Shown: positions 1 through 64,000 of the stretch, piece after piece
Layout of the letters: the number at the start of each line of letters is the position of its first letter
Numbering within the stretch: position 1 is the first letter of the stretch
Source of the DNA: a virus
Strand: one strand, 5' to 3'
Virus record (IMG/VR): IMGVR_UViG_3300025065_000001
Location: 1-64,000 of that record
DNA: 64,000 nt
The notes under the pieces: model-generated
What the model saw: only the letters and a program-made list of their open reading frames with translations
Databases searched by the model: none
Told to the model about the DNA's origin: nothing
Made by a program: the position numbers and the translations under genes

Positions 1-646
1 AAGTCGGCGCTATATCTCCTTTGCGGGGGTCGCTGATTATTGGGAGGTCACGGTACTTACCCGACATTCGCGCTTTAATAGCGCTGGGCAAGGTTACTTC
101 TGGGTCATGCTCGACAATTTCAGCCAGCGTCACTGGACGACAGTTCTTAGGGGGGCGAACTTCAAAAGGTCGGCGGGTACCAAAAATAATCAGACGATCT
201 CTTCTCTGGGGTAACCAATGCTGAGATTGGACCGGACAAAAAACGTGAACGTAGTAATCCGGCAACTTTGTCATAGCCTCCATTACCAGAGGGAACGCTC
301 TCATTCCTGGCACATTTTCAACCACGTAAGCATCGGGCTTGCGAATGGCCAAGTGACGCAAAGCATGAAGGAATAAATCGTCACCCGTTCTTACACCGTG
401 AATATCACCTATCGTGGAATACTTGGTGCAAGGGTAGGTAAAAACCATCGCATCGCATTCTTCTTGATTTAACACGAGCTCTTCAGTCAAGTCGCACTGT
501 TGAACATGGTGGCCAATATTCTCGCGATACGTCTTAACCGCGTCGGTATCAATTTCAAAAGACTGGTTAATAGTTAATCCCGCATTTATCAGCCCAATAT
601 CCATCAGGCCAGCACCACAAAAATAACTGTTTACGTTTATTTGCAT
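1..646 (-). CDS. DNA (cytosine-5) methyltransferase, 3' end runs off the window (absent from ORF track)
   Basis: Manual translation from ATG at 646: MQINVNSYFCGAGLMDIG (motif I FxGxG) ... FTYPCTKYS (catalytic PC, motif IV) ... VVENVPG (motif VI) ... PQRRDRLIIFG (motif VIII). Confidence 0.9.
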   Translation of the reverse strand, partial: MQINVNSYFCGAGLMDIGLINAGLTINQSFEIDTDAVKTYRENIGHHVQQCDLTEELVLNQEECDAMVFTYPCTKYSTIGDIHGVRTGDDLFLHALRHLAIRKPDAYVVENVPGMRAFPLVMEAMTKLPDYYVHVFCPVQSQHWLPQRRDRLIIFGTRRPFEVRPPKNCRPVTLAEIVEHDPEVTLPSAIKARMSGKYRDLPIISDPRKGDIAPT

Positions 647-672
647 CGTCAATTTCCAAATTTAAAAGTTAA

Positions 673-1599
673 TTACTCTTGTCTAAATAAATCAGAACCC
701 GACTTAACCGATCCCTTATGGCTGGCACTGTGCTCAAGACTTGGGGCCGGTTCAATCGGATCAAGTGACATTACCTCGGCCAGCGTATCGCTATTTTCTC
801 GAAGCCAATCCAAAAGAACCTCGCGTTTTCGAGCATCCGTTTGGGCTTTTGTCACACTCGGCGCCATTAAGATAGGTAAATCATCTACGTTAAGCTTTTC
901 TAATACGCTATTCGCTCTCGCTATACTCATAACGTGTCCCAGTGAGTTAGCAATAGCGCTACTACCGTCTTCTTCTAAAGAGCCGACCTTGAATTGCGGG
1001 GTAACACGGTATTCACCATCAGGAAGTAACCAACTGAACTCATCCCAAATTTCGAGGAACTGCTTATCTAGCAGAGCTACACGCTCATCGGTAGTTAACG
1101 CTCTGGCAGGTTGAGGCCCCGCTTCCTGAGGGTATTGCTTTGGTTCAGGACGACGTTTGTGAAAACTAATACCCTTACCGTTAATCACAAATATCTCACT
1201 ACGGACCATTGAAAGAATATCTGAATAAGGTTCGGCAAAATCATATCCGCTAAAGGCTACAGGTATCGCGTCCTTGTGTGCTTGGTGTGCATGGTAAACA
1301 TAGTAGCCCAGCTCAACATCCGCCTCGTTGGTGAATGCCGTAATGATTGCATTCGCGGTCTTAGGACAGGTGAGGGGGATTTTCGTAGAGAAACTATTTT
1401 GTGTTATTTCTTCCACGGCAATCAGTGTTTCGTAATTTTTAGTTGAAGCCGGTGTCTTCTTTTCGACTAACTTAAGGTGAACTTGCCTTTCCTCGTAATC
1501 CGTTAAGTTACTCATGGCGTCACCAAGTTTATCTTTATTCCATACAATCATTTGGGCCTGTACTACGGCACCGTTACCTAATTTCAAACCTTTTTTCAT
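673..1599 (-). CDS. hypothetical phage protein
   Basis: Long ORF; ATG directly after GGAAATTGACG box. Confidence 0.75.
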   Translation of the reverse strand: MKKGLKLGNGAVVQAQMIVWNKDKLGDAMSNLTDYEERQVHLKLVEKKTPASTKNYETLIAVEEITQNSFSTKIPLTCPKTANAIITAFTNEADVELGYYVYHAHQAHKDAIPVAFSGYDFAEPYSDILSMVRSEIFVINGKGISFHKRRPEPKQYPQEAGPQPARALTTDERVALLDKQFLEIWDEFSWLLPDGEYRVTPQFKVGSLEEDGSSAIANSLGHVMSIARANSVLEKLNVDDLPILMAPSVTKAQTDARKREVLLDWLRENSDTLAEVMSLDPIEPAPSLEHSASHKGSVKSGSDLFRQE

Positions 1600-1643
1600 C
1601 GTCAATTTCCTAAGTTAATTTCAAAGGGGGAGAACATTCCCCC

Positions 1644-1832
1644 CTAAATCACGCTAATTATTACTGGTTCACGGTTAAAACATTCCGAGCAGATATTCTT
1701 GCTCGAACCCATCAACTCAAGTTCCATTTCTATCGCACGGCGTCTCGAGTCACTTATCTTTGACTGGCAATTTGAACAATGCGAGTCAGCCTTTGCCGGA
1801 ACAAGGCCCTTTAATCCGTGTAAACTACTCAC
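1644..1832 (-). CDS. small CxxC...CxxC (DksA/TraR-like zinc finger) protein
   Basis: CSNC...ISDSRRRA...CSEC pattern; overlaps upstream gene. Confidence 0.5.
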   Translation of the reverse strand: MSSLHGLKGLVPAKADSHCSNCQSKISDSRRRAIEMELELMGSSKNICSECFNREPVIISVI

Positions 1833-2022
1833 CGTGTAAATCTCTATGTGTGCTTAACCGGCCAAGACGAACTTCAACTTCAACCGTTACCGAAAACTTC
1901 TCCGCGATAGAGGTACCAAAGTTATCCGCTTGGTGAACGTTAGAGGCCAAGCACTCAGCGGCACAGTGATTCACACGCTTACCGCGTCGGTGGTCAAATA
2001 GCACTACTGTGAAATATTGCAT
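1825..2022 (-). CDS. hypothetical protein
   Basis: Preceded by TTGACGATAAGGAG (box plus SD). Confidence 0.6.
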   Translation of the reverse strand: MQYFTVVLFDHRRGKRVNHCAAECLASNVHQADNFGTSIAEKFSVTVEVEVRLGRLSTHRDLHGE

Positions 2023-2049
2023 GTGATATTTTTCTCCTTATCGTCAATT

Positions 2050-2310
2050 TTAATCGTTAGGTTCTAGGTCTAAATACAACTGCCAGCGAAAACCGGCTGC
2101 AGTTTCGAAAAACAATAACTGGCCTGTTTGGTCGCAGTATTCTTTTCTAAGCGTTTCCTCAAAGGAATCACACTTAATAAAAGTCTTGTCGAACTCCGTA
2201 ATAGCTTCAACGCGGCCATGAAATATCTTCGGTGGCCAGAAACTAAATTCCTCCGAACTTGGCTTACGACACACAATCATGTGGACGTTTTTATTCTTCT
2301 TCTTTGGCAT
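2050..2310 (-). CDS. hypothetical protein
   Basis: Start re-called at MPKKKNK, coupled to upstream gene. Confidence 0.55.
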   Translation of the reverse strand: MPKKKNKNVHMIVCRKPSSEEFSFWPPKIFHGRVEAITEFDKTFIKCDSFEETLRKEYCDQTGQLLFFETAAGFRWQLYLDLEPND

Positions 2311-2710
2311 CTTCAAAGTCCTCCAAACGTTCGTTCCAGTCTTCTTGATACAGTGAGAAGAAAATAGCCTGTAGTGCGGTATCATCCGATAAGCACGCGG
2401 CTTTACCCGCACCACCACAATCGGCATCGAGCGCTCGACTTAATTCATCGGCACAATTGATAGTGAGAACCGCAACTTGAAATTCGGCCTCGGGATCATC
2501 AGGGTCCACCCAAGTTAGATTTTCCATGATGTAGTCGTGAATGGTGTATTTACCTTCAACGAACTCCATCCAGCCCCATTCTTCATCCGCTATGATGTAA
2601 TGAATAGGCATACCCGAACTGACTCTTTCGGGGATGTTGTAGAACGCTATATCCTTATCCGACAAAATCTCTTCGGAGGTGTAACGGTGTGGGTGTGGTT
2701 GGTTACTCAT
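2291..2710 (-). CDS. acidic hypothetical protein
   Basis: ATG at 2710 follows GAGGAAATTGACG box. Confidence 0.7.
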   Translation of the reverse strand: MSNQPHPHRYTSEEILSDKDIAFYNIPERVSSGMPIHYIIADEEWGWMEFVEGKYTIHDYIMENLTWVDPDDPEAEFQVAVLTINCADELSRALDADCGGAGKAACLSDDTALQAIFFSLYQEDWNERLEDFEDAKEEE

Positions 2711-2924
2711 CGTCAATTTCCTCTCCAATTTTTCCCGCTTCTAGTAACTTGCGGTACTGCACTACGTTCTCAGGGTTATAGTCCATCAAACCAAAGGACT
2801 TCTCCCCCGTTTCTAAACAAAGGGCAGAGCCATAAACATTTAGGTTTATCGACTCAAGGTAAGTGATAACTTCAATAAGCGTCTTGTTTCTGGGACGCTT
2901 TATCTTCGGCGTGTCTTCACTCAT
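2703..2924 (-). CDS. hypothetical protein
   Basis: ATGA overlap with upstream gene, GGAGG SD. Confidence 0.6.
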   Translation of the reverse strand: MSEDTPKIKRPRNKTLIEVITYLESINLNVYGSALCLETGEKSFGLMDYNPENVVQYRKLLEAGKIGEEIDDE

Positions 2925-3409
2925 ACGTCTACGGCCTCCGCCCAGGCTTTTTCGAACACCATAGAAGGGCAAGTATCATTACACCCTTGGTCATAGCGCC
3001 GAATAATCGCGTCTTCCTGAAAAATACAGTCTACAATTTCATACTGAAGATGCCTTGTTATATCGTGTATCAAAACACTCGGAACCATCTCACCATAAAA
3101 TTCACGTCTACACTCTACAGCCCGTATAATCTGACCCGAAGGACCATAATGCCGACCCGTGTTCCACTCCATACGGCGCATTTTTCTAGACTCATCCTTA
3201 GTCACTTCTTCAGGGTAACAAGACCACGACGTTTCACTCAGGCCAAAGCCTTGTTGTCGGTCAATTTCAGAAACCGGTAGGTCCGCCGCAACATGGTTAC
3301 CATACGCTTCAGCAACGTCATAATCGCTAGCCATCACATTAGGTAAAACAAGCTGTCGGCCCGTATCGCTCTCTTCGAGCACTATTTTGAATTCTTTTAA
3401 GTCGCTCAT
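2921..3409 (-). CDS. hypothetical protein
   Basis: Box-preceded ATG. Confidence 0.7.
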   Translation of the reverse strand: MSDLKEFKIVLEESDTGRQLVLPNVMASDYDVAEAYGNHVAADLPVSEIDRQQGFGLSETSWSCYPEEVTKDESRKMRRMEWNTGRHYGPSGQIIRAVECRREFYGEMVPSVLIHDITRHLQYEIVDCIFQEDAIIRRYDQGCNDTCPSMVFEKAWAEAVDV

Positions 3410-3444
3410 CGTCAATTTCCTTCTAGTTAATTACCGGACGTTTT

Positions 3445-3702
3445 TTAAAGATACTTTTGTAAAACCAGAGCGTCTTCGGGTGTTAATACTTGGCAACTAA
3501 TCACCGAATAATAAAATTCCCAGTTCATATCTGAAATTCCCCCCTCCACCCACTCAGCGGTACCATCTTCTAAACTACCGTGACACTCACCGAGAAGCGC
3601 CAAAGCACAGGCTTCATTCTCTGATTCAGCGTGTCGTAAAGTAGTCGCACTTTTTTCGTACTCACCCGACCTAATTTTTAATTTCACCGCATAAAATTTC
3701 AT
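3445..3702 (-). CDS. hypothetical protein
   Basis: Box-preceded ATG (MKFYAVKLK). Confidence 0.65.
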   Translation of the reverse strand: MKFYAVKLKIRSGEYEKSATTLRHAESENEACALALLGECHGSLEDGTAEWVEGGISDMNWEFYYSVISCQVLTPEDALVLQKYL

Positions 3703-3850
3703 CGTCAATTTCCTTAAAGTTACAATAAACTGGCCCTTCATCAGGGGCCATAAAGTCAATTTCTGGGTAGGTAGCAAACTCGCAGTGCTCAACCGTTTTG
3801 TACCCCTCACCTAGCATGGTGCCACCACACTTTTTGCACACTTGGCGCAT
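3671..3850 (-). CDS. small Cys-containing hypothetical protein
   Basis: GGAGGTTGACGATG start (MRQVCKKCGG). Confidence 0.6.
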   Translation of the reverse strand: MRQVCKKCGGTMLGEGYKTVEHCEFATYPEIDFMAPDEGPVYCNFKEIDDEILCGEIKN

Positions 3851-3887
3851 CGTCAACCTCCAAAAGAGGGGGGGAATGTTCCCACCC

Positions 3888-4376
3888 TTATTCTTCTTCC
3901 TGTTCCGCTTCCTCACGCTCCCAGCGTTTTAGTTCACGCTCTTTGAAGGCCAGCACATACTTCATGTACTTCAAGGTTTCCTTAGCCTCGGGCTCATCTT
4001 TGTGTAAGTGCTCAAACTCAAGGTCGGTTTCTGGTAGATAATCAGCGGCATGTTGATATCTTTCGTAAGCTTTACTTGCAAAAACCGAATAACCCAAATC
4101 CCCGATTTCGTGCAACAAGTCGTCGGCAATATCCTCAGCGGTTTCCGCCGCTCGGAAATAAGGCATATCCACATTCAAGTGTTTCTGAATTTTAGGGCTC
4201 ACCGCACCATAACCAACAACACAGGCCGGAGTGCCGCAAGTGTGAATGTCCACAGCTTGGTCTGCGGTATCCCTATCCAAATAGTAATCATCCATCCGAA
4301 AATCTAGGTCAGACGCAACCACTTGTTCCATGGTCTCGATTAATAGTCTTAGCAGGGGAAAATTATTAGTACTCAT
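3888..4376 (-). CDS. hypothetical protein
   Basis: 162-aa ORF coupled to radC, contains HTCGTPACVVG. Confidence 0.7.
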   Translation of the reverse strand: MSTNNFPLLRLLIETMEQVVASDLDFRMDDYYLDRDTADQAVDIHTCGTPACVVGYGAVSPKIQKHLNVDMPYFRAAETAEDIADDLLHEIGDLGYSVFASKAYERYQHAADYLPETDLEFEHLHKDEPEAKETLKYMKYVLAFKERELKRWEREEAEQEEE

Positions 4377-4861
4377 AAGTCACCTCGTTGAGCAAGAGAA
4401 ATAGTGGGACAGCCTTGGCCGTTGCCTACGATGATGTGATCGAGTAACGGCACATCGATAGCCGACAACGCCTGTTTAATATCTTGTGTCAAACGAATAT
4501 CGGCTTGGCTTGGCTCGGGATAACCCGAAGGATGGTTATGTGCAATTATCAACGCCGCAGCATTCAGCTCTAAAACACGACGAATAATCTCACGAGGGTA
4601 AACCGAGGCTGAGTTTATCGTGCCCTCAAACAGGATTTCACCGCTAATCAAACCATGCTGGGAATCTAGAAATAAGCAAAGAAAACGTTCGCGAGAACCC
4701 TCGCACAGCTGCAATGCACAATAGTCTTTACATGAGCCAGCGTCGGATATCTTAGAGCGGCCATAGAAGTCAGGCTGCTTCTCACGAATGATGTTTAGCG
4801 CTCGAGTGATAGCGCGTTTCTCGGTAGGGGTGTAAGGACCACAATCCGTTAATTTAGTCAT
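4373..4861 (-). CDS. radC: RadC-like JAB/MPN-domain protein
   Basis: ERFLCLFLD...GTINSASVYPREI...AHNHPSGYPEPSQAD...LLDHIIVG. Confidence 0.92.
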   Translation of the reverse strand: MTKLTDCGPYTPTEKRAITRALNIIREKQPDFYGRSKISDAGSCKDYCALQLCEGSRERFLCLFLDSQHGLISGEILFEGTINSASVYPREIIRRVLELNAAALIIAHNHPSGYPEPSQADIRLTQDIKQALSAIDVPLLDHIIVGNGQGCPTISLAQRGDL

Positions 4862-4929
4862 AGTCGTCAATTTCCAATTTTTAAAAGTTAATTACCAAAT
4901 CAAGGGGGGAACATTCTCCCCTTCACACC

Positions 4930-5424
4930 TTAAGCGGCGTCTTTCGCTCTTACCTCGAGCATGGCCAGGAGATAATCGGCGTAGCTGATAAAATCGTCTA
5001 GGTATTCACTACCCAGATACAACCACGCAAAGCTTTTGATTTTATCGCGGTCAAGTCCTATACCTTCAGCCGAATACCGGCGAATGTGGATATTGACACC
5101 CAACAGCGAATCAATCATCAACGAGCCCATTTCAAAATCATCCAGCACAAGGCTCACTTCTTCCACCAAGGCACAGATAAACGCAGACTCAATCAACATC
5201 CAGTGCGAATACTCCCAGCCCATTAGGGTTCGAATCTTCGCGTCACGGACACAGTAACCCTCGATTGTGGTGTGTGGCGTGTCTTTGGTTATCGGCTGGA
5301 GGTTATCAATCGAGGCGCGAGAGCCTTCATCTTCACCCTCGATTGTCATAGCCAAACGACCACAGTTTCTCGCCGTATGTGCAACCGCAATCATACGCCG
5401 GAAAATAGGCAGATTTTTACTCAT
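4930..5424 (-). CDS. hypothetical protein
   Basis: Start re-called at MSKNLPIF after degenerate box GGAAGCGGACGATG. Confidence 0.6.
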   Translation of the reverse strand: MSKNLPIFRRMIAVAHTARNCGRLAMTIEGEDEGSRASIDNLQPITKDTPHTTIEGYCVRDAKIRTLMGWEYSHWMLIESAFICALVEEVSLVLDDFEMGSLMIDSLLGVNIHIRRYSAEGIGLDRDKIKSFAWLYLGSEYLDDFISYADYLLAMLEVRAKDAA

Positions 5425-5722
5425 CGTCCGCTTCCTCAGGCTCTTCGAAAGCCGTGAGGTCATACCCCATATCGTAGAGCTCGTCGATAATTTCACCTTT
5501 CCGACGGGCGATAATCTCCTGAAACCAGCCGCCACTCACATTGAAAGGGCCAACACAAATTTTATCAGTCCTGTGAATAGCCAACGGATAATCTCGGTCA
5601 AGATGAACCGTGCCTTGTAAATCACACAACTTTTTCAATTCATCCAAAAGAGAAATAACCCGCACACAATGTTTCATAAGTCTCGAATTTAACATCGTAC
5701 TATTAGTCACTTTTTTACTCAT
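5417..5722 (-). CDS. hypothetical protein
   Basis: GGATTTTGACGATTATG start. Confidence 0.65.
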   Translation of the reverse strand: MSKKVTNSTMLNSRLMKHCVRVISLLDELKKLCDLQGTVHLDRDYPLAIHRTDKICVGPFNVSGGWFQEIIARRKGEIIDELYDMGYDLTAFEEPEEADDE

Positions 5723-5834
5723 AATCGTCAAAATCCAAATTTTAAAAGTTAATTCTAGGGGGGGGGAACATTCCCACCCTTCAAATTGCGGTTTTTACCC
5801 CGTTTTGGGTTTTTACATCCAAAGTGCGGGTCAA

Positions 5835-6221
5835 CTATGCCGATTCTCGCGCCGCAGCGCCACCACGAGAAGACTTCTCGGTGAATTCGTCCTTACCTAG
5901 CACCTTCTCCATTGCACCCGCTGAGGATGCGATAGAGGCCGCGCATTCAACACCGCAGTTAAAGCCAAAATCGACCAGTTTTTCAACCACTGAAAAGTCC
6001 AGTTCGAGTTCGCGAGACAATGCTTGAGTACGACGGTACACTTCGCCAAGGTCGTCAGTACCCTTGAGTGCATCCGATTTTCGGTAGAGGCCAATGAGAC
6101 ATTCGATTTGCTTGGCTTTCATCTGCATGACGTATTCAGCAATCTCTCGCTGAGTTTGGCGCATGAGTTCGTGAGGGGAGGGAGCAGTCTGGTTCACAGG
6201 CTGGGGAATGGAATTAGTCAT
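5835..6221 (-). CDS. hypothetical protein
   Basis: GGAAATTGACGATATG start. Confidence 0.7.
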   Translation of the reverse strand: MTNSIPQPVNQTAPSPHELMRQTQREIAEYVMQMKAKQIECLIGLYRKSDALKGTDDLGEVYRRTQALSRELELDFSVVEKLVDFGFNCGVECAASIASSAGAMEKVLGKDEFTEKSSRGGAAARESA

Positions 6222-6810
6222 ATCGTCAATTTCCTAAGTTAATTAATCGGCTCACGCCGTAACACCCCGTAGGGCGGATTTCAGTTATACAAGGGCAAAA
6301 TACCCGAGTCAATTGCAATGGTCTAATTTCGACCAAAAACACAATTTGGGTGTGATTCACTCCCACGGTGGTTTGTTGCACGTTGCGACAGTGAGCACCA
6401 CAAGCGAATTCAAATTCCAAGACGCGCAAAGGTTACAGCTCGTCACGCAAAGGTCGTTGGGTAGATCACTGCGACTTGCAGCAAGTCACAAGGAGTAACG
6501 AGGACATTGTGTGTAAATAAACCTCAGGTACGAATTAAATCGAAAGCGAAGTTTTTAAAAGTATACTTCTTAAAAAATGTTCCCAGTAAAATATATAAAT
6601 GTACATTTAATAACGAAAGTTTGTGGGAACATTTTTGTCACCGGCTCTGTAGGCCTTATTCTACACGGCATTGCGAGTAATAATTACCCTCACCGAAGTT
6701 ACGCGTAACTGGTCAAAATTCGCACAGCTACAGGCCGCATTCTACCGTTTTGAGAAATCGCAAAAATGGCTGAGAAAGTTTATGGGAACACAAAACCTAA
6801 GTTATTGTAT

Positions 6811-7119
6811 CTAGGCACTTAAGTTGGGCTTGTGTGTGACTTTTGAGGGTTCTACACCAGTTTCGCCAAAAAGTTTATGGGAACAGGTGTTAACTGGCTC
6901 TGGAATGTCCGTTTGCGCCAGTCTAATTGCTGTGCTCATTTCGCAAATCAACAACATTTGGTGATGCTTTGCTACGTGTTCTGGGTCTAAATTGCCCAGC
7001 TCCATGACTCTCACACCCTTCAATTCTAGCGTGCCAATCTCGTATTGTAGCTTGCCATATTGGAGGACAACCACTGGCTTAGGCCAGCCAAAACCTATCG
7101 AAACGTTCTTAAATTTCAT
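6811..7119 (-). CDS. hypothetical protein
   Basis: Box-preceded ATG. Confidence 0.6.
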   Translation of the reverse strand: MKFKNVSIGFGWPKPVVVLQYGKLQYEIGTLELKGVRVMELGNLDPEHVAKHHQMLLICEMSTAIRLAQTDIPEPVNTCSHKLFGETGVEPSKVTHKPNLSA

Positions 7120-7394
7120 CGTCAATTTCCTGTAAAAATGTGCTCAAAAGAGGGGGAGAATGTTCCCCCCTGAAGCCCTTAAATTAGGCTCGGTTTTGAG
7201 GTTAAGGCGAATACCTGTAGCCTTAAAATACTTTACACGACCCTTGTAGAGGTCCTATATTCTCATGCGAGAAGCTTGGATAGAGGCTTGAGGGTTGGAA
7301 TCGGCGCTGCTCCTATTTCCGCGCTGTCAACCCTCGATTCGAATTTTTTGTCCTTTTTTCTCGAACCAAAAACCACCAGCCTCGATTCTAGATT

Positions 7395-7634
7395 CTATTT
7401 TTTAGAATGAAAGCGCACTTCCACCAGCCGAAAATTACTTCTTCTGTCTAGAGTCTCTGCTTTGAGGGTCGCTACGGAGATCAAAAACAACGGCACACTG
7501 GCGTAACTTGATACCTCAATTAAGCCCAGGCCATCGGCACTCGTAATGAGTACCGTGAACCCAGCCACCAGCAACATAAAATGCACCATAAACGCAATAA
7601 ATAAAGCTATATCTGTACGTGTAATCATCATCAA
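7395..7634 (-). CDS. small membrane protein
   Basis: Hydrophobic segments; GGAAATTGATGATG variant box. Confidence 0.55.
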   Translation of the reverse strand: MMMITRTDIALFIAFMVHFMLLVAGFTVLITSADGLGLIEVSSYASVPLFLISVATLKAETLDRRSNFRLVEVRFHSKK

Positions 7635-7948
7635 TTTCCTAAAACGTGTGGGGGATACTTCCCGTTGGGGTTGAGGTTAGTATCATGGTAAATTTCCATA
7701 AACCTACGAACTTCTTCACACTCAGCAACACCTTCTTTATCGAGGTTATAAATCACAACTGTTCCTAGAACCTCAGCTATATCACTACCATAACGATTGG
7801 TATTTCTAATTAGACGACGCCAGAGAGAGATAATCTGGCGGGTAGTCCCTACAATGGTGGTTGTCTCTTGTTTAGTGCGTGCTTCATAGTCATTAATACG
7901 TATCTTCAACCAAGCCGCGTTTTTCTGCTTTGTCGTATCTATTTTCAT
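7631..7948 (-). CDS. hypothetical protein
   Basis: 105-aa ORF with AAGGA SD. Confidence 0.6.
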   Translation of the reverse strand: MKIDTTKQKNAAWLKIRINDYEARTKQETTTIVGTTRQIISLWRRLIRNTNRYGSDIAEVLGTVVIYNLDKEGVAECEEVRRFMEIYHDTNLNPNGKYPPHVLGN

Positions 7949-8146
7949 AATTTTAATCCTTCAAATCGGGGGAGAATGTTCCCCCCTAAAAATCGCCGCG
8001 ACAGTCACGGCCCTGTAGTTGCCCAAATTCCCTTCACGCGAATTGCTATCACAATCCACCAGCCTAGACCCTAGACACAAGAGCCTAGGCACTGGCACAC
8101 ACCACCAGCATAGGTAGGCACGCGCTTAATAGCCTCGTGAAAAATA

Positions 8147-8183
8147 AAAAACCGATTAGCACTAGCCGTGCTAATCGGTTTTT
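8147..8183. terminator. bidirectional intrinsic terminator
   Basis: AAAAACCGATTAGCAC-tagcc-GTGCTAATCGGTTTTT. Confidence 0.75.
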
Positions 8184-8228
8184 CGTTTCTCGAATTGAGG
8201 GGGGAATGTTCCCCCCGTCCCGCTGGGC

Positions 8229-8945
8229 TTACTTGTTAAGTTGCTTTTCAAGATCCTTTTGAATCTCAAGCGATAGGGCAAGCATTGCTTTGCTAACCTT
8301 GGCGCGGTGTGCCTTAGGTAAACCGGCCGCGTCTAGCGCTTCAAGTTGGTTATTGATTAGCGCTTGAGTGTGATCCTCAAGCTTAGAAACAAGAGCCATT
8401 ACCGCGCTAGATACATTATCATCAGCAGCACGCTTTGCCGCGCCGCCTTCTTTATCCTTGCCCTTTACAGGCGTGCTTTTCGCGTCTTTGCTTGGCTTTT
8501 CTTCTTTCGCTTCTTTAGGCAAGTATTCACCTAAAAAGTTAAGCCATTCAACGCGCCCTTGAGGAGCACCGTTTTCGCCGTAAATATCCGCGTTTAATAC
8601 CTTGTCACCGATTTGCGCAAAGGTGCCATTTAACTCGATCGTTTTGATTGAGTCGAAAAACTTGGTTAGATATTGACGGTTATCATTTACGAATTTCACG
8701 TATGTTTTCCAGTAACCTTTTGCTTGGTTGTATAGGCGTGAGCTGTCGCGGTTGGCTTTTGTACGTTGGTTAGCTGGCACGCCGTACAAGTCACAACAAA
8801 GCGCGATGTTTGCACCTTGTTCCATGTTGTGTGCTACGGCATAGCACGCAATAGCCATTTTAACGGCTGGCACACGTAGATCATTCTTATCAGCAGTAAC
8901 AAGAGCAGAAGCAAAAACAGAAGCGTTAAAAGTGGTAGTAGTCAT
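8229..8945 (-). CDS. hypothetical early protein (first gene of leftward operon)
   Basis: AAGGATTGACGATTATG start; Ala/Lys-rich ORF. Confidence 0.75.
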   Translation of the reverse strand: MTTTTFNASVFASALVTADKNDLRVPAVKMAIACYAVAHNMEQGANIALCCDLYGVPANQRTKANRDSSRLYNQAKGYWKTYVKFVNDNRQYLTKFFDSIKTIELNGTFAQIGDKVLNADIYGENGAPQGRVEWLNFLGEYLPKEAKEEKPSKDAKSTPVKGKDKEGGAAKRAADDNVSSAVMALVSKLEDHTQALINNQLEALDAAGLPKAHRAKVSKAMLALSLEIQKDLEKQLNK

Positions 8946-9262
8946 AATCGTCAATCCTTAAAAGTTAATTTGTTGGTGGGGGAATGTTCCCCCCTCGAAG
9001 TAAGTAATGCGCTACTTGCCTCGAGTTGCATTCACTATATAAGGGGGGGTGGATTTTATGCAAGAAAACGGGGTGATATAGTGGGGTGGCCCTCTCACTC
9101 CACCTGAAAAATTTTTGGAATTTTGGAAGGTTATAGATACTACCCTCGACCCTAAACCCGAGACCCAAGACCCAAGAACCTCAACCCCTTCACCCAAGAA
9201 ACTAGAAACTTTACCCAAGAACCTAGACCCAAAAGTAAACCTTAGGAACAAAAAGCGAGTAG

Positions 9263-9460
9263 TAAAAGAAAACCCCGAGGGTTGGGCCACTCGGGGTTTG
9301 AGACGTTCAACGTAATCAGAGGTCGTTGTTCGTAGGATAAGCTTGAAACTAGGTAGGCGGACGAGCACTAAAATTAGAACAGGCTTTATCGTCAATTTCC
9401 AAATTGTAGGGAGCGCTTGGGCTCCTGCGGTTGAAGCATTTAAGTTGTTTGCTGTCAACG
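9263..9460 (-). ncRNA. candidate non-coding RNA carrying a perfect target box (possible sRNA sponge)
   Basis: Promoter-like TTGACC..TATACT (9495-9469, short 15-bp spacer); box ATTTGGAAATTGACGATAA with no ATG; terminator hairpin 9270-9299 followed by a U-tract. Confidence 0.45.
9264..9299 (-). terminator. intrinsic terminator
   Basis: AAACCCCGAG...CTCGGGGTTT stem followed by TCTTTT on minus strand. Confidence 0.7.
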
Positions 9461-9720
9461 CCAACTAAAGTATAAAAATCTCTACAGTTGGTCAAGTGAT
9501 GAAACCGGTGGCAAGCTTGATATTCTGTTACATAAGTGTTAAATGCGGACGGTTTTTAGTGTCGTATTTCTGAAATAAAAGACACAATAAAATTGTGTTT
9601 TTGTAGCTGGAAAAGTGAGTGACTTGAAAGCACTTACACACATTGTCAATGTGTGTAAATTGACGTAAAAAAGTCGAAAAAATTTTTAAAATTTTTTCGA
9701 CTAAAGTTATGGCTGTTTGT

Positions 9721-12228
9721 TTATTGAACGTTTAATTGAATATCAAGTCCATAATACTGAATAACTAATCGGTTTTTTGAATCGCGTCCTACGACTTGGA
9801 GAAACTGATAAAGTGTACTTAGCTCTTTTGTCCGGCGATAGAATTCCCCTTCATCAACTACCGCGCCGTTTTTAAATTCCCTTACTGATGCGGCATAGAG
9901 CGTATATAAGTCTCTTCCTGATATTGAGGGTAGTGACTTTAGTTCTTCAATCAGTTCATCTTTTGGCAGGGATTTAAGCACCGCTATCATAGAATCATCA
10001 GATAATTCAATATACCCAGAGGCTTCAAAGAAGTAGCGAACGTTGTTGTTCATCTGCCCGAGCTGGCGCACGAGCTCATGGTGTGAGTCGGGTAGTGTGT
10101 AGTCGCGATTGTTTACCAGTCTCGGGTAAGCGCGTAAGGCCCACGAGATAATTTTGTCTTTTTCTTCGGCCACGATTTTATTACCGATATCCAGTTCTCG
10201 CTTTTCTGGCGGAATAGGTCTTTCGGTATTTAGTATCAACCAACGGCGGGTAAACCCTTCTGAGAAATCTTTAGTCTTCGGTAGATGGTTTGATGCAAAC
10301 CAGTGTGTGGCCATCGGCTGCAGGGTGTTATGTTGATTGATGTTTCGCTTAAGCGTTACTTCGTTCCCGTCAACAATATCCTTGAAGCGCTGGCTATTGA
10401 TAGCGTCGTTTTCCGATAGTTCGCCACACAGGTTTAGCAGTTTGTTTGAGAGTGCGGCCAGCGCGTCGTTATCTCCCCACTTGTTAGGTGGTAGGGAGAC
10501 GCGCTTTTGAGGTGGTACCAGACCGCGAATGATATTGAGTATCTGGCTTTTACCTGATTTTGGCGTGCCGTGAAGTAGGATGGCCCGTTGGAAAAGCGTG
10601 CCGGTATTGAAGAACGTTGCGGCCATCGCTTCTTGCAATGCCAGAATGTTATCGCTCTCTTCTTCGGTGGTCCAAATCTCCGTGATGAAGTTATAGAGCT
10701 TTTCTGGCGGGTAAACTTGGTGTGGGTTGAACGTGAATGGCAACGTATATGTTAACCCCATATCGGGGTCGTGCGGTAGCAACTGAAGTTGTGAGTTCAC
10801 GAACCCGTTATTGAAATTCACACCGACAGCATTGACGCGTCGAAGGGGCAGGGCCAGTTTGTTTTTGATAGCCGTAATAATCGTATTGGTGTTACGCGTA
10901 CCCTTGTCTGTGAAGTTCGACGGAAAGTAGGTGTTGATGATATGGCTTATCTCATGATCTTCTACCGGTTCCCAATGCGTGCCTACCCAGCGGCATAATC
11001 TCTGGGCGTCGATGGCCGAATCATAGCGATGCTCAGTTTGACTCGAGAGAAACTGTGTGACGATAGTAACGATGGCCGGAAGGTCTATCACGCCCCGCGC
11101 TTGCTTCCGTAGGTTTGCTATCTGACTATCCATCTTCGTCATGTTTAGCTTCATCCCAGACTGGCGCGAGATATATCGCTTGAGTTGGTCTACTTCAAGT
11201 TTGGTTACCGTGAATGAGCGTGCGATTTCTTCCATGGCCGACTGGCATGCACTCAACATTTGGGTTTCGTTACCAATAGCCTCTGACATTTTATCGTAAA
11301 CGTACTTTTGAAGGCCTTGATAGGTGTATTGCGCGTCCTTTGAGGTGAAGGGAATAGCGTATCTGTCCCTTAGATTAGAGCCAATATTGACGTCCCAGTG
11401 CGGAGGAAGGCGAAGGTTGTAGTACATCCGCACTTGGTGGATGAGTGAGTAGAAGGTCTGGAAATAGGCGTCTTTTTGATGATTTGGTGGTATTTCGACA
11501 AAATTTTGCGAAAAACTGTTATAAAGCGCGTCAATTTCTTGCAAAACGGGCAAAAGATACGTGTTTTGGTCGCAATTTAGTAAAAAATCGTAGCAAAAAT
11601 GCGTCAGATAAGAACGCATAGTTACGTCTAATTGACCTAAAGTGTGTAATTTTGTCCTTGCTTCATGCTGGTATTTCTCTTTCTGAAGCTCAACATCCGG
11701 CAAAATTTCCTGTAAGACGTCCATGATGTGGTGGGGTTCGAATACCGGTAGGTTATCTATGACGTCTTTGGTAGGTACCTGAGTCGGTGAGCTCAGTACC
11801 ACAAACGCGTCTTCCGCCAAGAATGAAAGTAACCGTCCCTCGAGGCCAGAGCCAAGAACCGCGAATGATTTTAATGATTCACTACAAGGCGAAGGTGCCG
11901 GTGCTTTAAAAATCATGTAGTGACTATTTGATTCAGAGACGAGCCAAAAGCTTGAAGGAAGCTTATGCGAAAGTGAAAGCTTTAAATCGGATTGTTTATG
12001 ATCGAGCCTTACCGCAACAAGACAATACTCACTCTCGTCTTTGAGGGCCTGACCTAAAGCCACGCCACAAAGCTTATCCGCATGTGTCGCTTGCCAATTC
12101 TTTTGGTGTAACTCCTGGGTGGCTTGCTGGATTTTGTCACTTGGGATAGCGGGGAGCTTTGAAGTTTTAAACAGCGGAATCGTTGGCACACCCACAGCAA
12201 ATAAGGCTTTCGATAATAAACTATACAT
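9721..12228 (-). CDS. P4/D5-family primase-associated SF3 helicase
   Basis: D5_N-like NFNNGFV..PHDPDMGLTYTLPF; Walker A GTPKSGKS; motif C WFASNHLP; GFTRRWLIL. Confidence 0.8.
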   Translation of the reverse strand: MYSLLSKALFAVGVPTIPLFKTSKLPAIPSDKIQQATQELHQKNWQATHADKLCGVALGQALKDESEYCLVAVRLDHKQSDLKLSLSHKLPSSFWLVSESNSHYMIFKAPAPSPCSESLKSFAVLGSGLEGRLLSFLAEDAFVVLSSPTQVPTKDVIDNLPVFEPHHIMDVLQEILPDVELQKEKYQHEARTKLHTLGQLDVTMRSYLTHFCYDFLLNCDQNTYLLPVLQEIDALYNSFSQNFVEIPPNHQKDAYFQTFYSLIHQVRMYYNLRLPPHWDVNIGSNLRDRYAIPFTSKDAQYTYQGLQKYVYDKMSEAIGNETQMLSACQSAMEEIARSFTVTKLEVDQLKRYISRQSGMKLNMTKMDSQIANLRKQARGVIDLPAIVTIVTQFLSSQTEHRYDSAIDAQRLCRWVGTHWEPVEDHEISHIINTYFPSNFTDKGTRNTNTIITAIKNKLALPLRRVNAVGVNFNNGFVNSQLQLLPHDPDMGLTYTLPFTFNPHQVYPPEKLYNFITEIWTTEEESDNILALQEAMAATFFNTGTLFQRAILLHGTPKSGKSQILNIIRGLVPPQKRVSLPPNKWGDNDALAALSNKLLNLCGELSENDAINSQRFKDIVDGNEVTLKRNINQHNTLQPMATHWFASNHLPKTKDFSEGFTRRWLILNTERPIPPEKRELDIGNKIVAEEKDKIISWALRAYPRLVNNRDYTLPDSHHELVRQLGQMNNNVRYFFEASGYIELSDDSMIAVLKSLPKDELIEELKSLPSISGRDLYTLYAASVREFKNGAVVDEGEFYRRTKELSTLYQFLQVVGRDSKNRLVIQYYGLDIQLNVQ

Positions 12229-12232
12229 GCGG

Positions 12233-12721
12233 TTACTCCTGATTAAGTACGAGTTTCATTTCGTCGATAAACTCAGTTTTTTGCTGCGGTGTTAGATAGC
12301 GCTCCATGCTATCGAGGATAAACGTTTTGAATACACCAAATTGTTTTATACCTGAGGCCCGTTCTTGAACATCGAGGATTTTTTCCATCAGTGACACCAT
12401 GGTACGAAACGTACTGGTCATTTCGCTTGTGTCTCCGTGGTTGAGCGAGTTCTTGAAGGTTTTCATATCTCGATACAGTTGCAACGCTTCCGTCTCGAAA
12501 TCTGGAATAGAATCTAAATCCTCTAGTTCTGAGTCTGCAACGGTTATGCCAGCGTCGGTTTGAATGCTAAAAAGCGCAGTAAGGAATTCTATCTCGTTGG
12601 GCTCGTAAGGGCAGTCTTCATCGTCGAGGTAGGTTGGGTCATCTTGAATTAGTTTTTTCCACGTATTCAGCGTTGTGAAAAGGTTCGGGGTGAATTCAGG
12701 ATAGAACTTGGGTGTTTTCAT
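12233..12721 (-). CDS. hypothetical protein, possible terminase small subunit
   Basis: Adjacent and divergent to terL; size fits; position only. Confidence 0.4.
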   Translation of the reverse strand: MKTPKFYPEFTPNLFTTLNTWKKLIQDDPTYLDDEDCPYEPNEIEFLTALFSIQTDAGITVADSELEDLDSIPDFETEALQLYRDMKTFKNSLNHGDTSEMTSTFRTMVSLMEKILDVQERASGIKQFGVFKTFILDSMERYLTPQQKTEFIDEMKLVLNQE

Positions 12722-12833
12722 CGTCAATCTCCGCTTTATTATAGGTTAAATATCATACCGCAAGATTGCCTGTATAGTCAGTAAAGCGTAATCTATTCGG
12801 AAAATAGACTAATTGACGATAATTGAGGTAGCT

Positions 12834-14615
12834 GTGGCTAATCAGTTTTTAATGGATTTGTACTCGACTGCAGAAGGCCGGTACAACAAAGATTCGAAAG
12901 ATATGACGCATGGGGATTGGATGTGTGCGAACACTTCACTTAACAAGCGACCTTTTAGTTTCGAGCGCTATCCCTTCCAAAAACAGATTGCCGATGATAT
13001 GCACCCCAGCCTCGATTGTATAAAGCCCTCTCAGGTTGGTCTTACCGAAATACAGATTCGTAAAGCGCTGGCGATATTAAGCCGAATCCCTAACACCTCT
13101 TTGATTTACACCATGCCGAATGAGCGGATGTTTAAGCGTATTTCAAAAGCGCGTATCCAACCGTTAATTAATTTTGATAAAGCTTTTAGGCAAGAGAGTG
13201 GGGACAAGACCAAACAGTCTATGGACCTAATGCGGATTGGTACCAGTTTCCTTTACGTTACCGGCTCTGCAGAGGCCGACGCCACGAGTATCAACGCGGA
13301 CTTTGTTTTTAACGATGAGATTGACTTAACAGACCCGTCAATGTTGTCACTCTTTAACTCTCGTCTACAAGGTTCCGATCACCGTGTTAACCAGCGTTTC
13401 AGTACCCCAACTTATGAAGGGGTAGGCGTAGACAGAGGATACCGAAGAAGTGACCAGCATGAGTACGTGATTAAGTGCCGTTGCTGCAACCATTACCAAA
13501 TACCAGTATTTAGCCGAGCGTTCGTAGAGGTAGATGGCCTACCAGATGATTTGGAAAAATTTGAAGATATCTCAGATAACCTTATCGACTCTGGCCAGCT
13601 CGATATTCAATCAGCACGCGTGGTTTGTGAAAAATGCCGGAAGCCCCTGAACCTTGCTGACTATGAAAACCGTGAATGGGTGGCAAAATACCCAAGTCGG
13701 GTGCTCAACCGAGGCTACCGTATCCGCACATTCTCTACCCACAGGCTAGACCCTCAGTATTGTTTCGCTCAGTTATTTGATTACAAATCGAATGATAACC
13801 TGAAGGGCTTTTACAACACGGTTAAGGGTGAGCCCTACAACAACGAAGACCAGAAGCTTTCGTTAAGCCAGATAAAACTAGCCATGGGGAGCCCAGCTAT
13901 CCCAGAGCCAAGACAAGGTGAACCACACTTCATTGGTATCGATATGGGGGTAACGTGCTACATCGTTGTAGGTTGTGGTACCGACCCTAGAAAGATGCGT
14001 ATTATCTTAGCTACATACTGTCATATAGACCAATTACGAGGGCTGGTTAATAAGCTAGATGAGCAATATCACTTTGTTGGGGGAGGCTTAGATAGGTACC
14101 CTTATACGCCGACCAGTAATGATATTCGTAACGGTAGCCTCGGGCGAATTATGCCAGTGCACTACACGAAAAGTAAGGAAGTCGCTGAAGAGAAGAATGC
14201 ACTTGGGGAAGTGGACTATATCAAGGTTAACCGTACCGATATGCTAGACCATGTGGCCACAGGTGTAAGAAACTTAACGTGGTCTATTGAAGGTTACACC
14301 AGCAACCAAGACAAAATAGAGTCTCATCTTCAGGATATGATCAGAGAAGAAGTCGAAGAGGAACAAGCCGTTTGGGTTAAGCTTTCGGGTAAAGACCACT
14401 TCTTCCACGCGATGGCCTACCTCGCCGCAGGGGTCTCTTATAAAATTATAAAAGACGGTCTTGAAGGCTGGGTGAATGTGAATACCGATTTCTCTAACGC
14501 TGGCCACGGCGGAGGTATCCTTCTAGGCCAACAAGATAATGATATCTTTGGCACAACCGACTTAATCGGTTATTCTTCCAGCAATAACCCGACAAAAATA
14601 ATTCGTCGGTACTAA
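12834..14615 (+). CDS. terL: terminase large subunit, lambda GpA-like
   Basis: KPSQVGLTE Walker A variant, VFNDEID Walker B, STPT, CxxC pairs, FIGIDMG nuclease motif, DHFFHA; GTG start after GAGG. Confidence 0.88.
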   Translation: MANQFLMDLYSTAEGRYNKDSKDMTHGDWMCANTSLNKRPFSFERYPFQKQIADDMHPSLDCIKPSQVGLTEIQIRKALAILSRIPNTSLIYTMPNERMFKRISKARIQPLINFDKAFRQESGDKTKQSMDLMRIGTSFLYVTGSAEADATSINADFVFNDEIDLTDPSMLSLFNSRLQGSDHRVNQRFSTPTYEGVGVDRGYRRSDQHEYVIKCRCCNHYQIPVFSRAFVEVDGLPDDLEKFEDISDNLIDSGQLDIQSARVVCEKCRKPLNLADYENREWVAKYPSRVLNRGYRIRTFSTHRLDPQYCFAQLFDYKSNDNLKGFYNTVKGEPYNNEDQKLSLSQIKLAMGSPAIPEPRQGEPHFIGIDMGVTCYIVVGCGTDPRKMRIILATYCHIDQLRGLVNKLDEQYHFVGGGLDRYPYTPTSNDIRNGSLGRIMPVHYTKSKEVAEEKNALGEVDYIKVNRTDMLDHVATGVRNLTWSIEGYTSNQDKIESHLQDMIREEVEEEQAVWVKLSGKDHFFHAMAYLAAGVSYKIIKDGLEGWVNVNTDFSNAGHGGGILLGQQDNDIFGTTDLIGYSSSNNPTKIIRRY

Positions 14616-14633
14616 CAATTTGGGAAATTGACG

Positions 14634-16094
14634 ATGGCCGTAACAATACTTAGCAAGCTCAAGGTAATTGTGCCTAATCGGTTTAAGCCGAAAGGGAGTA
14701 CACAAACTGCGACCTATAACGCAGAGAACAACACAGAAGTCCTATCGCTCCCAGACTATCGGGAACACCTAGAAGATATCTATTCAAGTCGAGTTTCGGA
14801 TAATTCACAAACACTCATTATGAAGCTTGTTAAGTCAGACCCTGATGCTTCTGCGGCATTAGGCGCATATCTGACTACGGCGGGGAGCTCTATCCCTTAT
14901 ATCGTTGTAAAAGACCCTGATGGGGCGATTGACCGCGATGGCGCCAAGATAGTTAATGAACTGATTGAAGCATTAGAGACCCGCCGCGACTACTCTAAAG
15001 GTTATTTAAGACCTAAGACTCTGCGAGAACTGTCAGAAGAATTCCGTTACATGCTATTAGCCCGAGGTGGTATAGGCTGCGAAACGGTATTTGGGGATCA
15101 ACTTCAATTAACCGAGCTTCGCAATATCGATATGGCGAGTATTCGATGGCAAGAAAAAGAGCCTGGGAAAATGGTGCCATGGCAAGACCAAGGTGGCGGG
15201 GACCCAATTAAAATGGATATCCCTTCTTTCTTCGTGGCTTGGTACCGAAAATCACCTATTGAAGCTTACGGCCATAGCCCCTTCGTTAGTGCAATTAATA
15301 CCATGGCAGCAAGGCAACAGGTGATTAATGACCTGTATCGAATCATGCAAGTTACAGGGTTCCCGCGAATCGCTATCAAGGTACTTGAAGAAGTCTTGGT
15401 GAAAAATGCCCCCGCGGATGTTAAGGCCGACGCACAAAAACTAAGAACCTATATTTCTCAACGCCGCCAAGAGATTGGAAGCGCGTTTGCTTCGCTGCGT
15501 CCAGACCAAGCGATGGTTCACACCGACAGTGCTGAAGTTTCAATGCTTAATGAAAAGAACCCCGCAACAGGTATTAAAATTCAGGAAGTGATTGATACGC
15601 TTAACGCCCAAAACCAAGCAGGGTTAAAGACGATGGCCACGGTACTTGGTCGGGGTGAATCTGGTGTAAATACCGCTACCGTTGAAGCGAACTTGTTTGC
15701 CAAAGCTGCCGATAGCTTGAATGAGCCTATCGGAGAAATCCTAGGCAGCATGCTTACGATGGCCCTACGTATGCAAGGCTCTGAGAGTCGAGTTATTGTC
15801 AGATTCCCCAATATTGATTTGCGTTCTGAGCTTGAGCTAGAGGCCCAATTGAACTTGAAGTCAAACCGCTTGCGAACCGACCTAAGTGACGGGTTGATAA
15901 CAGACGATGATTACCATATTGCCATGTACCGTCGTATTAGACCGGACTCGGTAGCCGAGCTAAGTGGTACGGGTTTTATCGGGGGCGCTATGGAAGTAGA
16001 CGCAGAAAAAGTGAGCCCAAATTCTGACCCTCAAGGACGTTCCGTTAGTCGCGCTTCAGACAAAAGTGCGAAGTCTAACGCTAACCAGTCTTAA
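14634..16094 (+). CDS. portal protein
   Basis: Follows terL, about 486 aa, synteny. Confidence 0.75.
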   Translation: MAVTILSKLKVIVPNRFKPKGSTQTATYNAENNTEVLSLPDYREHLEDIYSSRVSDNSQTLIMKLVKSDPDASAALGAYLTTAGSSIPYIVVKDPDGAIDRDGAKIVNELIEALETRRDYSKGYLRPKTLRELSEEFRYMLLARGGIGCETVFGDQLQLTELRNIDMASIRWQEKEPGKMVPWQDQGGGDPIKMDIPSFFVAWYRKSPIEAYGHSPFVSAINTMAARQQVINDLYRIMQVTGFPRIAIKVLEEVLVKNAPADVKADAQKLRTYISQRRQEIGSAFASLRPDQAMVHTDSAEVSMLNEKNPATGIKIQEVIDTLNAQNQAGLKTMATVLGRGESGVNTATVEANLFAKAADSLNEPIGEILGSMLTMALRMQGSESRVIVRFPNIDLRSELELEAQLNLKSNRLRTDLSDGLITDDDYHIAMYRRIRPDSVAELSGTGFIGGAMEVDAEKVSPNSDPQGRSVSRASDKSAKSNANQS

Positions 16095-16169
16095 GGTTAA
16101 TTTTTAATCGGGCTTGGCAACGCGATTGAAAAGCCCTAAGATAATCGAAAATTTGGATGGAAATTGACG

Positions 16170-17336
16170 ATGGCTAAACGGCTAACCCTCACTGAGCGTA
16201 TCAAATCGCTTATCACCGCAGCCGCGGGTGATGAAATAGACTTTTCGCAGATTGCAGCGTATGAGAGCGTTGCGGCATCTACTCGTCCAATCAATCAACC
16301 AAGCACAGCCTACCATGGCGCACAAATGACAGAAGGCTTTCTGTCACAGATGGCGGCGTATTACAAAGAAGAAAGTGTCCCTATTCAGGTCATGCACAAT
16401 GGCCAGATGCTCCCTGTAGGTAAGGTGTTTGCCGCAGATACTTATAGCGCCGATGAAGGGCACACGGACTTAAACGTTCTTTTCTATGTCGATGCTGAAG
16501 GCCCTTACGCCAGAGATATTGACCTTTCTATTCTAGATGAGGTTTCTGTCGGGGCAGCTCCCAATCACGCGTACTGTTCTGAATGTGGTTTCGACTACAT
16601 GGCCGAAGGCAACGAAATTAGTTTCTGGTTTCGTGAATGTGATAACGGCCATCGAATCGGTGAGAACGGAACCCACCTTCGCTTAACCGACCTCCGTGCT
16701 TGGAAAGAATTATCACTCGTGAACAAAGGCGCGAGTAATAAACCGAAGATACTTGGCTCTGCCAAGCAACGTCTGGGCAAAGACGCATATAACCAGCTTG
16801 CCGCTTCAAGTTCTCCTGAAGCCGTACAGTTCAGTTATATGACTTGCTCCCCCACTCAAAGTGAAACAACAGGTGAAACTATGGATTTATCAGCATTAAC
16901 AAACCAAGTTTCTACGTTGTCCGCAGCTAACGGCAAGCTAGAAGTTAAACTCGAATCGGCAGAGGCAGCGCTTACCGCTTCTCAGTCGGAAGTTGCCGCG
17001 CTGAAAGGACAAGTAGAAGAACTAAATACGAAGATTGAAAACGGTTCTGAAACCAAACTTCAATCTGATCTTTCAGCCGCTCAAGCGCAACTTGAAACGG
17101 CGAATAAAATTGTCGGCGTGTTCGATGAACAAGTTAAGCTTGCCGCAAAAATGGCGGGTTTGACGTTGGCTGAAGACGCCAGCGCGGACGACAAAATTGA
17201 GCTGTTAAAACAAGCTCAAATTAAACTGGCAGCAATCCCAAGGGATGGTGTTGGCAAAGGTGCGGATACACCGGTAGCTGACGACGTTCTGGTGCTTACT
17301 GCCGCGCATAACAGTGCGTTTGTTTCTAATCGATAA
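16170..17336 (+). CDS. prohead protease/scaffold protein
   Basis: H..PVGKVF, EVSVG, KELSLV protease-like motifs plus C-terminal coiled coil. Confidence 0.7.
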   Translation: MAKRLTLTERIKSLITAAAGDEIDFSQIAAYESVAASTRPINQPSTAYHGAQMTEGFLSQMAAYYKEESVPIQVMHNGQMLPVGKVFAADTYSADEGHTDLNVLFYVDAEGPYARDIDLSILDEVSVGAAPNHAYCSECGFDYMAEGNEISFWFRECDNGHRIGENGTHLRLTDLRAWKELSLVNKGASNKPKILGSAKQRLGKDAYNQLAASSSPEAVQFSYMTCSPTQSETTGETMDLSALTNQVSTLSAANGKLEVKLESAEAALTASQSEVAALKGQVEELNTKIENGSETKLQSDLSAAQAQLETANKIVGVFDEQVKLAAKMAGLTLAEDASADDKIELLKQAQIKLAAIPRDGVGKGADTPVADDVLVLTAAHNSAFVSNR

Positions 17337-17347
17337 GGGGAAGAGTC

Positions 17348-17740
17348 ATGCAAATTGGCGATTTACAACATCAGGGTATCCGCACTGAATCCGCGGCAGC
17401 GTCATTCTATTTGGATACCTCTATTACAGGCTTCGACGCCATTGGTAAGCCTGTTTCTATTACCGGTAATTTTACGGTGGGTTTCGGATCAGCAGACGAT
17501 GAGATTCTAGGTTATCTCGAGTCTTATGAAGACCGTGATGTAGAAAAAGTAAAAATGGGTGCGGTTTCTTGGCATATGTGTGCGGTTTTTGAATACGCCG
17601 GTACAGCGCCAACCGTAGGTGGCAATGTAGTATCAAATGGTGATGGTAAGGTAAAGGTTGCCGGAGCTGGGGCGGGTCGCAACGTAGTTGTTACCGCTGT
17701 TGATACCACCAACAAAACGGTATCGGTAATCTTCCGTTAA
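17348..17740 (+). CDS. head decoration protein
   Basis: Small beta-rich protein between scaffold and capsid. Confidence 0.6.
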   Translation: MQIGDLQHQGIRTESAAASFYLDTSITGFDAIGKPVSITGNFTVGFGSADDEILGYLESYEDRDVEKVKMGAVSWHMCAVFEYAGTAPTVGGNVVSNGDGKVKVAGAGAGRNVVVTAVDTTNKTVSVIFR

Positions 17741-17782
17741 TTCGGAAGATTCAAACCGCAAATAAAAATTTGGAGATTGACG

Positions 17783-18988
17783 ATGCAAGCAGCAAATCTT
17801 AGTCAGATTAAACGCGCCCCACTTAACGTGGTTTTAGCGGGTATTAATAGTGAGCACAGCGACGAATCTATTCGCGCTGGCGTAAAGCTGGTACAAGCAG
17901 CAAAACAATACGGTATTAACGTTCGTGATTACCTAAACCTAGCAGTTGACGTTCGTGCGTCGAATGATGAAAAGGCTGGTAAAAACTTCCGTTTGGATAA
18001 CGGTAACTTTATGACCGGCTACCAAGCCGCTATCGTAGAGTTGAACCTTCCGTTCAAAAACGCTTTTGAGCAAGGCATTACCCTTCAAGCTGCAGCGGAT
18101 ACTTTCAGTGCACGCCCAGGCTCTCGCGCACTTTTCCCAGAAGTTATCGATGATATGCTTCAGTGGAATACGCGCCAAGATATGTTCGAATCAACGGCCC
18201 CTATGGTGGCGCAAACCCGAACTATCACTGGTAATGAACTTATTACCACCGCAATTTTTGACGACCAAGGCCAGCTAAATACTTCGCCTATCGCGGAACT
18301 TGCGAACATTCCGATGCAGACTATCAAAAGCTCTGATAAGTCGGTTAAGTTCTTCAAACATGGTTCTGGTATCCGTACCTCATACGAATTCGAACGTCGT
18401 GTGAGCTTAGATATTCTTACCCCATATGCTGCCCGTATAGCGCGTAACAAAGAAATCAGCAAAGTGAAGATGGCTACCTCGCTATTGATCAATGGTGATG
18501 GTGTTCACGAAGCTGCAGAAGTGGTTCCAGCTTCTAATTATAAAGATTGGGATGCGGCTAAAGGCCTTAAAGGTAACTATGTTGCCTTAGCGGACTTCTT
18601 GGCGCAACGTGCGCGTAAAGGCGTACCGGTTGATACTATCGTAGGTAACTACGATATGTGGCTAGAACTGTTCCTAATGTTCTTACCAACTCAACCTAAC
18701 GGTAAGTCTACCTCTGAAATTCTTCAGGAGAACGGTGGTCCTCGCGTGGCTCTGGCCATGGACTTCTTAAGCGGTGTCAACTTCCATATTTCAAGCTCAG
18801 CCCCTACGGGTAAGCTGATTTGTTATTCGAAGGCTGACACGCTGGAAGAACTTATCGAAGCCGGTTCTGTACTGTCTGAGTCTGAGACAGCAATCAAGAA
18901 CCAGTCGATTACTTACGTGAAAACTGAGAACTCAGGCTATCGCCTAGTTTACGGTGATACTCGCGTAATCTTCGATACCACGGCCTAA
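17783..18988 (+). CDS. major capsid protein
   Basis: About 401 aa, synteny, HK97-like segment IAELANIP..KFFKHGSGIRTSYE. Confidence 0.8.
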   Translation: MQAANLSQIKRAPLNVVLAGINSEHSDESIRAGVKLVQAAKQYGINVRDYLNLAVDVRASNDEKAGKNFRLDNGNFMTGYQAAIVELNLPFKNAFEQGITLQAAADTFSARPGSRALFPEVIDDMLQWNTRQDMFESTAPMVAQTRTITGNELITTAIFDDQGQLNTSPIAELANIPMQTIKSSDKSVKFFKHGSGIRTSYEFERRVSLDILTPYAARIARNKEISKVKMATSLLINGDGVHEAAEVVPASNYKDWDAAKGLKGNYVALADFLAQRARKGVPVDTIVGNYDMWLELFLMFLPTQPNGKSTSEILQENGGPRVALAMDFLSGVNFHISSSAPTGKLICYSKADTLEELIEAGSVLSESETAIKNQSITYVKTENSGYRLVYGDTRVIFDTTA

Positions 18989-19035
18989 CCAACAATAACC
19001 CCCTTAATTAAGGGGGCTACTTGGAGAATCAACTA

Positions 19036-19473
19036 ATGAAAATGATCTTAGCTAAAACCACTAAAAATTTTATGCTAATGACGCGTTTCGGAATTATTGA
19101 AGCGTTCCGCCCTTCGGTAATTGGCCATTGCACGGAAGTGGACCAGTTTGTTTCACAGCAGCAAATAAAGGTGCTGGATAACGACTTGCCAGATAACGCC
19201 ACGGATGAAGAGTTCAAAAAGTTCTTTGACGATCACGATGGTGACTGGGAAACCGCACTGGAAAATTTCAAGCTGAGTCTTGAAGGCATTGAAGAGAGTA
19301 AGGAAGACTCTGGCGAAGGTGATAAGGAAGACTCTGATAAAGAGACTGGCGAAGGTGATAAGGAAGACTCTGATAAAGAGACTGGTGAAGGTGATACGGA
19401 CAACTCACCAGAACCGGCACCGGCACCAGCCCCTAAGAAAACCACGACTCGCACGACTAAAGCGAAGTCTTAA
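19036..19473 (+). CDS. hypothetical virion-associated protein with acidic repeat
   Basis: After capsid gene; EGDKEDSDKETG repeats. Confidence 0.65.
   Translation: MKMILAKTTKNFMLMTRFGIIEAFRPSVIGHCTEVDQFVSQQQIKVLDNDLPDNATDEEFKKFFDDHDGDWETALENFKLSLEGIEESKEDSGEGDKEDSDKETGEGDKEDSDKETGEGDTDNSPEPAPAPAPKKTTTRTTKAKS
19310..19396 (+). repeat. 36-bp tandem repeat, about 2.4 copies, in frame
   Basis: CTGGCGAAGGTGATAAGGAAGACTCTGATAAAGAGA at 19310 and 19346, partial at 19382. Confidence 0.9.
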
Positions 19474-19482
19474 GGAACAACC

Positions 19483-20169
19483 ATGTTAAGTGTCCCAAAT
19501 AACGAAATGTTAATGCTGACCGAGTTTCAAATAGGTGACTACACCTATTTGCCGGACTTTGGGACCGTAAGTGTCTCCCTCAAGGACCAAGAGGGCGTTG
19601 AGGTACATTCGGTGGATGTACCTTTTGATGCTGATTACAGCATCCCTCAAGATATCCTGAAAGTCAGCAGCAGTGATATCTTGAGCTTTTTTAAGTTGAC
19701 GGTTAAGTTCACTAGCGAAAATCGCCAACGTATTTATACGGATATTGTTCGGGTTCATATGGATTTTATGTTTACATCCACACCTTCGAATCTAAGAAGC
19801 CTTATCGGGCTATACGAAGAAGAACTTCCTGATAGTGATATTGATTTTATTTACTCGTTCAATGAGCTGGTAAATGAACTTGGCCAAGGCCTACTTGAAG
19901 ATACAAACGCTCGTATCAACAAGTTAATTTTGCTACATGAAGCTGTGCGCCACCTCCCTGCGTTAGGACTGAAAACTCTAAAGTCTAATGAAATTGACGA
20001 CACTAAGAAGTCTCGACTATCAAATATTGATATAAAAGCCGTGCAGGACTCTATTACCTCTCAGTATTGGGCTCACAAATTAACGTTTGAGTCCGTGGCT
20101 GAATTCCCTCAACCTCCACTACTTGAGTTTGTGAGCCGAACCGACCCATTCACAGGTGAGGACGCATGA
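19483..20169 (+). CDS. putative head-tail adaptor
   Basis: Synteny only. Confidence 0.5.
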   Translation: MLSVPNNEMLMLTEFQIGDYTYLPDFGTVSVSLKDQEGVEVHSVDVPFDADYSIPQDILKVSSSDILSFFKLTVKFTSENRQRIYTDIVRVHMDFMFTSTPSNLRSLIGLYEEELPDSDIDFIYSFNELVNELGQGLLEDTNARINKLILLHEAVRHLPALGLKTLKSNEIDDTKKSRLSNIDIKAVQDSITSQYWAHKLTFESVAEFPQPPLLEFVSRTDPFTGEDA

Positions 20170-20648
20170 ATATCTTCACCAGATATACTTCAGGGAATCT
20201 TAATTTGGTTGCACGTACTACGCAGCCGAATGAGAGTTTCAGAAGTCTGGTACCTGTTAGGTCCATGGTGCATATACCAAAGCGATTCAGGGTTAAAGCA
20301 GGGGACATTATTCGTAAGAATGAACACACAGCGTTCCTACTGGCCGAACACCATGCTTACGGCTTAAATAACGTTTTCCTTGGATTGGCTATTAACGCTG
20401 AGGTTGATGTTACCTATTCTATTCGCGTCCGCCATCCTGTAACTGGGTTGGAGACCAATGGCTTTAGTACTGAAAGTGAAACCCTTTCTTGTGTACAGGA
20501 AATTGAAACCCCCGCTGAGGTAAAAGGTCTTACGGTCTCACAGGAGGTCTTTTACTTTGGTTCTGAAATCCCCAGGGATGCCAAGATAAATGGCCGAACC
20601 GTAACTAAGGTTATGCCTGTTTCAGGAATTTACCGCGTAGAGGTGTAG
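20166..20648 (+). CDS. putative head closure/stopper protein
   Basis: Synteny only. Confidence 0.45.
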   Translation: MNIFTRYTSGNLNLVARTTQPNESFRSLVPVRSMVHIPKRFRVKAGDIIRKNEHTAFLLAEHHAYGLNNVFLGLAINAEVDVTYSIRVRHPVTGLETNGFSTESETLSCVQEIETPAEVKGLTVSQEVFYFGSEIPRDAKINGRTVTKVMPVSGIYRVEV

Positions 20649-20651
20649 GCC

Positions 20652-21560
20652 GTGTCGGTTACCGCTGATTTTCAAGCCCAGTTCGAAGCTCTAGTTACAG
20701 GTTTAACAGAAGGGGAAACCGCTTTTGTTCGAAGTGAAATAGAGTCGGCCACCGTTGCTTTTCTGAATAATGTTTTCACTTCGCTAGCTGCAATGATAAG
20801 CGCTATGTCGAAGGAGGCGGAGGTAATTGGTTACGCGCCGAATGCTTTTGGCTATGAGGGAACGAGTAAACGAATAACCTCACGATGGCAAATTCGCAAA
20901 AATATAGGCTTAGGTAAAAAGCCTTTAACTCAAGAGCCGATGTTGTTCAGGGGGCTCAGTGAGAAAAAAGGCAAGACTTCTCTAGTTCAGTTGCTAAGAC
21001 GATTAGGCAGCAATAATGATGTTGGTGCAAAGCTTTATACGGGACTTGGGGGGCTTTCGTTGTCTCCGGTTGCTACGGGTTCCTCAGCTTTAAAGCCTGG
21101 GCTCAAGTTTTCAAAATGGGCGGGTAAAGCTTATAACCCTAGAACCCGAGAATATGTGGCGTGGAAAGATGCCGTGATCCCTGCGGTAAATCATTACTTG
21201 AGACAAGGTGCGGTTAGAACCAATACAGGTGCAAGATTAGGTCCCAACTCTAGAGTATCGGTTGAAGGAAGACGAGGCCAGATATCGGTACAACGTGCCT
21301 TAGTTGAGGGGTTGGCCAGTGCCGGTATCAACGTGAGCTTCCTATCCAAACTCAACAGCTTTTTAGGTGCTAAATCGGACTTTGATGAACTGGCCGACAT
21401 ACTTGAAACGTTAGGCTTAATAGACCAAAAGGAGCGAAACAAGATAGGTCATTTGCATAAGTACAAGCACGCTATTTTGTTACCTTACTTTGGCGCCTTA
21501 CTTTCTAGCACAGGAAAAAATTCTTTAACCGCTTACCTACAACGAGAGGGTGTCCTTTAA
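20652..21560 (+). CDS. putative neck/tail completion protein
   Basis: Synteny; basic protein. Confidence 0.45.
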   Translation: MSVTADFQAQFEALVTGLTEGETAFVRSEIESATVAFLNNVFTSLAAMISAMSKEAEVIGYAPNAFGYEGTSKRITSRWQIRKNIGLGKKPLTQEPMLFRGLSEKKGKTSLVQLLRRLGSNNDVGAKLYTGLGGLSLSPVATGSSALKPGLKFSKWAGKAYNPRTREYVAWKDAVIPAVNHYLRQGAVRTNTGARLGPNSRVSVEGRRGQISVQRALVEGLASAGINVSFLSKLNSFLGAKSDFDELADILETLGLIDQKERNKIGHLHKYKHAILLPYFGALLSSTGKNSLTAYLQREGVL

Positions 21561-22019
21561 ATGGCCCAGTATATAAATATCCAAGCCTCTCTACTTCGGT
21601 TCTGTAGTGATAATGCAAAACTATTGCGTGCGCTTGTCGGAACTGAATTTAAGAGCCTCAACCTCGATGCCTTTTCCAATGAAGATGAGTTACCGGAAGG
21701 GGACTTTATTGGTATTGAGGATTTAGCCGTACAGTCGGCCACGGACGATATTCCGCTAGACACACTTTCTGCGGCAGTAACGATTAGTACGGTATCCGAC
21801 ACTAACAATATGCGACTAACAAAAGTCGTAGATCATATTTTTGAGTGTTTAAGGCCAACGAAAGCCTTTACGCTTTTTGATGAAACTACAGGGGCTAGAA
21901 GGGGAAATATTACGTGTATGAATATGACCCAAATTCTTCCTGTTCAGGACGGAAAAAACTCTCGGGTTATTCAGTCGATAATTTTTCAGGCCTCAGCTTT
22001 AGATGAATCGACAAAATGA
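21561..22019 (+). CDS. putative tail terminator
   Basis: Synteny, upstream of major tail protein. Confidence 0.5.
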   Translation: MAQYINIQASLLRFCSDNAKLLRALVGTEFKSLNLDAFSNEDELPEGDFIGIEDLAVQSATDDIPLDTLSAAVTISTVSDTNNMRLTKVVDHIFECLRPTKAFTLFDETTGARRGNITCMNMTQILPVQDGKNSRVIQSIIFQASALDESTK

Positions 22020-22327
22020 GTAAGTCCTAAGTCCTTCAAGCTGGCGCAAACAGCGATTTGAAAAGCTTGTTGACGGGTGTATAGTGTTCGTTGGCAGTAC
22101 TGATCAAGACGATTCAAAACTTTTTTGGGTAGTCTTAAGGTAAAGCTTTTTGATGATGCCGACTTAGGAACAACACGCATATCGATTGGACTTAAGTTAT
22201 TGTGTAAAAAGTGGTCTAATAAGACGCGCAACTTGTCCGCATCAGATTCACCCTCAATAGGTGCTCTGGCTGCGGTCTCAAAAATGTTCGTGGGTGTGAT
22301 GATTGAAATTGGTGTAAGTTTTGCCAT
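21986..22327 (-). CDS. ribbon-helix-helix (CopG/Arc-like) DNA-binding protein
   Basis: C-terminal SFTLRLPKKVLNRLDQYC..TRQQAFQIAV; GGAGG SD; antisense to structural operon. Confidence 0.6.
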   Translation of the reverse strand: MAKLTPISIITPTNIFETAARAPIEGESDADKLRVLLDHFLHNNLSPIDMRVVPKSASSKSFTLRLPKKVLNRLDQYCQRTLYTRQQAFQIAVCASLKDLGLTHFVDSSKAEA

Positions 22328-22382
22328 GTTTCATCCTCCTTCAGCAAGGTATCAATAATAACCTAAAATTTGGAGATTGACG

Positions 22383-23213
22383 ATGGCTGGTGAAGCTAAA
22401 ACAACTGATTTTATGTTGGGTACTGCCACTGTAATGATTGGTAACCCAGAAGACCTCTACAAACTAAACCCAGAACAACATTCTGTGGGCCTAGTTAAGA
22501 ATTTCACAATCGAAGCAACCAAGGAACGTTCTGACCTTACCCAAGGCCGAACTAACGATGTTGTTTTCACACTAACAACCGGTGCCACGACTCGAGGCAC
22601 ATTCGAAATGTATGAATACACCGAAAAGAACCTTGCTTACGCGTTAGGTCTAGACGGTGGGGAGTTGGTATCTCCTGAAGGTGATGCTCACGTAGTTAAG
22701 ACTTCTGCTTCTTTCTCAGCCGGTTCGGTTACTCTAGCTCTCAATGATGGTACAGGACAGGATATTGAGGTAGGTAGTTGGGTTAGTGTTCGCGACCCTA
22801 TTTCAGAAAATATTGTTTTAGGTACCGTAAAAACTACTTCAGGACTAACGGATGGTACAGCAGCAACCGCTACTATCGAAGTAGAAGTCCCTGACAGCAC
22901 TATGGCTTGGGAAGTTCCGGCTGGCGCATATGTATCCCTAGTAACGGTACTTGATGTGGGCTCAACGGATGTTGACCGAGACTTTGCCGCTAAGGTTCAA
23001 GGCCAGCTAGCTAACGGTAAGTGGATCACACTTCTTATTCCTAAGATGCGTGTTTCTTCAGGTCTTACTATGGCATTTGGTACCGACAACTTCGGTAATA
23101 CACCGTTTGAGTTTACGCCACTTAAAGTTACACCTTCCGATACTTACTATGCACCTTTCAAAGGTACCTCTGGTAAGTTAGTTCATGACTCAGTACAAAG
23201 CGCATTGTCGTAA
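22383..23213 (+). CDS. major tail (tube) protein
   Basis: Synteny before chaperones and tape measure; followed by terminator. Confidence 0.75.
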   Translation: MAGEAKTTDFMLGTATVMIGNPEDLYKLNPEQHSVGLVKNFTIEATKERSDLTQGRTNDVVFTLTTGATTRGTFEMYEYTEKNLAYALGLDGGELVSPEGDAHVVKTSASFSAGSVTLALNDGTGQDIEVGSWVSVRDPISENIVLGTVKTTSGLTDGTAATATIEVEVPDSTMAWEVPAGAYVSLVTVLDVGSTDVDRDFAAKVQGQLANGKWITLLIPKMRVSSGLTMAFGTDNFGNTPFEFTPLKVTPSDTYYAPFKGTSGKLVHDSVQSALS

Positions 23214-23239
23214 AAACCCTGGGTCTAAAAACTGTTTAG

Positions 23240-23263
23240 AAGGCCTCTTCGGAGGCCTTTTTT
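23240..23263 (+). terminator. intrinsic terminator
   Basis: AAGGCCTC-TTCG-GAGGCCTT-TTTT. Confidence 0.8.
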
Positions 23264-23276
23264 AAGGAAATTGACG

Positions 23277-23624
23277 ATGAGTGATAACCCTCCTGTAACC
23301 TTTACTATCAGCGTTAACGACGAAGATAAAGAAGTTTTCATGAGTTTTGCGCTACTCAATACCATCACAGGGTATTTTAGAACTGCGGATGAACTCGAAC
23401 AAATCTTACTAAATCCAGACGTTCGGGCGAGTGTCATTACTGAACTCCTATCTGAAAGAAATGAGACGGGCCGAATAACCCAGAATTTCGATATTAATAC
23501 AATGAAGGCAGACCCAGACCAAATACTGGACTTGCTGGAATGGGTATCGGAGCACGTTGAGACTTTTTTTATGAAGGCTCTACAAAGAGCCAAGCAACGA
23601 ATGAAGAAGAAGCAGACCACTTAG
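23277..23624 (+). CDS. tail assembly chaperone (gpG-like)
   Basis: Position; slippery T TTT TTT at 23564-23570. Confidence 0.75.
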   Translation: MSDNPPVTFTISVNDEDKEVFMSFALLNTITGYFRTADELEQILLNPDVRASVITELLSERNETGRITQNFDINTMKADPDQILDLLEWVSEHVETFFMKALQRAKQRMKKKQTT

Positions 23625-23935
23625 AAGTCTTCAATTCTTGGTACCTAAAACTGTCGTTTGAAGAGCAGTTGTGTTTTGTTTTCGAAACGGTACCCAGCCA
23701 GCTACAGAAGATATTTTGGTCACATAGTAACCAAGATATCAAAGTTAAAACCAAGCTAACACTTGGCTTAAAGACTGTCACAATGACCCAAGAGTATGTG
23801 ACGTTATTGAATGCCGCAGGGACTATCTTCGGTAAAAAAGAAAGTGGTTCAGGCAAGCCCAGACGTAAAACTACGAGCACGGTACCAAAAGATGAAATAG
23901 AAGCTGAGGCCCGAGCAAGAGCCGTTTTTGGGTAA
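23564..23935 (+). CDS. tail assembly chaperone -1 frameshift extension (gpGT-like)
   Basis: -1 frame opens right after TGA at 23558-23560 and stays open to 23935. Confidence 0.7.
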   Translation, partial: FFYEGSTKSQATNEEEADHLEVFNSWYLKLSFEEQLCFVFETVPSQLQKIFWSHSNQDIKVKTKLTLGLKTVTMTQEYVTLLNAAGTIFGKKESGSGKPRRKTTSTVPKDEIEAEARARAVFG

Positions 23936-23954
23936 CAATTAGGGGAAATTGACG

Positions 23955-26900
23955 ATGGCCGGCAGCACTGCATCCAATACAATTAGAAATACCTTACTTA
24001 ATTTTACCGTCGATCCTAAATCCAAAAAGGTAATCGAGGAACTAACTCGCGAGTTTGAAAAGCTAGAGCGGGTCACACAAGCCGCGAGTCAACAACTTCA
24101 AGCCAACATTAAGGCCATTAAGGACACCCCACAGGGGCGCTCTGAACTCGCCCAGAACGCTAAGAATGAAGTTAACACCCAACGCAAAATCTTAAGTGAG
24201 AACCAAAAGAATGCGCGTGCGTTACTAGATCAAATTGCCTTAACCCTTGGGAAGGGACTTAACCCTCAACAGCAACAGCAGTTAGTGAAAGGTTTGAATC
24301 AAGCCTTTGGGGAAATTACAGGTCGCTTCACTAAACAGGCGCAAGCGCAAGCCAAGAAACAAGCAAAGGACCTTGCTGATTATTACGATCTTCAATTTCG
24401 TAAAAACCCCACCGTCCCAAAAGGTAGCCAGCTCTATAAATCTAGAGTAAACGCGTTAAACGAAAGTGAATTGCGCACAGGTATTCAAAGGCAAAAGCTT
24501 TTACGTAGTGGAGCCCAAAGTGCGCTTAACGATGCTATTCGTCTGGGGGATGTTAGCCTTGAGAAGAAAGCTCAAAGTGCACTTAAGAAACTTGAATCGG
24601 GTTTAGTCGCTGCAGAAGCACGACTAAAGAAGTTTACCGAGGCTTCTAAAAAAGCAGAAGTAGCACAAGACACCCAAGCTAGAACCGTAAGACGAACCCT
24701 TAAATCCTACAATGATGATGAGTTTCGATTAAACCCTACCGTAGCTAAAGGGCAAAAGGTTAAAGCGTCTCAAATCTCTACGTTGAACAGAACTCAACTA
24801 GAGGACGCTATTGCTCGGAATAAAGTTTACGAGAATGCTGCCCGTAAAGCGTTGAAGTCCAGTCTGGCGCCGGAGACGAGAAATAAAACGCTAGAGAATA
24901 ACGCGGGTAAAGCGCTAAGAGAGCTTGAAGAATCAACCAAGCTTGCCAAAGCACGTTTAAAAGAATTCGCTGATGCTGCGGCCGAGGCCAAACGCGCTGA
25001 AAAAGCCGCACAGAAAGCCCAGCGACCTTCGACACAAGTGACCGAACAACAGCGTGTAGCTCGTCGTATTGAACAGATTAGACAATCTCAAACCAATCAG
25101 CGCTTAGATGGCGGAGCCCAGCTATTCAGAAACCAAGGGCAATTACTTCGTAACTACGCTGTGATGGGCGCCGGTGTTGGTGGCCTTGCAACGTCCGCGA
25201 CTTTCTCAACAGAGTTAGATAGACAGTTCAAACAACTACAATCCATTGTGAACCTCACCAATGAGGAAATGGAAGAGCTATCTAAAAACCTTATTGATGT
25301 TTCGGAGAAAACTAAGTTTACAGCCACGGACGTAGCGGATGCGGCCATAACGCTTGGTCAGGCTGGCTTAGGTCAAAATGATATCCAAAATGCGATAGAG
25401 GGCGTTACGCTCTTTGCTACAGCGGTAGGTTCGGACTTAAAAAGTGCCGTTGACCTAGCCACATCAACATTAGGGGTATTTAATAAAGACAGTTCGCAGA
25501 TGACCAACATCGTAGACAAAATGACTACGGCTGTGAACAGCTCCAAATTGAACCTAGATAAACTCGCCTTAGGTCTTCAGTACTCGGGTAACTTAGCGGC
25601 CCAGTCGAATGTGACTTTTGAAGAAACGGTCTCCGCACTTGGCGCAATGGCTAACTCGGGTATCCGAGCGGGTTCGACACTTGGTACCGGCCTTCGACAA
25701 ATTATTATATCCCTGCAGAAACCGTCAGAGTCTTTTACCGAGATTGTACACAACCTCGGGCTCTCAATGTCTGACCTAGATATTACGACTCACGGTTTAA
25801 TACCGGTAATGAAAACACTGGCCGAGAGTGGCTTTACTGTCCGTGATGCTATGGAAAGTATGGAAGTACGTGCAGCATCCGCATACGGAGCGTTTGCAAA
25901 CAACATTAGCGTAGCGGAAGACTTAAGCGAACAAATGCGTATTGGGGGTTCTGCGGCCCGTGCGAACGACACGCAGATGGAAGCCTTAGCTAACCAGCTA
26001 GACCGTTTAGGCTCTATCAGTAAATCGATTGTATATGAGTCAATGGAGCCACTACTAGACACTATTACCAAGCTTACTGAAAAGACCGCTGACTTTCTTT
26101 CAGTGGTAAGAGACCTCGGGCCAATTTTAAGCGCTTTAGCAGTACCAGCTTCCATACTAGGGGGCGTACTGGCCACAAGAAGCGTTCTTCGTCTGGGAGC
26201 GGGGTTACTTGGCGGCGTCGATATGCTAACCGGAGGAAAAGGTAAAGGTAGCACAATCTCTAGGCTTGCTAAGGTTGCCACTGGTAGAGGATTAGGTACG
26301 GCTGCGGGGTTCGCCGCTCGTGCAATACCTGGGGTTGGGCTTGCTACTGCCGTAGGTACCGCAGGGGTTTATGGGTACCAGTACCTCGATGGCCGAGCCC
26401 GAGCTAATGATCGTGTTGATAGTACGCAAGCGGCCTTAAACCGTGGTACCTCTGAAACTAAGGTTTATGAAGACCAGCTTAAGAAAGTTGGGTCGGCTAT
26501 CGATACGCTTATCTTAAAGCAAAATGACCTTACAAATAACGAGTCCCTTCAGCGCGAGATACGTCGTCTTAACGATGAGTTTCGTCAGCAAGGGTTGTAC
26601 ATCGATGATTCGATAGACAGCTACGACAAGCTTATTACCAAGATGAAGGAGTTTGAGGACGCTACTCGTGATGGGGTGGGGTACCTTCAAACCCAAAACC
26701 GAAATAACTTTGTTGATAACTCTGAGGCTAAATTAAATGAGCTGTTTTCAATCGGCTTTTTCGATTCATCTGAGCGCAGACTATTAGCCCAAGAGAAGGG
26801 AACGGATGTTAGCGTTGGTAGCGGTAAAACCGCGACCCAACGAGGCCGCTTTGCCAGCCGAGGAAATGTTTATAGAAGTCTGATAGATACCGCGCTGCCG

Positions 26901-29276
26901 AATTTCGGGGATGATCTTGCGAGTATCAACGAGCTTATCCGCAACATTAACCCCCAAGAGGCCGGTGCTTATGGTCGTGCACAAGAGGCACGCACGCAAA
27001 CACAAGCATTGCAAAGCCAGTTATTCAATATCCTAAACCAATCCCCGCAAGAACTAGATTCTCTCATGGCGCAATTTGGCTTATCGGGTGATGCACGGGA
27101 TAAAGCCGAAGAGTATATAAACAACCTTGCTCAAGAAATGCTTAACCGAGCGAACACGTTACTGGAAGTGGAGAACAACCAGAAACAATACGATTCGTTA
27201 GACCCGAGTATCAAAGAGGAAGAGCGAAAGATTGCCCAAGTGGTAATTAAAAACCGTCGCGAACTGTTGAATGATATCGCTGAGACCAGCGAGGAAATCA
27301 ATGCGTTAACAGAGAAAAACAAAGACTACGAGACCAGTGACTACTTAGGCACATTCAAGGACATAAACACACTGGTTCGTGATCAGATAAAAGCCTTGCT
27401 CGAAGATGAGAAAGAGGCCATTGCGGAATTGGAAGCGCAAGGGGTTTCTAACCCTAGACTTGTGCTTCAAGAGCAAGGTTATTACCAAGCTGCAGGGGAA
27501 GCGAGAGGTAAGCTTGAGCGCTCTCTACAATCGGCTGCGAAAGATGCAAGGCCGGATGCTAATTTATATTACCCCGCACGACTGGCTGAGTTAGATAAAG
27601 AGCTGGATGTACTGCGTGATCAACTTCGCCAAGTTACAGACCGAGAAACTTCAGATGAAATAAAAACTAAGCTCAAAGAGCTTAATCTCGAGCGAGAACG
27701 TGTGGCCAATGAGCAAGATACGCTTTTCGCGGCCATTGATGGTAACTCTCCTGTTTCTGTTGCCCAGCGAGACAGAGAGCTCAATGCTCGGGTTACCTTG
27801 GGCAACCAAGAATTCGATACGATACAAGCCAAGACTTTTGCCCGTAGTCGTTTAGAACGTTCCATTGGTCAACAACAAGACCTAGACGTCCGCGATTTTA
27901 AATTGCTTGGGGATGATGATGAGTTATCGCGCCTCTTAACGGATGTTATCGGAACCGAGCGCGGTGAGATAAACAATGCCTTGGCCAAAGCACGACAAGA
28001 AGCTGAAAAACTTCGAACCCAAGCGGAAGATACCCGCTATGAGGCCCAGCGCTATATTGATATCTCAAACAACGAAGGTTACACCGACGAAACCCGAGAG
28101 CGTGCTGCGGGTATTGCTAATGATATTGAGAGCCAAGCAGTACAACTTGAGAAAGAGGCTATCGCTTTAGAAGAACAAGCCGTTCGACAAGCGAAAGAAG
28201 CCTTAACTGAGTTTGCTAATTATCTGCAAGAAACCATTATTGATAACCCCGCGCTAACGGATGGCCGCTCAAAAGCTAAAACAAGGAAGTCAGTTGAAGA
28301 TCTTGAGACACAAAATATTGGGTTGGACGCTAATCTCGAAGACCTGTCACAAGCCTCTAAGGAAGCGGATAGAGGCCTACGTGAATTTAGAGACCAGATG
28401 GGAGACACGATACGCAAGATAAATCAGAGTATTTATGAAAGCGACCAATTCCGTAGAACCCAAGCCGCGATTTATGGCACTAAATATTCACCTCTAGGGG
28501 AGCAAGGTGTTGATGAAACCTACGGTGGGCAGGGAGGCAAAGGTGTAGCTTCTCAGTTCGCAAACGCTGGCTCTTATATCGTTGATGAAGTCAATAATAG
28601 TTACGAAAACTTTGACGTCTTGACCCAAATGACCTTAGAAGCTACGGACGCGGCCAAAGGTTTAGGGGATGCGTTTGGTGCAACGTTCGCGGATATTATA
28701 ACGGGTGCGGCGGAGGGAGAGGACGCCTTTAGAGCCTTAGGTGCGACTGTACTGACGGAAATGGCCAATATCGCGACCCGCGCTCTCGCCAACCAAATGA
28801 TCTCGTCAATATTCTCTGGTCTAGGCCTAATGGGTGGCGGCGGAGGTTTAGGTAGTTTATTCGGTGGAGCCGGAGCGATGTTTACCGGCGGCCCAGTAAT
28901 AGCCGGTAGCTATAAGACTGGGGGATTAATTACCAGTGGAATGTCTACTCGAGATTCAACCTACGCCAAAGTAAGCAGAGGGGAATTTGTATTACGTAAA
29001 GCTGCGGTAGATGCCCTGGGTTTAGAGACAGTTAAGGCTTTAAATTCTGCCGACCCCAGCAGCGTTTCAGATAAAGAAATGATGACAAGTAGCGCAGCCC
29101 AGTCTATGTCTACAACAAACAGTAAAGATTCAGGAACCGTAAACGTTTATGTAGTAAGCGAGAAACAGTTACCTCCGATGGGGCCAAATGACGTAAAAGC
29201 AGTAATTGGAGACGATATCGCCCGAGACGGTGAACTTGCTTCACTAATCGCATCTGTAGCAATGAGGACTAAGTAA
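23955..29276 (+). CDS. tail tape measure protein
   Basis: About 1773 aa, coiled coil, TP901-like TMP core (FTATDVADAAITLGQAG..GIRAGSTLGTGLR), C-terminal GEFVLRKAAV. Confidence 0.92.
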   Translation: MAGSTASNTIRNTLLNFTVDPKSKKVIEELTREFEKLERVTQAASQQLQANIKAIKDTPQGRSELAQNAKNEVNTQRKILSENQKNARALLDQIALTLGKGLNPQQQQQLVKGLNQAFGEITGRFTKQAQAQAKKQAKDLADYYDLQFRKNPTVPKGSQLYKSRVNALNESELRTGIQRQKLLRSGAQSALNDAIRLGDVSLEKKAQSALKKLESGLVAAEARLKKFTEASKKAEVAQDTQARTVRRTLKSYNDDEFRLNPTVAKGQKVKASQISTLNRTQLEDAIARNKVYENAARKALKSSLAPETRNKTLENNAGKALRELEESTKLAKARLKEFADAAAEAKRAEKAAQKAQRPSTQVTEQQRVARRIEQIRQSQTNQRLDGGAQLFRNQGQLLRNYAVMGAGVGGLATSATFSTELDRQFKQLQSIVNLTNEEMEELSKNLIDVSEKTKFTATDVADAAITLGQAGLGQNDIQNAIEGVTLFATAVGSDLKSAVDLATSTLGVFNKDSSQMTNIVDKMTTAVNSSKLNLDKLALGLQYSGNLAAQSNVTFEETVSALGAMANSGIRAGSTLGTGLRQIIISLQKPSESFTEIVHNLGLSMSDLDITTHGLIPVMKTLAESGFTVRDAMESMEVRAASAYGAFANNISVAEDLSEQMRIGGSAARANDTQMEALANQLDRLGSISKSIVYESMEPLLDTITKLTEKTADFLSVVRDLGPILSALAVPASILGGVLATRSVLRLGAGLLGGVDMLTGGKGKGSTISRLAKVATGRGLGTAAGFAARAIPGVGLATAVGTAGVYGYQYLDGRARANDRVDSTQAALNRGTSETKVYEDQLKKVGSAIDTLILKQNDLTNNESLQREIRRLNDEFRQQGLYIDDSIDSYDKLITKMKEFEDATRDGVGYLQTQNRNNFVDNSEAKLNELFSIGFFDSSERRLLAQEKGTDVSVGSGKTATQRGRFASRGNVYRSLIDTALPNFGDDLASINELIRNINPQEAGAYGRAQEARTQTQALQSQLFNILNQSPQELDSLMAQFGLSGDARDKAEEYINNLAQEMLNRANTLLEVENNQKQYDSLDPSIKEEERKIAQVVIKNRRELLNDIAETSEEINALTEKNKDYETSDYLGTFKDINTLVRDQIKALLEDEKEAIAELEAQGVSNPRLVLQEQGYYQAAGEARGKLERSLQSAAKDARPDANLYYPARLAELDKELDVLRDQLRQVTDRETSDEIKTKLKELNLERERVANEQDTLFAAIDGNSPVSVAQRDRELNARVTLGNQEFDTIQAKTFARSRLERSIGQQQDLDVRDFKLLGDDDELSRLLTDVIGTERGEINNALAKARQEAEKLRTQAEDTRYEAQRYIDISNNEGYTDETRERAAGIANDIESQAVQLEKEAIALEEQAVRQAKEALTEFANYLQETIIDNPALTDGRSKAKTRKSVEDLETQNIGLDANLEDLSQASKEADRGLREFRDQMGDTIRKINQSIYESDQFRRTQAAIYGTKYSPLGEQGVDETYGGQGGKGVASQFANAGSYIVDEVNNSYENFDVLTQMTLEATDAAKGLGDAFGATFADIITGAAEGEDAFRALGATVLTEMANIATRALANQMISSIFSGLGLMGGGGGLGSLFGGAGAMFTGGPVIAGSYKTGGLITSGMSTRDSTYAKVSRGEFVLRKAAVDALGLETVKALNSADPSSVSDKEMMTSSAAQSMSTTNSKDSGTVNVYVVSEKQLPPMGPNDVKAVIGDDIARDGELASLIASVAMRTK

Positions 29277-29662
29277 TGTCGTTGGAACAATTTAATTTTA
29301 TTTACCATAAGGTCTCTCACCGCTATAGGGACCGGTCAACTAAACTCTCATTAGGTAATCAATGGGATTATGTAACTAAACCTACAGCGCCCGTTAGTCG
29401 GATATTCACACTTAAATATTCAGTAATGAAATATTTTGAAAATCCCCAGCTTCTAGGGCCAAAGGAAAGACGTTATAGTGCAGATCATTTGGATGAGTTT
29501 TACCAACGTCACGAAACATGGAAAGAATTCCTTTTCCAACATCATAAGTTTGGTAATGTTGTTGTTCGATTTGACCAAGCGCTAGAGTTACCAGAAGGGA
29601 TTACTGGCGGAGACGGGGCGATAGAACCCTTTACGGTAGTGTTGCGTGAGGTAGCACTTTAA
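29276..29662 (+). CDS. minor tail/distal tail protein (lambda M-like)
   Basis: Directly after TMP, 128 aa. Confidence 0.6.
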   Translation: MSLEQFNFIYHKVSHRYRDRSTKLSLGNQWDYVTKPTAPVSRIFTLKYSVMKYFENPQLLGPKERRYSADHLDEFYQRHETWKEFLFQHHKFGNVVVRFDQALELPEGITGGDGAIEPFTVVLREVAL

Positions 29663-29699
29663 TTAATAAAATATTTATTAATTAATTTAAACAATATTA

Positions 29700-29728
29700 T
29701 TGACAATAAAATTGTGTGTCCGTAATAT
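29700..29728 (+). promoter_or_regulatory. sigma70 promoter of candidate sRNA
   Basis: TTGACA (29700-29705), 17 bp, TAATAT (29723-29728), AT-rich UP-like region upstream. Confidence 0.8.
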
Positions 29729-29734
29729 TGACCT

Positions 29735-29813
29735 CGGTTAGTAGTCCAAGTGGCTCCTAATTATCGTCAATTTCCAAATCAACGCCTCAGCCTTGCTGGG
29801 GTGTTCTGTTTTT
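29735..29813 (+). ncRNA. candidate trans-acting antisense sRNA (~80 nt) complementary to the phage-wide translation-initiation box
   Basis: Promoter upstream; seed TTATCGTCAATTTCCAAAT (29761-29779); terminator stem with G-U pairs valid only on + strand, then CTGTTTTT. Confidence 0.75.
29781..29813 (+). terminator. intrinsic terminator of candidate sRNA
   Basis: AACGCCTCAGC-CTT-GCTGGGGTGTT followed by CTGTTTTT. Confidence 0.7.
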
Positions 29814-29882
29814 GGGCGTTTGAAAAATATTCAATCTATTCCTCTTTTCGGTATACTAAGCGAAAATTGAGGGAAATTGACG

Positions 29883-30371
29883 ATGAAAGAACTTTCACAA
29901 GAAATTCAGTCTCAACGGCATTCGCTGACCCCTGAAGACTTAACCACCTATCTAGAACTCATTATCGAAGACCCTGATGGTCAGCCGGTTATCATTCGTC
30001 TTACGGATAGAGAAACCCGTGAGTGGAAAGGTACCACATGGGTGCATTCTCCTTTTAAAGTGACTGGGGTTGGAAACAAATCCAGCGGTGAGAAAAATCG
30101 TCCTAGTTTATCCCTCCCCAATGAAGGGGGGCTTTATAGTTACTACTTGAACCAAGGTCTTTTAGAGGACTCCGTGGTAACCCGTTATAAAGCTCTCCCG
30201 CATGAGAAGGGGGGAACCCTCACTTCCAAACACGTATTTTATGTTTCACATGCCAGTAATATCAGTGCCTCTATCCTAACTCTTCAGTTGCGAAGGCTTT
30301 CTGACGGTAACAAAACAAAATTCCCACCCCGCAGATATGTGCAGCCAGAGTTTAGAACGGTAATCGTATGA
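29883..30371 (+). CDS. minor tail protein (lambda L-like)
   Basis: RPSLSLPN, synteny in M-L-K-I-J order. Confidence 0.65.
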   Translation: MKELSQEIQSQRHSLTPEDLTTYLELIIEDPDGQPVIIRLTDRETREWKGTTWVHSPFKVTGVGNKSSGEKNRPSLSLPNEGGLYSYYLNQGLLEDSVVTRYKALPHEKGGTLTSKHVFYVSHASNISASILTLQLRRLSDGNKTKFPPRRYVQPEFRTVIV

Positions 30372-30865
30372 TCAAAGAATTAAATACCTTTTGCGGCCAT
30401 GTGTATGAACAAGGCATTCAGGATTGTTATACCTTGGTTCGCGATTTCTACAAGGTCCGTTACCAGATGGACCTTACTAATTACGCTAGACCTAACAACT
30501 GGATTCTCGACCCTAATTTAGATTTCTTTACCAACCTATTCCAGCGTGAAGGTTTTGAAGATACCAATAATTGCCCTCACAAAGTTAGGTTCGGCGATGT
30601 ATTGATGATGCGAATTGTTGGAAGTGAAGTCGTAAACCACGTAGCAATTTATGTTGGCCGACAGAAAATACTTCACCACTTACAAGGCCGCGTAAGCGAA
30701 ATCGTTGACTATGACGATAAATGGCGTTTCCGTGTGGTTCGTGTTGTAAGACACCCAGAAATTGAGAAAACGACGGATGCTGTAGCCCTTCACAATCTGC
30801 ATAAAGGTTTACCCATTCACCTACGTGCAAAATTACGGAGTGCGAATAGTGAAAAAGTTGAGTAA
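30368..30865 (+). CDS. NlpC/P60 tail-tip protein (lambda K C-terminal-like)
   Basis: DCYTLVRDFY...NHVAIYVG...ILHH. Confidence 0.85.
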   Translation: MIKELNTFCGHVYEQGIQDCYTLVRDFYKVRYQMDLTNYARPNNWILDPNLDFFTNLFQREGFEDTNNCPHKVRFGDVLMMRIVGSEVVNHVAIYVGRQKILHHLQGRVSEIVDYDDKWRFRVVRVVRHPEIEKTTDAVALHNLHKGLPIHLRAKLRSANSEKVE

Positions 30866-31184
30866 TTTGTGGAATGACACGGCTGAGCGCTGTGGCTTTA
30901 TTCTTAAGTCCGGTGAAATTGTTGAGGTAGATAATATTGCCGAGGACCCTAAGAATGAATTTGAGGTCTCCGAGGCAGACTTTGAAAAGTATTATGCCAA
31001 TGCCGTAGCGTCTTGGCATTCTCATACGGATGATTTCTCCAATCTAAGTTTATCTGATTATTATACATTCCTGTCTCTACCGGAGTGGGATCATTGGATA
31101 GTGTCTAAATACAAATCGGTAAAATTCTCCGTGAAATCCGAATGTGTAATTTTAGAAGAGGTAGTACCCCATGGTGACGATTAA
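30849..31184 (+). CDS. JAB/Mov34 tail-tip protein (lambda K N-terminal-like)
   Basis: ERCGFIL...WHSHT....LSLSD. Confidence 0.8.
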   Translation: MKKLSNLWNDTAERCGFILKSGEIVEVDNIAEDPKNEFEVSEADFEKYYANAVASWHSHTDDFSNLSLSDYYTFLSLPEWDHWIVSKYKSVKFSVKSECVILEEVVPHGDD

Positions 31185-31935
31185 GTTGGTTGGGTTTAGC
31201 AATGCTATCCCTAAAGTTATTAAGACCGTTGCGGCAAATTATAGAGAGGCCCTTGAAGCACTGAAGCTACAAGAGGCTTTTAACCCTCGCAAGGCTAAAG
31301 TTAGATATGTCTGTGAAGTCGAAGGGCTTAATTCCACCTTGGACTTAGACGAGCCGGTTATGGATGGGGTTATGACGTTACGCCGCAAGCAAACACTTAA
31401 GACACTTAAGGGCTTTCAGGGTAGTGGTGGTAACAACGGCTGGGTAAAAATAGTTGTTGGTATAATCTTGATCACCGTGGCGATATTAGCACCGCCGGTA
31501 GCCGCAGGGTTCGCGGCCTTAGGTTCGGCGGGTATGGTAAGCATAAACCTTCTCGTGGCTAACTTAGGTTTAGCGCTTATTGTAGGCGGGTTAGCCCAAG
31601 AGCTGATGCCCACACCAGAGAATAATACTTCGGATGAAACGAGTAATACCGCTACCTCATACCCCAACACCATACGTTCAGGTACCCCCGTGGCGATGAT
31701 TTTTGGGCGCCATAGATTCGGTGGCCATCTATTTCAGTTCAATATTGAAAGTGTTGGTAGGTCGTCAGCAGATATTCGAAATTTTACTAACGTTGTTTGG
31801 GATGAAGTTAGTGACAACAGACGAGATTCTTGGTCTACTCTATACTTCAATAGTGAGTCTCAAGAAGTAGGCCAAACTACTTCGACCCCCCGAGGGCGCG
31901 AGACTGATGGTATAAGAGCAACACAAGTTTTTTAA
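31171..31935 (+). CDS. tail assembly protein (lambda I-like)
   Basis: Ubiquitin-like N-terminus, hydrophobic middle, GTPVAMIFG. Confidence 0.75.
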   Translation: MVTIKLVGFSNAIPKVIKTVAANYREALEALKLQEAFNPRKAKVRYVCEVEGLNSTLDLDEPVMDGVMTLRRKQTLKTLKGFQGSGGNNGWVKIVVGIILITVAILAPPVAAGFAALGSAGMVSINLLVANLGLALIVGGLAQELMPTPENNTSDETSNTATSYPNTIRSGTPVAMIFGRHRFGGHLFQFNIESVGRSSADIRNFTNVVWDEVSDNRRDSWSTLYFNSESQEVGQTTSTPRGRETDGIRATQVF

Positions 31936-31967
31936 AATCTGGCTAAATTGACGATATTGGGGCTTCC

Positions 31968-34900
31968 GTGACGCATAACACGTTCAAGGGCCGCGGAGGG
32001 GGTAGTGGACCCTCGAATGACGCGGACAACCTATTTTCTACAGACGCATTTGAGTTTGTCCTTGGGATATCCGAAGGGCCGATAGGCGGCGTTGTGGGAG
32101 ATACCCCCGAAGAAAAGCTTCGCAATATCTTTATCGACGACACCCCAGTCTTTAACAGCCTCAATCAAACAAACTTTGATAACGCCAGCTTAATGCTGCG
32201 TTTCGAGCAAGGTACCTTAATTTCAGCTAAGGACGACCCCGAAGAAGGGCAGACCCCTATTTGGTTTGGTCTGGGTGGCCAGAACGTCATTCAGCAAGTG
32301 TCGGCAAACCTAGCATATCAGGCTCCAATAACTAGAGTTACTGTACCCACTGTAGCGGGATTTGACGAAATTGAATTGCGGTTCACCGTGTCTCAGTTAG
32401 TCAAATATACGGATGATGGCTCTAAAAGGCATAGTGCGAATTTCAGAATCCAATACAAGAACCTATTGGATGATAACTGGAATACAAAAACTATGACCAT
32501 TTCAGGTAAAACCACGGTTAGTCCTTTTGTGAAAGTTCACAATATACGGATGGCCAGAACCAAGCCTGAAGACCAGTTTGAAATTAAAGTTACTCGTCTT
32601 ACTGAAGATTCTAATGAGGAAGAAGTAGCGGCGATATCTTGGACCAGTTATGAACTACTTACCAAATCTGGGGATGCCTACACCGACAATGGGGTTGAAT
32701 ATAGCGACCCCGATTTAGAGTACCACCCTGGACTTGCGATGATGCACGTTGTGGGTGTTCTCGGCCAGCAGCTCACCAGTATCCCTAACGTAAGCGCGAA
32801 TTACGATGGTATTAAGTGTTCAGTTCCTTCGAACTATGACCCAAAGACTAAAACCTATGAAGAAAGCTCAGCATGGGATGGGCAATTTAAAGCTGAAAAG
32901 TCTACTACGGATAATCCTTTTTGGATTGCACACGAGCTGGTTACTAATCCAGTGTGGGGTATTGTCAAAGCCAATCCACGGGTAAAGATAAATCGCTATA
33001 ACGTCTATCGAATGGCGAAATATGCGGACGGTTATGACCTTCAAACCAACGAAAAGAACTTAACTAATCCGATTACAGGTCAGGAGAAAGCCCCGCGCTA
33101 CGCCTTCAATGCCGTATTAACTGAGCCTCAAAATGGTTGGGACGTTCTTCGTTATGTTTTAGGTAGTGCTTTCGCTAGGCCTATTGAAGAAGACTCGGGC
33201 GAAATAAAGTTTATCGCGGATTTGCCGGATCTTCCTGTTGCGTGGGTTACTCCTGAAATGTGCGTGGCCGAGACCGATGGCTCCCCGTTTTCTTATAATT
33301 TCTCTGCCTTATCTGAGCGTCACAATGCGGTGACTTCCAGTTATATCGACGCATCTTTGGACTACCAACAACAGTACGTTGCTGAGATACGTGATGAAGA
33401 CTCCATTCTAAAATACGGGCTAAACACACATGAGTTTGATGCTAAAGGCGCGACTGATGTGTGGGAAGTGAAACGACGAATGACGTTTTACATATCATCC
33501 GTAACGACTGAAGTTAGAACGGTTTCGTTCTCTGCCCCTCAACTGGGGATGGAGTTTGAACCGATGGATATTATTAACATCGTAGATCCTGAAACAGGCC
33601 ATGCCTATTCTGGTAGGGCTGTGAAGTTAGAGAGCAAGGCTGTCACACTTCGAGACCCTGTGTATTTTGATGAAGGCGGCACCTATAACGTAAAAGTTAT
33701 GGGTAAGTACGAGAATTTTGACTTCACTATCGATGTGCTGTCTTCGGATGTTGGCCGACCTATTTACCGGCTAAAACTAAAACAGCCAATGCCAGAGCTT
33801 ACACTTTTTAATAAGTATGCACCGGTTGTTGTTTCGGCATCTAAGAATGGTCAGCTTATAGGTCTACCTAAGCCTTGGCGCATCATAAGTGTTACTGAAA
33901 ACGACAGCGTACCCGAGCTCTACGATTTCTTTTGTCAGGAAGTAAACCTAAACAAGCATGGTGACGCTGACAACCTAATTATTTCTGAAGCTCCTAAATA
34001 CTCGTTTCTTCTGAGACCACAAGTTCGCAAGGTTAAGAACCTTCGCGTTTTGGATGAAGAGCATATTCAGGTTCGTGGAGTAGAGCAGATAAACCTTTGG
34101 ATTGGTTGGGAGCTAGAGGCCCCTTTACCGCCAGGGGGTTATTTTGAAGTTCGTATTACAGAACAATCGGTTAATGGCCGAGAGTACACCACGAAAACCA
34201 ACAACCTTTATTTCGAGATTCAGAACGTAAAATTAGGCGATATCCAAATTGAGGTACGTAGTGCCCAAGGGGACAACGCTAGTCCATGGACCGTTCTGCA
34301 ATGGTCTACAACTATGGTATCCGCTGAAGATTTGAGAGACGCGGGTATCACCCCAGAAATCACTATTCGCTATGAGAACTATGCCCTAACTATTGATAGT
34401 AAAGTAATGTTTGACTTTGGCTCTACAGAAGTTAACCGCGTTAACTTACTTGAGACAAATGGTGTGTTGGGTATTCAGTTTAAGATATACGACGATGTGG
34501 ACCCAGATAACCGCGTACACCTTTTGACCAAGACCGCAAAGTCTTCGCTAATTATCCCTAAAAGCGAGTTCGAGGTTGCTGTTGAAGGTAAGGAACTGCC
34601 TTCTGATTTATATATTACAGCACGCGTTGTGGATCTTGTCGGAGGCTTTTACCCCGACCTATTCCAAAGCCCTCTAGCATTCCAAGTAAGTAACCCCGCG
34701 CAAGAGATAACGAACTTAAGCTATCAATACGTTTTCTCTGATGAAGACCCGCATTTGGTAACGTGGGATGATAACAACTATGGGTATGAAATCACGCTTT
34801 ATAAGCCGGATGGCCAGAGCGAGATTTCTAGTTACAAGATATATGACAGTAGCCAAGTATTCGGGTTCTTACGAGCAGCCGAAGGTTATGTCGTAAAAGT

Positions 34901-36530
34901 TAAGGGTTTTACTAATACACTTAGCTACGGCAAGCCTAAGACGATAACGTTCACGGTTACCGCACCACCAACCCCACCAGAAGAACCTACTATCACTAAC
35001 GAAGGCGGCATTATCACGCTTACGCCTCCGAAAGTTGATAAGACTTCTAGTTACTATGAGTTCAAATACCATAGCGAGAATGTGATCACGGAAGCGACGG
35101 ACTACTCGAACGGAAGTACGATCACTCTTTATTCCTCTGCAGAAGGTCAAGTCTTCCATATTTGGTACCGCTTAGCCTCTAAAGAAGGTTTTGGCGCATG
35201 GGTACGTAAAGAGATTACGGCAACAGAAGCCTTCCAAGTAGACCTTGGGAGTGTTGTAAATGAGGTGCTTAACTACGAGGGCCCAGATTGGGGTAAATCC
35301 CTAAGCGACAGCATCACACAGATGCTTGCGGATATGACTATCTGGGATGAGAGAACCACAGCGTTAGGTGATACCTATGAGAACCTAATCCTAACTCAGT
35401 CAAGTCTTGACGATGCCAATAAGATTAACTCCCTCGATATTATGGCGCTAAGGGGTAAGGTCGGAGATAAAACCGTTCAGACCCAAATTGTCGAAAATAA
35501 TATCGTCCAGATTGGCTATGAAGATGATGAAGGTAATTGGGTCATGGGTGCACCATTGGCCCGTGCTTTCACTGAGCTAAAAATCAAAAATCTAGATGGT
35601 GATTCCGTCTCGGTAGTCAGCTACATGCAAGCGTTAGAAAACGCTATGGGTAACCTAGAAGCAACCTTTACCCTCGGTGTAGTTGATGAAGAACAAACGT
35701 TTACAGGTTTAGAGATTACAGGGGGCAGCGGGGTCAGCGCGATTAAGCTTTATATGGATAACCTAACGTTCGCCAATAAAGCCGGAAAAGACTTTTTTAC
35801 CTACGACTCTGCTTCTCAGAAGCTCGTAATGACTGCGGATGTTGAGGTTAGAGGAACGTTAGTTTCAACCCGAAAAATTACGGTTACACCAAATGTTATG
35901 GAGATTGAAGACCCTAATGGCTTTGGTCCAGATAATCTTTGGATATGGAAAGGTACCCCAATTCTCAACGGTTCTGACCCTAATTACAGTGCCCTTACAA
36001 AACAGAACGCATCCCTAGGCTGGCGAGACCTTAACGGTAACGAATATTTCGGTGGTTCTGTGACTACCGGCCAGTTGATAAATGGGGGGGATAGTACCTT
36101 ATTGTCTCTCAACCCTTCGGTTGAAGTCGGTCCATTTACTACTAATGGTAACCCTAAATTGGTGAGCTGTAGCTTAAACTGGCGCGGGACTTACTCATGG
36201 GACGAAGCGTGCCCAACTAATCAAGGGTTTGTTCCTGAAGCAACGATCATTTTAGAGCGTAGTTTAGGGGGTGGGGGGTGGTCAGAGCTTCAACGCCAAG
36301 TCTTGACAGGGACAGTCACATACCGCGAGTTTGATGATCCTGAACACGGCGTTACAACCTGTACCATGGCTGAAGTTTCTGGGGGCTCATTTACCTTCAC
36401 AGATACTAGCACCTCCCTTGCAACATTCACTTATAGGCTACGAGTGACAAACCAGCAGCGTGCATTACTACAACAATTTATAGACTTACAGCGTTTGAGT
36501 CTCGTTAGTGTAGAAGAGAGACCCGCCTAA
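31968..36530 (+). CDS. central tail fibre/host specificity protein (lambda J-like)
   Basis: ISEGPIGG, WDGQFK...TDNPFWI, FN3-like repeats, 1520 aa. Confidence 0.85.
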   Translation: MTHNTFKGRGGGSGPSNDADNLFSTDAFEFVLGISEGPIGGVVGDTPEEKLRNIFIDDTPVFNSLNQTNFDNASLMLRFEQGTLISAKDDPEEGQTPIWFGLGGQNVIQQVSANLAYQAPITRVTVPTVAGFDEIELRFTVSQLVKYTDDGSKRHSANFRIQYKNLLDDNWNTKTMTISGKTTVSPFVKVHNIRMARTKPEDQFEIKVTRLTEDSNEEEVAAISWTSYELLTKSGDAYTDNGVEYSDPDLEYHPGLAMMHVVGVLGQQLTSIPNVSANYDGIKCSVPSNYDPKTKTYEESSAWDGQFKAEKSTTDNPFWIAHELVTNPVWGIVKANPRVKINRYNVYRMAKYADGYDLQTNEKNLTNPITGQEKAPRYAFNAVLTEPQNGWDVLRYVLGSAFARPIEEDSGEIKFIADLPDLPVAWVTPEMCVAETDGSPFSYNFSALSERHNAVTSSYIDASLDYQQQYVAEIRDEDSILKYGLNTHEFDAKGATDVWEVKRRMTFYISSVTTEVRTVSFSAPQLGMEFEPMDIINIVDPETGHAYSGRAVKLESKAVTLRDPVYFDEGGTYNVKVMGKYENFDFTIDVLSSDVGRPIYRLKLKQPMPELTLFNKYAPVVVSASKNGQLIGLPKPWRIISVTENDSVPELYDFFCQEVNLNKHGDADNLIISEAPKYSFLLRPQVRKVKNLRVLDEEHIQVRGVEQINLWIGWELEAPLPPGGYFEVRITEQSVNGREYTTKTNNLYFEIQNVKLGDIQIEVRSAQGDNASPWTVLQWSTTMVSAEDLRDAGITPEITIRYENYALTIDSKVMFDFGSTEVNRVNLLETNGVLGIQFKIYDDVDPDNRVHLLTKTAKSSLIIPKSEFEVAVEGKELPSDLYITARVVDLVGGFYPDLFQSPLAFQVSNPAQEITNLSYQYVFSDEDPHLVTWDDNNYGYEITLYKPDGQSEISSYKIYDSSQVFGFLRAAEGYVVKVKGFTNTLSYGKPKTITFTVTAPPTPPEEPTITNEGGIITLTPPKVDKTSSYYEFKYHSENVITEATDYSNGSTITLYSSAEGQVFHIWYRLASKEGFGAWVRKEITATEAFQVDLGSVVNEVLNYEGPDWGKSLSDSITQMLADMTIWDERTTALGDTYENLILTQSSLDDANKINSLDIMALRGKVGDKTVQTQIVENNIVQIGYEDDEGNWVMGAPLARAFTELKIKNLDGDSVSVVSYMQALENAMGNLEATFTLGVVDEEQTFTGLEITGGSGVSAIKLYMDNLTFANKAGKDFFTYDSASQKLVMTADVEVRGTLVSTRKITVTPNVMEIEDPNGFGPDNLWIWKGTPILNGSDPNYSALTKQNASLGWRDLNGNEYFGGSVTTGQLINGGDSTLLSLNPSVEVGPFTTNGNPKLVSCSLNWRGTYSWDEACPTNQGFVPEATIILERSLGGGGWSELQRQVLTGTVTYREFDDPEHGVTTCTMAEVSGGSFTFTDTSTSLATFTYRLRVTNQQRALLQQFIDLQRLSLVSVEERPA

Positions 36531-37813
36531 TGAACTATCTCCGAAATTTTACCTCCGTCTCTATAAATACGAATGAAAACGTTGTTCAAATTAATGACAA
36601 CGTTTCAAACTTTGCGATTAAAACAAATAGTCAGTTATTTATAGAAGGATATTCCATACCCGTTACGGTGGAGAGCTCTAACACTCAGGATAGAACGCTA
36701 ACACTTACAGCGCCTTGGCCAAACGCTAACGTTGTAGAAAAAACCGCAAAGATAATCCCGTTAGGGGACGCCGACGTTTATTTAAGTGCCGTTGAAGCTA
36801 ACAGAGCTGCTTACGACGCATTAATTGAGGCTATAAATAATCCTGCGGGGGATTTGCAACCCGCGGTGGAGGCAGCGCTTAATTATTTATACACGCAAGT
36901 GGCCCAGAGCGCTCCGGTTGAGAAAGAAGAAAATCTATCTCATCGATTGATTGATTACCCAACATATAAACCTACAGAAGAGTTGCCAACCGAATCCCCC
37001 AACGATAAACGGCTTATGCTGTTTGATAATGTGCGAGGTTTATTCCATGTGGCTTTTACAGACCGTTGGTTCACGGTACCAACTAATCTAGAAAGTCGAA
37101 GGTTCGCGGTATTTTACAGGGGACTAATTCTTCGATTTAAAAATAACAGTTCCTACACTGGCACTATAAAGATGCGTGTATATCCGATGGGGGTTGGTGG
37201 CTTAGGCTTACCAAATAACCCGACTTTGGCGAACCATCAATGGCATGTATATGAAACTACCGTTACTGAGCTTTATAAAATCGGTGAGTTTGGGAGCCAG
37301 TATTTCGAGGGGATCATTGACTATGTTCAGCTCGAGACAGGGTGGCAAACCTTCGACACAGATATGTCTGACTGCAGCTCATTAAATGCTAGCTTTGATA
37401 CCGCGTTCGGTACGCTCAAAAGCCCCTTTAAACAATTTCACCGTCGAGCGGATGGCTTTTGGTATAGCGAAGATATGATGCCAACTACACCGAATGCTAT
37501 GGGCGCAAGCTGGGCTCAAGACCCGAATAACCCTCGCGTGTTTACGGTAACGGGTGCTACGAGTGGAACTGACGCTTTACGTTTCTTCGGAGACGCATTC
37601 GATGAATTCCAATTTGAACTTATCTTAGACGTATCTTACGTCAGTGGCACCCTCGCACTAACAGTCTCCAACAGTGACCCGAACAAGGTTTATTACCCTG
37701 GACCTGCAAGATTTATAACCGATGAAAGAATTTACTTTAAAAGAGCCGGTTCAGAAGTTACCGCAGCTCTGACCGTAGAGTCCATTAAAATGAGAATACC
37801 CCATTATGAATAG
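36530..37813 (+). CDS. putative tail fibre/receptor-binding protein
   Basis: After J; fibre-like N-terminus. Confidence 0.5.
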   Translation: MNYLRNFTSVSINTNENVVQINDNVSNFAIKTNSQLFIEGYSIPVTVESSNTQDRTLTLTAPWPNANVVEKTAKIIPLGDADVYLSAVEANRAAYDALIEAINNPAGDLQPAVEAALNYLYTQVAQSAPVEKEENLSHRLIDYPTYKPTEELPTESPNDKRLMLFDNVRGLFHVAFTDRWFTVPTNLESRRFAVFYRGLILRFKNNSSYTGTIKMRVYPMGVGGLGLPNNPTLANHQWHVYETTVTELYKIGEFGSQYFEGIIDYVQLETGWQTFDTDMSDCSSLNASFDTAFGTLKSPFKQFHRRADGFWYSEDMMPTTPNAMGASWAQDPNNPRVFTVTGATSGTDALRFFGDAFDEFQFELILDVSYVSGTLALTVSNSDPNKVYYPGPARFITDERIYFKRAGSEVTAALTVESIKMRIPHYE

Positions 37814-40718
37814 ATTGTTCGACGTTAACTTAAACAAAGCTGCAGAATGGACCGATGGTGAAGAATGGGATAACTGTAACCCTGCTCAAGACCTAGAGGA
37901 AATTTATAAACGTATCTATTCAACCAGCGACTACAACGACCCAGACTATCGTGTAGACCCTGGGGATAATTTTTATATTGGCGCTAAAGCTGAACAGGTA
38001 CGTAACTGGACGCCAAGAACTCTCCCCTGGAACCTTAACCTAACCAAAGGCCAGAATGGTAACCCCTTATCATTCTACTTTGGGTTACAGGTTGGCGAGA
38101 GAGAAATAGATACCAACCTCAATTCTCATAGCCCATGGATTCAGTTCGTGAGTGGGGAGTTAATTGTCCTAGGTGGTAATTATCATCGTTTCTTTGGGAT
38201 AAAACTAAAGGACTCTGATCCTTTCATCACCCTTGAAAAAGATAATAAAGGTAGCGAGATTCACGGCGCGGTACTTAAAAATGCTGGGTTAATTGCCACC
38301 AATGGCTTTTCTATGACCGACTGGATATTGAGGGATTTGACCTTTATCGAGACCCCTTTTAAAGCTTTAGATATCCCTATCGGTTCATCAAATGTAAGTA
38401 TTCAGGACTTCAATGTCTCTGGTTTTGGGGATTGTGGGGTAGCTATTCGTTCCGGCCATACAGGGATTGAGGTGATTGGTGGAAAAATAAAAAACGAAAA
38501 CCACTACTTCAGCCAGAACGAGACCTTACTACATGGACTGGTTTTAGAGTCTGGGTCAAAGGCTCTCGTAAGATATGTGAAAACGATGGGCTTCAGCGGC
38601 AACGGGTTTAGGTTCGATTGCCCTGTAGACGTTAGGAATTTGACTTCCGAATACGATGGCGCGGGTATTGAATTTGAAGAAGAATCCAGTGCTAGAAATT
38701 GTATGGTCTCGTGGACGCGTCAGAAAGCGGGGGATAGTTTTGCTTATTATCTTCACAAAGGCGGGGAGCTAAACAACTGTGGTTGTAATTTGGAGGAAAC
38801 GAGCGGTTTAGGTGTAGTCGTCGTTGGCCCTAATGCCACGCTAACGATTAATGGGGGAGATTACCGAGCTCACGCGCCGTTACCTTTTGCCTCGGCTCAA
38901 GGCCCATGCACGATTGTCTTGAACAACGTAATGATGAATGGAGTTCTATATAACGAAACCTTAGAGCTTCTAGAAGGGGAATCTTGGCGTGGGGAAAAAG
39001 CTGAGGTAACGATAGACACCTTAGAGGTTTATGCCAATAAGACACTAAACCTACCATACATGCACATCCCGAATCTCAATGATGCAATATCAATACAAGG
39101 TACTGAAAGACCCTTCCAGAGTGTAGTAACCCTGCCAAGTGGGGCAAGGATTTTGGCAACCGAAGAAGGTTCACTTCGCTATATGCCTGCCGAGGCTTGG
39201 CTTCATTTAGACCCTGGGGAAACAGCAATTGATTACTTTAGGTATTCCACCGAAAGCATCATTTATATGCACAAGTTTATTATCAATCCTTCACCGGAGG
39301 TGGGGCCTAAGGTTGTTCAGCCTAATAGTTTTTCGGGCTCTGGGTGGTCTAGGAATGGTAATACTTATAGCACGCTAGGTACCAGTAACTCTCTAACAGC
39401 TTCATATAATTTTGAAGAAGGTGAGATATACCAAATCTACTTAAAGCTAAGGGAAAAGCAAAGTGGTTGGGTTAAGCCCAAGCTGGGCAGTGTTTTAGGC
39501 CAATATAGCCATAGCTTAGAAGGTAGCGAGGTTTGGTTAATCCGTGCACCGGCAAATGCCACACAGATTGAAATAACGGCTAGTGGCTATAAAGGTCTTC
39601 TTGAAAATATTTACGTTCGTAAATTGCTTAGAACGGAAACCCCTGCAGTTCCTACACTCACAGGCGAAGTCTCAGGGGCCACCGTGAATCTTTCGTGGAA
39701 ACTGCCGCCAATCGATAGATTAAAAAATAGATACACAGCGGACGTTCATATTCAAAACCAAGAGTTGGCACAGAACTCTGCGGATGGATACCGCAGTAGT
39801 AATTCAGATCGTCACTACTTATTTGAGAACGTATGGGTACAGAACCGAAGAAACGGTGTAAACCTACGTGGATGTGAGTCGGTTGAAATTGACGGTATGG
39901 ATTTTGTTGGGGGATACACAGGGCAGTACGATACTTGGCAAACCGCGATGGTTTCAGAGTACCGCAATCCTTACACCAAAATCCAGCAGATTGGTAACGT
40001 AACTGCTGACTTGTTACTTGAATCGAATAGAGGTAACTACAACGCTCAGTTTGGTAACAGTGACATATTTGTCATTAACGCTCCGTACTGGGGAGCAGGT
40101 AGTTGGGGTACACCAACAGAAATTTACACAGCCCACATCTATAACTTTGAGGGTAGAAACTCTTCAGACGCAATCATTGACTGTAAGCGTATTACTGAGG
40201 TCAATAACGGTAGATTCGAAGGCTCATGTAAAGTCGTCCGTACTCACAGACGCGGTGCAGCAATGCTTAACAACAGCGAGTTTATTTCGACATTTGGTAC
40301 CCGCGAAACTTTCGCACCCAATCACTCACCGGCATACCAAGAAATTTGGAACTGTGTTGCAGACGGCGTGCGATGCGTTACCAAAGAGCAAATGCGCAAC
40401 CAGAAGAAAAACGGAGACTATTACTTCTCTGGTAGAAGTCTTCTGGCGGGATTCCAAGCCTCAGTCGAAATTCTAAAAACCTACCCGACTATCGACGACC
40501 TCAATCGTTTCGCTATGACAGATATGCAGTTTGAAGTGTCTAGTAACGGTGGTTCTAGCTGGTCACCTTTAACCGTTCCGAACGTTGAACTTCCTGGGGT
40601 TATAGGCTGTTTCAAACGTTCACTTTCTTTTACTTCAGGCACATACAAGATCAGATGCCGATGCCTCAACGGTGCGTTAGTTGGTACTTGGTCTAACACA
40701 ATTTCAATTACAGTATAG
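37806..40718 (+). CDS. putative tailspike/depolymerase with beta-helix (pectin-lyase-like) regions
   Basis: 970 aa, Asn/Gly-rich beta repeats, FN3-like C-terminus. Confidence 0.5.
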   Translation: MNRLFDVNLNKAAEWTDGEEWDNCNPAQDLEEIYKRIYSTSDYNDPDYRVDPGDNFYIGAKAEQVRNWTPRTLPWNLNLTKGQNGNPLSFYFGLQVGEREIDTNLNSHSPWIQFVSGELIVLGGNYHRFFGIKLKDSDPFITLEKDNKGSEIHGAVLKNAGLIATNGFSMTDWILRDLTFIETPFKALDIPIGSSNVSIQDFNVSGFGDCGVAIRSGHTGIEVIGGKIKNENHYFSQNETLLHGLVLESGSKALVRYVKTMGFSGNGFRFDCPVDVRNLTSEYDGAGIEFEEESSARNCMVSWTRQKAGDSFAYYLHKGGELNNCGCNLEETSGLGVVVVGPNATLTINGGDYRAHAPLPFASAQGPCTIVLNNVMMNGVLYNETLELLEGESWRGEKAEVTIDTLEVYANKTLNLPYMHIPNLNDAISIQGTERPFQSVVTLPSGARILATEEGSLRYMPAEAWLHLDPGETAIDYFRYSTESIIYMHKFIINPSPEVGPKVVQPNSFSGSGWSRNGNTYSTLGTSNSLTASYNFEEGEIYQIYLKLREKQSGWVKPKLGSVLGQYSHSLEGSEVWLIRAPANATQIEITASGYKGLLENIYVRKLLRTETPAVPTLTGEVSGATVNLSWKLPPIDRLKNRYTADVHIQNQELAQNSADGYRSSNSDRHYLFENVWVQNRRNGVNLRGCESVEIDGMDFVGGYTGQYDTWQTAMVSEYRNPYTKIQQIGNVTADLLLESNRGNYNAQFGNSDIFVINAPYWGAGSWGTPTEIYTAHIYNFEGRNSSDAIIDCKRITEVNNGRFEGSCKVVRTHRRGAAMLNNSEFISTFGTRETFAPNHSPAYQEIWNCVADGVRCVTKEQMRNQKKNGDYYFSGRSLLAGFQASVEILKTYPTIDDLNRFAMTDMQFEVSSNGGSSWSPLTVPNVELPGVIGCFKRSLSFTSGTYKIRCRCLNGALVGTWSNTISITV

Positions 40719-40729
40719 AGAGAATAAAA

Positions 40730-41548
40730 ATGGCTTTACAGTTTAAAGGTTCAAGTTCTTTAGTGTTACCAGATATAGTTATATCTGGGGATTTTACAAT
40801 TAACCTTCCAACCATTCACTACACACCTTCACCTACGGGCGACCCTCAAGTAATTATATCAACTGTTGCTTCTAATAGTGTCGTAGTAGGTATTTATGAT
40901 GGGGGGAATGCCTACATAAACGCGGGAGGAAGCTCAGCAACAATTCCTACAGGTTTTCAGGATGGTGATTTAATTGAAGGGGTTAAAGTACAAAGAGTCG
41001 GTGACACTATAACAATCACCTACAATAACGGTACAGAAACACTTTCTAATTCTGTTACAGCCAACTTAGGGTTTACACTTTTAAGGATTGGTAACGATAA
41101 AAATAACGGCAGACCTTTACACTCTACTGTGTCAGGGGTGCTAGAAATAATTCGTAGTAACGATACCAATGTTACTTATGACTTCGATACTGAAGTAACC
41201 CCTAATGTATTAACCGATACTACATCAGGATTAGACGGTACTTACGGAGACTCAGTGGCAGAATTTGTGGAACTAGGTGTAGTAATTAAGCAAATTACAT
41301 TTGACTTACCCTCGCAAATGCAAGGCGTAAGCGGGTTATACTACCTTGTTACTTCCGTACCGTTAGGGGCTTCTATTTTAAACGGTGAAAATTTAGATAC
41401 CTCCGAATCCACCCTTAACATGAGTCTAACTAGCGTAGAAGGTATAGCTGTAGGAATGCCTCTAATGCTAGTAGCTACTGATAAATTAGAAGCTACGGAT
41501 GCTAGCGACATTATAGGCTGGTCAGTAGCCACAGTCACAGGGGAATAA
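40730..41548 (+). CDS. putative lectin-like (ConA/LamG) virion protein
   Basis: Beta-rich, Thr/Gly-rich. Confidence 0.4.
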   Translation: MALQFKGSSSLVLPDIVISGDFTINLPTIHYTPSPTGDPQVIISTVASNSVVVGIYDGGNAYINAGGSSATIPTGFQDGDLIEGVKVQRVGDTITITYNNGTETLSNSVTANLGFTLLRIGNDKNNGRPLHSTVSGVLEIIRSNDTNVTYDFDTEVTPNVLTDTTSGLDGTYGDSVAEFVELGVVIKQITFDLPSQMQGVSGLYYLVTSVPLGASILNGENLDTSESTLNMSLTSVEGIAVGMPLMLVATDKLEATDASDIIGWSVATVTGE

Positions 41549-41550
41549 CC

Positions 41551-43932
41551 ATGGCGAATTCAGCGTTATTTAGTGAAGGTTCTTCTTATTTTGAAGAGTC
41601 AGCAGGACTTTACACTGTGAATGAGGGGCTTACCCACAACAAATGCTACGCTCGAACTACGGAATTTGGTGGCTTATTTGGTAAAGGTCAAGCTACGGTT
41701 TCTGTGGCAATTACCACTGGTGCAGCGTCAGCGTCCTATCGTTTAGTTGATGAAGACGGAACAACGCCTGTAGGTGATGGCTCTTATACCACTTTTAGTA
41801 GCGGGGAAGCCTTCAACCTGGTCATTCCTGCAAATGCTCAGTGGTATAAGCTTCAACTGCTATTAGATGGTGAAACAGTCACACACTCTAGTCGATTTGG
41901 TTGTGGTGGTGTGACAATGATGAACGGTCAATCTCTTATTCAAAGAGTAATTACCGTGCCAGAAAGCAACACGATTACTGCAACGAGTTTAGGTATAGTT
42001 GCCACGCCATTTCACACAACCTTTCTTAGTACAAACACATTAGACGCTCAATGGCTGCAACAAGCTGATGATGGTGTTATTCAGTCGGCATTTATTGCTG
42101 AGTATGTAAACAGAAAAGTTGAAGAAACTGGCGTCATGTGGGCTATCTGTGGTCACGCAAAAGGTGGCGAGGTTATAGGAAACTTTATTCCTAACGGCTC
42201 AGAATGGCCCAAAATGGAAATCGTATATGCTGAGACTGACTGGCATGAATGGATATGGTTTCAAGGTCACTCTGATGTAAATACAACATCGTCTACCTAC
42301 ACAAGTCGTTTAGAGCTTCTTAACAACGAAGTGGACCAAAGAAATAATCTACAAGCCGTTAAGCTTATTGGTTCTATACCCAACATAAACAATACTGGGG
42401 CCAATAGCGGTTATGATGAAAGACTGAACAAGATCAGGCTTGCGCAAAAAGCTTACTGTGATGCAAACGGTATTGCTTACACGCAACCTAATGATTTAAA
42501 AACAGTAGATGATGGTGTTCATCCTACTGAAGCTGCTAACGTAGTTATGGCTCACCATTTTCTACGTGGACTTAAAGGAACTGATTTAGGGCCATTGCTC
42601 ACTGGTTTTACACGTAATGGGGCAGAGTTAACACTTTATTTTAATTTTGCGGATGGTAGTGACCAATTTGAAATATCTGGTGACATAAGTGATGTGATAA
42701 AAGTAGCTCGTTCCACCACTAGGTTTTCATACTTACCAATACAGTCAACATCGGTAAGTGGAAATACTATAGTTATTACATTGGTTGATGACCCTGCAAC
42801 CGATGACCTAGTTATTTGGACGGGCTCTACAAACACCAATGACGGTAGTTCGTATATTCGCGATAACTACACGTATGATGGTTATGGTACGGGTCGCTCC
42901 ATGGTTAGCACCATAGATATCGTTGACGGTGAAATGGTCTACTCTGAGACTGAGGCTCGCGTCATAGACACTACGTCCCCAGTTGTTATAAATAACGGTC
43001 CGAGCACGGTAACTATTTATGTTGGAGACAGTTATACCCCAAACTTCAGTACCAACGAAGGGACGCTTTCAATTGATAACCCTGTAGATACTAGTACTGC
43101 CGGAACCTACACCGTAACTGCAACGGCAACAGACGCGGCAGGGAACACAGGTTCTGCGACTCAAACCGTTATTGTCGAGGAAGTCCCTGTGATTACACCA
43201 CCAACCGTGGTTCTAGGACCAAACCAGTCCGTCGAGTCTGGGCAAACTGTGTATTTAGATGCCACACAAAGTACGGCGGGTTCTCATCCGATTGCCAGCT
43301 ATGAATGGACGCAGACCGCGGGGGATACTGTAACTTTAGTCAACGGTAATACTGCCAGCCCGAGCTTCATCGCGCCAAGCGAGAATGACGCACAAACAAT
43401 TACGTTTAGTGTCGTGGGCATCGACACAGAGGGAACCCGAAGCACTGCTAAAACGGTTTCAATTGCCGTGGCCGCGTTCAACTTCGACGGTAGTATCTTG
43501 GAGTTAATCGACTCGGTAGCCTTTGAGTTGATCACAGATGGTAACTTAATGATTTACCCTGGCAGAGCGAACCGTGAGATTATCAAACTTCGTCCGAGTA
43601 GCGAGTTAGGTTTGGTAGTTGATGATGATGGTTGTATAGACTTCGAAGCCACCGCTAACACAATTAGCAAGCTAGAAGTAATCATATATAACACTTCTGA
43701 AAAAGCGCGAATCGACTCAGACACCACCGCTATTGTTTTCGAAGGCACAGAAGCCCATTGCCGCTTTGGAGACTTCCAACCTAAGAGCGCGAGAGAACCT
43801 TTTGATGTTGCAGTAGTTCTCTACATTGAGGGTGATGGAAGAGGCGTTGTTGTCTACTCAACCAGTGAAGCGTTATCGACGCAGGGAGCCTCACCAATAA
43901 GCGCTTATGTGCAAGCTAACTTAGGTGCATAA
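41551..43932 (+). CDS. SGNH/sialate O-acetylesterase-like domain plus Ig/PKD domains
   Basis: MNGQSL (block I), WFQGHSD (block III), DDGVHP (DxxH), YTVTATATDAAGN Ig-like, SYEWTQTAG PKD-like. Confidence 0.7.
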   Translation: MANSALFSEGSSYFEESAGLYTVNEGLTHNKCYARTTEFGGLFGKGQATVSVAITTGAASASYRLVDEDGTTPVGDGSYTTFSSGEAFNLVIPANAQWYKLQLLLDGETVTHSSRFGCGGVTMMNGQSLIQRVITVPESNTITATSLGIVATPFHTTFLSTNTLDAQWLQQADDGVIQSAFIAEYVNRKVEETGVMWAICGHAKGGEVIGNFIPNGSEWPKMEIVYAETDWHEWIWFQGHSDVNTTSSTYTSRLELLNNEVDQRNNLQAVKLIGSIPNINNTGANSGYDERLNKIRLAQKAYCDANGIAYTQPNDLKTVDDGVHPTEAANVVMAHHFLRGLKGTDLGPLLTGFTRNGAELTLYFNFADGSDQFEISGDISDVIKVARSTTRFSYLPIQSTSVSGNTIVITLVDDPATDDLVIWTGSTNTNDGSSYIRDNYTYDGYGTGRSMVSTIDIVDGEMVYSETEARVIDTTSPVVINNGPSTVTIYVGDSYTPNFSTNEGTLSIDNPVDTSTAGTYTVTATATDAAGNTGSATQTVIVEEVPVITPPTVVLGPNQSVESGQTVYLDATQSTAGSHPIASYEWTQTAGDTVTLVNGNTASPSFIAPSENDAQTITFSVVGIDTEGTRSTAKTVSIAVAAFNFDGSILELIDSVAFELITDGNLMIYPGRANREIIKLRPSSELGLVVDDDGCIDFEATANTISKLEVIIYNTSEKARIDSDTTAIVFEGTEAHCRFGDFQPKSAREPFDVAVVLYIEGDGRGVVVYSTSEALSTQGASPISAYVQANLGA

Positions 43933-44031
43933 TTACAATGGCCAAGGATGGCCATTGTTCATTTACAGTCTTGCTTAAGGGTAGTATGCTTGATTGAAAA
44001 TTAGGCTAATTGACGATACTTAGGCGGCAAG

Positions 44032-44424
44032 ATGGGCATACTCGATCCCTCTAAGCTCAATATAAAAGTTGAGCAAATCCCTACCGAAAGTGAAGTTATT
44101 AAAATCTTCAATGAACGACATAAACTTGTCGCTCTATTTATCTGTTCGCCTATGGCCGTTAAGAAAGGCCGATACACTTTTACTTCAGTGCTTCTAGACG
44201 TTAGTTATGAGGATAGTGTCTGCCAGATACTCAACTCATTTCTAGCTGCGGAAAAGAGTGGAGATTATCGCAAGTTCTTAAACTTCAAAACGCGGTCCTC
44301 CGATGTATCTTATTTTTCTATAAATACCCTTCGCTTAAAGCTCTCATACTTTGGCGTCTGGGTGCTAATTATCTTGAGTTCACTTGGTATTAATCTCGGT
44401 TTAATGAAGTATTTGGGGCACTAA
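44032..44424 (+). CDS. membrane protein in lysis region
   Basis: C-terminal TM helix; upstream box. Confidence 0.55.
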   Translation: MGILDPSKLNIKVEQIPTESEVIKIFNERHKLVALFICSPMAVKKGRYTFTSVLLDVSYEDSVCQILNSFLAAEKSGDYRKFLNFKTRSSDVSYFSINTLRLKLSYFGVWVLIILSSLGINLGLMKYLGH

Positions 44425-44425
44425 G

Positions 44426-44884
44426 ATGGACTCAACAACCTTGCTAGCACTCTTAGGGGTGATGGCCACTATTAGTGGTGTAGCGGTAACAATCGCGCTA
44501 TTTATCATATCGGGAATAAAATCTGATATGAAAAGCGCACATGAAAGTTTTTCACAAAGTAATAAAAACCTGTGGGAAACCGTAAATAAAAATCACGCCA
44601 CGGCAAACTCCTTAGCCACAAAAATCGCGGGAGAACTCGCAGCATTCAAAGAGCACGTTGCATTAGCTCACCCGAGGGAAGAACGCGTTAATGAAAAGCT
44701 TGAATTCAACAAGCAGCATATCGACCAAGCCCTCTCAGGTATAAACCACCGTCTTTCGAAACTGGAATCTGACCAAAGTATCGTCATTCAGCATATGACC
44801 CAGATCAGTAACCAGCAATCACAAACAATGTCCTATTTAAAAGAACTGGTTAAAAACAAAAATTCTGAGGCTAAAAATGGCTAA
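44426..44884 (+). CDS. putative holin-like membrane protein
   Basis: N-terminal TM helix plus coiled coil, directly before endolysin. Confidence 0.45.
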   Translation: MDSTTLLALLGVMATISGVAVTIALFIISGIKSDMKSAHESFSQSNKNLWETVNKNHATANSLATKIAGELAAFKEHVALAHPREERVNEKLEFNKQHIDQALSGINHRLSKLESDQSIVIQHMTQISNQQSQTMSYLKELVKNKNSEAKNG

Positions 44885-45446
44885 CTACTCCGCAGACCCA
44901 AGAGTTCAGGCTTATATCGCGCAAATTGTGAAACTAGAAGCGGGGTACGTAGATAATCCTCGCGATAAAGGTGGGCCTACGAACTGGGGAATTACTGAAA
45001 AGGTTGCACGCGCTCACGGTTACACTGGCGCTATGAAAGATATGCCGCAATCCAAAGCCCGAGAAATCTACTTACAGACCTATTGGTTTGGCCCTCGTAT
45101 CTCGGAGCTGGCTTCGGTAAGCCCTGAGATAGCGTGGGAGGTGTTTGAAGCTGGGGTGAATCTTGGTACCGGTACAGGGATTAAGTTTCTGCAGCGTGCG
45201 TTGAATGCCTTTAATAAGATGCAAACCATCTACATCGATATAAAGGTGGATGGGATATTTGGTAGCAAAACTCTAAAGGCCCTGCAGCTTTACTTTGCTT
45301 ATCGTAAAGGCTTGGCCGAACCGGTTCTATTGAAAGCGCTCAATTGTTTACAAGGGGCCTATTATTTAGAACTGGCCGAATCCCGAGAGACAGATGAAAC
45401 GTTTGTCTTTGGTTGGATAAATAAGCGCATAGCGCTAAGAGATTGA
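44877..45446 (+). CDS. endolysin, glycoside hydrolase family 108 with peptidoglycan-binding domain
   Basis: EAGYVDNPRDKGGPTNWGIT; LQRALN..VDGIFGSKT; FVFGWINKRI. Confidence 0.9.
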   Translation: MANYSADPRVQAYIAQIVKLEAGYVDNPRDKGGPTNWGITEKVARAHGYTGAMKDMPQSKAREIYLQTYWFGPRISELASVSPEIAWEVFEAGVNLGTGTGIKFLQRALNAFNKMQTIYIDIKVDGIFGSKTLKALQLYFAYRKGLAEPVLLKALNCLQGAYYLELAESRETDETFVFGWINKRIALRD

Positions 45447-45465
45447 CGATAATTGGAGCTACAAC

Positions 45466-45810
45466 ATGAAAGCCGCATTAATACTTCTTTTTAGAAACTT
45501 TGGTGCCGCATTGCTGACACGACATATGGTTTTGTTGTTGTTAAGGCTAGCGGCAAAATTCACTGAAAACAAAATCGACGACAATGTTGTTGGTTTGATC
45601 GACGCAGGGTTTAAAAACGATATCAACTCAATGCAGTGGTATATTGAAGCGATATCTGACCAAATAGAAATCGAGCTGAGGAAAAGGCGAGAGGCTGAAG
45701 AAGCTGAGGCCGAGGCCAAGAGGAAGAAAGCTGAAGCTGAGAAACCTGTACCTAGACCTGATAACCCTGTCCCCGAACCTGAACCTCGAGAACCAACTAA
45801 ACAAAAGTAA
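45466..45810 (+). CDS. hypothetical lysis-region protein
   Basis: TENKIDDNVV motif, Pro-rich tail; box plus GGAG SD. Confidence 0.55.
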   Translation: MKAALILLFRNFGAALLTRHMVLLLLRLAAKFTENKIDDNVVGLIDAGFKNDINSMQWYIEAISDQIEIELRKRREAEEAEAEAKRKKAEAEKPVPRPDNPVPEPEPREPTKQK

Positions 45811-45825
45811 CTAAACCCTAGAAAC

Positions 45826-45854
45826 AAAAAAGCCACTCTAAGAGTGGCTTTTTT
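45826..45854. terminator. bidirectional terminator between late and int operons
   Basis: AAAAAAGCCACTCT-A-AGAGTGGCTTTTTT. Confidence 0.85.
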
Positions 45855-45889
45855 ATGGGTTTCACTTAATTTGTGTCACGAAACTAAAC

Positions 45890-46093
45890 TCGTGTCGTAC
45901 TCGTGTCATTTCGTGTCCCTTTCGTGTCACCTTTCGGTACTGGTAAAAGAGGTAAGTTGTTGATTTGTACCCTCTTTGTACCTTCTTGTTTGGTGGAGCT
46001 GGCGGGATTTGAACCCGCGTCGATTATTTCCTAAATAGCTGATAAGCTTGGTTTTTTATTCGTGCCATTGGTATCTCGTGCCGCACTCGTGTC
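45890..46093. mobile_element. attP: core equal to tmRNA (ssrA) 3' end, flanked by TCGTG(T/C)C arm-type repeats
   Basis: 45991-46021 reverse complement GACGCGGGTTCAAATCCCGCCAGCTCCACCA; TCGTGYC at 45890, 45901, 45911, 45922 and 46060, 46076, 46087; adjacent to integrase. Confidence 0.85.
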
Positions 46094-47269
46094 ATTTTGG
46101 ATTTTTTTCTCGTAATCCTCGATGAATTTACCGTAGTGTCGAAATAGCATTTCTGGCGAAGAGTGGCCCATCCAATTTGCCAACTGCCACAAGTTAATTC
46201 CCTCACTAATATGTCGAGTCGCGAAAGTGTGACGCATTTGATACGGGTACCGGTATCTTACTTTTGCAGCGGTAAGAATTCGACTCCATTTGTGTTTACG
46301 AAATGAGTCTGGGTTTATCCGGTTCAACTCCCCCTCTGGCAGTTCCATTCCAAACTTTAAGTTTTTAGGGAACACAAAACCGCGACCCAGATAGGAAAGT
46401 TCTCTTTGCCGGTTAAGGGCATTCATCGCGCTTTCATTTAAAGGTATGGCACGTTTACCGGCTTTTGATTTTGGACCCTTGATCTCGTTATGCACAATGG
46501 CCGCTTTTACGACTAAGGTGTTGTGAATGAAATCGACTTCGTTCCACTTAAGCGCCGACCATTCACTAGGCCGCATCCCCGTATTGAAAACCAGCTCAAC
46601 AATATTTAGCTCTTCCGGTCTGCAATGCTCATAGATTGCTTCGACTTCTTGTGGTGTGAACGGGTCGATATCATCGTGGCCACCGTCTAAATCTACCTTG
46701 TTATCTTTTTCTACGTAGTTAGAAAGCTTCACACCATCAATCGGATTGGTTGGTACCAGTCCGTCAGTCACAGCTTCGGCCAGTGCAGTACGTAAAAAGC
46801 TGAACTTGTTTCGCAGTGTTTTAGGTGAGTTCCCAGACTTGAGAACAAAGCTTTTCAAAACTTGCGGCGAGAGCTCGGTCACAGGGATAGGGTGGAGTTC
46901 CTTAACCGAGGTCTTCAGTTTTTCGTAGCCTTTAATAGTAGAAGGTGAGAGCCCCCGTTTCTTGACGCTCTCAATATATTCCTCCAAGTACGCTTCAACA
47001 GTCTTGCCCCACGCTACAGCGCCACCGAATATTTTTAGCTTTGGTGAGCTGGGGAAGTAGTCCGCGTATCGGAAAGTTTCACGCTCAATTTTATTTAATA
47101 TCTCACCGCGTAAGTTACCCGCGTATTTGATATTTGATTTGTTGACTGGAACCTTAAGGAGTTCGCGGCAGCGAACCCCTTTATATTCGAAGTTAATTTG
47201 AATACGGTCTTCTTTGGCCCCAGGCCTAATAGTTACCCCGCGAGGGAGTTGCCCCCATTTCTTATCCAT
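46031..47269 (-). CDS. int: tyrosine integrase with N-terminal arm-binding domain
   Basis: TGMRPSE, K, YQMRHTFAT, MGHSS..HY catalytic residues. Confidence 0.95.
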   Translation of the reverse strand: MDKKWGQLPRGVTIRPGAKEDRIQINFEYKGVRCRELLKVPVNKSNIKYAGNLRGEILNKIERETFRYADYFPSSPKLKIFGGAVAWGKTVEAYLEEYIESVKKRGLSPSTIKGYEKLKTSVKELHPIPVTELSPQVLKSFVLKSGNSPKTLRNKFSFLRTALAEAVTDGLVPTNPIDGVKLSNYVEKDNKVDLDGGHDDIDPFTPQEVEAIYEHCRPEELNIVELVFNTGMRPSEWSALKWNEVDFIHNTLVVKAAIVHNEIKGPKSKAGKRAIPLNESAMNALNRQRELSYLGRGFVFPKNLKFGMELPEGELNRINPDSFRKHKWSRILTAAKVRYRYPYQMRHTFATRHISEGINLWQLANWMGHSSPEMLFRHYGKFIEDYEKKIQNDTSAARDTNGTNKKPSLSAI

Positions 47270-47481
47270 TGTTCTACCGCTTCTAAGTCAATCCAAAGTT
47301 CGCGAATATGGGGTGGCTTAATAGCATGTACGCCTTTTACCCAGTGTCCGCGTTTAATTCTCTGTCGTACCGTTTCTATGTCTTCACCAGACAGTTCACA
47401 ATATTTAGTGAGTGGTACGGTTCTTAGGCTAGTAGTCACATTAATAGCAACAGGGTAGTTATCATTAGCTGAGTTCGTCAT
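47233..47481 (-). CDS. xis: excisionase
   Basis: Small wHTH-like (VPLTKYCELSGE...WIDLEAVEQW) overlapping int start. Confidence 0.8.
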   Translation of the reverse strand: MTNSANDNYPVAINVTTSLRTVPLTKYCELSGEDIETVRQRIKRGHWVKGVHAIKPPHIRELWIDLEAVEQWIRNGGNSLAG

Positions 47482-47506
47482 ATCGTCAATTTCCAAATTT
47501 TAAAAG

Positions 47507-47689
47507 TTAGATTCCAAAGGGTTTAGGGTCTCTTGCGTGATATTTACAAAGAAACTCGTATTTTACTTCAGGACCAAACATTGTAAGGGGTTCGTCACTC
47601 ACAACATCCGGAGGAAGAAATTTTTTCACCGTCGCATACTCATTACAGTATTTACAGTAGCGGACTTTGAAGTGAGGTTTATCTTTCAT
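47507..47689 (-). CDS. small zinc-finger-like protein (paralog A)
   Basis: YCKYCNEYATV...CKYH. Confidence 0.6.
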   Translation of the reverse strand: MKDKPHFKVRYCKYCNEYATVKKFLPPDVVSDEPLTMFGPEVKYEFLCKYHARDPKPFGI

Positions 47690-47907
47690 AACCACAAATC
47701 CCTAGAACATGCGAGGTTATCGAATCTGAAGGTTAAAGCATCGTGAGCGTTTCTAACGTGGTCAAAACAAACGCTCTCAAAAACAACAGCATCGTCGTTT
47801 TTAGTTATCTTTTCGAAAGGCCCTCGGATTGGTGCTTGCTGAGTTACCGTCGCATACTCATGGCAGTATTTACAGTAAGGGACTTTAAATCGTGGTTTCT
47901 CTATCAT
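47686..47907 (-). CDS. small zinc-finger-like protein (paralog B)
   Basis: YCKYCHEYATV...CFDH. Confidence 0.6.
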   Translation of the reverse strand: MIEKPRFKVPYCKYCHEYATVTQQAPIRGPFEKITKNDDAVVFESVCFDHVRNAHDALTFRFDNLACSRDLWL

Positions 47908-47954
47908 AAAATCAATTCCCAAATCAAAGGCTGGCTTTCACCAGCCTATAAAAG

Positions 47955-49979
47955 TTAAACAGCTACGCGGTTCTCGGCATCTAGTTCTTTATGTGATGCC
48001 TGTAAAACCTGTCCGATATGAGGCGTGATACGTTGGATACATTGCCATGTGAAGCTGGCTCGTGTGTCGTCCATCGCGCTATCAATCTCGTCTAACATCA
48101 TTAAAGGTAATACACGGTGAGTCAAAATACGACCTAAACCTATGCGTAGCGTTAAATTAGCAAGGTCTTTACCCGAACCTGATAGCGTTCTTAGCGGCTG
48201 GCCATCAACAACAACCTCGAAATCCTGTCCCACTTCAACGGACTGGAATTCGCCACCGGTCATTTCACTCATAAGCATCGAGGCCACTTTATTAAGCGAA
48301 GGCAATAGGTGACTCTGAACCTTAGCTTTCACCACTTTAAGTGCTTCACGGGCCCGAGACAGTTCCGATAAACGCTCTTCCTCGGCAGCTACACCATCAA
48401 TACTTTTATTATAGGTGGCCAAAGCCTGTTCGTACTGCCCCGAAAGGTGCTCGTAGTTCGCCCATTCTTGACGGGCCGACTCTAGTTGGCTAATAACATT
48501 ACGTAAGGTCGCTTCAGTATTCTCAGGGAATTGCTGTGTAATACTGTTAAGCGTTTCTTGCGCTTGGTCATACCTAGCTGTAGCCTCAGCATAAGCTTGC
48601 ATTAAACCTTCAAAATGCGTTGCTTGACTGTCATACATCCGCATCTGGTTATCATACTGGTCTTTTATCCGCTTACAGGTACCTTCCCAGTTCTTAATTT
48701 GCTGGTCATTCATCTGAGAAATATTCGATACATGGCTCTTATAGTCCTTGTTCTCTTTCTCAAACTGCAGTATTGCAGACTTAGCCGTGCGAACTTCATG
48801 AAGCGCGGTTCTCAAATCATCAATATTTAAGCTCTGCAGCTCTTCTAATACCGTGTCATGCCTCTTGTTTATTTCAATTTGGGCAGCGATATCATTCCAT
48901 TGCTTAATGGTTAAGCTCGGTGCCTTTTCCCTTAAACGTAATTTTTCCAGTTCTGCAATCTCTGCCGACAAATGGAAGTGATGGTTACATTTAGGACACT
49001 CAATCGTGTGTGAAGCCTTGAGCTCTTGGATACGAGTATAACGCTCGTGTTCGGCCCAAGCTTCATAAAGCTCTCCTATTTCGGGCCACTCGGCGTTAGG
49101 TTCACAAGGCTTGTACTGTGCCTCGAGACGCAAGAACTCAGCTTCAACCTTCACCGCTTTATCAAGGTTATTCTGAAGGTTCAGTTCCACGGTGGTTAAC
49201 TGGGATACTGTGCTTGGCATACCGTTAGTTAACGTCGGGAACTCAGGGGCTTTCATCGTAGGCGATAGAAGCTGTGGTTTTTCTGGGTAAATCGGCTCTT
49301 CGGGTTGTACAGGTTTTGTTGGCTCCGTTGGTACCGAGACCGCTTTTGCCGTTAACCAGTTCTCAAGACTTGTTTTATACGTTGCTAGCGCATTCTCGAT
49401 ATCGGCCTTAGGAGTTTGAGGTTGAGTCGGCGCCACAGGTTCTACCAAGTTCTTTTTGTGAGTGTCGATAACCGCACGCAGTTCTCTAATCTCTCCGGCC
49501 ATATTATTAGCAAGCCCATCCATCTGTGTAAGGCCAGCTACCGAATCAATCATTTGTTTACGTTCAGTTGGGCGCATATCCGCAAGCGCTTGGATATCAC
49601 CTTGAGCGCACCAGTGAGCAATACGGAATACATCAAAGCCATAACCCAGGGTTCTAACTACCCACTGATTTACAGGCTTGGTACCACTTACGATAGGCTC
49701 ATTTTTATGGAAGACTTCAGACTTAGATTTGGTACGGTTGATAGTGTACGTCTCGCCATTGATAGCAATAACAACCTCTACCTTCATTCGCTTGTAATCG
49801 CCAGCAATGCCGCGTAGTGCTTTGTTACCGAAGAGGGCAAAGCCTACCATTTCAAAGTTAAGTGATTTACCTTTGCCGTTCGCTCCGGTGATCAAGGTCG
49901 AACCCGCATTTAGTTCCAACTCGTTTTTAATTGTTTTGCCGTTCGAGAACGTTAAGTCATATTTAATTAAAGAAAGCAT
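47955..49979 (-). CDS. SbcC/Rad50-like SMC ATPase
   Basis: GANGKGKS Walker A, CPKC zinc hook, LSGSG signature, MLDEID Walker B. Confidence 0.9.
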   Translation of the reverse strand: MLSLIKYDLTFSNGKTIKNELELNAGSTLITGANGKGKSLNFEMVGFALFGNKALRGIAGDYKRMKVEVVIAINGETYTINRTKSKSEVFHKNEPIVSGTKPVNQWVVRTLGYGFDVFRIAHWCAQGDIQALADMRPTERKQMIDSVAGLTQMDGLANNMAGEIRELRAVIDTHKKNLVEPVAPTQPQTPKADIENALATYKTSLENWLTAKAVSVPTEPTKPVQPEEPIYPEKPQLLSPTMKAPEFPTLTNGMPSTVSQLTTVELNLQNNLDKAVKVEAEFLRLEAQYKPCEPNAEWPEIGELYEAWAEHERYTRIQELKASHTIECPKCNHHFHLSAEIAELEKLRLREKAPSLTIKQWNDIAAQIEINKRHDTVLEELQSLNIDDLRTALHEVRTAKSAILQFEKENKDYKSHVSNISQMNDQQIKNWEGTCKRIKDQYDNQMRMYDSQATHFEGLMQAYAEATARYDQAQETLNSITQQFPENTEATLRNVISQLESARQEWANYEHLSGQYEQALATYNKSIDGVAAEEERLSELSRAREALKVVKAKVQSHLLPSLNKVASMLMSEMTGGEFQSVEVGQDFEVVVDGQPLRTLSGSGKDLANLTLRIGLGRILTHRVLPLMMLDEIDSAMDDTRASFTWQCIQRITPHIGQVLQASHKELDAENRVAV

Positions 49980-51004
49980 TATTCCGCCTCCGCGCTTAGG
50001 TCCATAAACTGGCCCCAAAGTTGATTCGTAGTTTCAGTTGAAACGTCGTGTTCCGCCATTGTCGATTTGAAGATGCCTTCTAAGTCGAAGCTATCGAGGT
50101 TAACTTCCAGTTCGTCGTCTTTATTTTCCGACACGCGTTTGAAAGTCAGGCTCAAACAATCCACTTCGGCAATCGGGGCCTCCGTTGGTAGAAGCGTGAT
50201 TCGAAGGTTCATGTTTTTGAACTTATCAGGGTCAGCTTCTAAGGCCGTGGTTGCTTCTTGAAGAGAGAGCGTTATGTAGAGCTGGTTATTTGGGTCCTCG
50301 GCATGCGAGTAGGGTTGCATAGAGCCGGTAACCCAGACTGGCGTATCACCTTCCATAAAAATACGGGGTGTATGATAGTGGCCAGTGATAACCGCAAGTG
50401 CGGTTTGCATTTCTTCAAACGGGATCAAGTTATCTGTCGCTGAGCTATCTTCACTAAAAGCAAGAATGTCCCAATGGCCAAAGGCGAAGAACCCTACCGG
50501 TGGCTTAATCTCGGCAGCAATTTCTTTCGCAGTTTTAAAGGGGTGCCACGGGTAGAAAACAAAATGCTCTTTCTCAATGGTTAGGTAAAGGGCCTTTTCT
50601 GCAACTACGTGAATATTTGGCACATGAGCCACAAGCTGTGTAAATACATCAAACGAGCTCTTGAACTGGGTGTCCCTCGAGGCATCATGGTTGCCGCGAA
50701 TTATCACGAACTGACGGTCACGGTAAGTGCTGGCCGCGAGACGATAAACGTCGGCCGCAAATAAAATATCTTCTTCAGGAACGCGAAACTTATCAAACAA
50801 GTCTCCCATACAAACGTGAAGCTTATACCCTGGCGCATTTACAATGCCGGCAAAGGTATCTTTCACCATTTCTTCGCGCTCACCTTTGCGGTGTGTAGGC
50901 ACGCCAGTATTGAATTTACGTGCTAGGTGAGGGTCACCTAACGTCTGAACAAAAGAGGGGAGTTTAATTAAATCGTTTAGCGATTCGATTGGTAACATTT
51001 GCAT
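49979..51004 (-). CDS. SbcD/Mre11-like metallophosphoesterase nuclease
   Basis: GDPHL, MGDLFD, RGNHD, GHYH. Confidence 0.9.
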   Translation of the reverse strand: MQMLPIESLNDLIKLPSFVQTLGDPHLARKFNTGVPTHRKGEREEMVKDTFAGIVNAPGYKLHVCMGDLFDKFRVPEEDILFAADVYRLAASTYRDRQFVIIRGNHDASRDTQFKSSFDVFTQLVAHVPNIHVVAEKALYLTIEKEHFVFYPWHPFKTAKEIAAEIKPPVGFFAFGHWDILAFSEDSSATDNLIPFEEMQTALAVITGHYHTPRIFMEGDTPVWVTGSMQPYSHAEDPNNQLYITLSLQEATTALEADPDKFKNMNLRITLLPTEAPIAEVDCLSLTFKRVSENKDDELEVNLDSFDLEGIFKSTMAEHDVSTETTNQLWGQFMDLSAEAE

Positions 51005-51014
51005 CGTCAATTTC

Positions 51015-51389
51015 CTAAATAATAATTGAGGGGACTTGGCCCTCAGTAAAGTTAACTCTAATTTTCCAGTTTAAATCTGGGCTAAAATACGGCCAGTATT
51101 CGAGTACAAATCTTTTAATATCTGGATAGACACTAACAGCGTGTCCCAGCACAGCAAAGCATAAAACTCGGTAAGCCGCATTAGGGTTCCTAAGTTCATT
51201 GAAGTCCTCAAACTCTTCGGATTCTTCATCTGGTTCCCAAGGTTGAACAATTCGGGGTAAAAAGTTCTGGTCTGTTATATGTCCTCTTCGCCACAACAAA
51301 ACCAGCTTTGCCAGCCTAGCATTCCTCCAAATTAAAGTATTAATTTCAGTTTCAGCGTGTAAGGCCCATCCACAAGTAACCTCAAGCAT
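51015..51389 (-). CDS. hypothetical protein
   Basis: ORF in replication operon, GGAG SD. Confidence 0.55.
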   Translation of the reverse strand: MLEVTCGWALHAETEINTLIWRNARLAKLVLLWRRGHITDQNFLPRIVQPWEPDEESEEFEDFNELRNPNAAYRVLCFAVLGHAVSVYPDIKRFVLEYWPYFSPDLNWKIRVNFTEGQVPSIII

Positions 51390-51393
51390 AGGT

Positions 51394-51801
51394 TTATCTC
51401 CACGTAAATTGAAACTGCGTGAGTTCTTCAAAACGCATAGACTTCTTAGGCCAGCTTAGAATTAGGGATGCTGGTACTTTAAACCAGCCATCAATACTTA
51501 TGAAATGGAGGTAGAAATAGTAGAGGCCCCCAGCTTTGGTTACCTTGGTTGCTTCGCGCCATTGACGTTTCTCAATTCGAGAGAAATCAAAGCGTGAACT
51601 TTCAGCAATACTTTTTACTTCCGCGTAGGCCGTTAAACCTTTTTCGGTAACAAGATAGTCTGAGGGTTTTGATGAAACGATACGTTTGCGAACGCGAGAC
51701 TTGTTTACATCAGCATGGTCTTCGAAGCGATATACATGAGCGCCCAGCGCTTTCATATTCTCTTCGAAGATATCTTCGGAGGGTTTACCAGTGTTTTGCA
51801 T
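51394..51801 (-). CDS. RecU-like Holliday junction resolvase (PD-D/ExK)
   Basis: GKPSE...PSDYL...YAEVKS...RIEKRQ. Confidence 0.75.
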   Translation of the reverse strand: MQNTGKPSEDIFEENMKALGAHVYRFEDHADVNKSRVRKRIVSSKPSDYLVTEKGLTAYAEVKSIAESSRFDFSRIEKRQWREATKVTKAGGLYYFYLHFISIDGWFKVPASLILSWPKKSMRFEELTQFQFTWR

Positions 51802-51826
51802 CGTCAATTTCCTAATTGTATAAAAC

Positions 51827-52333
51827 TTATTTTGTTTTATTTAGAGTTAATACTCTTTTAGGTTTATCACCTTTATCATCTGATGTTGACTGGCGTGTGC
51901 CGCGTCCCACTTTCTGATTTATGATAATCCCTTGCTTCTTGTTCTTACGTCGAGAGCGTAAGTACATAGAATGTAGTTCAACCATTCTCTTACGAGCATG
52001 GTCTGCTTCGGATTCGGTTACTCTACCGTCAGGCTTTCCCCAGAGGTTAAAGCGCTGGGCACCAGTACGAATACGATTGAGGTATTTTATAGAATTAACG
52101 TGAAAGCCTATCGCATCGTATAGTTCTCTTGAGCTGACTTTCTTAGGAGAAATAACCGCACGAAGTTGCTCATAAATATCCCTACTTAACGGTTTGTTAG
52201 TTAAGATTCGGAATTTATTTTTACGACAATAGGTGACCACCCAAAGCCAGCAATGGATAGGTTTTTCAAATTGTAATTTTTTAGAATTATATTTAAGGCT
52301 TACACCTTCAATTCCAAAAGTGGCGTTATCCAT
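51827..52333 (-). CDS. ProQ/FinO-domain RNA chaperone
   Basis: KPLSRDIYEQL...LYDAIGFHVNSIKYL....GAQRFNLWGKPDGRVTESEADHA matches the FinO-domain pattern (PLxxGI, YL, GxxRxDLxG..G.V). Confidence 0.8.
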   Translation of the reverse strand: MDNATFGIEGVSLKYNSKKLQFEKPIHCWLWVVTYCRKNKFRILTNKPLSRDIYEQLRAVISPKKVSSRELYDAIGFHVNSIKYLNRIRTGAQRFNLWGKPDGRVTESEADHARKRMVELHSMYLRSRRKNKKQGIIINQKVGRGTRQSTSDDKGDKPKRVLTLNKTK

Positions 52334-52356
52334 GCTCAACTCGTCAATTCATATTT

Positions 52357-52382
52357 TAAAAAGGCTCCTAGTGGAGCCTTTA
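52357..52382 (-). terminator. intrinsic terminator
   Basis: AAGGCTCC-ACTA-GGAGCCTT-TTT on minus strand. Confidence 0.65.
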
Positions 52383-52427
52383 TAATTATTATATTAATTA
52401 ATAGGTATTATGCTTAATAATACAGCG

Positions 52428-55400
52428 TTATGCAACGTTAGTAGTAACGACAAACAATTTATTATTAAGTAAGTTGATAAGTCGGTTTTGAATTTCTGGA
52501 TGTAATTTAGAAATATATGGATGTAATTCAGAAACTTGCGGAGACCCAGCCAAAGCTTGAAATACATAGGCTTTCAAATTTCCTGGCACTTCTTCAAGAC
52601 CTGTGAACATCGTACTGTGGGAGAGCTCTTTAGCCCTTCTCACATCCTCAACCCAGCGATTAAAACGTTCATCATCTAAATAATATTTATAAACTGAACG
52701 GACACCTACACGTTTCTTTTCTCTACGATATTTCATACCAAACGAAGTAAGAACGCGGCGAACGAACTCATGACGCTTCTTGTCGGTATCACATAAAGGC
52801 ATGCGGATACCTTGAAGGATTTCTAAATCCCTTGCATGGGCTAATAGAAAATCAAAAGCGCGGTCTTTTTCTAAATCCGTTATTTCACGGCCATCGTAGG
52901 TGGGGATATCATTTAGAAATATCACACCTAAATGGTAGAAGAAGCCACGGCCCAAGCCTTGGTGATCTGCAAACGCCGTTTTATCTTTATCGTGTCGCTT
53001 AGTATCAAAGCGGTTAATCATATCGATAAGGAACAGGTCGTCATTGTTAGCACCCAGCATCAAACCCTTGCGTCTACCATTGAGAGCCTGTGTTGACATA
53101 GTAACTACATCGTTCAGTTCATCCCCAGCCTCGAGGCCAAAGAGTCGCGCTTGGCGTTTCTTAAGTAGCTGGCGTTGTTCCTCTGCGTTTTTCAAAGTCT
53201 GGTTATCTAAAATTTCAAATTCTTCGTCCGTTAACAGCTCAGTATCCCTAAGCTTTTGTTTTTCAACTTCTCGAATCTGATCTGTTAGTTCATCCATCAA
53301 CATTTTCAAATTGTAGCCCTCATCCGAGGCCAGCGTATAAAGCGTGTTAATGTTGTAACCTTCATTTTCTAAAGCGTTTATCAAATTTTTAGAAAAGTGA
53401 TTGAGTTTATTATTTTCAAAACTCTTAAGTTGGCCATACCAGTCTGACCAACCATGGTCGTTTATTTTCAAACGTTCTGTTGCATAATCATATTCAGAAA
53501 TAAACTGCACGCAGAGTTTGTTATCTATAGTGTTACGGTTCCCGTATATCTCTTTTTGAACGATTTCTAAAGGCGCGGTTGGATAACGTCTCGCGTTATC
53601 GAGGTACATAACATGGTAGTCGGTACATTCACGAACGCGGCTCATATGCTGCAAACAATCCGAAGGTAAATTACCCGCCATCTTTGTGAAAAACGCGAAC
53701 GTCTTTTTAAAACGCGCTCCGGCTGCGGTAGCATCGATGGAGTGACCGGTACCCATAGAAGGTGAAGACATAAAAATATCATCGTCTCTCAGATTGCCAT
53801 TCAAGTCTCGAATAAAGGCTTGTACTTCTGGGGTCTGGGAATTGTTACTCGTTATTGTGATAACGCGACGACCATTAATCTCCGTCATGAAGTGTTCGTG
53901 CTCTAGCTGGCTATCTCCACCCATTTCCTCAATAATTGTGGCCGCTTTCTTAAGTACGTCCACTTTAGAATTTGAAGCATAGAATAGGCCTGTAGTCTTG
54001 GCCTCACACATCAAAGCTTCTACGAACGCTGAAGTATCCCCTTTACCATCGGTATCTTGGTACAGCGTCACTTGGCGCTGTTGCTCCTTTGCGGGACGGT
54101 ACTTATTAACGATAACGTTAATCGTGCGGTCTTCAGGAAGGATACCAAATTGCGGGTCTCTCATTAGGTCCACGAACTCTTTGTTTAAGTCAGCATCCAT
54201 ACAGATTACGAACTTGGCCCCAGCGATAATCTCACGTAAGACTTTTAAACATGCGGCCGGTTTATCAACGGTTGTTGCTTTAATCGCACGCACAAGCTGA
54301 CAAACCTCATCCATGATCACAATGTCGTAGTTCTGACCTTGCAGCTTGTATATCGAGTTAAGACAAATACCTAAGCGCTTCTGCATACGTAACGAGTGCA
54401 GCCGTTCGCTTTCGATTTCGTTATAGTCTGCAAGATTGAACTGCTTAGAGAGTGAGTTAACCAACGAGATTAGCTGGCTGATAGCGATAACTCGACCATC
54501 AAAGTCTTGTACTTGTTGCTTCAACATATAAGTCTTACCGGTACCTTTCTCACTTTTTACCAGTGTAATACCTGGTCGTAGTCGTAGCTCCGGTAGATAG
54601 CGTTGGTCTATTACCATAGCTTTATTATCAAATTCTTCCAGTCTAGATTCGGTGGCCTCGGTCTTACTCATAAAGGTTTCAATAGACTCACGCAGCTCAA
54701 AGTTTCGCTCCCCCTCCACAAACGAGTGAATCGTAGGATTGTAGTCACCGTAGCGGCCAGCGTTAGCGTAGAACTTGGCTTTTGAATAACCTTTCTCAGG
54801 GCGTAGTGGGTCTTGTAACTGAGCGCCATCATAAAGCGTTGGATTTAAGAACGCTTCAAGCACACTGGTAATACGACCATCTTCAAACTCAAGAATATCG
54901 GCAGGGTGAAGTATTTTGTTCTCATGTGCCTTAACAATCTTCATGGCCTCGTCACGAGAAAGCGGCATCTGAGTATAATGTGTCGTGTTCACCATTCGCT
55001 GAACTTTGATTTCTCTGAATTCAGAGACACGGTTTATAACATCCTCAGATTGCTTTTCCAGCTCAACCACACGACGGAATTCTTTATCTTGGGTTGGGGT
55101 GTAGTCTTTGAGTAGTGTGGTTTTTAACGAGCGCTTACCTCTTCGGTTAATCTCACCTTTTGGTAACTTCTGGTAGAACGATTCTTTTAGTTTGATGAAG
55201 GCACCGGCTTCGAAACATAGACGTTCAGGCTGGAAAACCGAGGTATCAAAAATCGTTCTTGGTAGTCGTCCACCGCTAGCACTTACTTTAATGTGGCCTA
55301 ACCCAGCCATCCAGCAGCGCTTCTCAAGCATTTTACCAAACCGAGCAATATCTTCCCCTTTATCAACGAGCATATAAATGTGGAAGCCATCCGCAGGGCG

Positions 55401-55931
55401 AATTACTTTATTGGTTTCTTTGTCAAACAATGACGTTGAAGTACTGTAAGTTCTGATATAGTCCGTGTTGTTTAGTTCTAATTCTGGAACCGCACTATTC
55501 AGATGAGTTAGGAAATCTTCAGGATTGGTGATTTTTAGCTTAGCGTGCTCGTCTTTATCATAATCGAATAGGATTAGACTTGGACCTTTTGTGATCATAG
55601 ATTTCGAAGAACGTGTGCCATACACACCGGTTTCATCTACGTGCACTGGGTATTCATAGCCACGGCGCTCAAACTCGTTACTGGTTAGGACCTCTACAAA
55701 CTCGTGGTCCGTATCCATAACGCCAGGGGTAAAACACTGGTTAGGCTCTAAGCTTTTTATAAAATCGGGTAACTGTGAGAGTGTTAGCTGCACTCGTTTT
55801 GCTGTACCTGTCACCATCTTAGGTGCATCACTTACAATTTTACCATGCTCCATTCGTAGCTCTTTGGTGAGCACTCCGGTGGAGTTCGTAAAAAGTGTCA
55901 GGTAAAACGGTTGTTCTACTTGGTTAGCCAT
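52428..55931 (-). CDS. primase-polymerase (AEP-like) fused to SF2-type origin-binding helicase
   Basis: LFDYDKD and GFHIY AEP-like motifs; SEKGTGKT Walker A; IMDE Walker B; QHMSRVR motif VI. Confidence 0.7.
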   Translation of the reverse strand: MANQVEQPFYLTLFTNSTGVLTKELRMEHGKIVSDAPKMVTGTAKRVQLTLSQLPDFIKSLEPNQCFTPGVMDTDHEFVEVLTSNEFERRGYEYPVHVDETGVYGTRSSKSMITKGPSLILFDYDKDEHAKLKITNPEDFLTHLNSAVPELELNNTDYIRTYSTSTSLFDKETNKVIRPADGFHIYMLVDKGEDIARFGKMLEKRCWMAGLGHIKVSASGGRLPRTIFDTSVFQPERLCFEAGAFIKLKESFYQKLPKGEINRRGKRSLKTTLLKDYTPTQDKEFRRVVELEKQSEDVINRVSEFREIKVQRMVNTTHYTQMPLSRDEAMKIVKAHENKILHPADILEFEDGRITSVLEAFLNPTLYDGAQLQDPLRPEKGYSKAKFYANAGRYGDYNPTIHSFVEGERNFELRESIETFMSKTEATESRLEEFDNKAMVIDQRYLPELRLRPGITLVKSEKGTGKTYMLKQQVQDFDGRVIAISQLISLVNSLSKQFNLADYNEIESERLHSLRMQKRLGICLNSIYKLQGQNYDIVIMDEVCQLVRAIKATTVDKPAACLKVLREIIAGAKFVICMDADLNKEFVDLMRDPQFGILPEDRTINVIVNKYRPAKEQQRQVTLYQDTDGKGDTSAFVEALMCEAKTTGLFYASNSKVDVLKKAATIIEEMGGDSQLEHEHFMTEINGRRVITITSNNSQTPEVQAFIRDLNGNLRDDDIFMSSPSMGTGHSIDATAAGARFKKTFAFFTKMAGNLPSDCLQHMSRVRECTDYHVMYLDNARRYPTAPLEIVQKEIYGNRNTIDNKLCVQFISEYDYATERLKINDHGWSDWYGQLKSFENNKLNHFSKNLINALENEGYNINTLYTLASDEGYNLKMLMDELTDQIREVEKQKLRDTELLTDEEFEILDNQTLKNAEEQRQLLKKRQARLFGLEAGDELNDVVTMSTQALNGRRKGLMLGANNDDLFLIDMINRFDTKRHDKDKTAFADHQGLGRGFFYHLGVIFLNDIPTYDGREITDLEKDRAFDFLLAHARDLEILQGIRMPLCDTDKKRHEFVRRVLTSFGMKYRREKKRVGVRSVYKYYLDDERFNRWVEDVRRAKELSHSTMFTGLEEVPGNLKAYVFQALAGSPQVSELHPYISKLHPEIQNRLINLLNNKLFVVTTNVA

Positions 55932-55981
55932 CGTCAATTCAATCCAAATTGTAGCGGCCCTCTAAGTGAGGGCCGACTTCA

Positions 55982-56590
55982 TCAAAGTTTACTTAGGTCT
56001 GCAGGGGTGTAATCAACAGACTTAAGCACTTTGCCAGCAGCATAGCTTTTACCATCTTTATCGGTACTCTCTTTTTTGACCTTAACGGCCCAGAGCGCGG
56101 TACCTTCATTTTTATTTTTATTGGTAAGTTTTACAGGTTTTGCTTCAACACTAACACCCAAGGTGGTGTAGTGGTCGAGTGTCGCTTGCACGTTATCATC
56201 GTTACATAGCTTACTCATATTCGAGTGATGGACAATATCCCAAGCTTTTAGGATATCGAAGTTTATTTCTTCGGAAGCCGATAGAAGTGTTTCTATGATG
56301 TTTAGTTCCCAAGCAGGCATGTGATTTAGGGTATGGTAGGACTGAACATACTTACCAAACAACACATATAGACTATCTACAATAGCATCTATTTTATCTA
56401 CTCGGGTTTCTGCGCTGAAAAGCTCACGCATTTCCTCGCGGTAGAGGTCGAAGTGTAAGTTTAAAGATTCCGTGGTGAATCCAACATCAATAGGTAAGTC
56501 AAAAGCGGTTCTAAAATCTACAATATTCGCAAAGAACTTCTCGAAAATTTCAGCCGTTAAAAAGTTATATTTAATACCATGAAGTAGCAT
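55982..56590 (-). CDS. MazG-like/PRA-PH nucleotide pyrophosphohydrolase
   Basis: EEMREL..DAIVDSLYV..VHHSNMSK..GKVLKS. Confidence 0.8.
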   Translation of the reverse strand: MLLHGIKYNFLTAEIFEKFFANIVDFRTAFDLPIDVGFTTESLNLHFDLYREEMRELFSAETRVDKIDAIVDSLYVLFGKYVQSYHTLNHMPAWELNIIETLLSASEEINFDILKAWDIVHHSNMSKLCNDDNVQATLDHYTTLGVSVEAKPVKLTNKNKNEGTALWAVKVKKESTDKDGKSYAAGKVLKSVDYTPADLSKL

Positions 56591-56679
56591 CGTCAATTTC
56601 CTTTAATTTTTAAGTATGAGACCAGCATTATAAAAAGTAATCAAGTGAGTTGCTGGCAAACTAACTGGATTTTTATTAA

Positions 56680-56901
56680 TCAGATTAGTCTTCCTGAATC
56701 GTTTTTCTCAATGGTTGTAAGGTCGTTCTCCGGTTTTGGTTCTTGAAACGGTTCATAAGGTTCTGAACCTAGAGCCATTTTCTTAGATTTAGCGATTCGC
56801 TCTCGTATATAGCGGGGGATAATATAGAGCGCTGTAATTAACAGCGCTACCCATAAACCCCAAACGTAAAACTCTAGTTCGGTATTCAAAATTCTCTCCA
56901 A
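56680..56901 (-). CDS. small membrane protein
   Basis: Single TM segment. Confidence 0.5.
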   Translation of the reverse strand: MERILNTELEFYVWGLWVALLITALYIIPRYIRERIAKSKKMALGSEPYEPFQEPKPENDLTTIEKNDSGRLI

Positions 56902-57572
56902 GGTTCTGCGTCCGGCATATCAACTTCTTCCCACTGCGGGTCGTCAAACTCCGGTCCTAGTTCCTCAAACTCGGGTTCGTTAGCGGAAACCACGAATTCA
57001 GACATTATCTTGTGCACCAAATCATAAGTTAGGTCACAATCAGCAACGGCGCGATGTAGCGTTCCTTTGGGCGTAATGCCTTCTAGTGCTGCGGCATCTA
57101 CAAGCTTAAAGCTGCGGTTGCGACCATGAAGGTGATTGTAGATACGCGCTCGTCTCGAGTACTCGGTCATAGCACAGAAGTACTCTTTAGCACCAAAGTA
57201 ACCGTTACAGTTAATATTCCACGCCGCATTGGTTTGCACTAGCATTTGGATATCGAAGTTCGCGTTATAAATGATCACGGTCTTTCCCTTTACCGCTTCC
57301 ATCAGCTTATAGCGAACCTCCGGCCAAGTAGGTGCCAAAGCACAAGACTGAAGGCTAATGCCGTGAACAGCTTGTGCTTTAGGGTCGATATCCCGAGTAG
57401 GGCGTACCAGCGTATCGAGTAATACTTTTCCGGTTAGGCCATCTTTTACCGCAATTTCTACGATTTGATGGCCATGGCCTATACCTGTCGTTTCAGTATC
57501 TAGCGTGCACCAGTGTTTTCCAAGTAGATACGAAAACGGAGCTGGTAAATTATTTCCGGTTGCTGGGGCCAT
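56886..57572 (-). CDS. DEDDh 3'-5' exonuclease (DnaQ-like)
   Basis: LDTETTG, YNANFD, HRAVAD. Confidence 0.9.
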   Translation of the reverse strand: MAPATGNNLPAPFSYLLGKHWCTLDTETTGIGHGHQIVEIAVKDGLTGKVLLDTLVRPTRDIDPKAQAVHGISLQSCALAPTWPEVRYKLMEAVKGKTVIIYNANFDIQMLVQTNAAWNINCNGYFGAKEYFCAMTEYSRRARIYNHLHGRNRSFKLVDAAALEGITPKGTLHRAVADCDLTYDLVHKIMSEFVVSANEPEFEELGPEFDDPQWEEVDMPDAEPWREF

Positions 57573-57753
57573 GTGTGTCTCTCAGTAAAGGATGTTGCGG
57601 GTTTAGTTCCCGCAACGCATGTTCAAGTAATAAGGCGCGTTCTATCTGGCTACTTATTTGTGTGATAAGTCGAGACTTATCACACAAAGAACCACAACAG
57701 AATTCAGCCTCAGGGGTAAGCTGTACTATCACCCCAGGAATATGCGAACTCAT
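57550..57753 (-). CDS. hypothetical protein
   Basis: ATGA-coupled to polymerase gene. Confidence 0.5.
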   Translation of the reverse strand: MSSHIPGVIVQLTPEAEFCCGSLCDKSRLITQISSQIERALLLEHALRELNPQHPLLRDTHGPSNRK

Positions 57754-60626
57754 GCGGCCACCTCCACAGGAACTACAGGTTCGTGTCCCATTAGATAAGC
57801 AACAACATTATGTCGGTATTCCGTGGTGAGCTTAGTATCTTTCAGTTCCTTTGGAATATACCCTTCAAGCTCCGGTGCTTCGTCTAGTTCGACTTGACCG
57901 AACGGGGCCTTCGTTGGGTGATACGGCTCGAGCGTGCGACCAACTGAAACGGTACCATCTAGTTTCAGCCAGCTCACTAAGTCAGGGTGACTACACATCA
58001 CTTCGAGTATGCGTTGACCAAAATCAACAGCTTGGTCCCATCGTACACTAAATACTAATTCGTCGTGAATAGGCATTACGATATCTGCGTCCCATTTTGT
58101 ATCTGGGGCATTAATCTCGTGCCATAGTTTGAGCATCGAGCGCTTAGCTAACGTTGCACAACCACCTTGAATTTTAGCATTTACCGCTTGGTTCCCAGCT
58201 CGGCGTTGAATCTTCTTAGCGATAAACGCCCCGAACTGTGACAATACCGGATCGTTATACGCATCCCACTTGGCCGTGAAGTGATAGAACCAATCGTTGG
58301 TACCTTCGTATTTATAACGTCTGTGACCATCGAAGATATCAACGTAACCTTGTACTTCAATCTCGCGCTGGGTGTTTATTCTCCATTGCTCTGCAACAGG
58401 GAAGGTATCTCGATAGTTGTCGGTACCCGCCCACATTTCATCCGACGTCCAACCTAGCTTATCCTGTACCGTCATTAGAGAGCCCGAGTACCAGTAACCG
58501 AAGTTAGAAGGTTTACCGGCTGAACCACGCCACCATTTAGCCACTTCATAAGGTTCAAGCGCTGCGTTTTTAACTGGGTCAATAAGCACTCGAGAGTACT
58601 GCAGTTTGAACGCTTCTAATTCTTGGCCCTCGAGGTTCTTAATACTAGCCAACATACCCGAAGTAAAATCAGGGTAGAAAACCTTGATTGCTGAGGTTGC
58701 CGCGCCTAAATGCAAATCATCATAAGGTATCTGGCCATAAGCCTTCTGGAAGTTAGGGTCTTTACTTAACTCCCCAATCAACACAAGTTCTACCTGAGAC
58801 CAATCCACAGCAACCAATAAATGGTCGTCACGATGTGGTAAGAAGAACCCCCGAATATAGGTAGATTCACCACGTTTACTTAGCTGCATCGGGTTAGGGT
58901 TCTCAGCGGCCATCCGGCGCGTGTTAAGTCGCGAACTAATAATCGGGTACATACGGTCTGTCTCAGGGTCCGTAAGTAGCAAATAGTTCGTGATATACAA
59001 CTTCATTCGCTGTTCTATCTGAGCCAGCTTATTAATTGCTGTTATTACTTGCTTAGCTGTCTCAGTCGGATACTGATCACAACACTGTTGCGCAAGAACT
59101 TGTAACGTTTCTTCCGGCAGCTCAGCTAACTGGCCATAGCGTTTCCATTCCTTAACCCAAAGCGCGGGGTCAGAGCCTAAACGTTCAGCAAACTCAATCA
59201 GCTTACCGCGTGCCTCGGCATCCGTTTTGATATCACCTTTGATATAAACGAACGGCAGATACAGTAAGTCGTGAAATAACGTGCGCTGTACCATGTAATG
59301 CGAGAAGTTACCGCGTAAGTCGAGTTCCTTCTTCTTGAGCTTGAACTTTTCTTCTTCCATCCAGGGTATTGAAACCGGTCCTGAGGTTAGCGTGGCAAAA
59401 TCGAAGTCTTCAACGGGGGCGTCGTGTACTTCGTGGGCTAACATAAAGTCCGCATAACCATCTTTTAGAAACAATATCTTGTCACGATAGCGCTGGTACG
59501 AAATACCTTCCTTTCCAACATACCATTTAGGTTGTTTCTGATAGAGACGCGGGGCAGGGGCCTCGGGGAACTCTAAGGTTTGAAGTAGTTCGCCTAGCTC
59601 TTTAATTACTTCGATGTAGTTGGAGCGTTCCGTTTCACGGCGGGAAAGAACCGCGTCTTTGTTAACCCGCCAACCTTTTACCCAGCAATCCGAGTAAACG
59701 TAACACATTGGGTTTTCTTGCTCGAAGAACGTGCGTAACACTTCAGGATTCGTGTTCTGCATGAATTGGCAAAGCCAATCGTAAAGACGTACACACCAGT
59801 AAGCATCGTCCGCACCGTAATGAAGGACTTCTTCACCGGTGAGTAACCCCATATGGGATTTACCCTGAAGCGCATCTTTAAATGACGTCTGCTTGTAGCC
59901 AAAGATACGTTCTGTGATCTGCTTTAGGTTGTACCCGTAGTTAATCGACTTCACATACCCATTGTAGCTATGGTCGGCCTTCGACTCTTTGGCCAATACC
60001 TTTTGCATAAGTTCTTGCTGAGCGGTATCTAACTTTCTAAAGTCTTGAACCCCCGCGAAGGTACGGCGTATTTGAGGGATAAGTTTCTTAATCCCTAGTA
60101 GGTCCGACTGGCGGAACACTTCAATATCATACTGGTCCGAATTATAGGCCGATACCGCCATTTGAAGCGTATCTACATAGTTCCAACCTAAGTCTATACC
60201 TAAGCTTTTAAAGCACATCGTCCGTTCAAAGGGATAGTTATGAATTATCTTCAACGGGTGATCTGCCATATATTGAACAAAGCTACGGATAATATCTGGC
60301 GGTATACGATTGTCTGCATCAGCGTGGGCGGCGTTTGCATAATAAACGGTAGTATCCCCTCGGATATACAGAGAAAAGCCCGTCACCGTTGTTCTGTTGA
60401 TATCAAAGACCAGCTTCTTAGGGTTGCGATAGTCCTCATCATCTTTGTTTAACTTCATGAATTGGTTCAGGCCTTCATGCCTGTCAGCATCATGGGTTTC
60501 AATATCGAAACCCACAGGCTGTCCCATCTGGTTAATTTTGGCTTTGATTTCCTCGAGAACATGGACATTACGAGCATCAACCAATTGCTCGACTAGTCCA
60601 GTTCTCTCGTTAATTTGCGAGTACAT
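57750..60626 (-). CDS. family A DNA polymerase with 3'-5' exonuclease domain
   Basis: FDIET exo I; DWSQVEL motif A; KPSNFGYWY motif B; IHDELVF motif C. Confidence 0.92.
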   Translation of the reverse strand: MYSQINERTGLVEQLVDARNVHVLEEIKAKINQMGQPVGFDIETHDADRHEGLNQFMKLNKDDEDYRNPKKLVFDINRTTVTGFSLYIRGDTTVYYANAAHADADNRIPPDIIRSFVQYMADHPLKIIHNYPFERTMCFKSLGIDLGWNYVDTLQMAVSAYNSDQYDIEVFRQSDLLGIKKLIPQIRRTFAGVQDFRKLDTAQQELMQKVLAKESKADHSYNGYVKSINYGYNLKQITERIFGYKQTSFKDALQGKSHMGLLTGEEVLHYGADDAYWCVRLYDWLCQFMQNTNPEVLRTFFEQENPMCYVYSDCWVKGWRVNKDAVLSRRETERSNYIEVIKELGELLQTLEFPEAPAPRLYQKQPKWYVGKEGISYQRYRDKILFLKDGYADFMLAHEVHDAPVEDFDFATLTSGPVSIPWMEEEKFKLKKKELDLRGNFSHYMVQRTLFHDLLYLPFVYIKGDIKTDAEARGKLIEFAERLGSDPALWVKEWKRYGQLAELPEETLQVLAQQCCDQYPTETAKQVITAINKLAQIEQRMKLYITNYLLLTDPETDRMYPIISSRLNTRRMAAENPNPMQLSKRGESTYIRGFFLPHRDDHLLVAVDWSQVELVLIGELSKDPNFQKAYGQIPYDDLHLGAATSAIKVFYPDFTSGMLASIKNLEGQELEAFKLQYSRVLIDPVKNAALEPYEVAKWWRGSAGKPSNFGYWYSGSLMTVQDKLGWTSDEMWAGTDNYRDTFPVAEQWRINTQREIEVQGYVDIFDGHRRYKYEGTNDWFYHFTAKWDAYNDPVLSQFGAFIAKKIQRRAGNQAVNAKIQGGCATLAKRSMLKLWHEINAPDTKWDADIVMPIHDELVFSVRWDQAVDFGQRILEVMCSHPDLVSWLKLDGTVSVGRTLEPYHPTKAPFGQVELDEAPELEGYIPKELKDTKLTTEYRHNVVAYLMGHEPVVPVEVAA

Positions 60627-61052
60627 TTACTGCCACTCTTGGTCTTCTTCTTCAGAAGACCTCACAGGTATAGCCGATTCATCAAACAACTTGCCTAACT
60701 CGGCCATAACGCGCTGTATGCCGCCTTCATTATGTTTTGCTGCAAAGTATGCGTCTTTAAGTGCAATAACTTGTTTGGGATTAAGATACCCTAGCTCGGC
60801 AAGAGCTATCTGCACCCCTTGGTCATGTAATTTAACGATTCGTCTTGATATCTCTTGGAATACTGAGTAGTTCTCTGAGGATATACTCGACTGCTCAATA
60901 ATATCTTTATTGAATTGGGTTTTTACCCTAACGGTATTTTCATAGTCTTTAGGTTCTACAACCAGAGGCCTACCAACTTCCGGCATTGGTGTACCTGAAC
61001 TTGCTTCTGGTAAAACTTCATCAACTTTTTGCATTGGTGGAACAAATGGCAT
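60627..61052 (-). CDS. hypothetical protein
   Basis: AAGGAGATTGACGATG start. Confidence 0.65.
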   Translation of the reverse strand: MPFVPPMQKVDEVLPEASSGTPMPEVGRPLVVEPKDYENTVRVKTQFNKDIIEQSSISSENYSVFQEISRRIVKLHDQGVQIALAELGYLNPKQVIALKDAYFAAKHNEGGIQRVMAELGKLFDESAIPVRSSEEEDQEWQ

Positions 61053-61063
61053 CGTCAATCTCC

Positions 61064-61951
61064 TTACTCTTCGTTATTCAAATTAAACGCCGCTTTAAGG
61101 TCCAGCGCTAACGATAGAAGTGCACTGGCTCCGAGATAGATTTCTGAATCGAGACGCGCTTCCTGTTGGTCCTTAGGAATATCGTCGCTTTCTTCAATCA
61201 AGCGGTCTGAATACTTGATACGCTTAACAGAACCATCTTCACAGAGCATAGCGGTCAATTGGTCGTCATAACTGACAGCAAGTTTCTGAACGAGCTTGCC
61301 TGAGTCTAAACACAGTTGAATTTCTTCTGAGTCGAGTTCTTGATTTTTTGCACGGATAACCGCTTTGGTCTCATCTGTGGCTTGAAGCTCAGTCTCTTCG
61401 AGCAATTCAAATTTGTCAGGGTGGCCATTAACAATCCAGCTTGTTAGGTCTGAAGCGAGAGACCGTCTTGCGAATGGAACTACGGGTAAACTACCTAGCG
61501 CTTTACGAAGTACCGCAAGGAAGATTTCGGCCTCACCATCTGAAGAGGCATTCACTAACACTAGTTTATGCTCTGGGATGATTGTGCCAATAGTTGAGGT
61601 TTGGTCTGTGAACGCACGCGGCGTTAGGTGCGTAACTATTTCTTCTTTTAAGTCTTGACGCTGTTTTTTCCCAACCGGTGATCCCGTTTCCGCTTCAACA
61701 AGCTTAACTTTTTCTTCTAACTCACGGTTGATAACTCGCGCAGGGAGTATCTTGCTTTCTTTCAAAAGCTTAACCGTGTAAATACCTTGAACCTCATGAG
61801 CCAGTAAAGAACCAATGATAGGTGCAAAACCTAGAGAGGCTAGGGTATGTGAACCGCAAGGGTGGAAGGGGATTGCCTCTAGCGCTGGCACTAGGTTAGA
61901 CAAGTCTACATTTTGAGTGAGTGAATAAATCTTTGCGTTTTTAAAATACAT
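61064..61951 (-). CDS. rdgC: recombination-associated protein RdgC
   Basis: MYFKNAKIY..KILPARVI..LTPRAF..LRKALGSLPVVP..GKLVQKLA. Confidence 0.9.
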   Translation of the reverse strand: MYFKNAKIYSLTQNVDLSNLVPALEAIPFHPCGSHTLASLGFAPIIGSLLAHEVQGIYTVKLLKESKILPARVINRELEEKVKLVEAETGSPVGKKQRQDLKEEIVTHLTPRAFTDQTSTIGTIIPEHKLVLVNASSDGEAEIFLAVLRKALGSLPVVPFARRSLASDLTSWIVNGHPDKFELLEETELQATDETKAVIRAKNQELDSEEIQLCLDSGKLVQKLAVSYDDQLTAMLCEDGSVKRIKYSDRLIEESDDIPKDQQEARLDSEIYLGASALLSLALDLKAAFNLNNEE

Positions 61952-61975
61952 CGTCAATTTCCTGTTTTTAGTTAG

Positions 61976-62131
61976 TTAAGCTGGTAGTTGCTGTTTCATT
62001 TCTTCAACATCGGCCATAGCATCACCACAACAATCTCTAAGGCATGGCTTCCAATGTCGTTCCGCGAATTCTTGAACAATCTCTAGGGCCTTCGCAACTT
62101 CCTCAAGAGACTCTTTAGTTTCCTTTGACAT
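61976..62131 (-). CDS. small hypothetical protein (below ORF-track cutoff)
   Basis: MSKETKESLEEVAKALE...QQLPA fills the gap in the operon. Confidence 0.5.
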   Translation of the reverse strand: MSKETKESLEEVAKALEIVQEFAERHWKPCLRDCCGDAMADVEEMKQQLPA

Positions 62132-62133
62132 AA

Positions 62134-62292
62134 TTAAAAGCCTTTCGAAGGATCATACACACCCCTAGGCTCTCGGCTCGGGAGGTCTTTTAAACGCATC
62201 CCTGCGGTACTATCACGCTTCGTAAAACTTGTAACTGGTAAGCGGTTCTCTTTGTTCTGAGACTCTTTAAAACGGTTGAATTCTTTACCCAT
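62134..62292 (-). CDS. small hypothetical protein
   Basis: AAGGAG SD from junction repeat. Confidence 0.5.
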   Translation of the reverse strand: MGKEFNRFKESQNKENRLPVTSFTKRDSTAGMRLKDLPSREPRGVYDPSKGF

Positions 62293-62572
62293 GCTCGTGC
62301 TCCTTGCGTAGTTGTTCAAGCATAGGTTTGAGCCCTATAACCTGGTCACCTTCAACCACCAATCGATACAGCATGGCAATATTCTGAGTGATTTCTTGTT
62401 TCAAATTTGAGTAAGACTGACGCCCTTCAGCGCAATGAACGGCATCCTTAACAACCTCGCCACTTTCTTCTGCAACTTTGCAAACAACGTAATTTGGCTG
62501 TGGAAATTTTGACATTGCCTTTTCAGCCTCGGTAACCGCATCAAGAATTATTTGTTCAAACAGTTTATTCAC
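62285..62572 (-). CDS. MazG-like helical domain protein
   Basis: KVAEESGEVV...EITQ. Confidence 0.5.
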   Translation of the reverse strand: MNKLFEQIILDAVTEAEKAMSKFPQPNYVVCKVAEESGEVVKDAVHCAEGRQSYSNLKQEITQNIAMLYRLVVEGDQVIGLKPMLEQLRKEHEHG

Positions 62573-62933
62573 TGGCTTGCTCCTTGCGTAGTTGTTCTAT
62601 TTCCCAATTGCAAGCATCGGAGACAACATCATAACTAGTCTCGTAAGCAACCTTCTTCAGCGCTTCAATCTTCTTCTCTATGGCGAATTTTTTTAAAAGC
62701 TTTTCACCTAAAGCCCAAGTTGATTCTCGCCCTGTAGCAAGTGTTAACATTGACAGCTCATCTTCGAGTTCACTGACTCGCTCCTTAGCCTTTGACAACC
62801 TATTAGGCATATCTACGAGGCTACTCCTATCGAACAAATTGGAACAAAAATGAGTTACAGCCTTTATTTGTGATGCTGTCAGGTCTTCAGGGAGAAAATT
62901 CATCATTTCCTCAATAAATTTAGCTTTGTCCAT
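62565..62933 (-). CDS. hypothetical protein
   Basis: Coupled ORF ending EQLRKEQ. Confidence 0.6.
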   Translation of the reverse strand: MDKAKFIEEMMNFLPEDLTASQIKAVTHFCSNLFDRSSLVDMPNRLSKAKERVSELEDELSMLTLATGRESTWALGEKLLKKFAIEKKIEALKKVAYETSYDVVSDACNWEIEQLRKEQASE

Positions 62934-63189
62934 GCGCTTTCTCCTTACGCGTCAGTTTCTTTTGCCACACGAAGGGATGCCAGTCTCTCGAGTAAGCAAA
63001 GTGGGTTCTCATGGGGTAACTGAAGGGGTCTCGGATTGAAAACCGACCCAGCGAATAAAGCTTCCAAGTGCCGTACTGGCGCAAATTGTTTAAAAGCTGT
63101 ACGTTAAAGCGCCAAAACTTACTAGATTTATTGTCGATAATTCGAGGTCTAAACTTCATAATGTAAAATATATAAATTGCTCTAACCAT
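62920..63189 (-). CDS. hypothetical protein
   Basis: Coupled ORF. Confidence 0.5.
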   Translation of the reverse strand: MVRAIYIFYIMKFRPRIIDNKSSKFWRFNVQLLNNLRQYGTWKLYSLGRFSIRDPFSYPMRTHFAYSRDWHPFVWQKKLTRKEKAHGQS

Positions 63190-63473
63190 CACTCTTGCTC
63201 CTTGCGTAGTTGTGGAGCCCATTGGGCCTTAGGCTTATGTTCAGTTAACTTCCCACTTATATTCTGCTCATACAAAACAAAAACAGTATTATTGTGCTTT
63301 GCGCTTTGCCCCGTCTCTTTTGCTTCATCTATTGCGCCTTGACAAGTGCTGCCTGTAATATTTACGTCAATACCGTAATGAGAAAAAAGTGCGTTGCTTA
63401 TAACCTCTAAAACTTCGCTTTTTCCTGAGCCAGTTTTTCCGCTTACCGTTATTTCTATAATGTTACTTTTCAT
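63189..63473 (-). CDS. small P-loop-containing protein
   Basis: ITVSGKTGSGKS. Confidence 0.55.
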   Translation of the reverse strand: MKSNIIEITVSGKTGSGKSEVLEVISNALFSHYGIDVNITGSTCQGAIDEAKETGQSAKHNNTVFVLYEQNISGKLTEHKPKAQWAPQLRKEQE

Positions 63474-63475
63474 CA

Positions 63476-63649
63476 CTATTGCTCCAACTCTTGAACCCAT
63501 GAATCCATCACATCCGAGCGGTACTCATTAATTAAGTCCTTCTGTTCCTGCTCCGACATTGCATCCCATTGCTCTTTGGTAACGTCTAAGTCCGTACTAC
63601 ACTCAGAACCCTCGGCGTTTGTTCTTACAAAGAAGTGCATGGTTTTCAT
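63476..63649 (-). CDS. small hypothetical protein (below ORF-track cutoff)
   Basis: MKTMHFFVRTNAEGSEC... Confidence 0.5.
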   Translation of the reverse strand: MKTMHFFVRTNAEGSECSTDLDVTKEQWDAMSEQEQKDLINEYRSDVMDSWVQELEQ

Positions 63650-63653
63650 AATC

Positions 63654-63860
63654 CTATACCCTCATCCAAGTTTGATAATCGGCTTCAGTAAGCCTTTGTT
63701 CTTGCTCTGCTTCTCGCTTCTCATGTTGAGCTAAGTCGCTCTTATGCTCAGAACAAGCGAACGTACTAGCAAAGCCATTCTCACGATAAACCGCTCTTTC
63801 AGTTTTAGGGGCGCAGAACGAGCACCACGGGCCGAGCTGATTAGCTTTTAGTTTTTTCAT
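63654..63860 (-). CDS. small zinc-binding hypothetical protein
   Basis: CSFC...CSEH; AAGGAG SD. Confidence 0.55.
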   Translation of the reverse strand: MKKLKANQLGPWCSFCAPKTERAVYRENGFASTFACSEHKSDLAQHEKREAEQEQRLTEADYQTWMRV

Positions 63861-64000
63861 GGTCTTGCTCCTTTCGTAGTTGCCTAGCGGTAACCCCAAC
63901 AATATTAAAAATTTTGTCCCCTAAAACATCAGGATTTATCTTAACCTCGTTGTCTAACTCGTTAATACATGATTCATAGACCAGTGAAGCCAGAGCCTTT

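Follow-up and report, generated by a model that had tools for sequence, protein, structure and literature searches.

Among the systems closest to the one described here, RocC/RocR of Legionella pneumophila combines a FinO-domain chaperone with a trans-acting, multitarget small RNA (sRNA), whereas FinO/FinP of F-like plasmids and FopA/Inc combine an element-encoded chaperone with an antisense RNA that occludes a ribosome-binding site (RBS) and keeps the element quiet (PMC9977716). Cluster K mycobacteriophages carry start-associated sequences (SAS) with the consensus GGGATAGGAGCCC, confined to the nonstructural arm (PMC3203893), and the function of the SAS is still open in PMC12699233. P1 and P7 encode c4, a small antisense immunity RNA (PMC12197685), and the stoperators of the cluster A mycobacteriophages, the sites of the L5 repressor gp71, are cited in PMC3203893. 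The phage analyzed here, a marine temperate phage with a genome of 80.5 kb, carries a short box at 42 of its approximately 93 gene starts, together with a predicted sRNA gene and a ProQ/FinO-domain gene.

Like RocC/RocR, the phage has a FinO-domain protein and one dedicated sRNA built from a stem-loop, a linker, and a terminator, which would pair in trans at the RBS regions of several mRNAs sharing a box; RocR represses translation, and the same is predicted here. RocR acts on four host competence mRNAs, however, whereas the phage genome offers about 42 near-identical sites fused to start codons; the phage system is virus encoded, and the two RNAs have no sequence similarity. No Rfam family matched positions 29500 to 30000 better than E = 0.28, and the C4 model, RocR, and FinP were all unmatched. 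Judged from its sequence, the phage sRNA appears to work as the RocC-RocR class does without being a member of a known RNA family. With FinO/FinP and FopA/Inc, it shares a FinO-domain chaperone gene carried on a mobile element and an antisense RNA aimed at the RBS, but FinP and Inc are encoded in cis and have a single target, whereas the phage sRNA is encoded in trans, with dozens of predicted targets. The CI RNA of P4 is, like c4, a phage-encoded immunity RNA. Both are small antisense RNAs that act in trans on short repeated targets in phage transcripts, where they set immunity specificity; they differ in having about two targets in one operon and in being processed from longer transcripts, and use of a FinO-domain partner is not known for either.

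The box resembles the SAS in being an asymmetric 13-mer that contains a Shine-Dalgarno (SD) sequence, lies a few bases before many starts in a single orientation, and is rare in the bacterial genomes searched. It differs from GGGATAGGAGCCC in sequence and from the SAS in phage lineage and host phylum, and it also occurs on structural genes; no cognate RNA has been described for the SAS, whereas a reversed copy of the phage box lies inside a clear sRNA gene. On these features, the box is an analogue of the cluster K SAS and not a member. Stoperators are DNA sites bound by a phage repressor protein and act on transcription. They share with the box the presence of dozens of asymmetric, co-oriented 13- to 14-bp sites across a temperate phage, and they give genome-wide silencing by one factor; they differ in that a protein acts on DNA, at transcription, whereas the evidence for the phage box points to RNA-RNA pairing at translation starts.

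The box, 13 to 14 bases long and in a fixed register relative to the ATG, takes in the SD sequence GGA, the opening bases of the AUG, and an invariant spacer between them; only its GGA(G) matches the general anti-SD sequence. In the window, by which we mean the whole 64,000-nucleotide stretch analyzed, GGA(A/G)ATTGACGAT(G), or GGARATTGACGATG, occurs 25 times with at most one mismatch (0.08 expected), and TTGACGATG occurs 22 times (0.48 expected from shuffled sequences), which confirms an earlier note's claim of a genome-wide motif. The exact 14-mer is present 15 times in this window, whereas none of 401 sampled Pseudomonadota genomes has more than two copies (34 copies altogether). All 33 sites that the earlier note had listed are real, each placed there by the start-codon end of its box. 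The sites in the window are as follows.

644 to 657, minus strand: box directly at ATG
1597 to 1610, minus strand: box directly at ATG
2040 to 2052, minus strand: set-back box AAAATTGACGATAAGGAG, ATG at 2022
2708 to 2721, minus strand: box directly at ATG
3407 to 3420, minus strand: box directly at ATG
3700 to 3713, minus strand: box directly at ATG
3848 to 3861, minus strand: box variant GGAGGTTGACGATG, two changes, both G-U compatible
4862 to 4875, minus strand: box, then CTATG, start 4861
5724 to 5736, minus strand: box variant GGATTTTGACGAT, then TATG, start 5722
6221 to 6234, minus strand: box, then TATG, start 6221
7117 to 7130, minus strand: box directly at ATG
7626 to 7639, minus strand: box variant GGAAATTGATGATG, C>T, G-U compatible
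8946 to 8959, minus strand: box variant AAGGATTGACGAT, then TATG, start 8945
9387 to 9400, minus strand: orphan box, ORF-less, with 19 nt of complementarity to the sRNA, flanked by two minus-strand terminators
12719 to 12732, minus strand: box GGAGATTGACGATG at ATG
12808 to 12822, plus strand: set-back box ahead of the large terminase gene, followed by a second SD and GTG 12834
14623 to 14636, plus strand: box of the portal gene, at ATG
16159 to 16172, plus strand: box directly at ATG
17772 to 17785, plus strand: box of the major head protein gene, at ATG
22372 to 22385, plus strand: box directly at ATG
23266 to 23279, plus strand: box directly at ATG
23944 to 23957, plus strand: box of the tape-measure gene, at ATG
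29872 to 29885, plus strand: box of the tail gene downstream of the sRNA, at ATG
31943 to 31957, plus strand: set-back box, GTG 31968
44005 to 44019, plus strand: set-back box, ATG 44032
45438 to 45452, plus strand: set-back box GATTGACGATAATTGGAGC, sRNA match extended over the SD, ATG 45466
47481 to 47494, minus strand: box, then TATG, of a small gene upstream of the integrase
51002 to 51015, minus strand: box directly at ATG
51799 to 51812, minus strand: box directly at ATG
52341 to 52352, minus strand: degenerate box GAATTGACGAG in the leader of the ProQ-like gene
55929 to 55942, minus strand: box variant TTGAATTGACGATG of a primase/helicase-like gene
56588 to 56601, minus strand: box directly at ATG
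61050 to 61063, minus strand: box GGAGATTGACGATG at ATG
61949 to 61962, minus strand: box of an RdgC-like gene, at ATG

Twelve further boxes follow in the 16.5 kb past the window end. A copy at 35407 (plus strand) lies within a long tail gene, without the GGAAA context, and was rejected as a box.

Every boxed site that precedes a gene is in sense orientation to it, as had been claimed; the sole exception to this orientation, at 29762 to 29775 (minus strand), is the antisense of the sRNA gene. The proposal that the box mostly marks the first gene of translationally coupled blocks also proved sound: a box is present at 38 of the 59 genes whose upstream gap exceeds 12 nt but at 3 of the 34 coupled ones (Fisher p = 9e-8). 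The earlier note had further traced the many MTM N termini to the box; a TTG does sit in the box, but MTM as a protein start is an artifact of ORF listing, and the real start is the ATG, since the TTG lies merely 2 nt after GGAAA. Both early and structural genes carry boxes, as does the gene for an XRE-like candidate repressor, in which the core falls just within the first codons. Box status is gene specific and conserved, with only 0 to 2 unboxed genes per genome having boxed orthologs. At about seven set-back sites, with the sequence TTGACGATAAT, a second SD and start codon lie 12 to 17 nt downstream of the core AATTGACGAT; the GGA is kept only where a start codon directly adjoins and is gone from these sites. 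The conserved zone is precisely the 13 to 15 nt opposite the sRNA linker, whereas the flanks and the sequence past the ATG are not conserved. A-rich tracts upstream of the boxes resemble UP elements.

That the box is a promoter element, either a −35-like TTGACG or a phage-specific promoter giving leaderless mRNAs, is barely credible. TTGACG/TTGACA does equal the sigma-70 −35 consensus, and the A-rich tracts and the TTGACGATAAT of the set-back sites would suit a promoter, but no conserved −10 element is found 16 to 18 bp downstream, where the sequence past the ATG is unconserved, and transcription would begin inside the gene. Neither the tie between GGA and an adjacent start codon nor the equal boxing of early and late genes would be expected of a promoter, and the proteins scanned included neither a phage RNA polymerase nor a sigma factor.

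Two tail genes flank the gap that holds the reversed copy, which belongs to a predicted transcription unit with these parts.

29700 to 29728, plus strand: sRNA promoter, TTGACA, 17 bp, TAATAT, 10 of 12 matches, sigma-70-like
29735 to 29813, plus strand: predicted sRNA of about 79 nt, with 5′ stem-loop, single-stranded linker, terminator hairpin, and U tail
29763 to 29775, plus strand: anti-box ATCGTCAATTTCC, the seed, in the unpaired linker, P(unpaired) 0.95
29781 to 29813, plus strand: intrinsic terminator, then U tail, with G-U pairs that make it functional on the plus strand only

The promoter holds the sole perfect TTGACA −35 element with a 17-bp spacer in the genome and is kept in relatives; the 5′ end of the sRNA was placed from its −10 element, and transcription from this promoter of its own is what the sequence suggests. 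The RNA evidence consists of unstranded metatranscriptome contigs, which run from the 3′ half of the sRNA into the downstream tail gene. The RNA is predicted to end in an intrinsic terminator and a single-stranded U tail, the element that FinO domains bind, and 5 of the 11 terminator pairs show compensatory changes across lineages. The anti-box is predicted to be unpaired in 6 of 7 genomes (P 0.87 to 0.95). Across these sRNAs, 10-mers at the anti-box have 8 to 34 genomic complements, against 0 to 2 elsewhere along the RNA; in the sRNA of this phage, the profile has a single peak, at the anti-box, with 34 complements. The sRNA would thus present an accessible seed complementary to the RBS regions of several unlinked mRNAs.

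Seven genomes carry the sRNA (this phage, G004, G008, G005, G001, G007, and KB12-38), and in all seven the gene occupies the identical location, the gap beyond the first gene downstream of the tape-measure gene. A covariance model, scanned against all of these except G004, gave a single significant sRNA hit for every one of these six box-bearing genomes (E = 3e-17 to 5e-8; 97 bits and E = 3e-17 for this phage), and G004 also carries the promoter/sRNA/terminator unit. The same scan gave no significant hit in JWF, in three further high-GC relatives, or in a Mesorhizobium prophage, and JWF-like relatives are without sRNA, box, and ProQ/FinO-domain gene alike. Four box alleles were found, each matched by the anti-box of its own genome: GGAAATTGACGAT with ATCGTCAATTTCC in this phage, G004, G008, and G001; GGAAATCGACGAT with ATCGTCGATTTCC in G005; GGATTGACGATAT with ATATCGTCAATCC in G007; and GGATTGACAAT with ATTGTCAATCC in KB12-38. 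When every sRNA was set against every genome, the sites with at least 11 nt of complementarity were most numerous on or beside the diagonal; the one tie concerns the remaining U boxes of G005, with 19 sites for the sRNA of our phage's type and 18 for G005's own.

These lineage-specific spacers, each mirrored by its own sRNA, argue against a plain extended SD, and they also bear on the quite improbable reading of the box as an optimized initiation cassette, with a strong SD, a favored spacer, and possibly an enhancer, spread by recombination and gene conversion, in which the role of the 29.7-kb RNA would be confined to that of a cis-acting leader or attenuator of the tail gene that follows it. 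T4-type phages carry mobile promoter/stem-loop cassettes, and the arrangement on early genes, in which a repeated hairpin is followed by AATTAACTT and then the box, recalls them; the box holds a functional, correctly spaced SD, the tail gene that follows the sRNA also has a box, and the RNA contigs bridge the two. The spacer is nevertheless invariant where ribosomes need no such thing, the core is retained at set-back sites without use of its SD, and between the anti-box and the downstream gene stands a strong, conserved terminator. The flanks are unconserved, so the boxes are not pieces of longer duplicated cassettes. In G001, the gene adjacent downstream of the sRNA has the mismatched box GGAAACTGACGATG, whereas the sRNA fits the genome-wide consensus, which argues against a purely cis-acting leader.

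Variation within the boxes follows the rules of RNA pairing. Interior variants comprise 63 wobble-compatible transitions and 8 pair-breaking ones (p = 1.6e-9, counted over variants that are not phylogenetically independent events), a G·U bias that fits RNA pairing and not a DNA-binding protein. Opposite an A in the sRNA, the box base is U in 128 cases and C in none; opposite a G, in G005, it is U in 18 cases and C in 10. Since the most frequent wobble variant, A4>G, also yields a better SD (GGAG), ribosomal selection could account for part of the bias. Predicted pairing energies with the sRNA were −21.7 ± 2.6 kcal/mol for boxed translation-initiation regions (n = 34) and −20.3 kcal/mol for set-back boxes (n = 7), compared with −9.9 kcal/mol for unboxed starts, which equals the value for shuffled sRNA (−9.7).

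It is against this variation that a DNA-level operator, an asymmetric site at which a DNA-binding protein of the phage would halt elongating transcription in the prophage as at the L5 stoperators, has to be weighed. The 29.7-kb copy would then be merely another site in reverse orientation, and its covariation with the boxes would be trivial, since it would be just another copy of the motif. Many asymmetric 13- to 14-mers in short intergenic spaces, co-oriented with transcription in a temperate phage, would suit an operator, and the core TTGACG/TTGACA resembles a −35 hexamer. The operators of L5 likewise resemble a −35 hexamer. We regard an operator as very improbable because of the 63-to-8 wobble bias, a U/C asymmetry that depends on whether the sRNA has A or G, conservation of GGA only with an adjacent start codon, and the fixed register to the ATG; moreover, the reversed copy is unique in every genome and is embedded in a conserved promoter/stem-loop/linker/terminator unit whose terminator covaries and works on the plus strand only. 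The variation pattern and the start-codon dependence argue for recognition of the box at the RNA level, as far as sequence comparison can indicate.

The element that encodes the sRNA also encodes a candidate partner for it.

51827 to 52339, minus strand: ProQ/FinO-domain protein gene (PF04352, E = 7.5e-13, 48.9 bits, cutoff 27)

The protein also matches the N-terminal domain of ProQ (PDB 5nb9, E = 1.7e-6); a homolog is present in all seven sRNA-bearing genomes and, among 50,697 phage records, in KB12-38 only. The gene is located in a lytic-type operon. An RNA-binding protein encoded by the phage, together with a motif situated in mRNA at the RBS, could also suggest that the box is the site of a protein or endoribonuclease (a translational repressor like RegA of T4, a nuclease that cuts in the SD as RegB does, or host RNase E cutting at AA/AUU), with the sRNA an antagonist or unrelated. 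RNase E has a loose preference that accommodates GGAAAUU. Such a site is highly improbable, however: it predicts neither wobble-compatible variation nor the A/G-dependent U/C asymmetry, and the elements that FinO domains recognize are terminator hairpins and 3′ tails rather than linear motifs (PMC9977716). There is no need for the alternative offered in the earlier note, a phage RNA-binding protein acting alone; the ProQ/FinO-domain protein probably assists the sRNA and is best regarded as its candidate chaperone.

We consider it likely that a single antisense sRNA, encoded by the phage and acting in trans, has the box as its shared target in the translation-initiation regions of nearly all independently translated genes. 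The suggestion that a single trans-acting factor, most simply the 29.7-kb sRNA, recognizes the box has gained support from the promoter/terminator unit, the unpaired anti-box present in one copy per genome, the four co-changing alleles, and box variation of the RNA-pairing type. The sRNA would be made from its near-consensus sigma-70 promoter and would display the 13-nt anti-box in the linker between its 5′ stem-loop and terminator; a pairing stretch of 13 to 19 nt, with a predicted energy of about −21 kcal/mol, would mask both the SD and the AUG and thereby keep the 30S subunit from binding. Occlusion of these elements, leading to genome-wide translational repression, is the most likely mechanism, and repression rather than activation is suggested by where the pairing falls. 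Since boxed genes head translationally coupled blocks, one RNA would restrain most of the phage proteome and is probably able to silence translation across nearly all of the phage genome. The probable contact sites of the ProQ/FinO-domain protein are the terminator and 3′ tail, where it would stabilize the sRNA and speed pairing, a role modeled on those of RocC for RocR and FinO for FinP. No published description of such a phage box/sRNA system was found in the literature.

As to biological role, two of the relatives are labeled as proviruses in IMG/VR and an integrase is encoded by this phage, so there is a lysogenic state. One plausible but far from secure role is to silence, in the lysogen, phage mRNAs that arise from leaky expression or superinfection, with immunity specific to the allele; a threshold or timing device during lytic growth appears rather unlikely, and something else accounts for the remainder. 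The 40-odd abundant mRNAs of lytic growth could titrate a single sRNA, and its effect may therefore be limited to low transcript levels. The lytic-type operon of the ProQ-like gene fits the lysogen role less well, unless host ProQ substitutes, and the boxed XRE-like candidate repressor gene is awkward for a simple model in which the prophage silences all lytic genes. The orphan box at 9387 to 9400, which has an ORF-less counterpart at the syntenic place in G005, is a candidate decoy RNA.

Tentatively, these strands can be joined in a reading that we hold to be possible though doubtful, in which the sRNA is an RNA "master repressor" conferring immunity at the level of translation. A constitutive prophage sRNA would then silence all of its own translational units as well as incoming phages with the same box allele. 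The alleles (U7 or C7, GGAAAUU or GGAUU, CGA or CAA) would constitute immunity groups that diversify via G·U intermediates, and the RNA of the 9.4-kb orphan box would act as an antirepressor sponge that releases the lytic program. By the same reasoning, a single reverse-oriented copy in an unnoticed antisense RNA would explain the start-associated sequences of the cluster K mycobacteriophages.

The motif that the earlier note had described at gene starts stands out clearly from expectation: TTGACGATG occurs 22 times in the window (0.48 expected), the 14-mer box with at most one mismatch 25 times (0.08 expected), and the 10-nt core AATTGACGAT, with the same tolerance, 50 times in the whole genome versus four times for a reversed control. 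Among 401 sampled Pseudomonadota genomes, taken as a general null, the exact 14-mer was found at most twice per genome. The claimed sense orientation at gene starts holds for 34 of the 36 exact cores; the other two are an orphan at 9387-9400 and a copy at 29762-29775 that is antisense to the flanking tail genes. A rough gene model of the whole genome puts boxes at 42 of 93 gene starts; they do head translationally coupled blocks, being present at 38 of the 59 genes with an upstream gap of more than 12 nt versus 3 of the 34 coupled genes (p = 9e-8), with several "unboxed with gap" genes representing artefacts of start calls. The MTM N-termini stem from the TTG of the box, as had been suggested, but only when ORFs are listed from that TTG; the true start is the ATG. 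An exact TTGACGATG at 35407-35415 (plus strand), within a 1520-codon tail gene and lacking the GGAAA context, probably arose by chance or has no function.

The usual box reads GGA(A/G)ATTGACGATG with ATG as the start codon, preceded at some boxes by 1-3 additional bases. About seven set-back sites have no GGA; there, TAAT-like bases and a second Shine-Dalgarno (SD) sequence come after the core, and the start codon lies 12-17 nt downstream. The GGA is thus kept only where it is used as an SD, whereas the core AATTGACGAT has a separate function. Conservation is confined to the 13-15 nt of the box, and since the flanks are not conserved, the boxes are not fragments of longer duplicated cassettes. 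Two promoter readings were rejected: a sigma-70 -35 element, as no -10 element is present at 16-18 bp downstream and conservation does not continue past the ATG, and a leaderless-mRNA promoter, as GGA conservation is limited to ATG-adjacent sites.

The phage record is a single contig of 80,544 bp (the window is its first 64 kb) with a G+C content of 44.6%. The structural genes lie on the plus strand (12.8-45.8 kb) and all remaining genes on the minus strand. PHROGs matches comprise a portal, a major head protein, a tape-measure protein, a DNA polymerase, primase/helicase proteins, an SbcC-like protein, and the following:

12813-14615: large terminase
46031-47269: tyrosine integrase

By major head protein, the nearest named phage is Pseudoalteromonas phage KB12-38 (58% identity), followed by Achromobacter JWF and 2-1, Xylophilus Lumi, and Caulobacter Seuss. 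No megablast match to 20 kb of the phage was found among GenBank phages, and relatives were found instead via protein search and pattern scans. An exact-pattern scan of viral contigs returned mainly single chance matches, together with four multi-match contigs that led to relatives; 18 viral contigs were recovered using the protein encoded directly upstream of the putative 29.7-kb sRNA gene as probe. Near-identical DNA is present in marine, seawater, and vent metagenomes of many studies, and two relatives are labelled proviruses in IMG/VR. Kinship with KB12-38 and the G+C content suggest a marine gammaproteobacterium as host. The flank of one provirus (G008), searched for its host, gave nothing finer than Pseudomonadota because it is itself another mobile island: it carries, adjoining the prophage (L187:5439-8695), a DRT3a/DRT3b antiviral reverse-transcriptase pair, and also a second integrase, a helicase, and serine and tyrosine recombinases, and is a defence island sharing the prophage's integration hotspot. 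Inside the structural operon is a lone minus-strand ORF without a box (21986-22327), for which there was no Pfam match; an Arc-like DNA-binding protein is annotated at the equivalent position in JWF.

The reversed copy of the box lies in a 214-bp gap separating two tail genes, for which a promoter/terminator scan predicted the following elements around a putative sRNA of 79 nt:

29700-29728, plus strand: predicted promoter, TTGACA-17-TAATAT
29735-29813, plus strand: predicted sRNA
29781-29805, plus strand: predicted terminator, followed by a T run

This promoter is the sole instance in the genome of a perfect -35 element with a 17-bp spacer. In the predicted fold of the RNA, an 18-nt single-stranded linker joins a 5' stem-loop to the terminator and holds ATCGTCAATTTCC, the exact complement of the box (anti-box), with a probability of being unpaired of 0.95. 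Rfam gave no significant match here, placing the system outside all curated RNA families at this locus, and no conserved ORF was found on either strand: minus-strand readings are 3-10 codons long and unconserved, and a plus-strand GTG frame of 61 codons is disrupted in relatives by non-triplet indels. The one source of RNA evidence is metatranscriptome contigs, which cover 29750-30046 in four runs and are the deepest phage pieces of each run; these are unstranded, may derive from DNA, and cannot rank expression, the parts that they leave uncovered carry no meaning, and they are no proof of a transcript. A promoter-like TTCAAT-16-TATACT (29829-29856, plus strand) separates the sRNA terminator from the tail gene that follows, and its conservation in two relatives (G005 and G001) suggests that the downstream tail genes may have their own promoter.

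All low-GC marine relatives have a unit of promoter, stem-loop, linker, and terminator in the equivalent gap, G004 included, whereas in four high-GC relatives resembling JWF the gap is entirely absent. Scanning six box-bearing genomes with a covariance model gave exactly one significant sRNA copy per genome, JWF-like loci gave none, and 5 of the 11 terminator pairs show compensatory changes. The system spans at least five diverged phage lineages and marine metagenomes of many studies, and its counterpart in phage KB12-38 can be cultured together with Pseudoalteromonas sp. KB12-38; G001, in which only about 10 kb of DNA is alignable to this phage (about 68% identity), has about 35 boxes identical to those described here and the same anti-box. 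Between lineages, box and anti-box vary jointly:

Box and anti-box by genome
This phage, G004, G008, and G001: box GGAAATTGACGAT, anti-box ATCGTCAATTTCC
G005: box GGAAATCGACGAT, anti-box ATCGTCGATTTCC
G007: box GGATTGACGATAT, anti-box ATATCGTCAATCC
KB12-38: box GGATTGACAAT, anti-box ATTGTCAATCC

Along each sRNA, genomic complements number 8-34 at the anti-box and 0-2 elsewhere, and a matrix of sRNAs by genomes has its maxima on or beside the diagonal, the sole tie arising because the sRNA of the type found here matches the remaining U boxes of G005 (19 sites versus 18 for G005's own sRNA). Box status is kept gene by gene, and boxed orthologs of unboxed genes are almost absent.

Were a protein to bind the box as a DNA site, the 29.7-kb copy would be one more such site and the covariation of box and anti-box would be trivial. 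The variants within the boxes argue against this. Across five lineages, all sites with no more than two mismatches together have, at their interior positions, 63 transitions that preserve G·U pairing with the cognate sRNA versus 8 that break a pair, at roughly equal opportunity (p = 1.6e-9), with the caveats that the commonest variant, A4>G, also improves the SD and that the counts are not independent events. Where the sRNA has A at one position (four genomes), the boxes have U in 128 cases and C in none; where it has G (G005), they have U in 18 and C in 10. This asymmetry is as predicted by G·U and G-C versus A-U pairing and thus supports RNA pairing, and it shows allele change passing through a wobble intermediate. 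In every genome, moreover, the reversed copy alone is enclosed in a strand-specific transcription unit, which, together with the wobble bias and the U/C asymmetry, favours RNA pairing over a DNA site. The anti-box could also be a cis-acting anti-SD element for the adjacent downstream tail gene, which is itself boxed; however, a strong covarying terminator separates the two, and the sRNA of G001 fits the genome-wide consensus while the box next to it is mismatched. The anti-box complement, its covariation with the box, and the wobble-biased variants thus lend comparative support to the earlier proposal that the box is the target of an sRNA. In G005 (L175-L178), late plus-strand genes have mainly the C-allele box, Watson-Crick paired with its sRNA, and early genes mainly the U-allele box, paired by G·U (6:1 versus 7:17, Fisher p = 0.012); this split could reflect graded repression or a conversion in progress.

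Duplex energies predicted for the linker and windows from -35 to +15 were -21.7 +/- 2.6 kcal/mol for direct boxes (n = 34) and -20.3 kcal/mol for set-back boxes (n = 7), compared with -9.9 kcal/mol for unboxed starts, a value equalled by shuffled sRNA (-9.7). The predicted pairing extends from the SD to the first two bases of the AUG and, at set-back sites, runs 3' across the second SD. Pairing of the sRNA with the box would accordingly be expected to occlude the SD and the AUG. A candidate partner is encoded in the same genome:

51827-52339, minus strand: ProQ/FinO-domain ORF, matching Pfam ProQ/FinO above cutoff and the solved ProQ N-terminal domain

Each of the seven sRNA-bearing genomes encodes a homolog; among 50,697 phage records, KB12-38 alone has one. 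The leader of this phage's gene contains a degenerate box. FinO domains aid FinP, Inc, and RocR in translation repression and have terminator hairpins with 3' tails as their ligands (PMC9977716); the sRNA is probably loaded on the ProQ-like protein. As the boxes head coupled blocks, one RNA could repress most phage translation. The strong host-type promoter suggests that the sRNA is expressed from the prophage, where it would set a threshold that filters out leaky transcripts and those of superinfecting phages, and immunity would be allele-specific; the main alternative is a timing role in lytic growth.

GC-rich hairpins (GGGGGAA..TTCCCCC) lie 5-45 nt upstream of many early-gene boxes, and a second motif is found upstream at variable distance:

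near 1625, 3868, 4903, 5758, 7151, and 8978, minus strand: GC-rich hairpins
upstream of the boxes at 652, 1605, 4870, 5731, 6229, 8954, and 47489: AATTAACTT(TTAAAATTT)

G001 (L146/L147) has a different perfect palindrome, GGGGGCATGTGCCCCC, at the equivalent position, often without a U tract; possible roles of the hairpins are partial termination, RNase III cleavage, and 5' stabilisation. The AATTAACTT motif includes TTAACTTT, which we take to resemble the T7 gene 10 'epsilon' translational enhancer. The orphan box, in a unit at 9.27-9.47 kb, is flanked by two minus-strand terminators, and its RNA could conceivably serve as a decoy; the matching place in G005 also has a box without an ORF. Iteron-like tandem repeats of the GACCCAA type (9148-9227; periods of 7, 14, and 21 nt) adjoin the orphan box and the primase gene and are a possible replication origin. 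A plus-strand gene for an XRE-like HTH protein, with the box within its first codons, and a gene for a multi-pass membrane protein are inserted in the minus-strand region (L190:9084-10340; genome 73084-74340), and the pair converges on an ORF of 50 codons with a signal peptide.

Neither base-pairing sRNAs aided by FinO-domain chaperones nor phage immunity RNAs are new in themselves: the proposed mode of action is like that of RocC/RocR and FinO/FinP, and the P1 c4 and P4 CI immunity RNAs are likewise phage-encoded. The genome-wide layout is similar to that of the L5 stoperators and closest to that of the start-associated sequences (SAS) of cluster K mycobacteriophages, whose function, an open question since 2011, is still unexplained (PMC3203893, PMC12699233). 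In several cluster K genomes one SAS alone is reverse-oriented and lies away from gene starts; that of Mycobacterium phage Anaya (L189; 59870-59882 of the record) sits downstream of a terminator, in a non-coding gap of 385 bp, and an antisense RNA analogous to the sRNA is a possibility there, with no clear sRNA unit definable in the gap. Full-text searches and reviews of FinO/ProQ proteins (PMC9977716) and phage sRNAs (PMC12197685) yielded no description of such a system, nor any published virus in which one dedicated operator-like sequence, read by a single RNA of the virus itself, marks almost every translational unit. If confirmed, this would be an RNA equivalent of genome-wide protein stoperators and a natural case of seed/target allele coevolution over dozens of sites; it would also suggest a mechanism for SAS and provide a compact orthogonal translational switch consisting of one 80-nt RNA and a 13-nt tag.

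Follow-up and report, generated by a model that had tools for sequence, protein, structure and literature searches.

A candidate non-coding RNA gene of a marine phage carries a gene-start box without a gene and may act as a decoy for the phage's own small RNA

What is a gene-start signal doing where no gene starts? This question is raised by a locus in an 80,544-bp virus record, of which the first 64 kb are referred to here as the window. A box, GGAAATTGACGAT(G), marks about 45 gene starts of the 80.5-kb phage. With at most two mismatches, the 13-nt box has 36 matches in the window against 1.6 expected, and 47 genome-wide; with at most three mismatches, its 19-mer form has 11 matches against 0.02 expected. 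Nearly every copy is oriented with a gene and ends in the ATG of that gene. In one copy, ATA takes the place of ATG and no gene follows downstream, so that the start codon typical of the family is missing. This orphan box is an exact 13-mer that fits the clade consensus GGA(A/G)ATTGACGAT, and it has TACAATTTGGAAATTGACGAT in common with the gene start at genome position 78636-78656.

Relatives of the phage were found in IMG/VR and in marine metagenomes, with primase identities of 72-97%. Several of them carry a provirus classification, and two contigs of an Alteromonadaceae genome bin match parts of the locus at 100% identity. The source is therefore a temperate marine phage, and its host probably belongs to that family. 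Primase identity to the nearest named phages is only about 29%, and a blastn search with positions 8900-9800 returned zero DNA-level matches among GenBank phages. In the virus record, the early and replication genes run leftward and the structural block runs rightward. The window encodes a tyrosine integrase (46031-47269), a Prim-Pol/D5-type primase-helicase (9721-12228) and, on the minus strand, a ProQ/FinO-domain protein (51827-52339; Pfam PF04352, E = 7.5e-13). The gene for the last of these recurs in every one of the four relatives with a completeness of 90% or more, at 71-99% identity.

The orphan box lies in a minus-strand unit at 9264-9495 that comprises a promoter, a hairpin, the 19-mer and a terminator. 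As the first-pass annotation had read it, the promoter consists of a -35-like hexamer TTGACC (9490-9495) and a -10-like hexamer TATACT (9469-9474, within TATACTTTAGT), separated by 15 nt. The promoter scan accepts spacers of 16-18 nt only, and the unit promoter is missing from its list because a 15-nt spacer falls outside that range. A genome-wide search with a narrow near-consensus promoter pattern gave three forward candidates and a weak one, the pattern being too narrow for conclusions. From the positions of promoter and terminator, a non-coding RNA of about 200 nt with approximate ends at 9264 and 9466 is predicted. Close to its 5' end lies CGTTGA (9455-9460), which is complementary to the box core TTGACG. 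A GGAGC/GCTCC hairpin (9421-9425 and 9410-9414) stands immediately 5' of the box. ACAAT, two further nucleotides and the box follow at 9386-9407, with the 19-mer ATTTGGAAATTGACGATAA at 9386-9404 and the 13-mer at 9388-9400. The element GTCTCAAACCC (9294-9304) leads into the terminator; it has no further copy in the genome and so is not a recurrent motif. The terminator scan placed the intrinsic terminator at 9264-9296, with its hairpin at 9273-9296 and the T-run TTTTCTTTT at 9264-9272. Thus the hairpin, the strong terminator and the length of about 200 nt from promoter to terminator, all proposed earlier, were recovered, and the stretch from the box to the terminator is indeed free of ATG.

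In the predicted fold, the box has an unpaired probability of 0.44-0.60, somewhat above the average of the RNA. RNAalifold retains a single internal helix, formed by the 5' CGTYGA and the box core (9455-9460 with 9390-9395). This helix may represent self-masking that partly hides the box, as far as the folding model goes; the search for covariation in it yielded one-sided changes only, with no statistical support, and shuffle controls were uninformative. The box was also considered as the -35 hexamer of another promoter, which was ruled out by the lack of a suitably spaced -10 hexamer.

The region behind the primase gene was aligned in nine sequences, with L031 added as a fourth lineage. All of them keep TTGACC, exactly 15 variable nucleotides, TATACTTTAGT, CGTYG, ACAAT-NN-GGAAATYGACGA, GTCTCAAACCC and the terminator, whose hairpin after GTCTCAAACCC ends in TTTT(T)CTTT in every lineage. 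The promoter hexamers, the 15-nt spacing and the TTTAGT start are invariant despite primase identities of 72-96%. In the deepest comparison, between the window, the L006 group and L031, only CGTYG, ACAAT-NN-GGAAATYGACGA and GTCTCAAACCC with the terminator are conserved inside the unit, and the box is regarded as the functional core because it is among these few elements. The hairpin 5' of the box is found in every lineage and is built from unrelated sequences; the terminator stems are wholly different between lineages, each forming a perfect hairpin. Compared with L003 and L005, identity is 27-31% in the spacer upstream of the promoter, 96-100% in the box segment and 93-100% in the 3' part with the terminator. 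The flanking spacer is 27-41% identical outside the closest group versus 77-78% inside it. Judged from the sequences, this pattern is the signature of a selected RNA gene and not of a decaying gene start. L003 (8735-8965), L005 (8785-9021) and a contig of run X9 contain an extra insertion of about 35-68 nt that forms another hairpin; it sits between the RNA start and the box-proximal hairpin, and the box and 3' part of these sequences are nearly identical.

The 3' half of the RNA diverged in the L006 and L031 lineages, and its strong conservation among the closer lineages may point to a further function or to a recent exchange of this segment. The RNA could be a trans-acting small RNA with targets of its own, such as host mRNAs, the box being a control site or incidental. 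Such a role would suit a 3' half that is 93-100% identical where the lineage flanks have diverged, and the architecture of own promoter, hairpins and intrinsic terminator is typical of small RNAs. However, outside the box the complementarity of the RNA to the phage genome does not rise above chance, and the 3' half is not conserved in L006 and L031; we consider this explanation improbable. Neither this RNA nor the small RNA described below fits an Rfam family, the C4/P4 CI RNAs included: the search of the window at the gathering threshold gave no family match, and matches at E values up to 5 were at chance level only. A scan of IMG/VR for the promoter pattern returned 22 loci, 9 of them on known contigs and 13 without the box or the terminator motif, and most of these 13 look like chance matches.

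The unit might also have no function as RNA. It could be what remains of a gene start since lost, or a small ORF, or a site that acts at the DNA level. The context is that of a real gene start with ATA in place of ATG, and the 15-nt promoter spacer is suboptimal, as this explanation would have it. Yet promoter, box and terminator have been retained where the neighbouring non-coding DNA is scrambled, and the start codon is missing in all four lineages, in which the corresponding codon is ATA (window, L005 and L003 types), AAC (L006 group) or ATT (L031). No ORF is shared by the four lineages in start, frame, length or sequence. Translation from the TTG within the box, named in the first-pass annotation as an observation that would overturn a non-coding reading, appears unlikely on the same comparison. 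A small ORF starting there was rejected, TTG not being conserved (it is TCG in the L006 group), and L005 has a frameshifting 1-nt deletion directly after the box. Use of ATA or ATT as a rare start codon was likewise rejected, since AAC stands at this position in the L006 group.

Evidence of transcription was sought in assembled contigs of public runs, which are unstranded and from which transcript ends and level cannot be read. In one run, the marine metatranscriptome X15, a stand-alone contig of 166 nt covers 9292-9459 only. One end of it lies 3-7 nt downstream of the predicted RNA start and the other is at the terminator. The genes on either side are on separate contigs (8223-8998, and 9691-12073 with the primase), and no contig of this run bridges 8999-9291, where the repeats described below lie, or the terminators behind the primase gene. 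The contigs fit three separate transcripts and argue, as a hint, against plain DNA carry-over. Runs X17 and X19 left the unit uncovered, and run X9 contains one continuous 5.3-kb contig that is DNA-like in appearance; all three were excluded from the evidence for transcription. The coincidence of the X15 RNA contig with the unit is a further point against a unit without RNA function, an explanation to which we assign only a very small chance. The unit, which is conserved, self-contained and devoid of an ORF common to the lineages, bears out the earlier description of it as non-coding. Very probably, it is a real conserved non-coding RNA gene that carries an orphan gene-start box.

What such an RNA could bind is suggested by a second identical 19-mer at 29761-29779 on the minus strand, which is the exact complement of a plus-strand small-RNA candidate (29735-29813, with a promoter at 29700-29728). 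In the predicted fold, the centre of this small RNA, TTATCGTCAATTTCCAAAT, is unpaired between two hairpins and complements the 19-mer. The small-RNA unit (29700-29813) is kept in the records of five relatives, with an invariant TTGACA -35 hexamer and a nearly invariant body. Pairing in its terminator is preserved by a compensatory change: one group has CCTCAGC/GCTGGGG where the other has CCCTAGC/GCTAGGG. One G-U pair in the terminator is feasible on the plus strand only. All five relatives' records that were searched for the small RNA contain both it and the orphan-box RNA. A scan of IMG/VR for the small-RNA core found the same clade and chance matches only. Past the end of the window, an HTH-like ORF (genome 73086-73110, plus strand) with an apparent GTG start holds a box in its first codons (AAG AAA ATT GAC GAT AAT); 14 nt of it are complementary to the small RNA, and this regulator gene may be a target.

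One position of the small RNA varies between relatives, and the boxes vary with it. The position is A (TCGTCAATTTCC) in this genome and in G001, G002, G003 and G006, and G (TCGTCGATTTCC) in G004 and G005. A pairs with U only, and G pairs with U or C. The four relatives with A have no C-type boxes (ATCGACGA) and 24-30 T-type boxes (ATTGACGA) each; in this genome, none of the 36 matches listed is C-type, and 33 of the 36 have TTGAC. G004 and G005 each have about 11 C-type and 12-16 T-type boxes, and the orphan box is C-type in both. This distribution is as RNA pairing predicts, and it is not predicted by protein or DNA recognition. It is suggestive and falls short of proof because it comes from one lineage split only. 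In G005, all five boxes in the strand block of the small RNA are C-type and the boxes on the opposite strand are mostly T-type; the mixture might mean two pairing strengths for two classes of genes.

The wobble pattern also bears on the idea that the RNA is a decoy for 30S subunits or for a box-binding protein of host or phage, for example one of the ProQ/FinO type. Several features agree with a decoy of this kind: the RNA offers the full context of a gene start, including the stretch shared with 78636-78656; ACAAT is conserved although it takes no part in pairing with the small RNA; and the phage has a gene for a FinO-domain protein. However, a T/C pattern that obeys RNA wobble is not what protein recognition would predict, and there is no known box-binding protein. 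FinO-domain proteins bind terminator hairpins rather than start regions, which also speaks against them as readers of the box. A decoy for ribosomes or proteins therefore seems to us an outside chance, slightly better than that of a trans-acting RNA.

The orphan box had been singled out as the longest perfect match to the small RNA. This is correct by a single base, with 19 nt of perfect complementarity against 18, 18, 17 and 17 at gene starts, and it does not extend across the clade. The perfect match is 16 nt in L005 and only 12 nt in the L006 group, and 13 nt in L031 if a small RNA of the window type is assumed. Duplex energies were computed with the single-stranded core of the small RNA. 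By this measure, the orphan box ranks 3 of 48 here (-25.7 kcal/mol), where many mRNAs lie between -23 and -28 kcal/mol, and 9 of the 14 sites sampled in G005 (-20.5 kcal/mol, 12 contiguous pairs). These ranks point to an ordinary box without a gene and not to a conserved high-affinity trap, within the limits of the energy model. Cofolding of the full RNAs favours the duplex of box and anti-box; the net gain amounts to -22 kcal/mol in this genome and to -18 kcal/mol in G005, and the remaining hairpins stay intact in both cofolds. Pairing of the two RNAs in the cell is plausible.

The surroundings of the unit suggest a different use of such pairing, one that the first-pass annotation had left out of account. 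Directly behind the terminator, on the minus strand, lie iteron-like repeats with a 7-nt period (9140-9240), the unit terminator stopping about 25 nt short of them. Their position is conserved and their sequence is lineage-specific: the repeat units are GGTTCTN/GGGTCTN here, GTTTCTA in L006 and GGTTTCG in L031, and homologous repeat places were found in L001, L003, L005, L006 and L031. Beyond the repeats are a conserved AT-rich block, CCAAAATTCCAAAAATTTTTCAGGTGG (about 9100-9128), and, before the next operon (about 9030-9065), a conserved promoter-like element, TTGCAT...TATATAG, accompanied by a C7 run. Together, and next to the primase-helicase gene, repeats, AT-rich block and promoter-like element probably form a region of iteron type, either an origin or a control region.

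The RNA could accordingly be a regulated target, either an origin-linked RNA (an activator or primer precursor) or the leader or attenuator of the downstream early operon. Pairing of the small RNA at the box would switch its activity or read-through, as with ColE1 RNA I/RNA II or P4 CI RNA/seqA-seqC. The unit stands between the primase-helicase gene and the repeats in every lineage and is transcribed toward them; ACAAT, GTCTCAAACCC and the 3' half are conserved beyond the need of a mere sponge; and the small RNA could open the possible helix between the 5' CGTYGA and the box. However, a strong conserved terminator ends the RNA ahead of the repeats, no X15 contig bridges 8999-9291, and the downstream operon has its own conserved promoter. 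A Prim-Pol enzyme requires no primer made by RNA polymerase, no alternative anti-terminator structure was found, and the repeats are an origin by inference only. We regard a regulated target as unlikely, though less so than the other rivals to a decoy for the small RNA.

Other elements were noted near the unit. The stretch from the primase terminator to the RNA promoter contains a pair of palindromes (9582-9598 and 9636-9656). One is ACACAAT-N3-ATTGTGT, bordered by an A-run and a T-run; the other is ACACACATTG-T-CAATGTGTGT. A further palindrome site is at genome position 72954-72970, and a half copy of ACACAAT-N3-ATTGTGT lies at 29703-29715, inside the spacer of the small-RNA promoter. These palindromes could be bidirectional terminators or operator sites. 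A palindrome of a G-run and a C-run, GGGGGGAACATTCCCCC (window 8955-9000), is located in the leader of the gene starting at 8948. It is conserved in relatives, with the variant GGGGAACTCCCC in L006, and it also occurs in other early intergenic gaps, at eight sites according to the first-pass annotation.

Among these explanations, we prefer a target-mimic decoy. Since the box complements the unpaired centre of the small RNA, the RNA would most likely be a target mimic that base-pairs with the anti-box small RNA of the phage. Four parts would make it up: a 5' hairpin particular to each lineage, a single exposed copy of the box that lacks a start codon, a spacer that varies, and the conserved terminator. 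The ProQ/FinO-domain protein, a possible RNA chaperone for the decoy and small RNA, would perhaps help pairing. The decoy would compete with the roughly 45 box-bearing mRNAs for the small RNA, and would determine the amount of unbound small RNA that remains available at their translation starts. That titration of the small RNA is the main job of this RNA is a tentative conclusion, to which we give a little less than an even chance.

Some observations do not sit well with a decoy. A sponge has to be abundant, and the promoter, given its 15-nt spacer, is predicted to be weak; about 45 phage mRNAs would themselves absorb the small RNA during lytic growth; and pairing with the small RNA does not explain the conservation of ACAAT and GTCTCAAACCC. 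The proposal of a small-RNA decoy, made in the first-pass annotation, thus stands in part. In its favour are the conserved unit, the X15 contig, the pairing potential in two lineages and the shared T/C rule, and what falls away is a conserved super-target, the duplex energy being ordinary. Pairing in the cell, titration, early timing, de-repression and a role in lysis or lysogeny are steps that we infer. A lysis/lysogeny switch formed by the decoy, as first proposed, is doubtful. The same degree of doubt applies to a circuit of three parts, in which a master small RNA on most gene starts, a ProQ/FinO-type chaperone and a threshold-setting decoy would provide post-transcriptional immunity in the lysis/lysogeny decision.

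Parts of this proposal resemble known systems. Prophage anti-sRNAs, AgvB and AsxR, were reportedly described in enterohaemorrhagic E. coli by Tree et al. in 2014. Like the unit, these RNAs (reviewed in PMC7873438) are phage-borne, non-coding and self-contained, mimic an mRNA site, and have been proposed to sequester a small RNA. They trap the Hfq-dependent GcvB and FnrS of the host core genome, whereas the predicted partner here is the phage's own small RNA; the mimic in the unit copies the phage's own gene-start box and has no sequence similarity to AgvB or AsxR. In bacteria, the chbBC spacer (for ChiX) and 3'ETS-leuZ are target-mimic sponges. SroC is another, for GcvB (PMC4474525). As in the unit, SroC, the chbBC spacer and 3'ETS-leuZ present an untranslated seed-complementary site that competes with mRNAs. 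However, sponges of the SroC type are by-products of mRNA or tRNA precursors, whereas the unit is a gene in its own right, equipped with promoter and terminator, and the site in it does not exceed those of the mRNAs in strength.

Two further parallels are more distant. RNA-based phage immunity is known from the P4 CI RNA with seqA/seqC and the P1/P7 c4 RNA with ant (Rfam C4 family). There, as proposed here, transcripts of the phage contain repeated sites to which a small RNA of the same phage base-pairs in trans, holding lytic functions in check. The P4 and P1 RNAs, however, act on one operon, either by termination or by keeping a single gene from being translated, and are not known to come with a separate decoy. 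FinP-traJ-FinO and RocR-RocC are FinO-domain chaperone systems (PMC9977716, for the family). In them a mobile element encodes a FinO-domain protein and a small RNA that covers a ribosome-binding site, as is predicted here, but neither is known to have a dedicated decoy RNA.

The box family itself has a parallel in the start-associated sequences (SAS) of Cluster K mycobacteriophages, which are 13 nt long, asymmetric, gene-oriented and placed over the ribosome-binding region (PMC3203893). Rare SAS copies lie off gene starts, and four phages have a single copy in reverse orientation (PMC3203893). Both families are thus 13-nt gene-start motifs with orphan and reverse copies; they differ in sequence and host, and no RNA partner or decoy has been described for SAS. 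A literature search found no description of a small RNA/decoy system of the present kind. As an RNA sponge, the unit would be of a new form, and the whole circuit would be new for phages.

In sum, this study found a conserved unit that would be a new phage non-coding RNA beside a probable origin even if one of the rival explanations applied, in which case RNA pairing would be tied to replication or early transcription. If the decoy reading is true, one small RNA governs translation across almost the whole gene set of a temperate phage, and the phage adjusts this control with a sponge of its own, a layer of regulation undescribed for any phage. It would also offer a concrete and testable account of what the start-associated sequences do, a question that dates from 2011, and would account for the orphan and reverse SAS copies of mycobacteriophages.

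Follow-up and report, generated by a model that had tools for sequence, protein, structure and literature searches.

Between a gpM-like tail gene and a gpL-like tail gene, the genome of this phage of 80.5 kb, a temperate marine siphovirus, leaves a gap of 220 nt, and on the plus strand of this gap a promoter is followed in turn by a 5' hairpin, by a stretch left single-stranded, and by an intrinsic terminator (29700-29815 of the window, that is, of the whole stretch of 64,000 nucleotides analyzed here). The predicted promoter (29700-29728, plus strand) pairs the -35 element TTGACA (29700-29705) with the -10 element TAATAT (29723-29728) across a 17-nt spacer and matches the consensus at 10 of 12 positions in a consensus scan. 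In relatives, the hexamers read TTGACA, TTGACC, or TTGACT at -35 and TAGTAT, TAATCT, or TACTAT at -10, the spacer diverges (56% identity), and the distance from the -10 element to GGTTAG is 7 nt across the variants read. The predicted sRNA (29736-29815, plus strand; ~80 nt from GGUUAG to the U-tract) would start with a hairpin of 10 pairs (29736-29762; GGUUAG.AGUC / GGCU.CUAAUU) that is paired in all six distinct variants, continue with the seed or anti-box AUCGUCAAUUUCCAAAU (29763-29779), single-stranded in prediction, and end in the terminator (29781-29815; an 11-12 bp stem, a loop, and a U-tract), a candidate binding site for a ProQ/FinO-domain protein. The stem of the terminator (29781-29805) has 11 pairs counting G-T, 6 of them G-C, and is followed by CTGTTTTTGG. 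A second promoter-like site, P2 (TTCAAT-16-TATACT; 29830-29857, plus strand), lies just 5' of the L-like tail gene; L030, L031, and close relatives retain its two hexamers and their spacing, with divergence in part of the spacer.

The plus strand is predicted to fold at -25.2 kcal/mol (z -4.1) into the 5' hairpin, a free seed, and the terminator, and the minus strand at -16.8 kcal/mol (z -1.9); neither the minimum-energy nor the centroid fold pairs the seed. Across the 6 distinct variants, 22 pairs are 100% paired; the changes seen at these pairs comprise 2 that are compensatory and 3 that are one-sided. The terminator helix (12 pairs, 100% paired) includes 2 compensatory changes (C-G to U-A, and C-G/U-A at the loop-closing pair), and the U-G to C-G and G-C to G-U changes in the 5' hairpin, together with its invariant G.U pairs, are valid on the plus strand only, several invariant G.U pairs becoming A-C mismatches if read on the opposite strand. 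Nucleotide identity to L031 is 83% for the sRNA versus 66% for the M gene and 68% for the L gene, and the unit is nearly invariant among 8 IMG/VR relatives in which the flanking proteins are 86-95% identical. Judged from these substitutions, the predicted sRNA unit is under purifying selection, and the promoter scan, the conserved hexamers and spacing, and the terminator helix with its compensatory changes mark it, at the level of sequence, as an independent transcription unit. The initial annotation had described a separate small-RNA gene here, with a hairpin and a terminator that leave the seed free and with G-U pairs in the terminator that work on the plus strand only; every element that it described is present at its coordinates, and the folds, the strand-specific changes, the retained hexamers and helices, and a conservation above that of the flanking genes all agree with its description.

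Searches for known RNA families returned nothing relevant in Rfam 15, either for the entire window, searched at the gathering threshold, or for the two RNA loci (this unit and the one at 9258-9462 discussed below), searched at E<=1; neither RocR nor any curated sRNA family, C4 included, was matched, and a tRNA/tmRNA scan found none. There was no DNA-level similarity to phage records. When more divergent sRNAs were sought with a pattern of the 5' hairpin, the same 11 records were recovered and no others; a pattern of the 3' part gave 14 extra loci, which were rejected as unrelated coding DNA.

The seed is the exact complement of a box, with consensus ATTTGGAAATTGACGAT(G), that recurs at gene starts. 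The initial annotation had taken the centre of the unit, GGCTCCTAATTATCGTCAATTTCCAAAT (29752-29779), for the reverse complement of this box, and the match to ATTTGGAAATTGACGAT is exact over the last 17 bases (3'). In the window, the 17-mer box with <=3 mismatches has 20 matches versus 0.36 expected, and the 13-mer core with <=2 mismatches has 36 versus 1.6 expected, a count reached in 0 of 100 shuffles. Across the whole record, 37 boxes stand directly at the ATG of an ORF with 35 or more codons, each of them on the strand of its gene, and the register between box and ATG is tight, varying by 0-2 nt. The window holds 25 ATG-proximal and 4 set-back boxes and the genome about 40 boxed gene starts, so that the ~33 target genes first proposed were about right. 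The single copy that was said to lie against the local direction of transcription is likewise found: 29763-29779 is the sole exact or near-exact one, and it is followed by ATA rather than ATG. For about 40 translation starts, the predicted duplex with the seed is at least as strong as -18 kcal/mol. The boxed genes belong to replication, recombination, packaging, the head, the tail, and the excision region; most genes that lack a box are translationally coupled to one that has it. The integrase gene is without a box. Each box spans the weak GGA Shine-Dalgarno element to the AUG. Two other roles for the box were considered and rejected, namely a -35 element, for which no -10 element lies at the right distance downstream, and an extended Shine-Dalgarno sequence, in which the anti-Shine-Dalgarno could pair with GGA only.

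On the minus strand of the left part of the window, boxes at gene starts occupy 645-661 (an exact 17-mer), 1598-1610, 2709-2721, 3408-3420, 3701-3713, 3849-3861 (variant GGAGGTTGACGAT, in which both changes could pair as G.U), 7118-7130, and 12720-12732 (variant GGAGATTGACGAT); at 4863-4875 (GGAAATTGACGAC) and 5724-5736 (GGATTTTGACGAT) the ATG comes 1 nt further on, at 6222-6234 it follows immediately, and at 7627-7639 (GGAAATTGATGAT) the C to U change could pair as G.U. The plus-strand series accompanies the structural genes, with boxes at the 486-aa gene that follows the large terminase, in the portal position (14623-14635), at head-region genes of 388 aa (16159-16171) and 401 aa (17772-17784; GGAGATTGACGAT), at a gene upstream of the tape measure gene (23266-23278), and at the tape measure gene itself (23944-23956; gene at 23955-29276), all five of which change from T to C in the relative G001. 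The box of a 276-aa gene (22372-22384; GGAGATTGACGAT) stays T in G001, where it could pair as G.U with the G seed described below, and that of the L-like minor tail gene (GGAAATTGACGATG, 29872-29885; gene at 29883-30371) becomes GGAAATCGACGATG in G-seed phages. Further minus-strand boxes stand at an 82-aa gene upstream of the integrase gene (excisionase position; 47482-47498, an exact 17-mer), a 341-aa gene (51003-51015), the start of a RecU-like gene (51800-51812), a 202-aa gene (56589-56601), a gene start at 61051-61063 (GGAGATTGACGAT), and a 295-aa gene (61950-61962).

At the set-back boxes, complementarity extends into the 5' part of the sRNA and the Shine-Dalgarno sequence is covered. The plus-strand box CTAAATTGACGAT (31943-31955), 13 nt 5' of the GTG of a J-like tail gene, has a predicted seed-region duplex of -22.1 kcal/mol; that at 44005-44017 (plus strand; -21.4 kcal/mol), upstream of the gene at 44032-44424, is followed on its 3' side by bases that keep matching the complement of the 5' part of the sRNA. 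Upstream of the gene at 45466-45810, ATTGACGATAATTGGAGC (45438-45462, plus strand) covers the Shine-Dalgarno sequence and, apart from one bulge, agrees with the sRNA complement ATTGACGATAATTAGGAGC. On the minus strand, TAAAATTGACGAT (2040-2052; -17.7 kcal/mol), then AAGGAG, precedes the gene starting at 2022. A cI-like gene was also considered as a target and rejected: its 14-nt match, within the first codons, is kept in G004 and G005 and is left out of the target count because it is not kept in G001.

Relatives of the phage offer natural variants of both partners. The seed position A29769 is G in the L031/G001 lineage (L031, L037, L038, and L041), and 13 of the 28 orthologous boxes of G001 have changed from T to C exactly at the paired position 7, with positions 5, 6, 8, 9, and 11 never differing. 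The G-seed genomes hold both letters (12 C-boxes and 19 T-boxes in G001, 11 and 14 in G002). In the A-seed genomes C-boxes are absent, with none among the G000 matches, 0 of 75 in G003-G005, and 0 of 32 and 0 of 31 in the orthologous box pairs. In RNA, G pairs with U or C and A with U only; as far as the sequences can tell, the distribution of C and T between G-seed and A-seed genomes is that of this pairing rule.

A third type of seed and box is found in Pseudoalteromonas phage KB12-38 (MF098558.1), a cultured phage with a large terminase 51% identical to that of the window phage and with a box of its own, GGATTGACAATATG, at about 30 starts. Its one reversed copy, at 13854, equals its own box consensus and lies in the same M-L gap, where TTGACT-17-TACTAT and a strong terminator stand on either side of it when the tail-gene strand is read. 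Relative to the window phage, seed and box have been re-matched in KB12-38, a 2-nt indel included, and its commonest box variants (C to U, 6; A to G, 7) could still pair by wobble. The anti-boxes of L030 and KB12-38 are identical to the respective genome-wide consensus, from which the box of the neighboring gene deviates (TGGAATTGACGAT in L030, GTGGATTGACTATG in KB12-38); the anti-box thus tracks the genome-wide consensus and not the box of its neighbor, which argues for action in trans. Boxes without an antisense copy, the case that the initial annotation had set against its own proposal, occur in none of the box-bearing relatives examined, each of which has the copy, and the seed/box covariation that it had suggested looking for is seen both in the 13 boxes changed with the seed at one paired position and in the re-matched pair of KB12-38. 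The unit has the character of a moron, in that an extra promoter-terminator unit lies between conserved late genes and is missing from the relatives Xylophilus phage Lumi, where the M-L gap is just 44 nt and there is no sRNA unit, and Acinetobacter phage Mystique, in which the M and L genes leave no gap and the 40 kb searched contain no repeated 9-mer; it may have been inserted, moron-like, between the gpM-like and gpL-like tail genes. In Lumi and Mystique, both without the antisense copy, no box was seen (40 kb of one searched) and there was no ProQ match. The co-variation, which comprises three seed/box types, supports a functional link between the predicted seed and the start boxes; a concerted change of the boxes could in principle also be driven by another, unseen reader such as a protein.

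The phage also encodes a predicted ProQ/FinO-domain protein (168-170 aa; 51827-52339, minus strand), a candidate sRNA chaperone, in a gene located among the replication genes with a degenerate box, GAATTGACGAG, in its leader. The protein matches PF04352 (E 7.5e-13; 48.9 bits versus a cut-off of 27) and the N-terminal domain of Escherichia coli ProQ (5nb9; E 1.7e-6), and its gene is kept in G001, G003, G004, G005, and KB12-38, that is, in all complete relatives and KB12-38, which was also the only match when a phage collection was searched with the protein. It fits the FinO and RocC precedents that the initial annotation had invoked for the antisense RNA. The FinO-domain gene may not be expressed in a lysogen. 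A second non-coding unit of about 200 nt (9258-9462, minus strand), adjoining the primase gene and iteron-like repeats, has a promoter (TTGACC..TATACT), a strong terminator, and a fold with a z of -2.5. It carries a sense box (9388-9404), then ATAA, with 19 nt complementary to the sRNA and no start codon; it is conserved in G003-G005, where 1-nt and 2-nt indels exclude coding, and absent from G001 and G002, with no homologue noted in KB12-38. Its RNA is a possible partner, decoy, or replication-control RNA.

Assembled contigs of four metatranscriptome runs cover 29358-31073, with none on the tape measure gene; the deepest of them (depth 3.5-11) lie at about 29751-30019, the neighbors having depths of 2-4, and contigs continue past the terminator into the L-like gene. 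Such contigs are blind to strand, ends, and level and possibly include DNA, and the runs were chosen with this stretch; because of this, they count as a weak hint only of sRNA expression. The contig starts at 29751/29752 probably reflect an A/T polymorphism at 29749 rather than a 5' end. An operator for a repressor at the sRNA promoter was rejected: of the 4 genomic copies of the palindrome ACACAAT-N3-ATTGTGT, the one at the promoter is weak and not retained in G004 and G005. A scan of GTDB genome contigs by protein profile and by sRNA pattern found nothing that bears on the host, and the 9-kb flank of provirus G004, a mobile/defense island with an integrase, a UvrD-like helicase, two reverse transcriptases, and a resolvase, does not indicate one. 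From the nearest cultured phage only, we infer a Pseudoalteromonas-like host.

The sRNA and the box motif changed together in relatives, so one RNA probably controls how most of the lytic program is translated. Our preferred reading, which we hold with somewhat better than even confidence, is that of a trans-acting sRNA of the RocR/RocC kind that blocks translation initiation phage-wide for prophage silencing, for a block on superinfection, or for both. An RNA of about 80 nt would be transcribed from its own near-consensus promoter of the sigma-70 type, and its seed would pair in trans with the boxes of about 40 phage mRNAs. The ProQ/FinO-domain protein, bound to the terminator, would probably help pairing and stabilize the sRNA. 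Pairing of seed and box would occlude the ribosome-binding site, so that translation would drop together for most of the lytic program. The likeliest use would be the silencing of prophage genes below a threshold and/or a block on superinfecting relatives with matching boxes, because the promoter is near-consensus for sigma-70, the integrase gene is free of boxes, and the phage integrates. Since the sRNA gene is located on the late-gene strand, the anti-box would be present in cis in late transcripts; moreover, the late structural genes are boxed too, so a simple 'lysogeny repressor' must be overcome at induction. That might happen through titration by excess mRNA or by the sense-box RNA of 9258-9462, both of which are guesses.

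A genuine box-pairing sRNA could serve another outcome, such as the timing or balance of lytic expression, cleavage by RNase III or RNase E, stabilization or activation of mRNA, or control of replication together with the 9258-9462 RNA and the ProQ/FinO protein. This has a small though appreciable probability: the FinO-domain gene lies in the replication module, the primase gene and iteron-like repeats have beside them a 19-nt perfect target that lacks a start codon, a second promoter directly follows the sRNA, which is encoded on the late strand, and FinO-family proteins are known to govern plasmid copy number via antisense RNAs (PMC8136791). However, a duplex from the Shine-Dalgarno sequence to the AUG is the classic geometry of an initiation block, about 40 targets from all functional classes speak against a role in replication only, and the sense-box RNA is missing from G001 and G002 and was not noted in KB12-38, all three of which keep the sRNA and, leaving aside the incomplete G002, the ProQ gene. 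The anti-box may instead be a cis element of the late operon that gates the next gene's box (29872-29885) in read-through mRNA, with the terminator and P2 as punctuation. That a boxed gene lies about 95 nt downstream on the same strand, that contigs from RNA libraries bridge the terminator, and that the neighboring box co-varies in L031 would suit such an element; it nevertheless appears improbable, given the unit's own conserved near-consensus promoter 7 nt ahead of the hairpin and, in L030 and KB12-38, an anti-box that follows the genome consensus and not the neighbor's deviating box, and it leaves unexplained the change of 13 dispersed boxes with the seed.

Two further explanations dispense with an RNA reader. 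In Cluster A mycobacteriophages, asymmetric stoperators of about 13 bp occur genome-wide and are oriented with transcription (mentioned in PMC3203893), and an altered protein specificity can shift many such sites in concert. A box that is likewise a DNA site for a phage repressor or another protein, with the reversed copy as one more site among incidental sRNA-like signals, seems very improbable in the face of the tight ATG register (0-2 nt), a tolerance of T and C that occurs only with the G seed, the predominance of wobble-compatible variants, complementarity that reaches past the box at set-back sites, the conserved promoter, hairpins, and terminator around the reversed copy with their plus-strand-only pairs, and the predicted RNA chaperone of the phage. 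The reversed copy could also be the relic of an inverted gene start that decayed between the tail genes beside an ordinary terminator, and the ATA that stands in place of ATG after it in the window phage would agree with this, as would the ATG and 10-codon frame of the KB12-38 copy. This minus-strand mini-ORF was rejected as a gene candidate, the frame not being conserved; with the unit conserved above the flanking coding DNA, kept in every box-bearing relative, and tracking the box consensus across 50% protein divergence, a relic is scarcely credible.

The closest analogue of the proposed phage-wide initiation block is the RocR/RocC system of Legionella pneumophila, with its plasmid-borne mimic RocRp, in which an sRNA aided by the FinO-domain chaperone RocC silences 5 host competence genes (PMC6744872, PMC7973641, PMC9674577). 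As with RocR, the candidate is a short trans-acting sRNA with an intrinsic terminator directed at a sequence shared by the 5' regions of several mRNAs, and a FinO-domain protein is encoded on the same element; for RocC, terminator binding and RNA stabilization are known. Unlike RocR, its predicted targets are about 40 genes of the phage itself and the motif is part of the translation start, and in the absence of sequence or Rfam similarity it is an analogue and not a member of the RocR family. FinP/FinO of F-like plasmids and FopA/Inc are likewise mobile-element systems in which a FinO-domain protein is paired with an antisense RNA occluding a ribosome-binding site (PMC8136791), but with a single cis-antisense target (traJ, repZ) versus the dispersed trans regulon proposed here. 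Among phages, the P1/P7 c4 RNA, P4 CI RNA, P22 sar/sas, and BTP1 STnc6030 are prophage RNAs that block a ribosome-binding site or exclude superinfecting relatives, and in P1/P7 heteroimmunity is defined by seed differences (PMC12197685). Such immunity antisense RNAs have one or two targets each, are mostly encoded in cis or in the same operon, and do not rely on a motif common to tens of genes; unlike the c4/CI type, the present unit has targets dispersed genome-wide and no Rfam C4 match.

The start motif has a closer parallel in the start-associated sequences (SAS) of Cluster K mycobacteriophages, an asymmetric 13-bp element found at many phage genes a few bases from the start codon, with a strong preference for ATG and conservation beyond the Shine-Dalgarno sequence (PMC3203893); whether its reader is 'RNA or protein' was left open by its authors (PMC3203893), and no function had been assigned by 2024-2025 (PMC11373665, PMC12699233). 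Both systems have an asymmetric start motif of about 13 bp in gene orientation and a single reversed copy off the gene starts, that of Anaya lying at 59870-59882 within a 385-nt non-coding gap. Around the Anaya copy, a sigma-70 scan picked up neither a clear promoter nor a clear terminator, so the SAS parallel stays a lead. The motifs are unrelated (GGGATAGGAGCCC for SAS, GGAAATTGACGAT here) and the SAS host is an actinobacterium; SAS is limited to non-structural genes, whereas the boxes also stand at terminase-side, head, and tail genes; and reports on SAS mention neither an sRNA nor seed/box co-variation nor a FinO protein. The two are the same phenomenon in a different family. The view first taken, that no phage system of this scale was known, therefore needs qualifying: a motif with a reversed copy had been published in 2011 as SAS, and our literature searches, which took in a 2025 review of phage sRNAs (PMC12197685), yielded no description of a phage RNA with a self-targeting regulon this large.

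More tentatively, and with clearly less than even confidence, we suggest that seed and start boxes together set an immunity specificity, encoded in RNA and co-evolving in related temperate phages, that would also explain SAS with its reversed copy. The prophage sRNA and its FinO-domain helper would shut down translation of incoming relatives with matching boxes, and these could escape by a shift of the box, a U to C change being invisible to a G seed and mismatched with an A seed; the indel-type switch of KB12-38 would amount to a new specificity. Direct testing is feasible, as KB12-38 and its host are cultured and natural compensatory variants of seed and box exist. If the proposed phage-wide control of initiation is correct, a temperate phage could govern about 40 of its own genes post-transcriptionally through one small RNA, SAS, published in 2011 and still without a function, would gain a testable mechanism, and the biology of FinO/ProQ-domain proteins would extend to the control of phage life cycles.

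The IMG/VR record of the window phage, derived from marine metagenomes, is 80,544 bp long with 127-bp terminal repeats, and the window covers its first 64 kb. The phage is a temperate siphovirus. Genes in the window include a gpA-type large terminase, a tyrosine integrase (46031-47269, - strand) and a lambda-like tail module with the tape measure gene (23955-29276), the gpM-position gene (29276-29662), L/K/I-like genes starting at 29883, and the J-like gene at 31968-36530. The phage also encodes a primase-helicase and a DNA polymerase of family A. Its relatives are listed as proviruses, and the closest cultured phage is Pseudoalteromonas phage KB12-38 (MF098558.1), with a large terminase that is 51% identical. 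The flank of one provirus (G004; L054 615-9778), beside the prophage end, carries another mobile or defence island with a second integrase, a UvrD-like helicase, two reverse-transcriptase genes, and a resolvase.

The gap between the M- and L-like tail genes holds a small transcription unit (29700-29815, + strand) whose parts, as claimed in the initial annotation, were all recovered: a promoter, TTGACA-17-TAATAT, at 29700-29728, a terminator at 29781-29805 followed by a T-run, and between them 17 bases (29763-29779, the seed) that are the exact reverse complement of ATTTGGAAATTGACGAT, a box that recurs at phage gene starts. This copy alone lies antisense to transcription, with ATA in place of ATG after it. 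The + strand RNA folds into the proposed 5' hairpin and terminator with the seed left single-stranded (-25.2 kcal/mol, z -4.1), and the - strand RNA folds much more poorly. The unit was found in the same gap in 11 IMG/VR records and several metagenome contigs, and in those relatives with flanking proteins 86-95% identical the stretch from GGTTAG to the U-tract is nearly invariant. Compared with L031, the locus of the most distant clade member (65% identity in the M protein), identity is 83% for the RNA, 66-68% for the flanking genes, and 56% for the promoter spacer. Around this rewritten spacer the -35 and -10 hexamers are conserved, as is the 7-nt distance from the -10 to GGTTAG. Across six distinct variants all 22 proposed base pairs are held, two of them with compensatory changes and three with one-sided changes, and several are G.U pairs, which are possible in the + strand RNA alone. 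Judged by these patterns of sequence change, the unit behaves like a gene under selection, and a genuine small-RNA (sRNA) gene is very likely. Two more distant relatives, Xylophilus phage Lumi (44-nt gap) and Acinetobacter phage Mystique (no gap), have no slot for the unit, which therefore looks like a moron-type insertion. A second sigma-70-like promoter, TTCAAT-16-TATACT (29830-29857, + strand), is conserved between the sRNA terminator and the L-like gene, and its position inside the tail operon suggests that the downstream tail genes may have their own transcription start.

Within the window the box matches 20 times (0.36 expected) and its 13-mer core 36 times (1.6 expected). Genome-wide, 37 boxes stand right at an ATG with which an ORF begins, in every case on the strand of the gene and with the ATG within 0-2 nt of the usual spot; a few further boxes are set back 12-25 nt 5' of the start, ahead of a normal Shine-Dalgarno (SD) element, and there the match to the sRNA extends beyond the box itself. 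With a crude ORF caller, about 40 of about 94 ORFs have a start region predicted to form a duplex with the seed of -18 kcal/mol or stronger, and the boxless genes mostly begin a few bases past the preceding stop (median gap 3.5 nt versus 58 nt) so that their translation is probably coupled to that of boxed genes. Around a dozen boxes are preceded by AATTAACTT(TT)AAAATTT, for example at 658-680, 4876-4900, and 5737-5760 (all - strand), and TTAACTTT resembles the 'epsilon' translational enhancer of T7 gene 10; in KB12-38, CTAAAACTTGA often precedes the box. Neither the integrase gene nor the start of an XRE-type HTH gene has a box. The latter, likely the phage repressor, lies outside the window (genome 73084-73404, + strand), on the strand opposite the early genes. 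Within it, codons 3-8 include 14 nt that match the sRNA perfectly, AAAATTGACGATAAT; this match is preserved in G004 and G005 and not in the related genome G001.

Covariation of seed and box in relatives, named in the initial annotation as a check, was found both within the clade and in the distant KB12-38, and is the central result of the analysis. One lineage (L031, L037/G001, L038/G002, and L041) has G in the seed at the equivalent of A 29769, and the base that would pair with it, box position 7, has changed from T to C at 13 of the 28 G001 starts that are orthologous to boxed window-phage genes; positions 5, 6, 8, 9, and 11 of the G001 boxes never differ. The G-seed genomes are mixed (12 C-boxes and 19 T-boxes in G001, 11 and 14 in G002), and A-seed genomes have zero C-boxes. 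This confinement is expected of RNA pairing, since G pairs with C and with wobble U and A only with U; it also offers a neutral path of change, with the seed mutation first and the boxes after. In KB12-38 another box, GGATTGACAATATG, marks about 30 gene starts, and the M-L gap contains exactly one reversed copy, identical to the consensus and flanked on the tail-gene strand by TTGACT-17-TACTAT and a strong terminator. Relative to the window phage, its box lacks two A's and has G changed to A, its seed lacks two U's and has C changed to U, and its most frequent box variants, C to U and A to G, would still permit wobble pairing.

In both L030, a relative's locus carrying the unit, and KB12-38, the anti-box matches the genome consensus and the box of the adjacent gene departs from it, which favors action in trans over a hairpin that is purely local. 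The reversed box of KB12-38 also retains an ATG, which begins a frame of 10 codons antisense to the sRNA (L093 13825-13857, + strand); a conserved peptide product is unlikely, as the window phage has ATA at this ATG. Taken together, the covariation gives good support to a functional coupling of the sRNA to the start boxes, which we regard as likely on this comparative evidence. KB12-38 has a second repeat family of 9-mers such as GTAACGTTA and CGGGGTAAC, each in about 16-20 copies, which jointly resemble a palindrome of the form GGGGTAACGTTACCCC.

Assembled contigs from four metatranscriptome runs, chosen using this stretch, give a weak hint of sRNA expression. The deepest (depth 3.5-11) lie at about 29751-30019, with neighbors at depth 2-4 and no contig on the tape measure gene in these runs; such contigs show neither strand, ends, nor level and may include DNA. 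Contig starts at 29751/29752, considered as RNA 5' ends, are probably assembly breaks, coinciding with a polymorphic A/T at 29749.

A possible partner is encoded at 51827-52339 (- strand), where a 170-aa ORF is a ProQ/FinO-domain protein (PF04352, E 7.5e-13, over the curated cut-off; E. coli ProQ 5nb9, E 1.7e-6). The gene is retained in G001, G003, G004, G005, and KB12-38, whose own record annotates it as PFAM-ProQ, and was not found in the incomplete genome G002; a ProQ search of the phage collection gave no match in records other than KB12-38. It is flanked by genes for a RecU-like resolvase and a Herpes_ori_bp-like helicase, a neighborhood also annotated in KB12-38. FinO-domain proteins bind intrinsic terminators together with the 3' tail and stabilize partner sRNAs (PMC9674577, PMC6744872), and we infer that the phage protein binds this sRNA.

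Pairing of the sRNA with a box would mask the mRNA from the GGA SD element through the AUG, the usual geometry for a block to 30S binding. Among mechanistic readings, FinO-aided repression of translation is the best and, as a whole, somewhat favored. With a promoter close to the sigma-70 consensus at a moron position, an RNA expressed from the prophage is the most economical reading. Such an RNA would hold off translation of lytic genes below a threshold, exclude incoming relatives whose boxes match, or do both. A role in lysogeny or immunity is plausible, and is put forward tentatively.

On induction, abundant boxed mRNAs might titrate the sRNA. Alternatively, relief might come from a second non-coding unit of about 200 nt (9258-9462, - strand), which is bounded by a promoter and terminator of its own and carries, with its box (9388-9404), the longest perfect sense match to the seed (19 nt) but lacks a start codon. 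The close relatives G003-G005 conserve it, with frame-breaking 1- and 2-nt indels, and it has no Rfam match. Its absence from G001 and G002 and its position next to the primase gene and to iteron-like repeats suggest that it may serve replication instead. These direct repeats (about 9150-9255, - strand; GGTTCTTGGGT / TCTAGGGT / TCTCGGGT units), just 3' of the unit and the primase-helicase gene, are a likely replication origin. A palindrome, ACACAAT-N3-ATTGTGT, occurs four times in the genome (about 0.3 expected), at 9582-9598, 9638-9654, and 29701-29717 of the window and at genome 72954-72970; one copy falls within the divergent region beside the HTH gene, and a weak one over the sRNA -35 is not retained in G004 and G005. 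The palindrome may act as an operator or as an AT-rich bidirectional terminator.

Among known systems, Legionella RocR/RocC is nearest in mechanism: one sRNA with a FinO-domain chaperone silences five mRNAs via a common 5' sequence, and a plasmid-borne mimic is described (PMC6744872, PMC7973641). The phage sRNA has no sequence or Rfam relationship to RocR, and in contrast its predicted targets are in the phage's own genome and about eight times as many. Nearest in phenomenon are the start-associated sequences of Cluster K mycobacteriophages, whose reader was left in 2011 as 'RNA or protein' and whose function was still unexplained in 2024-2025 (PMC3203893, PMC11373665, PMC12699233). Mycobacterium phage Anaya (JF704106) has a single reversed start-associated sequence (59870-59882), on the sense strand of the flanking co-directional genes gp96 and gp97, within the 385-nt non-coding gap between them (59682-60066); a sigma-70 scan gave no clear promoter or terminator around it, and the gap is a candidate place for an analogous RNA. 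The phage immunity RNAs P1/P7 c4, P4 CI, P22 sas, and BTP1 STnc6030 have one or two targets each (PMC12197685) and share with the proposed immunity role the idea of RNA-based exclusion. A literature search, thin in its coverage of subscription journals, returned no phage sRNA whose sequence matches a start motif repeated across the genome. The proposed regulation would be of a known kind and of unusual reach, with a clear experimental path.
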